A stretch of DNA of 64,000 nt from Kudoa neothunni (taxonomy: Eukaryota > Animalia > Cnidaria), in contig OZ199840.1 of NCBI GenBank assembly GCA_964304625.1, positions 8,519,487 to 8,583,486 of the forward strand, written 5' to 3'. A model generated the notes under the pieces. It did no database searches. It saw nothing but the letters and a program-made list of their open reading frames with translations, and was not told the origin of the DNA. Position 1 is the stretch's first letter. The number at the start of each line of letters is the position of its first letter. Positions 1 through 64,000 of the stretch are shown here, piece after piece. A program made the translations under genes and the position numbers.

Positions 1-802
1 TAAGAAAAAATTCGAAGTATAAATTAGACATAATTATTAATTATATCCTTTAACATGTGATTAGTTCATATGCTTTGTATTTACTAAAGAAAGTTTAATC
101 TGATGTGTACTCATATCGTTCATTTATTTATTTATGTTTTGGCTGAAGTTTTTTTACTTCAAATATAGGCGAATTTCTTTGTAACTTCATATAAGGGGGA
201 TATTTTTCCATTTGGAATCTTAACAAAATTGCTTATACCTGTCGTCTGCGTGGCTCGATTTTTATAAGAACACCCATTTATATTGTTATCATCATTAACA
301 GTCTCGGACTATTAGATTGAAGAAATTATTTATATATCAAACATCAGTCTTTATAATCCTGACTCATTTTACGAACAAAATTTGTTCATTTTTATGTAAA
401 CCCCTCTATTGTATAATACATGATTATAGCATGAGGGGTTTTTTATTATTTTAATTCTAAATTTAAATCTATTTTTGAATGAAGAAATTAATGAGCTTTT
501 GTCAAAGAAAAGTTGGCCTCAGAAATATATTCATTTTCTAACAAATTTTTATTTCCAGATTAACACCCAATAAAATTCAAGTTAATTTTTTACTTAAATT
601 GAAATTGTTGATTGATTAAATAATACGTTAAAAATAAAAATTGACGCTAAATGCTAAATGAATCTGTACATTATAATAATATTTATTTCATGATGACGTC
701 ATAGAACAAACGAATGGAAACCAAACGAAAGCAATGATGATAAAAATTTATTTTTAGAATATGAATCGATATAACTCTTCATTAGGGAAAAATATTAGTG
801 TA

Positions 803-2632
803 CTAAAATTTTAAATAGGTTTCATTATTCAGTTGGTTCGTTGGATAGTTATATAGAAGGGTTGCAATCTGTCTTCTCATCAGTATCAAAACGACACCTA
901 TCGCGCCAATCACAATAATAACCAAAACCCCCACAGTTATCCCAACAATGGCTGCTGTGGAGAGTGAGTTAGCTGAAGTAATATCAACTATTATTGCTCT
1001 TTTCAAAAAACGTGGATCAGTGTAGGCGTATCCATCAAGAAAAGAATAATCCGACATCTAAAAAACGAATGCAGATGTTGACATCAGAATAAATATAAGA
1101 GAGGATACTTTAAGGGTGTGTTTTAATTTTAACTTTTCAGTGTTAAATTCCAAGTATAGTAAATAATGTTGTAACATGATGCATTCAGTTAACCAATTTG
1201 GATATTCAGTCTATGATTGGATGAATAAATAAATAAATAAATTAATAGAGTAAGAAAGTAAATTTACATCCCAATTAGGCTTAAATTTAAAATATTCATC
1301 ACATTTAGAAATGAGAAGAGGTCGTATTTCGTTTAGTTTCGCAGGTATACTTTGACTTTGGGTTGTGGAGGTTAGATCTGGAAAATATGTCTAAAATTAA
1401 TCAATAAAGACAATATTCATTAGGATTTTACAATTATCTCATTAATTGAAGTAACATTAAACGGGATTGGTTTTGCTACGTCACAAATTTTTTTGAATAT
1501 TTTCTTATTATCATCTAAAAATGTCAGTACGGATAGTTTGCAACGCTCAATTTTAAATAAAGGATCTGCTATATATGGATGAATTTCCACAAAATTAGAA
1601 GTAAATCTTAAACAATTTTCTTGATCTTTAAGTTTCCAAAAGTCTATTACAATCCCAAGAGTTTTACATGGGCATGGATTCGAAGTCACCGTACGTCTTT
1701 TAAACGTTTCCTAAAAATTAATTTTTTTATATTCTCGATTGCTCAAAATAATACACTTGAATCAGACTCTTGAGCGGACGGATTCCATATTTCTTTAGAA
1801 TATGCACTATCTCCAACTAGAACTGTCGTAATCGTTTCATTCCACTTGATTATTCTTTTGCGAGTTCCAGGTGGTGTTTGACTGGAATTGGTGCTAGTTT
1901 GAGCAAATGTTAAAATATTTTCATCAAACGATATAAATCCATCAAAGTTTGTATTTTCCCTCTATAATTATAACTCGATAAAAGCTCGGAATTAATGCTA
2001 CGAAAGATACAGAAACGTCTTTATTGAAAAACATTTTATATGTAGCTTCATCCGCTACTTCCATGAGGTTAAAAAACTTTCGACCATGGGCGTTGGAAAA
2101 TTTCTTATATATGTGATTCAAATTATTCACATAATAATTATATTGTGACGGATAATTTTTTCTTTATTAAATATTTATCAGTTGTAAAAATGTATGTATA
2201 TGCTTTGTATATCTCCATGCAGCTCTTCCTATATATTCAATGTGAATATTCACCAAAGGAACGTCTAGAAGTTGTGGCTTTAACAAAACTTTTTGAATAC
2301 ATCCATTGATTTCCGTCTCCAACTCCAGAAATCCTGGAATATTAACAAAATTGTGTTGTGAATCTATCTAAAATATATTTGTATATTTACATCTCTGTAT
2401 ACTTTCTTCGTAGCATTCTGAGTGATCCAGCGTTTGTATTAATGGAGATTTTTGGTTAGGATCAAATCGATAAATATACGCCTTCAATCTATTTTGTGAT
2501 TCGTGTATTAATATTCCATACTATCATTAACCTTCTCATTAAATGCAAAATAATAACTTTTACCTTATAGAAATTCACGCAACTGGAATACTTCAATAAT
2601 ACAAATTATACATAAAAAATCAACATTACCAT
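803..2632 (-). CDS. CD39/GDA1 (ecto-NTPDase)-like type I membrane protein, copy 1; 9 exons; possibly decaying or alternatively spliced
   Basis: Hand-spliced exons read YGILIHESQNRLKAYIYRF (ACR1-like), IEYIGRAAWR (ACR2-like), EVADEATY (ACR3-like), DGFISFDENILTF (ACR4-like), NPC, SFLDGYA (ACR5-like), TM AIVGITVGVLVIIVIGAIGVVLILM and a tail ending YLKF. Exon 1 has an in-frame TAA (2608-2606) and the intron 3 donor is GC (2203-2202). Confidence 0.7.
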
Positions 2633-2654
2633 TATTTTATCTCTCGAAATGTAT

Positions 2655-2668
2655 TTAATCTTTCGGTA
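2655..2668 (-). promoter_or_regulatory. Family-specific upstream motif TACCGAAAGATTAA, copy 1
   Basis: Starts 36 nt 5' of the ATG; the same motif lies at nearly the same distance in all five paralogs. Confidence 0.55.
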
Positions 2669-3594
2669 AAACGAAAAGTTTTTAATTATGAATTTTAATA
2701 TTTATTTTCAAATTTAATACAATCTGTGAAATATTGTTAACGTTTAGTATATTAAATAAATTATTTCATGTTCAATTAAAATTTAAAGTTATTTTATCAT
2801 AATATTCAATATACATATCTGAGTAAAAAATTTCATCCAAATGAATTATATTTTATTTAAGTAATTAAATTAATGAACAATTATTAAAATAATTATTCTT
2901 TATCCGTAATTATACATAAATAATTACACCATCGGTACTTATCGCACGCGTCGAATTATGGAATAATTCTAAACTAATCCATAAAATAATAGCCAGGAAA
3001 TGATTAATAAAATTAAAATAATTTTGTAAACTATACAATTATTATAAGGTTCATAAACAAATTTGATTCTTTTTCAATAATATGTATGTACCATTTATCT
3101 GAAAAAGTTTCAGATAATTAAATATTCAATTTATATTATTGTAGGAGTAGTTATTAGATGATTGAATACGAGATAGTTAATTTTCAAACTTCATTAATCC
3201 AAAAAATAATATTTAAAACTTGTTTTCAATGCTTCTAAAGCTATGGGGATTTTGAATAATTTACAAAAATTCAATATTCAAATTAAAACCATTATACATT
3301 ATTCCAACAATTTTCACCTACAAGGGATTCGGGAGGAATTATTCCTAAATTTTGTTATTAAAAATTTAACAAGGATTATCGGCTAAAATTATAATAAAAT
3401 TATTCAAATATATTTATTAGATAAATTGAGGAATTAAGTTATTAATAAATTTTTTAGCAACGTGCACTTTCTCAGGCGTAACCATTCGCCTACTCATCGG
3501 TAGTCCTTAAAATTATATGATTACATTCTTAAAATATTTATAATAATTTATCTTTGCAATAATCATAAATAAAAATTACCGAATTCTAATTTTA

Positions 3595-4446
3595 TTAACC
3601 CTTCTGGGGCCAACCGATTTTAAAAACCGTGTCTGTCCAAGCGGGGTCTCGTGATACCCCCGTAAAAATAGAATTTAAACTTAATCAAATTACATCAAAC
3701 TCGTACACTCAAAAGTAAACATAATAATGAACTGGTTGACGTTACAACTATAGTAATGGATCGCCGTACGTAATCCCGGTCCCGACTGGATAACACTTAC
3801 ACATTTGCGCGTGCGCACACACATTAAAACACTAAACCAACTATAACTTAAATATTAATGAGAAGAAAATTATTTGTTTTTGTTTAAAATTACGATTTAA
3901 AAATGAATAAACATCTGGAATAGAATCAGACATTAACTCCTATTTTTTGAACCATGATGTTTAAAATAGTTCTAAATAATAATAAGGCTATCTCTGAAAT
4001 TCTCAATTTTTATCAAGAAAATCATCCGTTTCCGAATTTTTGAGGAGGGACTGTCATTGCGCCTTTGTTATTTCTATGAATTCGAGAGTACATAATTATA
4101 AACCACATTACTATGTATCTACAAAAACTTATTAATTGTTTAATCATGGTAAAAAAAGAAAGTAAACGTTTAATTCAATCACGCGCCCAAAGCAAAAAGG
4201 TACGTACCACCGATCTTCACGTGACTTTTTATTTTTCGTTTTTTTCCTATTAATTATGTTTATAAATTATTTAATGGGAATAATAATAACATTTTGAAAT
4301 CATTTTTGAAATCATTTTAAATACGAGAGAACCTTTTATTATGTGAAATACTAATGTACGTACGACCAGTCCATTACTGCATTATGTAATTTCTTGAATG
4401 TCAATAAATATCAAAATTTTTTTGATTCGGTAGGTCACGAAGGTTA
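3595..4446. mobile_element. Degenerate non-autonomous piggyBac-like element
   Basis: Left end TTAA-CCCTTCTGGGGCCAACCGATT followed by a GGGGTC..TACCCC motif; imperfect inverted match ATTCGGTAGGTCACGAAGGTTA near 4425-4446. Confidence 0.35.
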
Positions 4447-4657
4447 CAATTGAATGAGCACATTATATAGTTTTGATGTGTGCATGTATTGTTAATACAT
4501 GAAAAATTTAAACTAAAGACATGGAATTAATAATTAGAATGTAGGTGTAGGCGAGGCGAAATATTATACAACACTTTCAAGTTTTATCGGTAACGCTCAG
4601 CTGCCATATGACGGTGAAGGACTGACCTTAAGATTAAGTTCAACATATCTTTTAAAT

Positions 4658-7600
4658 CAGGGTTTCCCCATTGGGAGGTGGGGGTACGGATAACAAGTTT
4701 TGGTGTACGTGGATCATTTAAGCGATTATAAATAAATAAATATAATATTAAAATAATAAAATGATATAGATGTCACCTAAAAAATATTTATGTGAAAGAA
4801 ATATAACGCTAATTTTTCGCTAATAATTTTGTAGATATAAAAATTTCATAAAATCTAAAATTAAGCAAATAAAAACAATGTGCCAACATATACATTATGT
4901 CAGATCGAAATAAGTCGGTTGGGTTCTAATTTTAATTATGACAGTCAAAATGTGTCAACCACATCTCATTTAATCACGTTGCGTTAACCACTTTTTCATT
5001 TTTTGATGAATTTTGATTTACTAATAAAATAAAAACCTGTATTATAGTAATATTAAATTCAGTTTAAATTATTTTATTTATATGTTGAGATAGCATATTT
5101 TGAAATAGTTAGTATCGGTTTGAAATATTATTCATCAACTGGGTTGTTGATGCATTCTTAAATTAATTATTCGATGTGATCTTCAAAGATTTTTATTTTC
5201 ATAATTTAAAAAAATCTTATAGATTAATATTAAAAATACTGTGATAGAATTAGCAAGTTTTTAAACATAGTAATTTGGGCATTAGTGTAAAAATGTATAT
5301 TTTAACAATGAATAATCTTCTTTAATTTTATTTAAATACAAAAATTAAATAAAATAAAATTCATGATATAACCTCCTGAATTAAAAAAATTGAAACAATA
5401 AAAAAATATTGTTTACATATACACTATTCCCATAGGCACAACATTTAGCATTTTTTTATATTGGAATCATTACCTACAAAATCAGATCTGAAAAGATTAG
5501 AAAATGTAGTTTCATTTTTTCCACAACATGCATAAAATAAATCAGTTTAAAAATAGTTTATCATATAGCGTTAAAAAAATAATTGTAAAAAATTTTTCGT
5601 AAAAATACGTTTAATTTTATTATTACCGAATAAAACACTACTAAATATATTTATAAACTAAAAAAATGTATATTCTTACAAAAACAGCTTATACATGATA
5701 TTTAATTCAATATAACTACTAAAAAAGACATTTTTCTCCATAATATACGAAAATTTCAAAATATGAGTTCTGATAGTTCAATTAAGCATTGAACTAATCA
5801 AAAAATTATTTTAGCACATTAAAAATAAATAAATAGAAATGCAAGAAAAATAAACGAAACTTCGTAGTAAGGACGAACATAATGGAGATAACACATGCTC
5901 GAAATCTCTTTGTTGATACAATCTATGAATTTAGAAGTGACTTTTTTGGTGCTACTTTAGAGTCCATAATTTTTTGCTTTAAAAAATAAATATGAAAAAA
6001 CAGAAAAGTTTGATTAGTGAAGATGTTCTTTAGATGCCACAATCTTCATCATTACACTGTCAATTAGAGAATAAAATACCCCAATCTTGCAAGATTTTCA
6101 TGCTTATGTGTAATATTTAATGATATGAAAAATTTATTACTTAAGTCTCGTTAGCTGAATATTGTCAACCACAAATAAACAAACAATAAACAAATCCCAT
6201 AATAAAACCCCAAATAACTAATGAAGTTATCAATCTTAATTAAATAGTTAATAGATTTTTGACTAACTTTGGATAATTTGTACACTTCCTTAAATCGTAA
6301 GAGAGGTAACCGATTCAAGAAGAATAAAATATTTAATGTAAACATATTTTTAAATGAAGGATAAATACTAATTCTATCCTTTCATATTTTTAATCCTAAA
6401 GTTTTTTTCAATATGGCAAGCCACCAACAAGTTAGGAAATGGAAGGAAGGATACGCCAAATACGGTTTACTAAAAACTCGTTGAGGGTATTGAAAAACCA
6501 CAATGCGTTCTTTGTAATGTCGTTTATTCAAATTCCAACACGAAGCCATCGAAGTTGCTTCAACATTTTGAGAACAAACGTGGTGATAAAACACATGTAG
6601 GAAACGATATCCAGTCATTAAAAGTGAAAAGAGCGCGCTATGACTTAAAGGGAACATTCCCTAAATAAATCCTTGCTTCTCGCTTCATTCAAAATAACTT
6701 ATGAAGTAGCAAAGTGACCCGTCAATATTGCAGAGGCGTTGATAAAACCTTGCATTTTGGAGGCAGCAAAGATTGTTTTGGATGAAGAAGCAACACAAAA
6801 ACTCAAAGGAATACCACTATCCAATAATGCTATTCGCAATAAAATTGATAAGTGCTGATATTCTTGATCAAATAGTTTCGGATATCAAAGCATCTCCAAT
6901 GCAAGTTTCACTCCAGCTGGATGAGTCAGCGGATGTCGATAATTGTACTCAGCTCATCGCTTTCGTAAGATAAGTGAAATCCACTTCTATTGAGGAAGAA
7001 ATTATTTTGCAAGGCGTTGAATACAACAACAACAACAACAACAACAACTGCAGTGGATATTTTCGAAGTAACTAGAGGCTTTTTTGACGCCAACGGAATT
7101 CCAATCGTAACTATTGGATCTATTTGTACCGATGGGGCACCTGCTATGTTAGGAAATAAATCGGGGTTTGTTACTCATATAAAATGTCATGTTCCGGACG
7201 TGATAATCACCTATTGTATTTTGCATCGCCAAGATCTGATGTCAATAAGTTTGCCGATTGGTCTAAAATCAGTAATGGATTATTGTATAAAAATAATAAA
7301 TTTCATGCGCAGAAGAGCTCTAAATCACAGGCTTTTTAAAGCATTTTGCAATGAAATTAACGAAGAAGCTTCTGTTCTTATCTACCACCACAAAGAAATA
7401 AGATGATTGTCTCGAGGACGTGTTTTAAGTCGGGTTTTTGACTTAAAATATGAAATCGAACAATTTTTATCGGATCAAAAGTCGGATCTTGCTAATGTTT
7501 TCAAGTCCAAAAATTTCTCAATAATGTTGGCATATCTCACTGATATCTCTCAACACTTGAACGAATTAAATAATTCGCCTTCAATATGGAAAAAATGAGG

Positions 7601-7820
7601 GACAAGAATACCGAAAAAGAATATTTGATCGATTTAAGATCGTGCCAATCAATGAAACTGTTGTTTTAGTCAAGTTTACTTGAGCGCTTCTGGTGTCACG
7701 CCCTTAATAGTTATCCCAGTTTAGCGAAAAAAGCGCTGAAGACTTTAGCTCCATTTGCCACTACGTGGTTATGTGAATCAAGGGTTTCCTCCCTTTTATA
7801 CATAAAAAATAAATAAAAGT
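4658..7820 (+). mobile_element. hAT (Buster-type) DNA transposon, degenerate; right end not found
   Basis: Left TIR CAGGGTTTCCCC at 4658, preceded by TTTTAAAT (NNNTANNN target pattern); transposase remnant downstream. Confidence 0.7.
6413..7815 (+). pseudogene. hAT/Buster (ZBED5/ZBED8-like) transposase pseudogene
   Basis: Motifs RKWKEGYAKYG, KPQCVLC, SLQLDESADV, ICTDGAPAMLG, YCILHRQ, R*LSRG and dimerization region FWCHALNSYPSLAKKALKTLAPFATTWLCE. Multiple stops and frameshifts, plus an (ACA)n expansion near 7023-7048. Confidence 0.9.
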
Positions 7821-8379
7821 CCAAAAGTTAACTAAAATTTTTTAATTGTTTATTTTTCAATTGTATTTTTACGCATTAAATGCTTAAAAAATGTATATTC
7901 TTGCTACTGTATGCAAATGTATCGCGGTTAAAAGGGAATATATGCGCGTTAATCTTATACAATCCGAATTTCAACTAGTCTTAAAAATAGGGGTGTGAAA
8001 ATTTCTTATTGTTTTTTCTGAGGAAAGTTTTTTTTGGGTCTAAGAATATTATAAGGAAGTTTCTTATTTTTATTAAACTACAAAGATTGCCATAAAATTA
8101 AAAAATTATTACAAAAATTAACTTTTTTATTCAAATCATTTATTTTTTAAACTGAAGAATTACTGAATATTTTTTTCTGTGAAAACTATCCCAAATTTTT
8201 ACGGTACATGTAAGTGAATAATTAATTTTAAATTTACACTTATTAATTCACTTATCAATAATTCGTCGTTCACGTATAAATATTAATTATTGCTCATATT
8301 TAAAATAATGATTATTTTGCATAAAAAATATTTGTTATCAGAGGATTTCATAGAGTAATCGTGGAAAGACAGGAACAAA

Positions 8380-8883
8380 ATTTATTATCCTAAAAAGGAG
8401 GGATTGGATAAGATCGAAAATGTTGAGATTTACTGTATTAGACGCTGGTCAATAGCTGTATTATAACAACATAACAGACGCGGCAGTACACAATGCATTT
8501 CAATTGCATGAGACTAGGGCCCTCAATTTCCTAGTTAATACTAGCTTCAGCACAAAAGATGAATCCTCAAAATATTTGTCAGTGAAACTTTCAGAGGAAT
8601 TCAAAACGATTATACAAAATAATAGTGAAAAGACAAACGATGGGACTAGACAATGCGGACATAATGGTGTTTCCAACAGATCCCGAATGAACGATGCCGC
8701 ATAAATTGGAGTACGTGAGATAAATCCACTTGTGATGAATAAAGAATAAAGTTAATAAAATGTAGAACACGTTTTTATAAATAATTCATTGTTCTTTTAT
8801 ATATTTCAATGTTTTTTTGAAGGTAGACACAGTGTCCACCCCAGGTATGCGTGTGAGTTTTTTCCTGGGTATCGGAGGGTTAA
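8380..8883 (+). mobile_element. piggyBac 3' relic (transposase C-terminal fragment plus right end)
   Basis: Degenerate translation KKEGLDKIE..RRWSIAV/YNNITDAAVHNAFQL resembles the piggyBac KGGVD..RRW..D.A..NAY region; ends GGAGGG-TTAA (TTAA at 8880-8883). Confidence 0.65.
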
Positions 8884-9321
8884 ACTTAGAATTTTGAAGT
8901 TTCGGAAAAATTAAAAAATATTCATGTATACTATTTAATAAGTTTCATCCAAAAATGAATCTAGGGGAAAAATGTTTTGATATGTATACTATTGGGATAG
9001 ATCAATCCATGTTGCCATTTGGCATTATGTGTGTATCTTTTTAATTGTTGAAATGAGTTCTTCAATTTTTGGATATTTTTTTATCAAATTATTCATAATT
9101 TAACAAAATGCGAAATTTTTTGTTCGGCCGTTTAATTAAATTCGGATTCAAAAGGTTAACTCAGAGTACGAAAATTATAAAATTATCTTATTAGATACGC
9201 TAGGGAAATAATATAAAAATAAAACGACTCTAGCTATAAGTAATAACTTATCTTTAAACTCTATGTTTGATATAACGATTTCTATAACGGTTATATTAGA
9301 GTAATCAAATGTGTTCGGCCT

Positions 9322-11157
9322 TCAAGATTGAATTGGTTCATTGGGTTCGGAGTCAAATTTTTTCGATATAAATGGAAATTTATATATAAGGGCCGCGATC
9401 TGTTTCCTCATCAACACCAAAACGACACCTACCGCGCCTATCACAATAATAACCAAAACCCCCACAGTTATCCCAACAATGGCTGCTGTGGAGAGTGAGT
9501 TAGCTGAAGTAATATCAACTATTATTGCTCTTTTCAAAAAACGTGGATCAGTGTAGGCGTATCCATCAAGAAAAGAATAATCCGACATCTAAAAAACGAG
9601 TGCAGACGTTGACACCAAAATAAATATAAGAAAGGATACTTTAAGGGTGTGTTTTAATTTTAACTTTTCAGTGTTAAATTCCAAATATAGTAAATAATAT
9701 TGTAACAGATAGCATTCATTTAACCAATTTTCGTATTCATCCTATGAATGAATGAATAAATAAATTAATAGAGTAAGAAAGTAAATTTACATCCCAATTA
9801 GGCTTAAATTTAAAATATTCATCACATTTAGAAATGAGAAGAGGTCGTATTTCGTTTAGTTTCGCAGGCATACTTTGACTTTGGGTTGTGGAGGTTAGAT
9901 CTGGAAAATATGTCTAAAATTAATCAATAAAGACAATATTCATTAGGATTTTACAATTATCTTATTAATTGAAGTAGCATTAAAAGGAACGGGTGATGAA
10001 AATTTACATAATGTTTGAAATAGCTTCTTGTTATCATTTAAAAATGTTAATGCGGTGAGTTTACATTGCTTCTTCTTAAATAAAGAATCTGTCATAAAAG
10101 GATAAATTTCCACGTAATTCGAAGTAAATCTGAAACAGTTTTCTTGATCTTTAAGTTTCCAAAAATCTACTACAATTCCAACATTTATTGATTCACATGG
10201 GTTCGGACTCATCGGACGTTTCGTAACTGCTATCTAAAAATTTGATTATTTTATATTCTCTGTTTGCTCAAAATAATACACTTGAATCAGACTCCTGAGC
10301 GGACGGATCCCATATTTCTTTAGAATATGCACTATCTCCAACTAGAACTGTCGTAATCGTTCCATTCCACTTGATTATTTTTTTGCGAGTTTTTGGTGGT
10401 GTTTGACTGGAACTAGCGCCAATTTGAGCAAAACTTAAAGTATTTTCATCAAACGATATAAATCCATCAAAGTTTGTATTTTCCCTCTATAAATATAACT
10501 CGATAATTGCTCAAAATTAATTCAATGAAAAATACAGAAATTTTCTTATTAAAAAACATTTTATATGTAGCTTCATCCGCTACTTCCATGAGGTTAAAAA
10601 ACTTTCGATCATGGGCGTTGGAAAATTTCTTATATATGTGATTCAAATTATTCACATAATAATTATATTGTGACGGATAATTTTTTCTTTATTAAATATT
10701 TATCAGTTGTAAAAATGTATGTATATACTTTGTATATCTCCATGCAGCTCTTCCTATATATTCAATGTGAATATTCACCAAAGGAACATCTAGAAGTGGT
10801 GGCTTTAACAAAATTTTTTTAATACATTCATTGATTTCCGTCTCCAACTCCAGAAATTCTGGAATATTAACAAAATTGTGTTGTAAATCTATCTAAAATA
10901 TATTTATATATTTACATCTCTATATACTTTCTTCGTAGCATTCTAAGTGATCCAGCGTTTGTATTAATGGAGATTTTTGGTCAGGATCAAATCGATAAAT
11001 ATACGCCTTCAATCTATTTTGTGATTCGTGTATTAATATTCCATACTATCATTAACCTTCTCATTAAATGCAAAATAATAACTTTTACCTTATAGAAATT
11101 CACGCAACTGGAATATTCAATAATACAAATTATATATAAAATAATCAACATTACCAT
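9322..11157 (-). CDS. CD39/GDA1-like type I membrane protein, copy 2; 9 exons, apparently intact
   Basis: Exon 1 MVMLIILYIICIIEYSSCVNFYK is signal-peptide-like. Same intron positions and motifs as copy 1, canonical GT donor at intron 3, C-terminal TM and tail ...SEPNEPIQS. Confidence 0.85.
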
Positions 11158-11179
11158 TATTTTATCTCTCGAAACGTAT

Positions 11180-11193
11180 TTTATCTTTCGGTA
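11180..11193 (-). promoter_or_regulatory. Family-specific upstream motif TACCGAAAGATAAA, copy 2
   Basis: Starts 36 nt 5' of the ATG at 11157. Confidence 0.55.
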
Positions 11194-11799
11194 GAACGTA
11201 AACTTTTAATTGTATAACCATATCTCTGAATCTAAATACTTATTATTCGATATAATACAATTTGTCAAATATTGATATCGTCTAGTAATATTAAATAAAA
11301 AGATTATTAGCGGAGAGCTATATTAATGGTGTGCAATATTCCAAATACATTCTTTCATTCTCTATTGAAACCTTAAGTTATTTTATCGTAACCATCAATA
11401 TAGATATCCAAATAATAACTTTTAACCAAGTTAGTCTTACTTTATTTTAGTAATCAACTTTCCAATCGTTAGAGTCTAATGTATAAATGAATTTGAGGTA
11501 AATTTTTACTATAACAAGAAGTTGTCGCTTATATAAGTGGTTTGTTTTCTCTTCTGTAGGTACAATATTTTTTCTAATCTTTAAAGATAATAAGGAATAC
11601 ATTTAATAAAATTTTACGGCCAAATGTAAAAGATTACCAAAATCGTATCATATGATAAATTCTTGGGGTAAAAATTTTCCCTAACTTTATTAGCTCTAAA
11701 TGATAGATAAAGTGCTGCCTATTAAATATTTCAAATTTTAACTGTACCCGAGGAAATAATTTGAAGGTATATGGTTAATATCCATTAATAAATTATGTA

Positions 11800-13100
11800 T
11801 TTTGTTTTATCGTTGCAGTAATGGAGATGGACTTTATCAATAGTAGTTATAGTGATGGTTCGAATTTTTTCGAAAATGATTATGGATTCCTCTTAAAAAT
11901 GATGCCAGTCGAATCCTACGAGATTGATTACTTTGAGAATTTTAGTCAAACTAAAATCAATAACAAGGATTCTATGGAGTTACGATAAACCACAAACATG
12001 TGGGGCTACAAAGAAAAATATCGGGCACTTAGCGTCAGTTTTTATAGCTTATTTTATCTCGAAAAATAAACTTAGTTTGAAAGGGTTTTTGTTATTTTTC
12101 TCTGAAGGAACTATATCGATTATAATAAAATATACCAAACAATTTGAAACTACAAAATTTGATACTAATAGCTATTCATAAGGACCGACAAGAACCTATT
12201 TTAAAGCACTTTAAAACTGCTAAAGGAAATGATGTGTATAGGTAGCGCCTCGCCTGCCAATAATTATGCCGGTAATATCCAGTGCTCTTCTTTTTAATGC
12301 TATCAATTATCGCAAGAGAAACTAAAATACTGACGTATTTTGTGTCATTCATAATATTCTTAGTATATGGAAAACTATTATATCAAAATGTTTGGTGTCA
12401 TACAAAGATACTATTGATGGGCACCGAACGTCATTTAAAAGAAAGATGTCAATTTGGACAATATCCACATTCTTAACTCACTAAATATGAAATCGAGTCT
12501 AATAGTTGTCAGTCATGATCATTGTTATATACATATAAAATTTGGAGGTATATCTACGTAAAATTAGACCAAAAAATAAAAGACAATGAATTTCCGTGAT
12601 AATGGGGTTATGAAACTTTTTGAACACTTGTAGTTATCAGGGAAAATTGTTTTAGACAATTTCTTTACTTAATTTTGTCGATAAATTATACTGCTTGAAG
12701 GAAATATGACAATATTGCGATCTATTCATCACAATTAGCCTGAAATATCGTTATCCAGCATGCCAGCTATATTTAGAGAAGTATTCAACATTACATTAGT
12801 ATTTAATGATCATTTCATATGAGAATACGATAAAAAGGCTGGGATATTGTTGCCCCAAGGAACAATAAATGTTACTAGTAATGACTCTCATAGTAAGCCA
12901 GACGTTATGATTTATTACAACTCGATTAAAGGAGACGTTGACAAAGTTGATTGTATGATTGTCTCCGTTTCTCTCGAAATATTTGAAAAAAGATAGTTTT
13001 TAGCGCTGTTTTTCAATTTAGTGGATTTATCATCTATAACTGTGTTTCACATATACAAAAGAACTTTTAGGATGATATGGTTAGAATAAAATTTAAAAAT
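11800..13100 (+). pseudogene. Highly degenerate piggyBac transposase relic
   Basis: Fragments GKIVLDNFFT (about 12640-12670) and KPDVMIYYNSIKGDVDKVD...FLALFFNLVDLS (about 12895-13035). Boundaries are approximate. Confidence 0.75.
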
Positions 13101-14329
13101 GATAGAAAAAATTACTATATGATCTACTAACGAAAAGAAACATCTATAAAATCCAAAATCCCAAGGTTCCTACATTCTCTGTTCTTTTACCACATATTAC
13201 ACCAAACGCATAAGCAAAATTGGCAATTTATACAATTTTCCCGCGGAAAATAGATCCGAAAATCATTACGACTTGATTTAAACGTAGGAGAAATTGTCGC
13301 AAAATTCATTCTATTAATGGTTACAAGCTTTGTTTTTATTTAACTCTCAACAGATGAAAAACAACCACTCTCCAACGGGTTTTGGGGTAAAAAAGACCTC
13401 GGAATTTTTTTCTTTTAATGTGTTCAGAATAATATTATCAAGTTATGAGAATAATATGGGGAAATTCTGGCTGAGGAATATTGAGAAAACAATCAATTAC
13501 TGCATAATTAATCCTCGGTGATCTGCTTCGATAAGATTAAGGATTATTTCGTAATAACTCGTGATTAGAACGTTAAGTATGTTTAATCTCATTTGAAATA
13601 ACGAAAAACAATAATCTTAATAAAAAATAAATTCTATTAAAGACACTCTACGCGGTAAAAATGCAGAATAGTGATCGTAATCAAAAACAGCCACAGCGAA
13701 CCAAATCGACCATGATGAATACTTATTTTTGTTTATTTTTTAGTTTTGAACCGACGTGAATTTACATTTAATATTATCCTTCAGATATATACGGTAGATG
13801 TTGTAATCTATTATGTACCTCCTAGTCCCTCGTAATCATTTTCACAGGATATAACACTCAATTCATTAAAACATCCGTTACGTATTCTAAAATTTGGGTA
13901 TGAAAATTAATTTCAATGCGTCGTCCCAATCTCTCCTCAGCGGTTACCTATCATTAAATGCAGGAATTTATAAGCATGAGAATTTCACATTTAGTACAAA
14001 CAATAGATATTCAGTTGTAACAATTGTTCAAGGTTAAAATAAAAAAAAATCATTTGACGGAATTCTGGCATCGCTACTATAATTTTTTTTAATAAATATA
14101 ACACAATTCAAATTTATAATTATAGGATTAATAATAGAGCTAACTATAACCTCTCATTGTTGAATGCTGCCGTTGTTCTGCTGTTACTTTTAAAAGATCA
14201 AAAGCTTATTTAATAGAGGATATTTATCGTTAGCGGGGCTAGTAAAATGGATAATTTTGTTTGTTTTGGGTAACAAACGCTGGCGTCACAAAACATGTTG
14301 ACACGATGGCTCACGACATATGACACCGC

Positions 14330-14679
14330 GTAAATAATCGGATTATTGTGGATTATCTCGAATAATAATTAGTCAATTTCTCAGTATTCCTATGGTAGAA
14401 TTTTTCTAAATCTTCCATATCGTTTAAAAATAATTTTCCGCGTTCATTATATCAAACACATCATGAGATCTTTTTTATCCTAAAGTCCTTTGGAGGACAA
14501 AATTTTTGTTGGTAAGGTATAATCAATATTCCACATAAAATTTTTTCATGAATCTATTTATTAAAATAATGTAGGAGAATCGACGAAATGCTAAGTATCT
14601 CAGATAATGATTAAATATTCTCTGATCAAATTAAAATCCTTTTGGGATCTGAAAGACCACAAACCCATTAGAGGGTTAA
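14330..14679 (-). mobile_element. piggyBac-type terminal fragment in reverse orientation
   Basis: The reverse strand reads TTAA-CCCTCTAATGGGTTTGTGGTCTTTCAGATCCC, like the left ends at 19421 and 52405. Its interior resembles 13370-13500 in inverted orientation. Confidence 0.45.
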
Positions 14680-15294
14680 TATTCCACTTGTTTTCTAAAA
14701 TAAAAACTAAAATATTTAATAAATGATACCCATGGGAAATCGACTCGAACATTAAGCTCTAATCAAACAAATAAATTGGCGAATTTTAACGAATGTAATT
14801 ATCGTAAGATTATGAGGATTACGGATCGGAATGTTTGTTGTTTAAAGCTGAATCTACCTGGTGGATTTGGTTTATTTTTATTTTCTAAAATAAAAATATT
14901 TTTTATGGTTCGAATGGAGATATAAAAAATGGAGGTAAATTTTTACCCTAAAATTTAAGAGTGCAGTCGATTCTTAATTTATAGTACATTAGAGGGTGCC
15001 AACCAATTTTATTATCATTACTATGAAAAATAAATAATACTCGCCTAATATATTAAATTTTTTATGAATTCTGAAACTCAGAGGATAAAAGATAGTTTAA
15101 TTTTAAAATTAATAATAAATATTTTTATAAAACTGTTGTAAAATCTAAAAAAGTAATCCATTATAAAAATTGTCAACGTTTTACTTTTAATCAGAATATT
15201 AAATTTACCAATGTGTTAGAAAAATAGAATAAAAATATAACGACTCTAATTATAAATAATAACTTTTCTTTAGATTCAAAGTTTGATAGAGCGA

Positions 15295-17127
15295 TTAATA
15301 TTTTCGGTTTTCAAGATTAAGTTTGTTTTTTGGTTCTGAGTAGAAATCTTTCGGTTCATTTAGATTTTTAAAAGAATATTGTGATAATTGTTTTCTCATC
15401 TGCACTAAAACGATCGCAACCAAACATAATACAAGCAAAACCCCTCCACAAATTATTGCAGCTATAGCCGATTTTGAAAGTGAACTTGTTGATTTGACAT
15501 CAACTATTAATGCTCTCTTTTGAAAACGTGGATCGAAGTGGGCGTATCCATAAAGCCATGAATCATCTGACAACTAGTTAGCAATGTAGATAACGCTATA
15601 AAAACAAATGTAAAATAGGATACTTTAAGTGTTTGCTTGTAGTTCGATTGTTTTATGTTAAATTCCAAATATAACAAGTAATAATGTAATGTGTAACATT
15701 CATTCAACCAATGTTCATATAGTTCCTTTGAATAAATATGCCAATAAAATTAGCAAGATAAATTACCTCCCAAGGAGACCTATATTTAAAATATTCGTCA
15801 CATTTTGTAATTAGAATAGGTCGTATTTCATTCAATGTCTCTGGTATTTTCTGAGATGATCCATTAGGAAATGGAAAATATGTCTAAATTCAATTAACAT
15901 AGATAATATCCATTGTGATAATTACAATTATATTGGTTTTATAAGTAACATTGAAAGGAATTGGTACGGCTGCATCACATAATTTTTGAAATGTCATATA
16001 ATTTTGATTTAAACGTTCTAATATGATTCGTTCACACGCACTCTTGTTAAAAGTAGCTTTAGTCATAAATGGATAAAGTTCCATAACATTCGATGTGAAT
16101 TTTGAACAATTTTTTTCATTGGCTATCTTCCAAATATCTACTACAACACCAACATCTACGCTTTCACATGGATTCGTACCGATTATAGGAGTATTTTTCA
16201 TTGTGTTCTACAGAAAGTTTACAATTTAGTTACTTTCTATTTCCAAGTAAGGTACATTCGAATCAGACTCTTCAATTGTTAAGGCCCATATCTCTTCAGC
16301 AAAAGTACTATCACCAATTATTATTGTTATGTTCGTTCCATTCCAATATATGATTTTTTTAAGGGTATCAGGAGGTATTTTACTTGAGTTTGTAGCAATT
16401 TGAGCAAAGGACAAAGTACTCTCATCCAATGAAATAAATCCATTAAAATTTTTAGTTGCCTCCTATTGATGAAATTCTATAAAAATTAAAATATCCTAAG
16501 AGGGAAAATACGGAAATTAATTTAATATAAAACATCCTGTACGCGGCGTCATCACCTATTTCTATGACGTTAAAGAAGTTTCGGCCAGGGGCGGTAGAAT
16601 ATTTTTTGAATACAGAATTCAAATGTTTGTCAAAAAAATTGTAAACTTTTGGATAATAATGTCTTCAGAGAATTTCATATTTTATAAACAGATATATTTA
16701 TACCTTTTCAACCTCCATACAGCTCTTCCGGCAAATTCTACGTGAATACTTTTTAAAGGAATATCTTGAAGCTGTGGATATTTCAAAACTTTATTAATAC
16801 AAGAATTAAGTTCTAAAACTAACATCCCGTATGGTGGAACATTGTGAATATTATATTCTAAAATATTGATATTTTTAATAAATCGAAAAATTAATCTACC
16901 CTTTTTATAACATATGGAATGGTTCAGCTTTTCTATCAAGGGGGATTTTTGATTAGATTCAAATCTATATAAATAGGCCTTCAAACCTTGTGGGGATTCG
17001 TGTATTATTACTCCATACTATCATTTATATCTTAGTAGAAAAACTTAATAATTCTTACTTGAAAATATTCGTCACAAACAGAATATTCAAAAATATAAAC
17101 CAACCACACAATTATCAGAATTAACAT
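15295..17127 (-). CDS. CD39/GDA1-like type I membrane protein, copy 3; 9 exons
   Basis: Exon 1 MLILIIVWLVYIFEYSVCDEYFQ; then YGVIIHESPQGLKAYLYRF, VEFAGRAVWR, EIGDDAAY, NGFISLDESTLSF, NPC, SWLYGYA and TM AIAAIICGGVLLVLCLVAIVLV. Confidence 0.85.
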
Positions 17128-17144
17128 TATATTTTCGAAACGGA

Positions 17145-17158
17145 TTTATTTTTCGGTA
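17145..17158 (-). promoter_or_regulatory. Family-specific upstream motif TACCGAAAAATAAA, copy 3
   Basis: Starts 31 nt 5' of the ATG at 17127. Confidence 0.55.
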
Positions 17159-19420
17159 AAGCGAAACCCCTGCGAATAATATTATTTTCCTAATTTCTAC
17201 ATTTTTATGAATATTATATGTTTATAAAACAATAAGTTTTATTCATATATTAAAATATAAAACATTACCGTTCTTTTAATGATTTATAATATTCCTAGTA
17301 TATCAACTTATCATCTTATCATCCAGTGAAGTAATATATTTACTGAAAAATGTTAATAAACATAAATTTAAAAATTACATATGTAAATAAAAATCTTATT
17401 TCAACGGATATTTTTTGGAAATAATTTACCTATTAATTAATTATTTATTTATTTATTTTAATAATTTTATAATCTGCGATTTAACAAATTCCTTATACAA
17501 CGAATATCATCGTCTCTACCTAACTGTGTAATTCTCTTTAATTAATTAACAATAAAATTTTCAGAAAACACGTCAAATAGCGATTAATTCGCGATACTCA
17601 CTTAAAACTTTTAAAATTTACATGCTCTCATCGTTTTCTCCATGGCATATTTGAGAAATACGCTCAACAATTTTTCACGTAGTTTAAGGTCGAACATATA
17701 CGGCTTAATTGATAATTTGTTGATTGGATATTTTGTTATCTATTCTTTAAAGGATTTGGGTTTTTTCTAATCCCAAATCATTTTAATCCCATAATAAAAT
17801 AGAAACAGTCTTAACAATTACATTAACTTTGGACGCTTCAGTATATATTTTAAAAATTCTGAATTTTATCGTTTCGAACGTATTTTAATAAGAAGCGAGC
17901 AGAATATGCTTTTCTTAGAATCACTCATTACTCAATAGGTAATAATTACGTAAAACTAGGTTTGATAGCGATGTGCACTTCAATGTTACCACGCCCAATA
18001 GTTAGAGGATTGTTAATTTTAGTAATAGTTATTTTATCATCCTGAATGATTTGTACAAGAAAAAATGATTAATCATTCATATTAGAAAATCAACACATTT
18101 TCCATAAATTGTTTAGACCCTAATAAATATTTATAATAACAACAAATTTTTTAAACATAATACTTCGAATGAAGAAGAAATCATGATTAAAATAATACAG
18201 TTTTGCGTAATGAGAGATTAACTGGTACAAATCAGTTATTTAGAGGAAACGATAATTTTTACGCTTTTATGAATTATTTAGTGGTTTGTTAATATTTATT
18301 ACAATATAAGCAATAATAAAAATAATTATTTTTGAATAAATGCGTAATTGGATATTATAACGAAAATCAAACAACTGCAGTAATATGTAATGTTTTAGTA
18401 TATATTTTATATTCGAAATAGCAATTTCTGGAATTAAAATAATATATTTAATTATATTTTTAGCTTTTCGGCGATAAAATTGATTGTATGATTACAGATT
18501 CGAAATTTTTTGATACACAAAACTTTCAACGGATATTATGAAAAGTATCGTCTCAAAAATTCAAAAATAACAAATACAACAATTACCCTAATGTTAATAA
18601 CTTTTTTTGTTTATAAGTTAGGAAAACTGTCGAAAAATCATAAGGTCGTTAGGTTATAGCTCCCAAGACCATCCTCATTAATACTGTAGGCATTTCAAGG
18701 CGAGAAACATCTACTTTCTCCTCCCATCCTTCTACGAGAGTGTGGGAGTTTAAACCAATAAACATAATTGCTTCTGGGCACTGAAACCTACGTTTAAGGA
18801 CTTAGATTTACAGATATTTTATGCCTATTAATTCATCTCAGATAATTCAAGCATCTAATTAAACTTCCCCTATTTAATTAGCCTAACTATAACAATTCGT
18901 ATTACGTAATAGATTCACATTCGTATGGATCCGTAGACAGATTGGCAATGGGAGTCGAATATAACCACTAACTATTTATTCTCTTTAATATTTGTTGAAT
19001 TTACAGAAAATAACTTATTTTATAAAATTTTATTATACAATTTGTTGCTATTATGTTGAGTTTTAAAGAAAATTTAAATTAACCTCAACCGAATCTCTTT
19101 AGCGCCGAGATTTAACAGGGGTTTTTGATCCCCTATTAATGTAAAATAAATGAATATTTTAATATCAGACTTTAAATAAAAATTCCACAATTAATTTATA
19201 AAGTAAACAACCAACTTAACGTCAAAATTTATTGATAATATTCTTATTTATTTCTAATTAGTATAACATTAAAATTGACTCATTGAATGAACTTTAAAAT
19301 ATCTAAAATGATTATCTAGACGATATGTTTATTCAATAAAAACTTCTCAGACCTTAAATCATTTGATCAAAAAAAGTATAAACAGTTAAGCTTAAATTAT
19401 GTAATACATAGAAATCTTAA

Positions 19421-20954
19421 CCCTCGGAGCGTCTTGGGGTCGTTTTCCACCCCATTCGTGGTTTAATAAGTTATTTCCCCCTTCATAACTTATTTTGATT
19501 TTCTAGATATCCTATCTATTCTTTTATAATAATCGATAGTTATGGAAGGTAATATTAATTTTTCTTTAAACATAAAGGAATAGGTTATTTCTGAAATACT
19601 TACACCTGGCGCCTTTAGGGTCGAAAAAGACTCCAGAGTTTATTTTATTCAAGTTGTGTAAATTTATTTTGTAGAAGTTTATTTGGCGTTTAGTTATTTT
19701 TAAGGAAAAATAAACGCAGAATTCCACCAATTTTCGCGTGAGAACATTGAAAAACTTGTGACAACCATGAATTGTGTATTTTTATGTCTAGCTAAGATGG
19801 TTACTTGGAAAGCTCTTCCATTATGAGTGAAATTGAAGAATTAATCTAAAAGCAATCAGTGACATCTGATTTTAACGATTTTGACATGATATTAACAAAC
19901 CTTCCTATTCACAAAAATAATGTATGGAACATGACCCCCCCTAGAAAAACAAAGGTATGAAATTAAAACATTTTAAATCCAAATACTTGTGTAACTGCTA
20001 CATTCGTCAACAATAAAAACCATTAAAGACTTTTTGAACTTATTCCTCATTGATCAACTGTTATCTACAATTACCCGCATGGCTAATAAATGTGGTGATT
20101 ATCGCTATGATTCTTCTTATGATGATGCCGATCTGAATAATTTTCGTGCATAACTTAGCATGCTGATATAAGTGTCAAATCTTGTAGCAAAGACTGAAGC
20201 TCCAGAAAGGTATTGGGTGCTGGATAAGTGCTGTTGAGATTTTTCGAAAAGTTAAGCCACTGAAGGAATATACCAAAATCTAACGCTCACTCTACTTAGA
20301 CGATTTCGATGCAAGAGATAAAAAAAATTATGTGCATTGTGGCACATATATCAAAGTTTTACTACGATGCTCTGACTACACTGACTAGCAGAATCCATTA
20401 ATTAATTATATTCAGTTTTTTATTTTGGTTTTCTTATACAATATTTTGTCCAAGCATTGAAATTTTAAAAACTACCCAAAAAAGATAGATGATGGGTTTA
20501 AATATTACGAATAAATTCCGAGCATTTTAATCTAAGAGAAAATATTTTACTTTTTATAAAAACGCAAATAGAATGATAACTTTAATATTTATGGGGGTAG
20601 AAAGTTCCTATATCATTTATAGATGATAAAAAATTAATTCTTATTAAAATGTCGATCAAAACAAATTTATTACGTTTCATATAGCAACTTTTAGTCGGTT
20701 TATTGCATTCATGAAACTTAATAACGAATTACACGACCAAAGATTGAGCCAAAATATGCAGTCGAAAAATAACCGAACAATTAGTCGTACGACAAATTAT
20801 TTTTTATAATTTAACGTAAAAACATAAATTAATATCTAAAATTCCCATAATTAATTAAAATACTATTAGAATTGGAATTTGTTGATTTAACGGAATTTTG
20901 TGTTAGGGTCTTTTTCGACCCTAAATTCGTCAGGTGTATAGTCAATTCGGAGGG
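19421..20954 (+). mobile_element. Internally deleted piggyBac element
   Basis: TTAA at 19417-20 and 20955-58; ends CCCTCGG and CGGAGGG. Asymmetric internal inverted repeat TACACCTG..TTTAGGGTCGAAAAAGAC (about 19602-19632 versus 20903-20939). Decayed transposase N-terminal fragment KDFLNLFLIDQLLSTI. Confidence 0.85.
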
Positions 20955-21388
20955 TTAAATAAGCTTGCATATGAGGTATAGATACAAACGAAATATTTCA
21001 AAAATAAAAAAAATGTAACGATTAAATTAATAAAAAACTATATTTTAATTAAGACAGGATACATTTTAAACTTTAATGCACGAAAAAAGAAATATTAATT
21101 AATTGAATGTTCCTATTTATTTTGAACTGAATAATAAAAAAAGTCGAGACTTAAATAATTGTTTTTAAATTTGATTGAATCAATTTGTGGCAAATAATTT
21201 TTTTATAATCTAATTTTAATCTATGTGATACTTTATCTATTTCTTATTGATTTACCATAAAAAAACCGAGAGTTTGGAAGGAATCAATATAGTGTATAGT
21301 GATGACTAAAGTATTAGCCAAAAAAATTTTGTTAGACGGAAAGGTTCTACAACCATAATGAAAGGAGTAAACTAAATTTATCTTTTTT

Positions 21389-23222
21389 TCAAGAATCCAC
21401 CGTATCAATGAACACAGATCCGCCGTTGCTTGGTATAAATGGAAGTTTTCTCACGTTTCGAAAGATACGTTGTCTCATCAGTGTCATAATAACGGCTGCT
21501 ACAATCATTATAACCAAGACAACACCACAAGATATTCCAGTTATAACTCCTGTCGATAATTTATTTTTCATCGTAACATCAAGAACGACCGCTTTTTGTG
21601 AAAAGCGAGGATCAGTTTGGGAATATCCAGATAGCCAAGAATTTTGTGACTCCTTCAATATGGAACATATATAGATACAATGATAAAACTTGATGGAAAG
21701 TTATACCTACCTTAAATGTATGTTTAAATTTGGCTTTATTTATATTATATTCCAAATATAACACATAAAATTGCAATAAGAAACATTTATTAAGCCAATT
21801 ATTCAACTCAACCTTTAATGCAATTATATGTATATTAAATAATATAATTTAAATACTTGTACATCATTTCTTGATTTTAGATATTTGTCGCATTCTAAAT
21901 CGACCGCAGTTCGAATATTATTTATTTTCGGCTGTGTTACGTTAGAAGAAGCTTCACTTAGAGGAATGGAAATCTAAAATTAATTATCTCATGTAATATT
22001 CATCATAACGACACTATTATATTAGTTTTGGGATTAACGTTCATTGGAATAATCATGTTTGCGCCACATAAATTTTTGAATAATTTTTTATTGTGGTCGT
22101 TGACAATTCCTAGCAGTAAATTTTTACACGAATCTTTAACAAACGAGGGTAGGGGCAATAATGGGTAGAGTTCCATATCAGTCGATCTGACATTGGGGCA
22201 GTAATTTTGTTCCGATAATCCCCAAAAATTTATGACTGGTCCTATGTTTACACTATCGCAAGATGCTAAATCATCCAAGCTCAATTTATTCATTAAATTC
22301 TAAATAGTGTTGATCTTATTGTTTTCTCCAAGCAGAAGGATTAACCTTTTTATTGATTTCATCTAAAGATGGGCCCCATGATCTTCTAGAAAAGTGACTA
22401 TCACCAACTAGATATGTTATTTTTGTTCCATTCCAAGTTATTGATTTTTTTCTGGTACCACTAGGTGTCCTAGCGTTTTCGGTAATATTATGTGCGAACA
22501 TGAGTGTAAGTTCATCGAATGCAATTAACCCATCATAAGTTCCGGTAGGTTCCTGAGTGAAAAATCTGTAAATGCAAACAATTGCTGACATCGTTAAATA
22601 CCGCTAATATGTTATCAAATAAAGCACTGTATATGGCTTCTTCATCTACTTCTAAAAGTTTAAAGAATTTGCGACCAGCAACAATGGAATATTCTTTGAA
22701 TTTATCATTTATTCTCTTCTCATAATCACTGAAAACTGACCCATAATGTTCCCTTAGCATAATTAATTATTATTAAATAATAATCAAATTTACCTTAACC
22801 CTCTCCACACAATTCTTCCAATAAACTCCATATGAACATCATCTAACGAAACATCATGAAGGAGTGGATTATTCATGACATTCTCGATGCATTTCTCGAT
22901 ATCTAACAGTAATTCTTCAATTGGTGAAATATTGATGAGACTGTATTCTAAGCAGTCAATTTATTGATACATATGTCTAATAAACACTTTACCTTTCTCA
23001 TGACATATATTGCGTCCTGCCTCATTTATTATAGGAGATTGTTGGTGGAGTTCAAATTTATATATATAGGCCTCCAAACCTGTCAGTGTTTGATGTAGTA
23101 ATACCCCAAACTATCATTTAACCATTCAATGTTTTCACAAATAAAAAAAATACTTTGATGTTACTCTCACAGATTAAATGCTCAACAAGATAAAACAAAC
23201 ACAAAACTCCAATTATTTTCAT
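21389..23222 (-). CDS. CD39/GDA1-like type I membrane protein, copy 4; 9 exons
   Basis: Exon 1 MKIIGVLCLFYLVEHLICESNIK; then FGVLLHQTLTGLEAYIYKF, MEFIGRIVWR, EVDEEAIY, DGLIAFDELTLMF, SWLSGYS and TM VITGISCGVVLVIMIVAAVIMTLM. Confidence 0.85.
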
Positions 23223-23245
23223 CACGGTGTCACTCAAAATATGGA

Positions 23246-23259
23246 TTTATCTTTCGGTA
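23246..23259 (-). promoter_or_regulatory. Family-specific upstream motif TACCGAAAGATAAA, copy 4
   Basis: Starts 37 nt 5' of the ATG at 23222. Confidence 0.55.
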
Positions 23260-24926
23260 ATGAAAAACCTTTTTAATATATTAATTGTAGTTGGTCGCAA
23301 AAATCTCGGATTTAATATTTTATTTTGTTTATTAAATAAGGATAATTTTTACGAAAGGATATAAAATCAGTCAGGTTGATTATTATTGGATTGTTTGGGT
23401 TAGTATATTTAACAATACAATGGTTTCAAGTGATATATTACGATTTTTGATAAAGTAAAAAATATTAAGTAGTATATTATAAATTAAGATAATCATACTT
23501 TATGGTTCCGATTTCATTAATATCGTTTCAATTACCTTTAGATTAAATTAATTTAGTTTTATGTATTGCATCAGTATTTGTATACAACCGTTGTTTGTAA
23601 CCTTAATGTATCTTAAAAAAATTAAAAATATAATTAAATGAATAATACCTATTCTACCTAATATAAAATACATGTCTACCTCATCAAAAGTTGATATTAT
23701 TTTTCTTTATAATCTACTACTATCATTTTAATTCTAGTGTGATTACGTTATTACATATTTTGTTGTTTGTATTTTCTATTTTTTAGGTTATCCAAGGCCA
23801 GTGTGGGTCATCTTAATACAAAAGGAACGAAAAAAAATGATACTCACATTAGATCTTGTTTAATTTGCTAATCGTAATTACGCTAGTTAAATTGATCTAT
23901 TGAGAGATGAAAAAAATTTATGAAAATTTCAGAAATTTCCAAATCAACACTAAATTAACTGTTAACCAAATGACTAATGAATCATCTCGTTTGTATTACT
24001 GATGGGATCCCGAGAACAAAGATATTTATTGCAATAAGGGGGATTTCTGATCCCGATAGAACGGTACACAGGCTCTCAGTTCCATTGTTGTAATTAGGAT
24101 TGGAAAAAGTTATCAACAAAAAAGTCATAAATTATTCGACTGATTTGATTTTTAGAAAGTAATCAAATGTTATCACATTTCCTCTTTCTCTTCTCTTTAA
24201 TATTTTCCCTCGTTTACATTTTTGAGTCAATTATGAACATCATTTTGTTGAAAAGCTTCAAAATTATATTATGTTAAAAGATTGCTATTTATTAAATATA
24301 CTTTTTATAATACTATCAGCTGATGAACAAGATAATCTGGTGACATTTCGAGAAATATTTTAATCAATAGGATTAAAAATATGAATTTTACTTCATTGGT
24401 CAGATAAATTGTTTTTCCATAACTTATAATAGTATTACCAATAAATATTAATTTAATAAGACAAATTTATTTATAATATTTTGCTCAAAAATATTGGGCA
24501 TGTTATTTAAAATAATAAATTTTGGAATAATCTAATTGTTCACTTTCATTAAGGATATCAATGAAAAAGTCATCAAAGTATACACTCGAAATATGTATAT
24601 TTAATTTAAAAAATTGATGAGACTTCGATTTTAACATTACATTATATAGGTAGAAATTTATTTATTAAATTTAGAAGTACTTTGTATTTATTATTGCGCA
24701 CGCGCCAAACTTAAGTTAGGAACGCGTTCATGAAACCACCTTACAACTTTCTCATATGTAAAACGATGTGATCATTTCCTTACATCATAATGTAATGCTA
24801 TTAGTGGAAATCTAATTAAATGGAAAACAATATGTAGCGATTGTTACTAAAAATTATTTGTTGAAAACCCGAGTTTTATTTCCTAAACGGGATCTCGTTA
24901 CATTCAGGCTATGTTAGCGCAATATA

Positions 24927-25015
24927 CAGTCGTTCCTGGATACTGCGTATTTTTTGTTATTTCGCAATAAATCGAATCCCCTTTCCCTATGGTGTGCAAA
25001 ATCCAGAAACGGCTG
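24927..25015. mobile_element. 89-bp Tc1/mariner/pogo-type MITE
   Basis: TA | CAGTCGTTCCTGGAT ... ATCCAGAAACGGCTG | TA: imperfect TIRs with TA on both sides. Confidence 0.7.
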
Positions 25016-26983
25016 TATTTATATAGTATATTTTTTTATTTAAATAAAATTAACTAAGAATTATGAAATATAGAATATATCGCCAAATCCTTTTTTCTTC
25101 GCGCATGCGCAAATACTAAATTGAGTTTAATCGTAATTTCAGTACCAACAAAGAAAATACTAGATCTTTAATAATTCGGATAATGATTATTAGATTGTAC
25201 TCGATACGTTAAACTTAATTATATGCGTAACTAAAGTCTCAATGAGAATAATTTCTGACTTTTTTTTCAAAAACTATTAATAAACCTTACGATTAATTTT
25301 AATAAATTTAAAAAATTGAATATTTTTTTATACTTCTCCGATTTTTCAACATATGTATTGTGTAGCATAAAATTACGAAATCCTCAAAAGATACAAGAGG
25401 ATTCGGATATCCTTTACATAACAAGAGAGTGGTCAGAAAATGTCGGCCAAAATCTCACAAAAACAACATAATAAATAATCCTTCATTATTTCTTTAAATA
25501 AAGTATTCAATATGATGTTTTTACGACACATATAACCCGATATGAAGTCATATAATGATTCTTTGTTTTAATTAGCAATGTTCCGGTACCCTCTTTTAAA
25601 ACCTCGCTACCAAGTTTCGATTTTATTTTTATATACACCAATACCAAAAAAAACGAATATTTGTGGACAACTATATCGTGAAAAAATAATTCATTATTCA
25701 GACGATTGTAGCCCTTTTATTTTACTGCCCAGACTATAGAATTCTCTTCCACATTATTAAGAAAAAGTTTTTTATGGGAGGAACTGCCACTTCTCTTGGG
25801 GTTTTTGAAAGAACATTCATCTTACTCATCTGCTCCACCAATAACTCAATATATTTCCATTTGTCGTCCAATTTCATTGATCTGGACAACGATATTTCTG
25901 CTGCCAATTTTTTTACGTTCATCCGTAATCTTTGAATTGACAATTCAATTTAGTCATCTATATAATTTAAAAAGAGAATTCCGACACGCTCTTTTGTTTC
26001 ATCATAGGTAACCTTATTAAGGTGAATTTTTACGAGGAAAAATACAAATATTTTCCACAGTGGCAGTTTAGAATGCTGAGAAATTCAGCCAACTCGCAAA
26101 TTTTACTTATTAAACAATAAGAATATCGGAAAAAACATATATTGATAATTTTTATTTCATATGAGATGCATCATTGTCCCACATATGCATTTTTTCTCTG
26201 AGGAAATCAGATAAAGATTTTGCAAACTTTTAATATTATAAATTGTATCTATCCCAAAAAATACATAATATATCATATTGATATAATTATTATTTTCTAA
26301 ATCAAAGTTTTTCCATTTATCGAATTTATGGCGGAAGTTTTCGACCAGAGTTCCCTTTTGTAAAGAATAGCCAAAAAATTATCGGTCCAGCTCGTTTGGG
26401 ACTAATTTTCAATCATTATCTATTAATATCAGCGAAATATAAATATTAAATATTTCAGACTCACAAATAAAACTAAACAAATTAATTATAATTATTATTA
26501 TTAAACAAAATAAATATATATATATTTATAATGGGAATAACTTTTCTTTATTTTTTATCAAAAAGCTATACTCCAAAAAACAAATATTTTGTATATATAC
26601 GATTATATTTTTAACTTTAGAATTATAATTTTGTTGTTAAATTTATGACCTTGTAGAAACATTACAAACGTTTTTTAGACAAAAGCTTGTTTACTCTCAA
26701 TGAAAAATAAAGAAATTGACGTATTTGTAGCATCCTGATTTGACCAGTTTAGATAAAAATGACTAATTTTCGCGTTTCAACAACAAAAAAATTTCATCGA
26801 TCCAAAACAACTGAAATATCATCTATAATATTAGTTATTATAGATTTAATTCGAACTAAATTATATCTTAAACTAAAATATCAATAAATCAAATAGTCAG
26901 CTGTTTTAAGCTTCTTCTCTAGTGAAATCAGGTCAAAATTTAATCCAATATGTATTGTATTATTGGCCGGTTTACTACTACCA

Positions 26984-28740
26984 TTATTTCCTTGATACAA
27001 AGAAAATAGCAGCAATTATCAGCACCAACAAGATAACACCAATAACTATTCCAACGATTGCTCCTTTTGAGATAGATCCACTGTTTGCAGTATCCTTCAT
27101 TTTTGCAGCTCTCGGAAAACGAGAATCGTATAAGGCGCGACCATATAACCATTCGTTTTCTGGTTCCTATTAGCATATGTAAAATCCTCGAGGAATTGAC
27201 TATGTTACACATACCTTTATGGTGTATTTTAGTTTTTGTTTCTCAACAATGAAGTCCAAATAATTTAGATAGTATTGTAGCTCATAGCAGTTAGAGTGCC
27301 AATTGATAAATTCAGTCTTTTAATGAATGAATGAATAAATAAATAAATAAAACACAAAGACTATCTCACATACAGGGACTGTTTCTGATGGCTGATATGA
27401 GGCACATTTTGTGTTTAGATCGTTACGAAGTTCAGCTAAGGTTTTAACATTCGTTCTAATTTCAGCTACTGTTATTGGGAAATAAATCTAAAATATCTCA
27501 TTCATTGTGACATTACAATAAAAATCCCACAATAATATTAAGCTCAGATGTGAAAGCGTTCAGAGCGACAGGTTCGGTAACATTACATAAACTCTTGACT
27601 AGTTCTTTGTCTCTGTTAATATATGTTTCTATTTGGGATATGCAAGTTTCCTCAACAAACGTTGCTCCTTTGGTAAACGGATATAGTTTTATATGTTTGG
27701 ATGAGATAGACGAACACTCTTCTTCTTTTGATAGGGCCCAATAATTTATTACGATTCCTGCAGTATTACTAGTGCATTCGGCCGTTGTTGTTGGACTCTG
27801 AGGTATTTGAGCGCCCTATACGTACGGATTAATTATTCTCTTCCCCCTATTAATTACCTCTCCATCTATCTTAATTGTGGGTATTGTTGATAGCATCTCA
27901 GGCATAATGCTACCACCAGCCAAGAATATATTTGTAGTTTCATTCCATATCATCTCCATTTTTTTAACTCCTTCAGTTATATTAGCCGATTCGGTGGTTG
28001 TATGGGCAAAAAATAAAGTGTTTTCGTCCAATGATATAAATCCATCTGATTTGTTACTCAAATCCTGTCAAGGCAATCATTTTTTTCACACTAATAAAGG
28101 TTGCTTAAAAAAATACTGGATTTGATTTAATGGAAACATAAGTATATGCGGCTTCATCGGCAATATCTAGCAAGGTAAAGAATTCCTGGTCGGGAATGTT
28201 GGAACGTTCCTTAAATTCTTTGTTTATCTTTGTCACATTTGAAGTGAAACTCGTTCCAAACTTTTCCCTTGGTTATATTATTAATTTATTATGTACAGAT
28301 TATATTACTTTAATGTTCTCCAGTAACCTCTGCCAATATATTCAAAGTGAATATATTTTGGTTCAACTTCCTTGAGAATTTCAATAAGCAGCACACGCTT
28401 AATACATGCTGTGATATCGGTTTTGATGGAATCGAATTTAAAAAATGTGCTTAAACTATATTCTAAAACAACAATAATGCATTTTTTCACAAAACAACAA
28501 TTGAGTAACCTTTCTCCGCACAACTATTATATGCCAAAAATTCTACTCTGGGAGATTTTTGCGAAAGGTTAAATGTGTATATGTAGGCTATCAAACCACT
28601 TGCTTCTTGATTTATTAATACTCCGTACTAGTATCAAGAAATCAAGTTTTTTTGTAAATAGAAACCTATACTCTGGCATCGGATTCGGTTTTGACGCTAA
28701 CCACAAAGTAAGCCAACAAAAGGGTTACCAGTATTCTCAT
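26984..28740 (-). CDS. CD39/GDA1-like type I membrane protein, copy 5 (most divergent); 9 exons
   Basis: Exon 1 MRILVTLLLAYFVVSVKTESDAR; then YGVLINQEASGLIAYIYTF, FEYIGRGYWR, DIADEAAY, DGFISLDENTLFF, EWLYGRA and TM AIVGIVIGVILLVLIIAAIFFV followed only by SRK-stop. Confidence 0.85.
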
Positions 28741-28763
28741 TTGTGTAGTGTTAGTAGAGCAGA

Positions 28764-28777
28764 TTTTCTATTCGGTA
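28764..28777 (-). promoter_or_regulatory. Family-specific upstream motif TACCGAATAGAAAA, copy 5
   Basis: Starts 37 nt 5' of the ATG at 28740. Confidence 0.5.
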
Positions 28778-31302
28778 TATAAGATCCTCGTATGATTAAC
28801 AAAATTCTCTTAGGTTTTATAAATTGACGCAATGAGTATACATACCGTTCTCGCCCAAAATTGAAAATAGACAATTATAATTGTGAAAAATAGATAAAAC
28901 TATCTGAATAATTTGTATTATGAATGACTTTATGTCCCAAGAATTTATTCATTAGTTTTATCCTTTAAACTAATAATCATGTGTTTGTTTCACCCTATCT
29001 TTCGTTGACAATGCAATTTTAAAATAACCAGAAAATAATTAATAAATTTATATGTATTAGCTTTTTATGTCTTTTCAGAATATAAAATTGATATTATTAT
29101 GCCCGCCCAAAAATAACTTCAACAGTACCATTAATGTAGTTCGTGATAATCCTAATGGCATAGTTGAATTATATTTTACCTGTCTTTATAATGAAATTCC
29201 AAAACTACTTTTTTATTATACTTAATAATCCATACGTCTCCTTTAATTTCTATTTGGATGTTTATCAGTAATGAAATATTTTATTATTCCTTTTGACTAA
29301 AAAATTTTAATATATTAACAGCCCCCTTAGGAAAAGGCGAGAAATACTCATTGGAAAAATTAATTTTATAAACTTATAATATTAATAGAATAAATGTAAT
29401 TTTCCATATCACATTGGAGCTCGTGATATATATTTCAAAATTTTAAAGTTCTAATGCAATCTTAATACGTCTTCTACCGTAAATTAATAGTATTCATATA
29501 AATTGAATGAAACTATTTTATTAAAAATTAACCAATACTTAAAAAATAATTTTAGCTACTCACTTAACAATCAATTCAATCTAAGGCCAAATTATTCTTA
29601 TTTACTGGCGCAATTGCCCAGCTTTGCCTGGCATTGAGTGATGGAAAACTTTAACTTTTAATTTTGCTATTGAATGCAGAAATTTCACGAAGAGTTAATT
29701 TAATTGATGAGTTAAACCCTGGAATTTTTTTTCTATTTTAATTGATGCATTTTAAAGCTTTTTATTATTTATGTAATTGGATGATTTAGAAAAATAAAAT
29801 TATGCGTGCATTTTTCAGTAAAATATAATGACCTGAATTTTATGAGAAATGTACTTAACGATAAAAAAAATAAAATCGATCTAGGATGAGTCAGAAACAA
29901 AAATATTTTTACTCCTTTTTTGCAATTTTATAAAGGAGGTTAATGAGATTTTAATAAGCTGTAAGTGGTAACTTACGTATTCATTATTTTAATATAATTT
30001 CCAGATTTTTAAGTAAATACTATCTTTTTTAACAATAATACTTCCTGGTTCAAAAATATACAAATTTTATTATTAAAATATAATTAAAACTAAAGTGTAA
30101 AGGTGTTTTTGGTTTGAAAAATTACAGCAATGCTTACATATCAACTAATTTTCTCGAAGGAATGCACCCTTTTAAAAAAAACGTACTGTTTGATTGCCCT
30201 AAAAAATTTCTTTGTATTGAACTATTTTTAAATTAACGAAAACTCTGTGAAAATATTGGTTAGATCGAATAGATCAATAATTTCTTATTAACTTACATGG
30301 GACGTATTGAGAGGAGACTGTGTTTTGTGCAAAAATTATTAAGAATATATATTCTTAAACTACGTATAGAAATAGAATGCGGTGTCTCATATTTTCATGC
30401 AAGTTTTTATCATAATGAATTATTTTTAGCAAAAAGAAAATTATATAATGATATGAATATTAACCTCAAGGTCTGGGTGTAAGGAATAATTAGGTTACTA
30501 AGAACTTAAACATTATTTAAAAAATTGTCTCATCAAATATAGAAACTTATCGAATTAGTTATGCCAGCTGTTTTGCAAGAAAGTTTAGGAAAACCAAAAA
30601 ATGAGTAAAAACTTATCAAAAAGACGAATATAGTATTAATCTCAATCGATCTATTTGATAAAAAGAAATTTTTATTTAAGAAGTTATCACAAAAATTTAA
30701 TTAATTGAAAACTCTACATACATCACGCATCTTACATTGTTTTTAGAATGCTTATAGAACTATCAAATTATTCCAACTTGGCGACCACTTAAATCTCGAA
30801 TTATGTGTCTTATTCAAAATGATTATAATCTTTTTTGCTTAAAATGTATCTTCAGTGTTTGAAAAATGAAAATATATCCTAAATAATCTGGTTATGCTTC
30901 AAATAAAAGGGGGACTGCAACAACTCTTGTAAATATGACGTTAATAATTTTATTAGTCTTAAAATTACTCCAAAAGGCATACTTAATATTTTTAAATTAT
31001 TCTATACCATAAAAAGCAGATTCTATTTGTGTATAGTAAGTAAAAGTTCATTCTAATTGATTATCACTCTGAAATGAACAAACATCAATATTATTCGGGT
31101 ATTTTTTAATCTGATATTTGAATATACAACCAGAAAATTCCATACTTCTGATAACGATATTGATTATATTTATACTTCTAAGTAAGTGAACGATTTTTAT
31201 TAATGGTATCATCTGCTCAAATACAAATCAAAAGTTGTATTTAAAAAAATTTTCTCCATGTCACATGCTTACTGCTTCAAACACAAACAGACACTACTAC
31301 TT

Positions 31303-31328
31303 TATATATATATATATATATATATATA
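31303..31328. repeat. (TA)n microsatellite
   Basis: Read directly; similar (TA)n runs near 53333-53355 and 56432-56450, and (ATT)n near 38378-38400. Confidence 0.9.
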
Positions 31329-32718
31329 ATACAATAGATAAACCAATTAATAGATACAAGTGTTGATTTTGAGGCGTCACAAGGAAGTCATTAGCTTAAC
31401 TGATAAAAAATTATTGAGAATTTTCAATTGTTTTCGCTCCCACCAGTTCAATCCACTTTTTCACATGTAGATCAATTATGCATATTATCTCCCCATGAGA
31501 ATTTATATTAATTTTGAACCGAACAATCGTTATAATGTTAAAACAACTAGTCTCTATGATTATAATAATATTCAAGGCAGATCTTGCTTTTACATCCAAG
31601 ATTTTAATTGTTTCAACTTTAGAGTTTATTTTTTAGGCTAGATATTTTTAATATTTTGTAAATTCAACTTTTGGGGTAGAGTTATAAGTTTATATCCATC
31701 AGTTGATGTATAAGCCATAATTTTCGTAGTTACAAAAATAAATCATTACGCGCGGATGATAATAACGAACGACACGTAAAATACATAAAAATTATTAATA
31801 ATGCAATTTATCTAAAGTCCAATTGAAGTACTATGCTATTATTGTTTGAAAGCTAGAAGATTATATGTTGAATTTTCTTGATATTAACTTTTATATTTTT
31901 AATGCGGTATTGAGTACAGCCCATAAATTATTGTTGAATTTACGAACATAAATAAGTATTAATGTAAATAAATTTTTATTATAAATATTATTTAATTATT
32001 ATTAAATACGAATTCACACTTTTGTAATAAGTAATGTATTGATGAATAACTTTGCAACAAAATTTGATAATAAATATTCTGTAAAGCCAAAATATTCGCT
32101 TGGAAAAATACATAAACTAAAAAAATAATAGATAAATAATAATAGTTATTTTAACTGTCTCAAATATACTCTTAGTAGAGAAAGTCAAGGTATTTAGTTT
32201 CTACATATTAGAAAAATTACTTTAACTTTGCTTAAATTTAGGCTCTTGTCAATAATTAAAATAAAACCTTGTCATTAATTGATAACAATTTCTAGGCTAA
32301 TAATCTTAAAAATGTTTGAATTTTCGATGATTATTTTCGTTCGATATCATTGCGACTATGTGCGACTACATTCGAATATATTATTAACCAAAATTTCGAA
32401 ATTATTATCTTAAGCTATTTATTGATTCACGCTATTACATGATTTTATAAAAATCATCCGTGAAAAATTATTAACGTAGAACATAAAAATCATAATTTTC
32501 AGATACCTCAAACCTTCCACTTCACCATGACCAAACCTCATTATATTCATTTGAGTCTGAACTAATTATTTTTAATATTAAACTATATAAATTTATTGAA
32601 TATTTTTCTGATTATTTTGAGTATTGAGCAAAACCAATGTTAAATAATAAACATCAAGAATGTCGCGCGCACACAAAAATATCAAAAATTAAATAGCGAA
32701 ATATGTGTTGGTTATGAC

Positions 32719-33223
32719 TAGAGGCTGTAATTTTCGACGCCTACTTTTAAAAATTTCGACGTTTTTAAATCTGCGCAGGCACGGTATAAAACTATTATCA
32801 CGCTTAACGTCAATGTCAATAAAATAATCATAAATATAATTTTTTTATATAAATATAATATTTGAAGTATTATCATTGGTTCAAACACTTGACTTACTTT
32901 ATAACGTTTGAGAAACTTATTTCCACGATTGTAGGTGATAGGGGGGGGGCATGCACCAAATCTTGGCGCAACCTAGACACTAAAGAATACTTTGATTTAT
33001 TTATTCTCCAAAATCCACGCCATGCCATGCCATGACTTATCATCATTTTATCATTTGTATGGGGTGACAGTCTCAACAACTCTTGCCGTGGAATTTCTCG
33101 TTGATCGACGTTAACAAATTTTGGGGTTAATTTCCTCATTTAAATCTGTTTATTCGGCCATGTATAATTGTCAATTCGTCTTCTTTTTCTGTCCGTAATA
33201 AAGTGGAAAAATTACAGCCTCTA
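32719..33223 (-). mobile_element. 505-bp hAT deletion derivative retaining a degenerate C-terminal dimerization domain
   Basis: TIR TAGAGGCTGTAATTTT at both ends; perfect 8-bp TSD GTTATGAC (32711-18 and 33224-31). Internal ORF 32894-33139 contains FWRINKSKYSLVSRLRQDLVHAPPLSPTIVEISFS. Confidence 0.9.
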
Positions 33224-33843
33224 GTTATGACGTTGACCTTCAAAGTTTACATTATAAATGTCATTTAAACGTGATTATCCCACATTTTTCATAAAAAAAA
33301 CTCTTTACGCACACAATTAAACATTTTATTAACAGGTTAGCAATTTCACATTTACTCACCAAACATTCTAGACATATCCATTAAATATTTTCTAATTATC
33401 TTTAGTTTCATGAATAATTCAAACGCATGCACTTAATCATTCCACTGTGTTCAATCAGTAACTCAAACGTTGTTATTAAGTATATCACATCGCGTAAACT
33501 TCGCCAACTTCAATAATGTTCACATTAAGTATTAACCATTATCATTAAATAGCAAAAGAAACTAACTTTGCAAATCTGTCCACACCGCTTTTTTAATAAA
33601 TATTCACATCTGAGGGATTAATGGGTTTTGGGGGTAGAGATTTTAATCCTGTTACTAGACTAGTGTGTTTAATTATTAGTACGCTTATTAGTCGAAGTGA
33701 TCGAGAAGATTTATTAGATTTAACGATAACCGATATTTCGTAATACAGAATATTTAAAAATTTGTAAATAATGCGTAATTTAGCCGGACAGGTCTTGAAT
33801 GAGCAACTTAACGTGTATAAAACGAGTAACATAAAATCACACC

Positions 33844-33859
33844 TGACGCGCGCACGCAG
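33844..33859 (+). promoter_or_regulatory. CG-alternating (NRF1-like) motif TGACGCGCGCACGCAG just upstream of NUP50
   Basis: Ends 14 nt before the ATG at 33874; a near-identical TGACGCGCACGCAG precedes MED6. Confidence 0.55.
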
Positions 33860-33873
33860 CTTAATCGATAATT

Positions 33874-35956
33874 ATGGGAGCAATCCGCAAGAGATCGCTG
33901 CCCAACTTTCAACAAAATGATAACAATAGCAATAGCAATAATAATCCAACAAAAGTACTCAAAATAAATAACCGATCACACCAATAAATCTACTTATAGA
34001 TAGCAGCCCCACAATTATCACTGAATGACGTTCCGATTGGGAAATTGTCCAAATTTACTACAACCGCTCGATATAATCAAGTTTATACATTCCATTGTTT
34101 GAGTTCAGTGACATTGTTGCTAGGAGAAATCAGGTGAACCATCGAAAAGTCTTATTTTTAGTAAATTTGGAGAATTATCCAATGAAAATGTTGTTGGAAT
34201 ATTGCCGAGCAAAAATGAAGCAGATAGATCGGTTAGGTTGAGTGATTTTGTTGACAGAAAATCACAACCTAAATTTTCTGACACGAAAGCAAAAATATCT
34301 TTCGAAATTTCGCGCGATTTTCTTCATTTAAATGTGAATTTTAAGAGATTCGTCGACACCCATTGTCAAAATAACCAAGTTTATGATTTGACTCCTTCGT
34401 TGGAGGATTATATAAGATATGCGAAACAGATTAGAGATAAATACAGCTCGAATAGTGATTCGACCTCTTCTGTTGAATCCAGTGTAAATACTGGTGGGCA
34501 GCCACAAGAATTAATACCTCCCACCAATCTGTTTCCTTTCCAGTCGTTGCGAGGTTATGATGAAGTGGATGGTAAACTGGCCAATTCACCAACACCGTTA
34601 ATAACAACGAGTGGTTTTCCCAGTTCCAATCATATCGTCTCATGTGACAATGAGACTATTCTTTATAATAATCCATTACTGAATAAAAATGTGGATACAA
34701 TAATCGGTGGTTCACTTTCTGGTTTAGAAGCGAAGAAAACCAATTTTACACATAAGCCTGTGTTTGACAACACCGACTCTCACTTCAAAATCAATTCTCT
34801 CCTCGACAGTAATCCATCCAACCTAACCACTACAAGAAATAGTGGGTTGCCTAGCAGCACTACTAACTTAACCAGCGATATTTCATCTACTACCACCCCA
34901 GCTATTATGTTGACTAACGATAACGATAAGGGTTTGAGTTTTTTGGGATCCAAAGTAAACGAGCCAACGAGGCTTGGTATTTTTCCTCCCACGAAACCCC
35001 TCTCCTCTAAAATATTAAGCACTTTACCTCCCACTGAAACTACAAAAATTCAGTTGGGCGGCGAGTCTACCCCCAGCCAAACTTTCACCACATTCAATGC
35101 CGCTCCTAGTGATACCGGCTTATTTAGGAACACGTCGTCTGCTACTGCTTTATTCTCTCCAACAATAGACTTAACGAAAAATACAGGAACTAATAATGCA
35201 ATCATTAACTCTAACGGTGACACCAACATTTTTGGTTCCAATCCTAAACCCTTCGGAACCAATTCAACATTTGCTTTCGGTTCCACCAATCTGGTAACCA
35301 ATTTAAATAGTGGCGGTAGTAATGTATTCAACAATCCTGTTAGCTCACTAGGTAGTTATTGTGGTCTTCCATTGTTCGATTGTTTAATTGATAATGTGTT
35401 GTAGGTGGTGGTTCTGGATTCGAGCTGAAAAACACTCCCACTACAGCATCAACAGCCTCCAAAGATACAGATCCAGAGTTAACTGAACCTACCGAACAAG
35501 AACTACAAGAACAAGCCCAACAACAATTGTAAAATTATCATGTTATTCTATTTGATTATATTCATTTGTAGAGCTATGGCTATCGAATCGGATGCATTCT
35601 ATCATCAAATGTGTCGGCTGTATTACAAAGGTGAAAAAAATTGGGAATTGATTGGTCGTGGTGTGATAAATCTGCTGGAATCATCGACCAATGTCGCAGG
35701 ACAACCAAAACAATTGAGACTTATTGTACGACAATCGCCATCATCTGATGCCAAGCTTCTGTTGAATATTAAACTCAATAAAGCATTGGATAGCACAAAT
35801 GTTATTGAGCCATCTGGAATTTGTTTCATGTCTGTTGCTAATCCCGTCATTATGCCCGTGGATGCTGATACTCTATTGTTGTATTTAGTAAAATTCAAAA
35901 ATAAATCGGTTCTTGTGGAATTCCAAGAGAAGTACAACGAAAAAATGGCCACCTAA
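33874..35956 (+). CDS. NUP50: Nucleoporin Nup50 (5 exons)
   Basis: N-terminal RKR; conserved LNVNFKRFVDTH..YDLTPSLEDYIRY segment; S/T/N-rich region with FG motifs; C-terminal RanBD1-like domain ESDAFYHQMCRLYY..GRGVINL..LRLIVRQ..LLLNI. Four short GT-AG introns keep the frame. Confidence 0.85.
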
Positions 35957-38730
35957 CACACAGCACACACTAACATTCCACATTATTTTCTCAAATAGTT
36001 TATTAGATTTGTCAGGTTTTGTGGGTGATTGTATTCTTGTTATTATATATCTGTTTGTTCTTTTATTTCGACTATTTGTTATCCAATTTTTGTACTTTGA
36101 ATGATGCGTGCCTTCTTTTCCACGCATTTGTTATTCGGTTATTGAATCGGAAATATTTTCCATACCTACATTACCTATGTTAATTAATGGCGGTAAATTT
36201 GGAGGAATAATAATAGTTTCCCTCCACAACAAAGAAAGGCTATCGTGTTACAGTATTTTTTCATATTTATCGATAGTATTCCTGTTGTTGATTGAACTTT
36301 TTCAACTTTTTAAAAATAAAAATCATTAATCAATAAAAAATAGCCACCTAAAAAATGAATAAGTTATTCCCATCATTTTTTATTGGGCTATTTTCTATAT
36401 TATTTTAATTATTTGAGTTAAATTTCACAAAATATTCCAAAATTAAAATAAAGGTTCTTATCGTTTAGTATTTATAAAGTAGTTTTTGTTTTTAATAAAA
36501 AACATTAATATACAAGTGAATGTGGGCATAATCGGTCAACTTTTTTAAGATTAAAACCACATAATATTAGGATTACAATATAGAACAGGGAATGTATACT
36601 TGCCCAGATTTTCAAGAGCTACAACATATTTAAATCATTCATGCACCTCTTCCTTACTTAAACTTACATTTTTGGAAAATTTTCGGTGAATATCAAGATA
36701 AGATGTTGTACAATTATAAATAAAGGTTATTTGATTTTTTTCTTATTCAGTGAAGCGCTAGAAAACCTCATATAATTTTTACAAGTATTATTCATGATTG
36801 GTTTCCAAAAAAGTAAATTAGTTGTTTATAATAAAAGAAACTTTTTCTCATGGAAAATGCTCGAAAAAATAATAAAATATTTTTCATATTTAACCCTTCA
36901 AGAACACAAAATTTTACATACACCTACACCAACTCATTTTGGAGTATAAATACACCCCTTTATTTTTGATAAAATTAAAAAAATACAAAAATTATTAATT
37001 TGAGAAAATCTTAGATAATTTTATCGAATAAATTTCGTGTAATTAAACACAAATTGTATACAAATTATTCGCGCATGTGCGAAAAGTATGACGTCTCTAT
37101 TTTGACACATATTTTGAATATTTATTAAATTTACCCACTTATGTTTTCATCAAACTACGCTTAAGTTACAGATAAATAATCACAGCGCCTATATACAAAA
37201 ACACATACAAAATACTGTTTAACGACTAGAAAATAGAATGTTAATGATTCAAACATATCGTACAATAATTTTAATTCTACTTGTCACCATTAGTAAAAAA
37301 GAAAAAGTTTAAATTAATATTAGAGACAGTCTTTCATTGGGTTGATTTTAAAGCTATATAAATTTTTTAATAGTTTAAGAAATTTCTAAGTTAAAAACAT
37401 CCTCGGTTTTCTGTTTAGGGTAAAACTGAGAATTTTGCGATAGATTTATGCGCTTTTGAATAGAAATTAAATAATTTTATTTTTAATTAAACGTATTCAT
37501 TAAGGAGTATAAAATACGAAAAATAGATTAATTATCATATCTCACGATAATGATGCATTTTATTATTATTATTTTTAATATTCCTGGCCATATGAGTTAA
37601 ATAGTAGAAAAGATACTCAAAAGTGCCTTTTGTTATACACTGGAACCATCACTGCGCTGACTCTGACTTCACCGTTGTTCGTGATAATTTCAACAAAGTT
37701 TATTGTATTCACTGACATTAAATATACGACTACATTTAAAACTGAATGAACCAGTGCTATCTACTCACCAACAAGAAGTATCGTTAGATTAACATAATTA
37801 ACAATCTTTATATTTTTTTAAATAAGACCTATTCTTACATTGATTTATTCATGGCAAGTCGTTGTAAATTGTTACGAAATTATATTTGTATTTTTGAAAA
37901 AATCTCAGTTTATCAAAAACATTTTGGCACCATGTTAAAAACTTAATTTTTAAGTAGTTCCAACTTAAAGCAGATTGAAACAACACACTGGGACATAATT
38001 CAAAGGAAACGGGATATATAAATAAAGCCAGATAATAAAAATCATTGGGAGTTGATTAAACGTCATAATATAAAGAGCTAATTTAGAGTTTAATTTGATT
38101 TTTTGTGGCGAAGGAAATTAAACTCAAGGATTGTTGTTAAGCATCACGATAACCGGATATTTTTAATTAAACACTTTTAGTCACATAAGAAATTAAATTA
38201 CAAGGGCGTAAATAGAATATAAATAATAATTCTAATTGAATAGCTTTTTTTATTTTTGAGGCCTTTTTTAATTTTGAATATTATAGTTACATTTAATGGT
38301 GAAAAGTAATCATGTATTCATAATTCACCCCTAACCTACGCGAGCCGTTAAAATATTTGGAATAATCAGACGAATATTTATTATTATTATTATTATTATT
38401 AATTGATCAGTCAACAAAGTAATTATGCAAATTTAATTTAATTAAATGTGCAATTTTTCCGATAATGAACATTTGGGCCCCTAATTATTTCTTGAACCAA
38501 AATGGAGGGCAAAATAATTCCCATCTTGATGTATGGAAATTATTTACCTCTTCTCAAACCTAGGAGATTGGTTGAAGTTTTCTCAAAAGTAGATAATTTA
38601 AAATTTAATAACACTCTAAAATGTAACCTAACTCCAGGGAGCTAGACAACAGAAAATATGTGTGATGAATAAACCGATAAATAGAAACAATTTCAATCGC
38701 ACATATATTAACAGATATTCTAAAAATTAA

Positions 38731-39417
38731 TTAATTTTGTTGAAAATTATCACTCCTTTTCATTATAAATTCTGCGAGTGAGTTATCCAAAGTGACAGCC
38801 AATTTGTTCATATTTCTTGTGTTGGTCTCGTCAAACATATTCACATCATTTGAATCCCATTGAAATCCTTCTCCACCAAGTGTGTAGGAAATATTTTGAG
38901 ACGCTAACCCACACATTAAACACTGCTATTAGCGCTACTCACCTCTATCCAATGTGTTCAAAAAACCACTCGAAATAGATGAGATCCGAGAATTCAACCA
39001 ACTACCCACATCGGGGCATTGATACACCATACCTTTGGTGACATAGAACAAGCAAAGTGACTTGGCTAAAACAGAGTGATGATGTTTTATTCTGTGTTCC
39101 ACCAACAAATTAGGGTACTTTCATCAGGAGAAAATCGGCATTGCTTACGAATCACAAACATATTAGGATCAAAATACCATGCCAACACATATTCCACTCC
39201 GGTCAACTCACTTAAACAATTTTAGAAAATTCTTAAAGTTCAACGCCAACCTCAACATTCTTATATCAAGTCGCTGCATGCGTATAGTTTCATTATTGCA
39301 TGTGTTTTCGTAGAATGGATTTGAAGGTTGGCAGAAATAGTCCAACGCCGTGTTTTCGTTGAGAAAACCGAACCAACTTTCGTTACACCAAGAAATAGAG
39401 TAGTTATCTGCAGGCAT
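38731..39417 (-). CDS. MED6: Mediator subunit 6 (at least 4 exons; 3' end uncertain)
   Basis: ISWCNESW..LNENTALDYF..SNPFYENTCNNETIRMQRL / LTGVEYVL..MFVIRKQCRFSP / FYVTKGMVYQCPDVGSWLNSRI / EGFQW match MED6 motifs. Confidence 0.92.
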
Positions 39418-39424
39418 ATGTATT

Positions 39425-39438
39425 CTGCGTGCGCGTCA
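39425..39438 (-). promoter_or_regulatory. CG-alternating motif TGACGCGCACGCAG upstream of MED6
   Basis: Ends 7 nt before the ATG at 39417; same motif as at NUP50. Confidence 0.55.
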
Positions 39439-41163
39439 TTTAAAATATTTAAAATACAGTAAGGTCTCACTATATAACGTTATAAAGCGCTATAAAGCTG
39501 GGTTTTCGAAACTCTAAGGAAGTGTTTCATAACGTTTTTTCCATCGTGTCCCATCTTTTTCAAAAGCATTGATTTTTTTAATTTGAACTGTTTATAACAT
39601 TGAATAAATCTCCCTATCACATTAAAATTTAGAAGCAATTAATATATACTTTTTTTTATTAAAATATTTTCGGTTAGATCTAACTGAGTTTGTCGATTGA
39701 CCTTAAAAAGTAACATCCTTAGTTCTTTATTCCGTTAAAAACAGCTTCAAATGAAAGACTTTCATGTATAAGGGGCTAATAAATGGAAAATAAAGAGTAT
39801 AAATATAAAATCAATCAATATCACATCAGGTTTAAACGATTCTAAATGAGACAAGAATAAGATCAAACCATTCTGATTCTGTTCGGGTAAAGGGCATGTT
39901 AAATATTAATATTGATTTTTGTATAATGATTTATTGCTTGTTCTATTTTTAAGATGTTAATCGTAATTTAAAAATAAGTGATATTGACTTTTAAGAGCAT
40001 CATAATGTCCAATTATCCCACAAAAATTTTTGTACGTAATATAACGTTTATAAGTACGAAAAATCTGGTTCGAAAATATATCATGTGCGATTCGTGCGCA
40101 ATGGAAGCTGAAATAAGTCTGATAAAAAACTAACCGTTCGATTAATTTACTGCAAATTAATTTTTTTTCAATCTACTATTTTCTCTTTATTGATATATAC
40201 AGTAAAAATAGTATTTTTTACCACGAATTAGCTAGTTAATTAAAATTTGCTATTAATCAAAGTATAAAATTATAAAACATTGATTTCCCCATTAAAAAAT
40301 GATAAAAAATATGAAATGTTTAAAAAGGATTGAATACTAAAGAATTATAATATATATTTTACAAACAAATTACAAATTAAGTAAGAATTAAAATTAAATT
40401 TTTATTTGTTTTGTTAAATTATTTTAGAGTTTTTAACTTCAAATTAATAATATTTTCTACTCAAAAATTATATAAACTAAAACATTTCATTCGAGATTGG
40501 ATCATACTTGTTTTCTTCGTTCAATCTTAAATTTGTAATTAGAACAAACAACTACGGAATCCAATATTCGACGCACGCGCACACAAAAATAAGTGATATT
40601 TTGGACTGAGATATTTAATATCTAGTTAATTTATAAGTTATTATTTATAAATAATTTTATCTCAATAAGATCTCCGTTTTGAATTTTTTCATGCCTTTTT
40701 TGGACAATAAAAAAGTCAAAACATTCAATTTATTAAAGTTGTATTTATTTTAGTTACATTTGTTTTCTCGTAAAAGTAAACTAACGTTTTTTTATTAAAA
40801 ATTTTGGTAGAATCATTTTCTTGAGAAGGTGTGCTGAAACTAAAATGAATCAGGAAGCGCCGACCACTACCTATCTATAACTATATGGGGGAGTGGAATT
40901 TTTGTTATTTTGGGACACCACAAAAATCATATTAGGTTCAAAGGTATCAATTTATTAATTCTGTTTCCAAAGTTATCGCCACTCCCTATTTTGAATTGGC
41001 CTACCTCCAATAGGAACCCGAATAATTTAAAGAGTCAATACGATCGACAAAAATGTTGAAAAAAAGCAAAACAATTCATTTATTTAATATAAAAGGACTA
41101 AAATAGAATCTAATTCAATGAATAATATAAATATTGGAGACGAATAAACTAGATGACATCCAA

Positions 41164-44100
41164 TCAAGCATACTGTTTCAGGATATCATTTGGAGAGGTT
41201 TTTTTCGTTCTGTATACAATTGATAAAACAATCGATAGAGTAACCAGCACACCAATCACACCAGAAATCATCATGTAAAAAAATTTACTACCATAGGTAT
41301 TCTTGGAGGAAGCATTGTTATAATCGTCTGGCATACCATCATTTGCTTCATATGATTCATCTGAAGAATGATCATCTTGTTGTACCGGAAAATCAGATTG
41401 TTGAGCTGCGTCTTTTGCTGATGTGAAATTATTTTGCGAAATTGATCCTGTTATAGGGCTTTCCTCTTTCTTTTGGTTGTATTCTTTAACAGTGAGTTCA
41501 ATTTGATTTTTCAGGGACGAAAACGCATCTATATCAGCTTCGATGCTGAGCAATAGTTCGGGGCTTATTTGGGTGTTTGGAGGATTGTATTTGTTCGAAT
41601 ATTCATTCAAATCAAAGTTAGGATGTTTAATTTTCTCTAAAAACAAACTTTTGGCTGTTTCAAAATCCTGATGATTTTTTATATAGATTTTGTGATCACC
41701 GACTTTTAGTTTATCCTTATTAGTTTCTAGAATCTTTAGTTCATCCAACAGTGTACGAATTTGAGTTAACTGTTGGTCAAGATGATCTTTTTTCATATTT
41801 ATTTTTTGGCTTATAGAAACATAATCTTCATTAAGATTCCTTATAAGTTGTTTGTTGTAGTCTAACTTGTCTTGAATTAGTTTGAAAGATTCGACCAACC
41901 TGTTTAATAGAAGGTTGTTGTCGGTATTCTGATTAGTTTCAGGTTGGATTTGTTGGAATTGTTTTATTAGCTGAGCTACAGGTGTCAACTGATTCTCCTT
42001 TGATTCCATTACCGAAATGTTGTCATTTATTTTCGCTAGAAATTGTTCACGACCATCCGATAGATCTTTGTGTTCACTTTGGATTTGACTTTGAATCATC
42101 TCGGATGAACCTCGCAATTCATTTTCATAATTGGTAAGTTGATTGTGAATAGATACCAACTTTTCATATTGACCATTTGTTTGAGATACCAATTGATAGA
42201 ACCACTCTTTAGAGTCGTTAGCTCGGATTTTGGTAGTTACTTGATTGATGGTATCCTCCAAAGTTAGCAACTTTGTCATTACATTTTCGGTTAGATGGGT
42301 TAATTTTTGGCAAATATCTAAAAGTTTGTTGTATTTTGGAGATTTGAATTGATAATTTGTTATAGAGGATGATTCCGCAACGATAGGTATGTCCTCATGT
42401 GACAGAAGATCTTCCATTGTCATTGTTTCAAGGAAATTCTCATCGTAAATGAGCTCAACTAATTTTGCCGTTCTGTCATCAATTAAAATAATATGTGATT
42501 TCAATTCAAGTGCAATGTGTTGATTTTCCTCTACCGGATGTGCTAACGTCGAATAATAACTAGCAATATTTTCTTCAGCCTCATTATAAATCGAAGGTAC
42601 AATAAAATTTGTGTATTTTGTAAAAACGTGTTGCTTTAACCGTTCCATATAAAACTGAACAAATTCATCTTTGTGTAACAAGAATTTGTCAAGAAACTTC
42701 AAGTGACTAACTGTAACATTCTTATCATTGTTCACGAATTGACTTTTATCTTTTTCCCAATGTTCGGTATCATCCATCAGGTCGATGATTCTATTCAAAT
42801 ATAGAACAGTCGCTTCTTCAACCAATCCTTTGTCAAGGTAATCGTTGATCAGAGTGATGAATTGATCAATTTTTTTCGTAGATTCATTGTACCTAAAGGC
42901 ATAAAGCTGCACATTAGATTCAAATACAGGTAGATGCATCTTAAAATTAGTGAAATCATATATAATATCTTTGAGTTCTTGTTGAAAATCAGTCGAAGTT
43001 ATATCCTTTCTTATAAAGTGATATTTGTTGATGATGGTTGTTTCTAGTTCTATTTCATCAAGGGAAAACTCATGTTCCATCCATAAGTCATTTATTTTAC
43101 GAAGCGCTTCATCAAACTCATGGACATTTTGTTTCAAGGAGCTGAGCGAATCCGCATATATCTTGATTTTGGCAGCTATTTGATCAGCATATTTTGTGTT
43201 GGTTAATATAAAACTTTGAATAAAAGTTGGATTGGGTGAGTCGGTCGAATATTCTTCTATAAGTTTGTCTATTTCAGTTGCTCCATTTCCATAAGTTTTT
43301 GAAATTTCTTTACGAATAAAATCTTCCAACAATCCGATGGCGTCTTCAGATTTAGCTTTCACCAACTTATACTCCTTTACCGACTTTGCAAATGCTTCAG
43401 TTGAGCTGTTGTAATCATTCGCCAAATCCATTACTCTCCTATGCATTTCATTTATCTCAGCGTTAGTTAATAAATAGTCGTCGTAGATCGAAACAAAGTT
43501 TATTTTTCTAAAAGTCTGAGAAAACAAATGGAGTTGGGATGCTTTCTTTCTTCTAAATTGGCTCTTGTAAGCGGTCACTAACTCATTATATTTAGTATGG
43601 AGTTGAGAGATCTCGGAGAAAACTTCAGGCATTTCCAATTCTTCCAAACAAAAACCGTCCAAATTATTCATCAGTGTGCTCGATTCATTTCGATAGATAC
43701 CTATCAAATGCTTTAGATTAGTTTGAGTGATACCTTGGAAACCGCTGTATTGATCCCGTCTATATTTCACACAATTGGTGTAGGTTTCATCATATTCGTT
43801 GATAACCTTTAGAAGTTTGGTTTTCAATAAAGATATACTGTTTGAGGTTTCGACGAGTTTTTGTTCATAAGTAGTCATTCTATCGGATAATGCATTTGTA
43901 TCGTCGAATTTGCCGCGAAGCAGTTCAACATTAGGTTTGATAACTTCATATTTTTGATCGATCTCATCTCTCAATTCTCCCATTCCTTCAATCAATTTTA
44001 CATTTATTATTTCTGTTTTGGTTGGGGATTTTCCCATTGTATCTAACATTTTCAAATGTTGTGTTTTTTGTTCCAATATCAGAGCCTTCATCGTATCGAG

Positions 44101-44351
44101 TGTAGTCTTCACCGAACACCTTGATTCTGAATGATCTATTGAGTTAATGAGACTTTTTTTGATGTTAGCCCAGTTTTCGTCTACGTTAAAGGTAGCACAC
44201 AATTCCTCTGGGCTAAAATTGTAGTCAGAAATATATTGTTTGAAAATATCGTCATTAGAGTGTTGATTTGTTGGAACACTTAGCCAAACTATCAAATATA
44301 TATATTATATCGCATAATGAAAAAATTTGTACATAAAAGTAACAGTATCAT
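41164..44351 (-). CDS. Orphan type I membrane protein of about 1050 aa with a long helical/coiled-coil ectodomain
   Basis: 3.1-kb open frame. A 44-nt GT-AG intron (44332-44289) joins ATG 44351 to give the signal-like MILLLLFWLSVPTNQ. E/K/Q/N/L-rich heptad-like body, acidic linker, TM FFYMMISGVIGVLVTLSIVLSIVY and a short basic tail. Confidence 0.85.
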
Positions 44352-47092
44352 TTACTGTTTTCAATATTGTTATTATTACAATCGTTGTCGTAATTATCTG
44401 TCTTATATATTAAAAAATCCATTATACTTATTATTCCGCTGTGCATTAATCTGATGAACATTATTTGTATATTATTAATTTTATGGTAGATGAATTATAT
44501 CACCAATACTTGAAATAAAATTCTTAATTATATTTCAGTTTAATAATATTAATAATTAACATTAAGTTTAAATTGGAATTAATTGTCAAAATCTTTTATC
44601 GGCAAAATTTTTTGTAAAAAATACGTTCTTTATATTTCTTAATGCTTACGATGTCTAAATTTATCCAAATTTACCAAAATAGTATCCGTAACTCTAAAAT
44701 GTTTTACGATATTTAGTAATATAATAATCTTTTAATATTTTTGTTCGAATAATTTTTAAAAATGTTGAAAGACCATCGATCCTTGCTAAATTTACGTTCT
44801 ATCAAGACTTCAAATGCTTCTAGTCATCCTAACAATGATCCTCTTCCATCAATTATTAATATGATGTCAATCATTTTTGGATTAATATGATTGATGTTCC
44901 ATATGCTATTATTTGGTGGAAAATAAATTGTTGTGTATATTTTAATATTTAATGCGTATAAATGGAGGCAGGCTAAACGACTAACCCCAAGCTAACGATC
45001 AACGAGGTTTTATACCAAACTTATACTATTAACTTTCGCGAAGTTAGTTGATTTATTAATACTCAAAGAACAAAAAATCTTACGTAAAACAGGATTTCTA
45101 TGACATCAAGTATATATTTAAATAAACCTACATTAATATTCTTGACCAAATATTGGCATATAAAAAATAACTTTAAAGAATTTTCAATATTCAATGACTT
45201 CAAAAATTGATAGATATTTGTATATTATGCAAATTTTTGACATATTGTCATTATTGGAATTTTTCAGAATCAGTTTAGTTAGAAACCTCCCTATTGATGA
45301 ATCGTTATTTTTCCATTATCAAACCATTTAATATATTGTTATTGAGTGAGTATTTATGGTATAAATTAGAATTTATACGACATATAATTAAATTTTCATG
45401 TTTAAGGAAAAACTTCATAATTCTTCATCCGAGAGAATATTATTTTCACCATAATTATTAATTTAAATTAGCGTATTTATATATGGCTATAACAGTTACA
45501 TTTTAATAAGATTGTCCAATATAATGTTATTTCAGTCATATCCCGATATAGCTTAGTGAATCGAGACTTAAGTTTTTCTACGTTATAATAAATCACAATC
45601 TAATATCAAATACTTAATATCAAGGCACACGCATGCACACACACGATAAAATTTTTAAAACAGACATTAATTTGTTTGGCTGATTGTAATTAATACATTA
45701 AATTTACCCATAATTGAATTGAAAATCATAATTATTAAGGGAATTTATCAGTAAAGAACTTTAATGATATTGATTGAACTATTTATTGATTTTCTGGAAA
45801 GTATCTTTTTTAAATTATTATCTGTTTTATATATATTTTAATACTTTTAGTTAATTTAATTTTGATGAATAGCTTTATTTTTTTGAAAAATTTCAATTTC
45901 ACAAATAATTCGCAATAGCATCGGTTATATGATCTAGTTATTATAAGAAATCATTATATATAACCAAGTTTTATGACAAAAGGATGGCTTTAAATATAAA
46001 AATAAATTAGTATATGGAATAAATTTTAATAATAAATTCAAATTGTCTATTTTATACTTTTTAGTAATGACAAATGTTTCTCCATTCGTATCCAAAATCA
46101 TTGTCATTAAATTTAAACAATTTTAACTTTTAGATTTAACGATATATTGATTGTTTTTATCAAAAAAAAGATGTCTGCCAAATATTTTTTGCGACTGGTC
46201 TTCGAACTCCCTATAATACTTAAATGAGTTGTTAGGGTAGACTGACTCGTTTTTTTTTCAATAAAAAACTGATTAGATGTATTAAAAAACATTCTACAAT
46301 GGCCTAAATTATGTTTCACAAATAAGTATCAGTCATTGTTTTTTTAGACTCTCAAAAATCCTCGCATATTTTTCTCATAGATATCTCCAGATTGTAGATT
46401 TGTTCATCTTAAATATACTTTCAGCTTTTGCTAATTATTGGATATGAGCAAAGTTTGAAGTAATTATTTGCGCTTCTTCAGTAAAAATGGCTTTAAATGT
46501 TGATTATCTTTAATTAATATAAATTGAATTCATCTTTACAAAACGCCCACTTAGTTAATGTAATTTGGAAACATTTCCATTTCACCATTAATGTAATTTT
46601 ATCCTAATGAAATACGATATTATTTCAGTTTTTAAACAAATTTTTTCAAAAATGTCGACATATTGGACTTTTAGATGTGTAATTTGAGATAAATAGGCTG
46701 AAAAATAGACATTTTTACTTCGCTAAATGTAATCACGAAAATTCTCTTATATTATAATTTTTATTTTTTCAATATGTAACCATATCAATCCAAAAATTTT
46801 CGAGGAAAAATTAGACTGATAAAAAAACTCCAACTACACTGTACCGGTACCGAATCAGGTTATATCGAGGCTCTATTGTAGGTCTTACTTTTGAGCTGGG
46901 TATTATATTAAATATAGTAATAAAATCACACCCGGTCTTATTTTCGACGAAACATGGTATCATTGAACGTGAATTTAAATCACTCCTTAGAATATGAAAT
47001 AAGGACGCGTTGTGTTTGTGCATAAACGACGACATGGTAGTGAGTTGAACTCATGACCTCAAGAATTTGAAACAGCAATCAATCACTCGGAC

Positions 47093-47772
47093 CAGTGTTT
47101 CCCAACCTTTTTTCTATCGCACCTCATCTTTTTCAAATGTATTGAATTTTTAACTTAAACTGTTTATAATTTTGAATCAAGCTTCATGTCACATTAAAAT
47201 TAGAAAATGACCAATATACCTTTCTTTTTCTTTCTCATTAGAATTATAATAAATTTGATCAGATCAGATCTAATTTAATTCATAGATGGACTTTAAAAAT
47301 TAACATATTTACTTCTTCATTCAGTCAAAAACAGCGTATAGTGAAACTTGTAGTAATCCAACCTTCATTAGGAAAAACTTTTCTGTATTCGGGACTTTAA
47401 ACCGAATTTGAATAATTGATTTTTAAAAGTAATCAATATTGTTTTTGCATACGTCAAAAAAAGAGGGGATCGCGGTTTTAAAAGCGGCAACATTGGAATT
47501 ATAACCATTCCGATTCTATTGGATAAAAATCACGTTAAACGTTTTTATTTGTTTTATATAAATTAATAAGTGTTTTTAATATTTTGTTATAATAATCATA
47601 TTCGTTTACAAGTAAACAAGATCAACAATCAAATTAGTTATTTCGATATGCGCTACACTGTCCAATTATCTCACCACTATCCATGTCGCATCAATGGTCA
47701 GGATTTTCCACCTCCTACAAGAGTCGTTCATTAAACGCTCAAAGATCTCCATGCCCCACATTGAGAAACATG
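47093..47772. mobile_element. 680-bp non-autonomous hAT element (MITE)
   Basis: Left end CAGTGTTTCCCAACC; degenerate right end TTGAGAAACATG; 8-bp TSD ACTCGGAC / ACTCAGAC (7 of 8 match). Confidence 0.75.
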
Positions 47773-47957
47773 ACTCAGACCATCTTTTTGTTGTTTTTTA
47801 ATTATACAGATAACGCGCTTTTAGCAGACAAACCCTGAAAAGTTGCCTTTTTATGGTCAAACAAAGCTAGCCTAGCATTTTAAACTAAGGACTCATTCAT
47901 TCATTCATTCAATCAATGAATAAAATAAATACATCAAATTTTTAATAAATATAAATA

Positions 47958-48976
47958 TTATTTTTTAGCATTTTGACGAAGCACACTAGAAGGGCTTGGG
48001 TAAGGTCTTTGTTGATAGAGGGGGCCACTTGCGGTAGTGTCCACCCCCGTTTTGGCGTCTGTTGAAGTGGGAAGTCCATCGGACCATGTACCCCTACGGA
48101 AAAATTACTATCAACTCGACACATTCATGTGGCAAAGACTTTGGACAACTGGAATAAGAAGAAGGGTCCATTGGATCGCTGGGTTGATCTGCGCTTTTGG
48201 GTGGACGATAATTGCCATCAACTGAAAAAACATTAATCAATGTTTATATGTTTATACATATAGCGAAAAAAAAAATACATTTTCGCCTATTTGACCGTTC
48301 ATTAGCTCGGTCAGAAAAAGTATTGCTAGCTGAATAGCTTGAAGTGTATGCGCTTTTAGATTCATTAGACTTAATCACATCGTCGCTATAGGATACGGCT
48401 AAAGCGTAACCTTTATAAAATCCCGCCAAAACTGTGATATTTACGTTTGTTGTAGATAACCGCCCTGTTGTCTTCAATAACAATCAAATTACAAACTGAA
48501 TTACTCAACATATACGAATCTACCTAGTGGATGTAACCATGACACTTGATCCGTAATGGAATTCCAATAATATGATTTTCCACTTTATCCCAACAAAAAT
48601 AAGTGATAAAAATTCACCAACATCAGTACACTCACAGTGGGATATAAGGAACAAGATACCATTGGTTGTCGTTAAAAAACTAAAATTTTTGATTATTAAT
48701 CACGCTCGAACATATTGCGTAGAGTTACTTTGCGTTTTGAGGTTAAATTCCATCTTTTCGCACAATACAATGTGCATGAATGAAACTTATTGGTACTATT
48801 GGGACATTGAGAATGTTTGGTGCGATCATTAACTAAAAAAATATTATTTTGGGTCATTTAAAAAATAGTTCAAATTATAGCCAAATAATTTCTAACAACT
48901 TACTCGTCCCATCTTTGTTTATAATGCCTCTTTTGAGCAGTGCTTCTTGGAGTTTTGGAGGTATTGCTGCACTCAT
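47958..48976 (-). CDS. PQBP1: Polyglutamine-binding protein 1 (multi-exon)
   Basis: N-terminus [15 protein letters not shown]; [15 protein letters not shown]; WW domain [19 protein letters not shown]; C-terminus [43 protein letters not shown]. Confidence 0.95.
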
Positions 48977-49027
48977 TACCTCTATGCGCATGCGTACGCA
49001 TCAAAATAAGTAGAAATTGGGATTCTA
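48977..49027. promoter_or_regulatory. 51-bp bidirectional promoter region between PQBP1 and PRPF18
   Basis: Divergent ATGs at 48976(-) and 49028(+); overlapping palindromes ATGCGCATGCGTACGCAT at 48984-49001 (NRF1-like). Confidence 0.75.
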
Positions 49028-50669
49028 ATGGATTCTCTTCTTGAGGAAATAAATAGAAAAAGAAAACAACTAGATGAAAATGAAATTACGAGTGTAAACT
49101 GATACATTTTTAATATTTTTTAGTGGTCATTATAGAACAAAAAGTACTTTAGAAGAGGAGATTTAATAGCACAAGAAGAAAAACAAATTCTTAAAGTAGT
49201 GTCTTAAAAATGGGTTTTTATTGTAGTTTTTTTTTGGAGGAAAGAGAAGAAAAATTGAAAAAGGAAAAGGAACAATTAGAAGCTATTGCAGACACTGAAA
49301 ATAAAAATGAACATAATAATAATAATAATAATGATAACTCAAACCAAAAGGACATTATATCGTTGTTACCCAATGAAGAAATATCTAGGGATGAGGTTTC
49401 AATCGTTTTTATAAGTTAGATGCTTATTTTTGGGATTAATTTAGGTGATTAAACGTTTAAGAAAAAGAAATGCTCCAATTCGTCTGTTTGGAGAGACTGA
49501 TCATGATTCTTGTCAACGATTGAAGTATTAATTTTTCTTAATTAGTAATGTTATTGTTTCTATTTAGAATTATTGAAGTAATGGAGAAAGAGGACAACGA
49601 AGTAATTTATTATGAAATTAAAATAATTGTTTTTGGTCACTTTGTATAAATCACTAAAACAACAACTTATAGATAAAATATTAATACATTTATTAATTTT
49701 TCTATTTAAAGGGGCTGAGGAACGATTTCCAGGCTGCACTAGAAAAACTAGAAAATGCCTATTTCCCCGGCTGTGAAGAACTCACTAATGAAGGGGTAAA
49801 TTGGATTATTCTGGTTATAATTGATAAGATGTATGTTTAGGAAAGAAAAGATTCTCGATTCAAAGAAATCCCCGTGGAAAAAACAATAGAGGAAATAAAG
49901 GTTTCCATCGTCATCCTTATTAAGGCATTTTGTTGAATTGTGTTGTGTGCTTTAGGAAATGAATGATAGCATTAATAAAGGTGATTTGAAAGTTGACTGC
50001 ACTGTTGTGCTAAGTTTTATTAAAGTACTAGCTTTAAATCGTTAATTTCGATGTAAATCTGTTATTAGAATATGATGAATATTTGGGTGAGTGATCTCAA
50101 CCAAAAAATTGCTCAAGAAAAAAATAAACATTAAAGTTGTGGTTTGTTGGTGGATCAATTGAAGCTAACGATGCGATTTGTTAGATTCGAATGGAAGGGG
50201 CCAGGTTCGAACAAACCAAGCAATACCTGGAACCTCTAATAATGCAACTCAAAAACATGGTAACTATTGAATTAGGGTGGTAATTGATTGAATCTAATTC
50301 TCCATAGTCACTTAGTCCCGAACTTATGAACAGCATGACTCTTATCACCTTTCATTGTCTCGATGGAAATTATGTAAAAGCCAATGATATCTACTTGCAG
50401 ATGGCCATTGGAAACGCCCCTTGGCCAATTGGTGTTACTATGGTGGGTATTCATGCAAGAACTGGACGTGAACGAATTTTTTCGAGACACGTTGCTCGTA
50501 TGTGAACCCTAATTTGTTTCTATTGTAACTATCGTCTATTGATTTAGATGTACTTAATGATGAAACTCAACGAAAATACATTCAAGGATTCAAACGTTTG
50601 ATGACACTTTGTCAGAAGAAGTTTCCTTCCGACCCTTCTAAATCTGTAGAATTCGGAGGCACTGTTTAA
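49028..50669 (+). CDS. PRPF18: Pre-mRNA-splicing factor 18 (about 12 exons)
   Basis: [27 protein letters not shown]4-like [75 protein letters not shown]. One apparent +1 frameshift in the A-runs at about 50103-50124. Confidence 0.97.
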
Positions 50670-52404
50670 TTGGCATACACTTGAAAAGCTTCATTATTAA
50701 CAAAATCGTTCATGTAGATAAACCAGTCATATTATTTTTCAACTGACAAAATTACTATATTCATGCATTCATATACTCGTATATGAGATTATTTGTTTTA
50801 TGACCGTAAATACTGTGTTGAAAAACTCTTGATGTTCATCTTTTTTAATGAGTAATCGTGAAATAAATACACAGAAAATTTATTTTAAAGATGCATTCAC
50901 AATTTTTTTGAGTTATATTTTTTTTCTTTAATTAATTAACTAATTAATTTTATTGATTGACTGATCGATTATTTAATTTGTAATATACTATTTTTTAATA
51001 CATTTCATAATTATCGTTATTATAAAATTGTTATATTGAAACTCTTAATAGTTTTGACACTTAAATTTTCAAAAATTTGAAATTTTTTATATAATCTGGT
51101 AAATTTCTTAATTAAAATATATGCCTAAATTTGGGATTTCTATTTGTATGTATGAGAATTTAATATAAACAAACCATCGTATGGAAAATTGTCAAAATGA
51201 ATCTAACGCTTTTTCGTTTCGTTCGCTTTGATAAAACACATGCGACAATTCAACTGAAATAAATTTACACAATTAGTTATTGATTTTTGGGGAAATAATT
51301 GTCTTTGAGTAAATAATTTTTTGTTATATTATTCATTTCTCTAACACTTTCATGGCGATTTTTTGGTTACAACCAGAGATAATGTATTACGTAAAAATTA
51401 TTTGTCGCGGTGATTTCAAAATCGAAATGCTTTAAAAAATTTTTAAAGGCTATTATTATTAAATTAAAGAAACAAATGAAATTTGAATAAAATTACTATT
51501 TATATGTATCGTTTCAACGAAAAAAAATTCACACTATCTTTAAAATACCTTAAAATACATAAAAACTTTAAATTGTATCTGATTTGTAAACAACGGTTTA
51601 ATAAAATTAATACGCTTGCGTGTAAAATTTTTTGTCGCGCCTGAGCCACTTGATGATCAACTCTTTATGTATAAAATTATTCTGTATCTTAAAATATTTA
51701 TGACTGAAACTTTCAAATAGAGGTACAACAGATTTTTATCGAATATCTAAAACGATTTAAAGCTTAAAAATTTTAAAAGAAGTAAAACCAATTAATTTTT
51801 AAAAAATATATTTTTTCCTGAGTAGATATATAATTATAAATAATGGAAATATTGATTTGTTACATACTGTATTTCTCGCTCGAATTGTCAATCACTTACG
51901 CATTACAGTATTATCGTGAGTGTAGAATAAAAAATGAAATAGCGGGATCGCTGATTCAAAATATTGAAAAAAAATTATTGCAGCTGCCTCAAAATTCAAC
52001 GTTTTTTAAATCTATCGAAGAAATTTTTACTCAATATAAATCCATACGAAATGGTAGATACCAAAAAAATCGCGAAGATTTGATTGAATGTATCGGTTAA
52101 AGCCCAAAGGAGCTTTCATCGAAATATTGCCAAAATTATTTAAAACATCCTAAATCTTACTTTGCTTCTGACCTTCAAAAACAAAAACTTAACAAATAGA
52201 ATTATTTTGGAACATACAGATGTTTAATTATTTTGCTATCGTGCCGATTCGAGAAAATTTTTAACTTCGTGAGAAATTTTCATGTTTACTGAAAATTACT
52301 ACAGCTTAATTGAGTATAATTTCGAAATATATCAGCAACCTGCAATTTTACCGATAAATACTGTAATACAGAATAATAATCTTTATCCAACTTTTTCATA
52401 TTAA

Positions 52405-54595
52405 CCTTCCGAGCGCCATTGGGGTCCAACGGACCCCAATGGATGTTGGAATTAATTTTAGAGATTCTTATATTACATCATTTGATTTAAAATCACATCT
52501 ATTCTTCTAAAAATATGAATTCTATTAAAATATAGCAGAAAATTTTAATTTTTACATTCAGGTAACGAAATAATCAAAATACTTACACATTCCTTCTTTT
52601 GTGGTCCAATGGACCCCACGTTTTTCTTCTATCAAACAACAAAGAAAAATAATTTACAACAATTTTGGGAATTCAATAAAATTTTATTGAGAGGAAACAG
52701 AGAAAAATTGAAAAAAACCATACGTACATTAAATACCGACCATTACAGACAAATAAAACTATGATATAAATGATTCTTTATATAATGTTTTGAATGAAAT
52801 TGGTTCCGATACAATGGTTTTTATGATAGCTTTTGATAAGTTAGGTATTTATGTCATTCTAATGTTTCTGAAGATAATAAACGCTATCAAAACATTTACG
52901 AAGATAAGGATGATGTTAATTGGTTTTCTGAGAAACTTCAAATAACTAGAAGCTTTATGCGAAATATTTTTCAAAGTATCCAGGTTCCATTTCTTATGCT
53001 TCAAACAGAATCTCCTTCTTAGCTGATCATTCCTCATATGTTATATAGAATCCATTTTCTCAACTGTTATTTCAAACATTAACATGTTTACCCATTTTTA
53101 TTATCAGAATTATTTGAAGACTTTTCAAAACAAGATTTTTAGTTAATTTTGGAATCTATAATTGTACTCCCATTTTTAGATCTTAATTAGAATGATTCAA
53201 ATTGTTTTGGAGGAGAGTTGGAAAGCGGAGGGATATTTTTCGAAAGATTGTCGTTCCGAACTTTATTACCCCCAGGAGAGTTTGACCAATGACGAGCAGC
53301 CATTTGTCTTTAGGGAAAATTTACCTCCGCGCTATATATATATATATATATATATACGGAATTAAGTATTTTCACCTTACCAATCCCGAGACCAAGTACA
53401 CTCATAACTTTCCTGTGTATTTGAATAAAACTAATAATGAAATGTCAGAAAATATTGAGGAGATATTGCTCTAGATTTTGTGCCATCATTAATGGAAAAT
53501 GGGAGAAATATCATTTGTGAAAATTTCTTTACTTGTTTCCATTGCCCAAAAACTTGTACATAGGGAATGACTGGTACAATCCGAAATAATAAATGAGATA
53601 GTACAAATTATCTAAAAAAAGAATTCAAAGCAGAAAGTTTCAGTACACTTTTGTTTAACCAAAATCTAATATTAATCTCCTACGTTCCTATGTTCCTATA
53701 AAGGTAAAGCAGTTTTACTACTAACAACCTCCGGTTCATTACAAATGTCAAAGATATAGACTGAGAAAACCTGTTATTAATCTAGAATATAATTGTTAAA
53801 AATGAGGGGTGGAAACAGTGGATCATATTATTTCTACAACGAGTGTATAAAGTAAGCGGATCGATGGTCGACAGCAGTATTCTTCATTATGGTTGGTATT
53901 AGCTTGGTTAATTCTTTTATTCTTAGAAGACTGTCTTCTTTGATCGAAATTGTTCAAGAGTTAAGTTTCTAGAAGAGCTTGAAGATGGTTTGGTGAAGGA
54001 TTATGTTCAGTGAAATAAAAATCGGGTTTATAAAAATTATAATTGTATAATAGAATTTCTTTGTCGTGAGTGATGCTGTTATTGTTCGAGATCTCGAGAC
54101 AGAAAAGTGAGGATTTTTTTGTGATCATCTGTAATGAAAGCAGTTCAAAAGTTGTTTGCGTAATATTTCGTAATATCGAAAACCAAAATAATATAAATAC
54201 TTCGCATTTATATATTTTGGAACAATATGTATTGGTGGTATTATTGAGCGTGATTATTAAGAAATTAATTACGAAGGAAGTAATTTTTAAGATTTATTTA
54301 ATGGGGAATGATATATGTATTTTATTAAAACCAATTATATTAAAAAAAGAGGCTAAACTCGTTTAATTAAATGCTTAATTTAACCTTTTAAATGTTGGGG
54401 AAATCATCGTTAACAGCCGCGGGTGTTATAACTGTAACGTTTTTCATTATTCTATCGATAGTATTCTCTCATAATTTACCAAATTACTTATTTAATTTTA
54501 TCCATAACTCAAGCTAAAAAAATTCGGGAAAACGTGGGGTCCATAGGACCTCAAAAGAAGGAATGTGTGAGGTCGATTTTCAGGCGCTCGGAAGG
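52405..54595 (+). mobile_element. piggyBac element with decayed internal transposase
   Basis: TTAA at 52401-04 and 54596-99; perfect 13-bp TIR CCTTCCGAGCGCC; internal inverted repeat at about 52585-52625 versus 54528-54568. Remnant GRNIICENFFT..GTIRNNK..LISYVP..GVETVD..RW at about 53500-53930. Confidence 0.9.
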
Positions 54596-55296
54596 TTAAA
54601 AAGAACTTTTCAAATATGTACATATATAAATATGTTTCAACAAAGGCAAATTATATTTTAATAAAAATCTTTTATGGAATATGTTACGATGAATTATGAA
54701 TAAATAATTTTTTTAAATAACGCTATTTTAACTTTTTGAATGCGTATTTTATCTGTTTTCATATAGATAAAAATTACCTTAACATTTCAAAATTATTTTG
54801 GATAAAATATTTAAAATAGAGCGCCACCGAGTTGAAATATTTTCTATTGTTCATTCAAAGTATATGTGAACATTAGGCACGGAAGGATTGACCAGTTAAG
54901 AAATTTAAACAAACTAAAACTGATAACTAATACCCAAATATCCTAAAAAATTCTGCTCCGTTTTTTTATTTGATCTCAAAATTTATGGCGCGTCAATTTA
55001 TCGATGTCAATGATAATTGTAAGACAACAAATGAAAAATATCAAAGGGCACAAACAATTTTGGAAATTTTTAAACCACTCCAACCTACTTCTCCGTATGT
55101 GAAAATATGATTTAATAATATCTGCCCGTCAAATGTTTCAGCTTTGAACCCAGTTATAAAGCTATATGTCTATGAAAAATCTATACAAATCTAAAATCTA
55201 TAAATCAACACTGGCAGGTTAAATTAAAGCGAATGTTCATTTAACAATAACAATAGTAAAATATTAATAAATAATTGTACAATACAATCTATGTGA

Positions 55297-56207
55297 TTAG
55301 GATTCTTTAATTGCTTCGACGTTTTGACTTTTAGCACTTTTATTACTTTTGGAGGATTGTGGTCCTTGAGTTGGATTATTGCTTTCTAGAGTTTCAACGA
55401 TGAACTTTAAACATGTGGGAATTTGGACATTGAGGAGTTGTTTCATTGCTATCAAAACACATCAACTTGTCGTCAACAAACAACTAATAAAACACGTAAC
55501 ATTACAGTTATTAACTTTGGAGTAGGAGGATTGAGAGCCAGTCATTGCACCAATCATGTCACCTTCCATGTCATCCACAATTTTCACCATATCATTGAAT
55601 GTGGATTTGAAGATTTCACTATCAACTACATTAAACCATTAGTAGGTTCTACAACCAACTAATGATTACCTTGTATTTGGTCGAGGCAAGCTTTCACATC
55701 AATGTCATTCGGTAAAGGAGCATTAACGGCAGCAGGGGTGCTGCTTGGAGATAAATTAGGGAGCTCAGACCTACCAACTGATGGTGTTTTGTAGGAGTCG
55801 TGTCTGTCTGAAGAAGTAATTATGCTATTGGCTGATAAAGTGATAGCTCTACCTGAACCTATAATTAATAATAATTGGCATAATAACTTATTTATTCGCG
55901 GGACAAACTACTAATAGGGACATGTGTGGATGGTTTCTCCGCTTTGACTCTACTAGTTGGTTTTTGTGGGATAGAGGATGATTGTGACGATGCATGTTGA
56001 ACCAAAGGAACACTGCTACATGGAGGTCTCGTCATGGTACCGAACGAGGTCGGCTGATATGGGAAACCTGGAAAGGTTGCTTTCGGGACCTTGCTGGGAT
56101 AAGAGCTCACTAAGGCGGCGGTAGGGGCGACTAAATCAATTAAACAATTACCAAATAAAAACGCAACAAACAGTAATAATTTCACACAGAATTTATTTAA
56201 AATTCAT
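55297..56207 (-). CDS. S/P-rich protein with a C-terminal CDK2AP (DOC-1)-like helical domain; start uncertain
   Basis: Spliced C-terminus STFNDMVKIVDDMEGDMIGAMTGSQSSYSKVNNSMKQLLNVQIPTCLKFIVE resembles the remembered CDK2AP1 pattern [36 protein letters not shown]. ATG 56207 needs one fewer T in a T4 run; otherwise these exons are spliced from upstream. Confidence 0.5.
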
Positions 56208-57144
56208 GTACGCGTTTCAACAAGTTAAGACTAAGAAAATAATCAATTCAAATTTAAATAGTTTCAATCTAAGCTATTCAGGATATTCAAAATATTCACA
56301 ATATTCAAATTTTAGTGGGAAAAAATAAATCAGCGCATCAATATTTACATTAAGTGGTATCATCCTATCGATATTTATTGGCAGAATTATCAGCCATTAT
56401 ATTGCAATTTAGTCTGCTAATGACAAACAATTATATATATATATATATATAAGTTATAAATCATATCACATTTAAGAAAGAATAACATGTTTTTTACTCC
56501 GTGTATTAATAATAATTATCAATTCTATCGCAGTTATTTTGTCTTGGGTTAAGAATACAATTAAGGGCGGAAAGATAAATATCACCAATTAATTCTCATG
56601 TAAAAATTTGAATATGTAATTACAGCGTTATTAAATAAAATTCTATTGAAATATTAATAACAATAAGATAATTACTTCCATTTATTCAAATTACAGTAAA
56701 GGTAATAATACACCATGGTTATCAGCTAATCAGCTAATTTAAGATAATAGATCTAAATCTACTTATTATTTCATCACTACAGCAACAAGTTTTCAATTGT
56801 TTAACATATTAAAAATAATAATCCTCCTTGATATTTTCACACAAAAACATTCGATTTAATTCATTACATCACTTCACATTAAAAGAATACACATTATCTA
56901 CGTAGGTATAGAATACAATAGATTATTTAACGCCAATTAAATACTCAGATACCTATCTATTTACAAACTAATAAAATTCTAGGTCTAAAACAATATACCA
57001 CACTCATTCACTATTATTAACATAACATCAAAATCTTCTTAAATATTGGATTAATCCTTTAACAATATTTTTAATCAATGAGGGTATAGGCATTGTGGAG
57101 TTTAGGATGATTTCAAAGAGATAAAACCTCAACTGATTGAGAGG

Positions 57145-58339
57145 TTAAATAGTTAATAAATGAGAATGTATACAAGGAAACCGACTTCCATAACTAATGG
57201 GAGGTCCCAATGGTGGACCACTACTCGAGAGGGGTGTCGGAGTGAACGGGAACGATTCTGTATAACCACCAGGCATAACAGTCACATTCCTGTTGTCATT
57301 GATATTATTGTATCTCGGATAGTTGGTTATGAGAGGCATATCTATACAATATCAATAATTACTCACACACACACACACACATAAGTAATTATCACTGTTT
57401 GAGGGAGGATATCCCCTGCCAACGTAGCCTCCGCCATTACCCACGTCAACATTCGTAGGTGTAGAATATTCATTGGAAGGACGCATTGAGCGTTCATTAG
57501 ATGAGTTAGTCAACACCCCAGAGTTATAATTCATTTGAGGGAAGGGTGGTGAAATCGACTGATGACCAGGATGAATATTGCTACCGTTGTTCTCAGTGCG
57601 TACAACGCGTGAATTCAAATTGGTGGGTGTATTGGAATCTAATGGGTGAAACAGTGGTTAATTGACACAGTCAAATAGTAGGACCACAACAACAAACCTC
57701 GATGTTTTATTATCTCGTTGGGCATTTCACGAGAGCGTATAGCGGGAGTACCGCCGTTACACACTCTACAACAAGCAATAAAAGTGTTGATATCATCAAC
57801 CATATTGAACCAAAAGTATTTGGTTATTAAGGTGTTGTAGAGTTCGGCAAACTGAACATGTGGTTGATTGGGCACATGGAACGCACAGTGAAATTGTTTG
57901 ATAATTTCGAATTGTGTGCTTGAATCACAGACAACCACAACCTATTTCAATACGTCGGCTCACATATACCGCACAATTTACAACGATAATATACCGAAAT
58001 AAACTCCAAATCAGGCCCAATATTTCGATAATTCAATTTGCCATCTTCGACATAAAAATTTTTAATGTCATCACAAAATTCCTCCTTCAATTCAATTGAA
58101 CCACAGTAGGATGGCCATATTTTTTTTTCAATATACATAATAATATCAGAGTAAGTGTATTTGTTGGGATTTCTTTCATCCAAATATTCTAAATCGTATG
58201 TTCATTATTGGTCGTATATGATGCCGCCACACACATAACATAACACAAAAAGAAATGTACTTTGGTAGGCTAATCCATCAAAGTTAAAATGAGGGAAATT
58301 AGAATTATTTCCTTTACAACCACTAGCGGCCCCACTCAT
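57145..58339 (-). CDS. Intron-containing gene with a Gypsy-type integrase zinc-binding (H2C2) domain and an N/P/G/S-rich tail; both ends uncertain
   Basis: YSDIIMYIEKKIWP..NFYVEDGKLNY / FEIIKQFH..H..LYNTLITKYFWFNMVDDINTFIACCRVC, joined by short GT-AG introns. No integrase core, RT or LTRs seen. Confidence 0.7.
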
Positions 58340-60599
58340 AGCGGAATGGTATACCGATCGATTACGAATATTAGCGACACCCAATCCCCTTTTATTTTTT
58401 ATAAATTTTTGATAAAATTATTGATTAAGAAATCGTATTACTTAATCTAAGAGGTATTTTTGGCTAATTGAGACCGGATTCATTTAGGTGTTAATATTAC
58501 TGTGTCGACCATTATTCAATGTTGTTAAGGAATATTCCCTACTTAATTGTTAAAATAAGCGGATTAAATTATTGATTTGATGTGTTTATGAATGACACAC
58601 CCAAACTAAAAATAAACTATATCACATGCATAGTCCTAAAAACATTTGTGGCTGATACGGGCTGATCTTAAGGGGGTTTTGCCAAAGGATGCGCGTTAAT
58701 CCTATGAGAAATTGAGAAAATACATTTTAGGGATTCTAAAAAAACTTTAAAACACTAATAATATCAACGAAAACTTTTTGTTTTGCAGATTTTTTCTGAG
58801 ATTCAAAGAAATATCAATTCTAATCACATGTTGATACATTAATGTGTGTAAAAAAATAAAATTATATTATGCCATGGTCATAATTAATTTGGCATTATTA
58901 AAATGTTGATTAAAAAATATCAACAATTTTAAAGTTTAACTCATTTGTTTAATTTTTAAATAAAAATATTTATCTTCTTTGTGGCGTTTTCATAGATTAT
59001 TCAAAATTAATAATCAGGTTAACGCATGTTTACTTTATTATCAATTATTCGATGAATCAAATGGATAAATGTTTTAGGTTATTATTTATATGCGATTTAA
59101 ATATATTAATGAGTATATTTGTGGCAACTGTTGTACATATGACTTAGATACATTTTCTCAGTAGTGCGTGTATTATATTTTTTAATCTTTAACCTGGTAT
59201 ACCAATCGGCATTTTTCGGAGGAAAACGTTAAATAGGGGGACAAATTTTTTTTCTCACCATTCTAGATGTAAAACAATATTTTTGTGCTAAGACAAATTA
59301 AATTAATTTCAACGGTTCCCTTTTTTCAAAGGTGATCTAACTTTTTTATACGTGGGACGTTTGGAGATTATATGTTAAGACAAAAGATCACACCAATCAC
59401 AAATTGTTTTTTATAGTAACATTAGAGTGAAAATTGAACAATATCTACTAATTTTAAATGAATTCATTTCAAATCGAATAGATGACATCACTCGAAAAAT
59501 TTTTTCTGCGCAATAAGAATATAATTATAATGAATATGGGGTAATGTAAAATTTTGTTGAGATTCGTGAAGAAAGAGCTCGTGGACCGAATTTTGTCGAC
59601 CTATATCTTATTTTTATGTCACAAAATATACGCTATAATTTATAGTGTATAAAGTTTAAATCCCGCGTTTTTATATCTCTTTCATAACTATCTCGGAATA
59701 ATTTTTTTCCAGAAAGAATTTTCTCTTTTTCTGAAACTATCAAAACGATCTAAAGAAACAATATGTTGTGCTCGACATTATTGTGTCTCTTAGAAGATAG
59801 GACAGTTTTTATTTTTTAATGGTTTAATTAGGGGTCTTAGGTTGCATATTTGTAACAGACAAAACTAGTCTTGCATTATTTAGGTCACATAGTAGAATTA
59901 CAATTTTTTTAAATCCATGAAATATCGTTATTATTGAAAGAAATACGGTGTATTACAAAATTTGATTCGTTTGTGTATTTTTCCTTTAGAGATGAAGACA
60001 ATTTGAAAATCAGTTTCTCAAATATACGTTTCCAAAGAAAATTTTACTTTTAAAATTTTTATTATTATTATGTATTACCCAAAATAGTTTAAATGTTAGA
60101 GATATTTTGTTATATAATTCAGCATATCCAGATTTTTAGAATTTTATTGAATCTTATTTAAAACTAGCTCAGAAACATAATTAGGCCTGATTTTCGAAGT
60201 GGGTCCTATTATTAGGAAACAAGGTAGATGTTCCTATTAGAAGATGAGAGTTTCTCTACGCTAAGAAAAATTGATGCCATAAGTTTGACGTTTTTGGATC
60301 AATTATAAAGTTACAAGATATTCATATACAATCGAATTCCGATATAAAATAAATTTTTTTAAATTTATTTTAAAATGATGTAGATTCTAAATTGAAAAAT
60401 TTTGTTTAACCAAAATTCCAGCAACCGCAATTCAAAACTAATTTTTGCTAGAATTCTCAGATACAAATGCCTTGAAGTCTGGATTAGTGCTTGGTTTAGA
60501 TGGCATCTACATCTATTTTTTTAATACATATTTTCGTTATTTATTCAATTAAAGTTTATGTTAGATTAATAGAAATAACACAACGTAGATAATATAATA

Positions 60600-60900
60600 T
60601 TTTATGTTCAAAATGCAACCATGTTCATGATGAACGAATAAATGTTGGGTAAAGACAAACTCCCTTATATCATTTCAGGAATAATAAAATATAAAAATTG
60701 AACTTATTGGATTGTCTAATCACAAACTAACAGCGACATCATAAGACCAATTTATCCATGGAATTGACTCAATTCAACAATGTTCAAACATCATTTTTCC
60801 TCATTACACCTCCACTTTTAAGTCTTATTGAGTTTTAAAAATCAAAATTAAATTGTTGGAATACGACATATTTTAATTAATGAGGAAACTCAAAATATCG
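60600..60900 (+). pseudogene. Possible very decayed Tc1/mariner (IS630-like) DDE relic
   Basis: Frameshifted FPHYT..LSLIEF*KSKLN resembles LPPYSPxLNPIExxWSxLK. Confidence 0.25.
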
Positions 60901-61071
60901 TTATGGAGAATTCTAGGAAAATATTCCTCATTATTACTTTACTATTCTTACCATCATTAATAGTACAACTCACAATATCCAAATTGGGAGGAAATTATAA
61001 AAAAATTAATAATACTAGTCCATTTTTTAGAATCTAGAATGTTTCATTCTAGTATGACGCAGCTACGTTAA

Positions 61072-63514
61072 CCCTCCTGGTACCAGCTAAGGTATTTGAG
61101 AGACCCCACATTATCTATTTTGTTTCTAAATCCAAAAATCAGATTCTGAGTCTTAAAAATTTCAGAATACTTCTAATACTATTATTTCGATATTTTAATG
61201 AAAATATTTTTTATAATATTAATTAAATCTAATGAATAAATTCAAAAATAATACTAGAGTTAATTTTTAATGCATTGGATTAGTTTTCTAATGTTACATA
61301 TTTGTTTTATAAATATTAAAAATAGCTTTATCCCCACGAAAATTTGATAATATCCGTTCTATTATATGATAAAATGGTGCGCCTTTCTAAATATTACAGC
61401 CTCACGGATTTACGAGGATTAATCCAATTAAGCCGCGCGCTTAACATTTCTTGCGGCTATTGAGGTAGCAATTGTTAAATAACTTTTTTTGAGGCATAGA
61501 TAATATTTAGTATTAGACCAGACCAAACCATTGATGATGTTGAAAAACTTATTGAGAATTCTTCTTCTGTAGATAATGATAGTTGCTCAGAATACGAAAT
61601 ATCTGAATCAGATGATTGTGTTATTAGTGATATAGATAGTGATGAAGGTTTTCAAAGTGACGTTAAATTGGCTCTAGTAAACCCGAATAATGATTCTATT
61701 TTTTCTTCCCCGTCTGGTCTTGAATGGTCCCGAAGAATTTGTTCGAAAACTAAATCACATAACATCGTTACTTCACCCTCAGGCATTTTAGAGGGAGCGA
61801 ACAATATAACGTCTATTTGTGATGCCTTTGAATTGTCTATGTCGGGTGATATAATTAATGAGATAGTAAAATACAGCAACAAGTACTGCGAAAAAACTAA
61901 CCCAGAGACACACACGACAATAACTAAAAATGAAATAAAAGCATTTATAGGCATATTAATTATTGCTGAGCGTTCAAATGGTAAGATGCTTGCTCGTAGG
62001 AATATGTGGGATGGTAGCTCATTATCCAAATAATTTTCTTCCCCACAGTGATGTCCAGAAACAGATTCACTTATCTTTCTTTATAGAAGAATCCGTTTCG
62101 ACGATAAAGCAAATAGAATTTATCGGGTTCAAATTACAAATGACAAATTCGAACCTTGCTACCAAATTTTCAATCTATTTAATGAAAATTGCCTGAAATA
62201 TTATTCACCAGGCACGCATATTACAATGGATGAAAGGTTAATAAGGTTTAGGGTAAATGTCCGTTTCGGGTATACATGAAAAGCAAGCCCGAACGATTCG
62301 GGATCAAACTTTGGGTGGCTTCAGACGTAGAAACGTCATATCTATTGAACATTCAACCTTATACTGGGAAGATTGGTGGAACAAAGGAAATAAATCAGGC
62401 TGAAAATGTTGTCACAAGACCTGTCTTCCCATTTTATAGAACTGGCCGAGGAGTGACTCTAGACAACTTTTTTACATCCATTTCTTTAGCCACGAATCTC
62501 CTCAAAGAAAACCTGACATTTATAGGGACAATTAGTTCGAATAAATGCGATATACTCAAAGAATTCTTAAAATCGCCACGCCGAGAGGTTTTCTCCTGTC
62601 TGTGCGGGTTTTCTGATGATCTTTCACTTACTTCCTATGTACCCAAAAAGAACTATGCGGTCAATATATTGTCTACCAAATTTCGTGACTCTTCAACAGA
62701 AGACACATATGGAAAAAGACAAACGGTGATTCTTCAATATAACAAAACCAAAGGAGGTGTTGATAATGGGGACAAAATGACCCAGTCATACTCCTGTTCG
62801 CGACCTACTCGTAGATGGCCACTCAAGATTTTCATGGAAATCATTTATATGGCTGCGTTGAACGCATATATTATTTAGATACAAAAAAATTCTGAGTGGA
62901 AAAAAATGATAGTTGGAAGCAACAGAAATTTATTCGCGAGCTTGCCATAGAATTGGAAACACCCAATGTAGCACATCGTCATGAGAATTCTCATACTCTT
63001 CAATCCCACATAAAGTATGGTTTCCAATTTTTTGAAATCTCCACCAATAATGACGATTTGACGATATCTGTATCTGAATCAAATTCCACTCAACAATCAA
63101 AGAGAAATAGATGCCATTTTTGTCCTCGGAATAAGGATAAAAAATCCAGACTGAGATGTTTCAACTGTTTTAAATTTGTTTTTTTAAAACATAGAGTAAA
63201 AAGGAATATTATTTATTGTTTGGATTGCACCAATTCTTTGGAATATATCGTGTTAATATATTTTTTTCTTCGACATATGCTTGTAGGTTATAAATTATAC
63301 ACGAATTTTCATTAATAATTGAGTGCAGTGTGTAATTCATTTTACGATCTCTAATGCATTAACATTTATGACGTATACAATTTTAATATATTATAATAAA
63401 TTCTACCTAAGGCCAAATGGATTTGCAATTTTTGAATTTACACACAGTCATGCCATTCGGGATAAAAAATATCGGTCTGTTGAAAAAACAAATAAAATTA
63501 ACCTCGCTATAGAG
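61072..63514 (+). mobile_element. Near full-length piggyBac transposon; 3' part interrupted by a hAT insertion
   Basis: Left end TTAA(61068-71)-CCCTCC; contains a transposase pseudogene; right TIR not found in the window. Confidence 0.88.
61500..63315 (+). pseudogene. piggyBac transposase (PGBD4-like) with frameshifts and stops
   Basis: Acidic N-terminus; ITMDERL, KPERFGIKLW, VTLDNFFTS, YNKTKGGVDNGD, TRRWPL and a C-terminal Cys-rich RCHFC..CFNC..H..CLDC, split over several ORFs. Confidence 0.92.
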
Positions 63515-64000
63515 CAGGGTTTTCCTAAACGGGGTGCATGAGGTAATTGTTGGGGGTGCGGGAGCACCCTATGATGAATTAAGAATTTAAGCCTGACTGT
63601 ATGACTGAAAGAAAAATTTGAGTTCAGAAATTCAGTTTGAAGCTACCGTATTTAATTAAATATAATATAATTGGATATTATGCTAGTGAAATAATCTAAT
63701 AATAACAGATTTTATATAGTGCACTTTCCATTAAAATCATTCTATCTTTTAAAATCATATTAATTTATAATTCAGAAATCATTACTTATTTGCCAAAAAC
63801 TCATTAATTATTAATAAAATACCGTCAACTTGTATCTTGGATTATGAAGACGTTAACAGATTTCAACTTAATGCTGTGTATTTAATGAGTGAATTAACAT
63901 CGCCCACGCATCATCATGGTTGCTTCCCGAAAGGTTAGAAAATGGAATGAGGATTATACTCGGTATGGCTTCACAAGAGTTACCATTGAAGGAATTGACC
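63515..64000 (+). mobile_element. hAT (Buster-type) left end with start of transposase ORF (ATG 63916, open to the window edge)
   Basis: CTATAGAG (NNNTANNN) then CAGGGTTTTCCTAAAC. MVASRKVRKWNEDYTRYGFTRVTIEGID is homologous to the N-terminus of the 6413 relic. Confidence 0.85.

What the first reader, a model, noticed from the sequence alone, without database searches (positions are those of the whole stretch)
803..28740. Tandem array of five surface-anchored pseudo-ecto-NTPDases (CD39 fold with catalytic loops erased)
Seen: five same-strand genes with matching intron positions, each encoding a signal peptide, an ectodomain of about 420 aa with conserved cysteines, and one C-terminal TM. Motif order and spacing follow the five apyrase conserved regions of CD39, recalled as YGIVLDAGSSHTSLYIYKW, ATAGMR, EEGAY, GALDLGGASTQ and WTLGY. 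Here ACR1 reads YGILIHESQNRL, YGVIIHESPQGL, FGVLLHQTLTGL or YGVLINQEASGL; ACR2 reads GRxxWR; ACR4 reads G(F/L)I(S/A)(F/L)DE. Established: the ACR1 and ACR4 DxG loops are needed to bind the nucleotide phosphates and metal, and CD39 has two TM anchors. Inference: all five copies are catalytically dead and were converted to type I surface proteins. The replacement residues (GR..WR, DE) are themselves conserved across highly diverged paralogs, which points to a new selected function such as adhesin, receptor, nucleotide decoy or variant surface antigen. I know of no description of such a family.
Basis: partly seen in the sequence, partly recalled or inferred. Interest (0 to 1): 0.9.

Follow-up and report, generated by a model that had tools for sequence, protein, structure and literature searches.

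The report
Fish-parasite family of disarmed CD39 proteins
A tuna muscle parasite (the myxozoan Kudoa neothunni) has copied a cell-surface ATP-destroying enzyme of the CD39 type at least 18 times, lost the enzyme's phosphate-binding loops in every copy examined, and kept the copies as diverging membrane proteins, most likely a host-facing surface repertoire that the papers searched do not describe.

Summary
The five genes are real: nine exons each, identical intron phases, signal peptide, eight conserved cysteines, one C-terminal membrane anchor, 33-82% identical. The genome is Kudoa neothunni. The array has a sixth copy just left of the window; the subfamily has 18 copies in three arrays, with relatives in other samples. 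CD39 kinship is shown through an intact CD39-like gene on chromosome 1 that has the same eight intron phases and cysteines, and by a predicted N-lobe whose best matches are NTPDases (modest scores). Both DxG aspartates and the ACR2 threonine are gone in all five, so canonical NTP/NDP hydrolysis is very unlikely. Corrections: the ACR3 glutamate survives in four of five; the intact gene is already type I; most replacement residues are not conserved family-wide (former cleft sites no more conserved than average, p=0.52); copy 1 has a disrupted signal-peptide exon. Kept frames, dN/dS 0.2-0.7 and gene-conversion patches point to a diversifying non-catalytic surface family. Expression and activity are untested. 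No description was found in ten paper searches; other first readers in this scan noted similar genes elsewhere in this genome.

The parts
803..2632 (-). Copy 1 (g1), 9 exons: 2632-2564, 2520-2403, 2363-2204, 2161-2011, 1961-1755, 1710-1432, 1390-1268, 1210-1109, 1057-803. Stop at codon 9 between two 1-nt indels; GC donor at intron 3. Either a young pseudogene or, if the 39-nt GT-AG stretch 2629-2591 is spliced out, a product without a signal peptide.
9322..11157 (-). Copy 2 (g2), intact, 491 aa; exons 11157-11089, 11045-10928, 10888-10729, 10686-10536, 10486-10280, 10233-9955, 9913-9791, 9741-9640, 9588-9322
15295..17127 (-). Copy 3 (g3), intact, 492 aa, 9 ectodomain N-glycosylation sequons; ACR3 Glu replaced by Asp
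21389..23222 (-). Copy 4 (g4), intact, 488 aa
26984..28740 (-). Copy 5 (g5), intact, 460 aa, almost no cytoplasmic tail; deepest branch of the array
16706..17017 (-). Exon 2, open intron and exon 3 of copy 3: the N-lobe (ACR1 to ACR2) used for the fold test; predicted three strands, helix, strand, helix; best matches NTPDases
1432..1710 (-). Exon 6 of copy 1: only 75% identical to copy 2, while neighbouring exons and introns are mostly 88-100%; a tract spared by gene conversion
2591..2629 (-). Possible new 39-nt intron in copy 1 covering the signal-peptide core and the stop codon; its acceptor AG is absent from copy 2
   Evidence: splicing not tested

Best explanation
A lineage-specific family of pseudo-NTPDases in Kudoa neothunni. 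A CD39-like ecto-NTPDase gene with a signal peptide and one C-terminal anchor (an intact example lies at C1:885 kb) was duplicated. The copy lost both phosphate-binding DxG loops and the ACR2 Thr, then expanded by tandem duplication into at least 18 genes in three arrays. The proteins are inferred to reach the plasma membrane as glycosylated, disulfide-stabilised two-lobed ectodomains. They cannot bind metal-nucleotide in the canonical way and so do not hydrolyse ATP/ADP, which is left to the intact enzymes. Selection keeps the scaffold (cysteines, core, ACR5 region), while exposed and cleft residues diverge and neighbours exchange patches by gene conversion. The most likely role is a host-facing repertoire in which paralogs present different surfaces, for antigenic diversity or for binding different host molecules. 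Shown: gene structure, descent, motif loss, constraint, mosaicism. Inferred: loss of activity (about 0.9), expression and surface display (about 0.8), host-facing diversity role (about 0.55).
For: Gene models. The intact gene has all five ACRs, the same eight intron phases, similar exon lengths and matching cysteines. Family HMM vs intact gene 26.9 bits, shuffles max 6.9; hhalign 89%, E 2.6e-7. Intact gene vs ENTPD4/7 HMM E 1.3e-9 and Pfam GDA1_CD39 E 3e-4 on exon 2. Family vs ENTPD4/7 alignment E 7e-4. N-lobe model: top two of 48,161 chains are NTPDases, Z 6.2, rmsd 3.2 A over 79 residues; top Atlas row GDA1_CD39, TM 0.53. No DxG[S/G] in any of 16 copies; both DxG aspartates are a constant feature of productive NTPDase complexes (PMC12489842). 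15 of 18 copies have clean frames at about 20-50% identity to copy 2; dN/dS 0.23-0.66. Mosaic of copies 1 and 2, p<0.0002. Relatives in three other samples.
Against: No expression, localisation or activity data. Fold evidence covers only the N-lobe and its Z is modest; the exon-6 model matched nothing. Window copies do not score against Pfam GDA1_CD39. The ACR3 Glu is kept in 10/16. No sign of positive selection: dN/dS is below 1 everywhere and exon 6 has pS above pN. dS is near saturation for most pairs. The array is not subtelomeric. The host-facing role rests on architecture and analogy.
Confidence: 0.62

Rival explanations
1. The cleft was rebuilt into one conserved new site: a receptor, lectin-like site or new metal-dependent chemistry, using His at ACR1, Glu at ACR3 and an acid at ACR4.
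For: His 12/16, ACR4 Asp/Glu/Asn 16/16, ACR3 Glu 10/16, ACR5 Trp 12/16 and an invariant Glu three residues before ACR2. Within this array the replacements are nearly fixed.
Against: The 14 cleft positions overall are no more conserved than average (p=0.52). Asp/Asn at a hairpin turn and the strand Glu can be structural. His is Asn in copy 5.
Confidence: 0.14
2. Relics of tandem duplication under weak selection in a parasite genome, with no specific role for most copies.
For: Three of 18 copies are broken or doubtful (g1 and two on C1); dN/dS of 0.4-0.66 is high; transposon remnants sit between copies.
Against: 15 copies keep open frames, splice sites, signal peptide, cysteines and TM at about 20-50% identity; dN/dS is below 1 in all 14 pairs; relatives in other samples keep the same layout.
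Confidence: 0.08
3. Residual or altered nucleotide handling: weak hydrolysis, or binding ATP/ADP as a decoy that dampens host purinergic signalling.
For: ACR3 Glu and ACR5 Trp-x-x-Gly often kept; basic residues around ACR2 in this array.
Against: Both metal-linked aspartates and the glycine-rich phosphate loops are gone, and an acid stands where a glycine accepted phosphate. The genome keeps intact NTPDases.
Confidence: 0.08
4. Dead partners that regulate or chaperone the intact ecto-NTPDase in hetero-oligomers, like trypanosomatid prozymes.
For: An intact paralog with the same topology exists. Dead-paralog activators are known in parasites (PMC3663545 abstract). CD39 oligomerises (own knowledge).
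Against: A regulator would be one or a few conserved genes, not 18 or more copies at about 20-50% identity.
Confidence: 0.06

Closest known systems
E-NTPDases, GDA1/CD39 family (Pfam PF01150; CD39/ENTPD1, ENTPD2, ENTPD4/7, Legionella and Toxoplasma NTPDases)
   Same: Order and spacing of ACR1-5, predicted RNase-H-like N-lobe, cysteine scaffold, and exon structure shared with an intact CD39-like gene in the same genome
   Different: No DxG in ACR1 or ACR4, no ACR2 Thr, below Pfam detection, one anchor rather than the two of CD39, and at least 18 divergent copies
Intact Kudoa CD39-like gene at G000:C1:885 kb (locus L013), with a close paralog at C3:5.32 Mb
   Same: Nine exons, same phases, all eight family cysteines matched, signal peptide plus C-terminal TM
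   Different: Keeps all five ACRs; only 13-17% identical to family members; has two further cysteines (exons 5 and 6)
Parasite pseudoenzyme expansions (inactive trans-sialidase-like proteins of Trypanosoma cruzi, Toxoplasma ROP5 pseudokinases, Plasmodium SERA5); from own knowledge, SERA5 also seen
   Same: Enzyme scaffold duplicated, catalytic residues lost, copies kept at the host interface
   Different: Different folds and lineages; no NTPDase-fold case and no cnidarian case found in the searches
Variant surface antigens (Giardia VSP, Plasmodium RIFIN/STEVOR; VSP-like and RIFIN-like genes reported in Sphaerospora molnari, bioRxiv 10.64898/2026.02.11.705288)
   Same: Multigene, signal peptide, single TM, short tail, divergent ectodomain, gene conversion
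   Different: Enzyme-derived fold, 8-11 cysteines without CxxC repeats, this array internal, switching not shown; that paper names no NTPDase-like family

Membership tests
GDA1/CD39 NTPDase (active enzyme) | ACR1 DxG phosphate loop | tested here: not met
   Asp replaced by His/Tyr/Asn in 16/16; Gly variable
GDA1/CD39 NTPDase (active enzyme) | ACR4 DxGG phosphate loop | tested here: not met
   Asp replaced, mostly by Ser/Tyr/Ala; first Gly is Asp/Glu/Asn in 16/16
GDA1/CD39 NTPDase (active enzyme) | ACR2 Thr and glycine motif | tested here: not met
   Thr is Arg in all five window copies, and Thr in only 1 of 16
GDA1/CD39 NTPDase (active enzyme) | ACR3 catalytic glutamate | tested here: inconclusive
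   Glu in 4/5 window copies and 10/16 family members; Asp, Lys, Ile, Val or Met elsewhere
GDA1/CD39 NTPDase (active enzyme) | ACR5 Trp-x-x-Gly | tested here: met
   Trp 12/16 (Phe in copies 1 and 2), Gly 15/16
GDA1/CD39 NTPDase (active enzyme) | Pfam PF01150 match at cut-off | tested here: not met
   No match for window exons or in the genome-wide family search; the joined protein was not searched
GDA1/CD39 NTPDase (active enzyme) | Divalent-cation-dependent NTP/NDP hydrolysis | not testable with these tools
   needs an assay
GDA1/CD39 fold (descent) | ASKHA N-lobe fold | tested here: met
   AF2 model pLDDT 69; NTPDases rank 1-2 at Z 6.2; Atlas top row GDA1_CD39; Foldseek E-values not significant
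GDA1/CD39 fold (descent) | C-lobe fold | tested here: inconclusive
   Exon-6 model had no structural match; profile match of the C-terminal half to ENTPD4/7 E 7e-4; full length not folded
GDA1/CD39 fold (descent) | Homology to a motif-intact family member | tested here: met
   Profile score, 8/8 intron phases and 8/8 cysteines against L013
CD39/ENTPD1-type topology | Two transmembrane anchors | tested here: not met
   N-terminal hydrophobic core is about 10 residues in the family and similar in the intact gene; hydropathy only, no SignalP
Variant surface antigen system | Multigene, divergent, single-pass surface architecture with recombination | tested here: met
   18 copies, mosaic of copies 1 and 2
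Variant surface antigen system | Mutually exclusive expression and switching | not testable with these tools
Variant surface antigen system | Diversifying selection on exposed residues | tested here: inconclusive
   Pairwise dN/dS 0.23-0.66; no site model run; no population data

The most novel reading that the evidence does not exclude
Kudoa and related myxozoans have turned the CD39 fold into a dedicated non-catalytic receptor or variant-antigen repertoire of dozens of genes, each paralog using the former nucleotide cleft for a different host ligand or being switched to escape antibody. This would be the first such use of the NTPDase fold and a molecular handle on myxozoan immune evasion.
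Probability: 0.3. Interest if true: 0.85.

Novelty: new variant of a known kind. Interest (0 to 1): 0.62.

Why it matters
Myxozoan surface proteins are almost uncharacterised, and how these parasites persist in fish muscle is an open question. This family gives defined, cloneable candidates with a built-in active control (the intact paralog) for assays of activity, ligand binding, antigenicity and stage-specific expression. For enzymologists it is a natural series of NTPDase-fold proteins lacking both phosphate loops; my searches found no such pseudoenzyme family described. It also shows that ordinary annotation misses these genes: Pfam does not see them exon by exon.

Tried and rejected
Pfam on window exons: nothing. 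PDB sequence searches with exon-2 and exon-6 profiles: only chance hits. ESM Atlas features on exons 2-3: nothing usable. Foldseek on the N-lobe model: ASKHA members including NTPDase1/2, none significant. Exon-6 model: no fold match; exon 6 alone does not align significantly to the intact gene, so that link rests on exon length, phase and cysteine spacing. Sphaerospora molnari as the source: rejected (7 chromosomes, 40 contigs). As the operators asked, spliced models were searched exon by exon by reference; the joined proteins were not sent to any search or folding tool and were compared only inside local scripts. In one search the stop in copy 1 was scored as glycine for a hydropathy average only. 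Ten paper searches found no description of the family.
Full report
Observation. Six-frame translation and a repeat search show five copies of one gene on the minus strand. From coordinates I built nine-exon models: 2632-803, 11157-9322, 17127-15295, 23222-21389 and 28740-26984. All have eight introns of 39-58 nt with phases 0,1,2,0,0,0,0,0. Products are 460-492 aa with a hydrophobic N-terminal core of about ten residues, eight shared cysteines, 2-9 ectodomain N-glycosylation sequons and one C-terminal TM with a short tail. Identity is 33-50%, and 82% between copies 1 and 2. Copies 2-5 have clean frames. Copy 1 has two single-base indels in exon 1 relative to copy 2, a stop at codon 9 and a GC donor in intron 3. 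A 39-nt GT-AG stretch (2629-2591) could be spliced out, which keeps the frame but removes the signal-peptide core (lead from note s1-693115).

Organism. The window is G000:C3:8519487-8583486 of a 40,260,978-base assembly in four pieces. The three large contigs leave 18,219 bases, exactly the mitochondrial contig reported for Kudoa neothunni. That paper also gives a 40.2-Mb span, N50 12.0 Mb, three chromosomes, 49-nt introns, QV 48.5 and a TAAACC telomere at one chromosome end (PMC12239612). The repeat is at the end of C2 only. The source is K. neothunni, a myxozoan found in yellowfin tuna muscle.

Family size. Profiles of exons 2 and 4 each find 18 loci and the exon-6 profile finds the same set: six in this array (one just left of the window), two on C2 and ten within 95 kb on C1. 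Sixteen were modelled with the same nine exons; two on C1 did not close and appear frameshifted. In a tree the family is one clade against the intact gene and ENTPD4/7 (100/100); the C2 pair is a supported clade, and the C3 and C1 arrays each form one group with weaker support. A profile that includes the intact gene adds weak hits at C3:10.37 Mb, C3:2.05 Mb and elsewhere, near places where other first readers noted similar genes. The total is therefore probably larger; I could not read those loci. The exon-6 profile found six proteins among 1.84 billion representatives; five were traced, to three samples. Their contigs are AT-rich, show the same short introns and exon layout, and carry degenerate ACR2 or ACR4 readings where these are covered. 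One sample's label (RIIS20-1) suggests the codfish gut study PMC7054092; I did not confirm that accession. The family is thus not confined to this assembly.

CD39 kinship. Window exons do not match Pfam. The genome-wide PF01150 search found an ENTPD4/7-like gene on C2 and a weak hit on C1. The C1 gene (L013) is a complete 465-aa protein with ACR1 DAGSTG, ACR2 GTGGLR, ACR3 ETEAEY, ACR4 DIGGSS and ACR5 WTLG, a signal-peptide-like start and one C-terminal TM. Its eight introns have the family's phases; six fall within about two alignment columns of the family's, and the other two lie in a poorly aligned region where exon lengths and cysteine spacing still agree. All eight family cysteines have counterparts in the same exons. 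A family HMM scores it at 26.9 bits against a maximum of 6.9 in shuffles, and hhalign gives 89%, E 2.6e-7. It scores E 1.3e-9 against an ENTPD4/7 HMM, and the family aligns to ENTPD4/7 directly at E 7e-4. Independently, an AlphaFold model of the natural exon 2-3 read-through of copy 3 (pLDDT 69, intron disordered) gives three strands, helix, strand, helix. Its two best matches among 48,161 chains are NTPDases (5u7p, 6wg5; Z 6.2, 3.2 A, 79 residues), with an RNase H domain tied at Z 6.1 and other ASKHA proteins below. The top Atlas row is GDA1_CD39. These scores are modest and cover the N-lobe only; the exon-6 model matched nothing.

Active site. Productive NTPDase complexes always use the aspartates of both DxG motifs around the metal (PMC12489842). 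None of the 16 copies has either: the ACR1 Asp is His (12), Tyr or Asn, and the ACR4 Asp is mostly Ser, Tyr or Ala, followed by Asp/Glu/Asn where a glycine should be. The ACR2 Thr is Arg in all five window copies. The ACR3 Glu (the catalytic base, from established knowledge) is kept in copies 1, 2, 4 and 5 and in 10/16 overall, and ACR5 largely survives. Canonical hydrolysis is very unlikely, but this is an inference from sequence. Invariant positions are six of the cysteines, a Tyr, a Phe and a strand Glu before ACR2; the Asp-Pro-Arg after ACR5 is nearly invariant. These look structural.

Selection and exchange. Pairwise dN/dS is 0.23-0.66 in 14 pairs (Nei-Gojobori; dS near saturation for most), and 15 copies keep frames, splice sites and both hydrophobic segments at about 20-50% identity to copy 2. 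Copies 1 and 2 are a mosaic: many tracts are 95-100% identical, but exon 6 is 75% and the upstream flank 70-77%; the clustering of differences was not reached in 5000 permutations. Exon 6 has pS above pN, so this is patchy gene conversion sparing an older tract, not positive selection.

How it most likely works. An ancestral type I ecto-NTPDase was duplicated; the copy lost its phosphate loops and multiplied in tandem, while intact enzymes stayed in the genome. The copies are inferred to be displayed as glycosylated, disulfide-bonded ectodomains that do not hydrolyse nucleotides. A kept scaffold, a freely diverging cleft and surface, many copies and gene conversion fit a host-facing repertoire, for antigenic diversity or paralog-specific binding (0.62). 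Rivals: one rebuilt conserved site (0.14), relics (0.08), residual activity or nucleotide decoy (0.08), regulator of the intact enzyme (0.06).

Comparison with what is known. These genes descend from the GDA1/CD39 family but fail its defining catalytic features, so they are not filed as NTPDases. They resemble other parasite pseudoenzyme expansions in principle. Ten literature searches found no account of this family; the K. neothunni and S. molnari genome papers do not mention apyrases, and the T. kitauei paper lists only an ENTPD4. The library lacks most subscription journals, so absence is not proof.

Left out. Joined spliced proteins were not searched or folded; they were compared only in local scripts.

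Verdict. Real feature; new variant of a known kind (an NTPDase-fold pseudoenzyme family expanded in a parasitic cnidarian); interest 0.62.

Noticed in passing
window 41167-44304, minus strand: Intronless 1043-aa reading frame, helical or coiled-coil-like with a C-terminal TM; unusual in a genome with an intron about every 110 nt. No Pfam or Atlas match.
   Followed up: partly
window 34124-35953, plus strand: Gene with a Ser/Thr/Asn-rich region containing FG-like motifs followed by a Ran-binding-domain-like exon; looks like a Nup50/Nup358-type nucleoporin by eye, no Pfam hit.
   Followed up: partly
window 6400-7800, plus strand: Decayed hAT/ZBED-like transposase remnant between copies 1 and 2, recognised by eye; no Pfam hit on the piece tested.
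   Followed up: partly
window 61500-63312, plus strand: Fragmented piggyBac-like transposase (PF13843, E 4e-32).
   Followed up: partly
G000:C3:5318106-5319240, minus strand: Close paralog of the intact CD39-like gene (35-51% identity in three exons); whether its motifs are intact was not read.
   Followed up: partly
L013:3080-4850, minus strand: The intact CD39-like gene has GTGGLR at ACR2 instead of ATAGMR and an apparent type I topology, both unusual for NTPDases; the best candidate for the parasite's active ecto-apyrase.
   Followed up: partly
L005:3538-3921 and L006:1992-2414: The two C2 family members have a Ser/Thr/acid-rich stalk of about 40-50 aa between ectodomain and TM.
   Followed up: no
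L007:906-4502, L011:2381-2983, L022 start: Three C1 copies carry insertions of 0.6-3.6 kb inside intron 3 or 4; two of them still have clean exons.
   Followed up: no
L017:1785-2477, minus strand: Aldo-keto reductase whose best hit (83%) is UniProt B5X720, labelled Salmo salar, while named relatives are at most 52%; that entry is probably a myxozoan contaminant of a salmon cDNA library.
   Followed up: partly
L025:705-8099: Several related exons of another repeated surface-protein-like family next to the C1 array; probably the FN3-like family noted by others.
   Followed up: no
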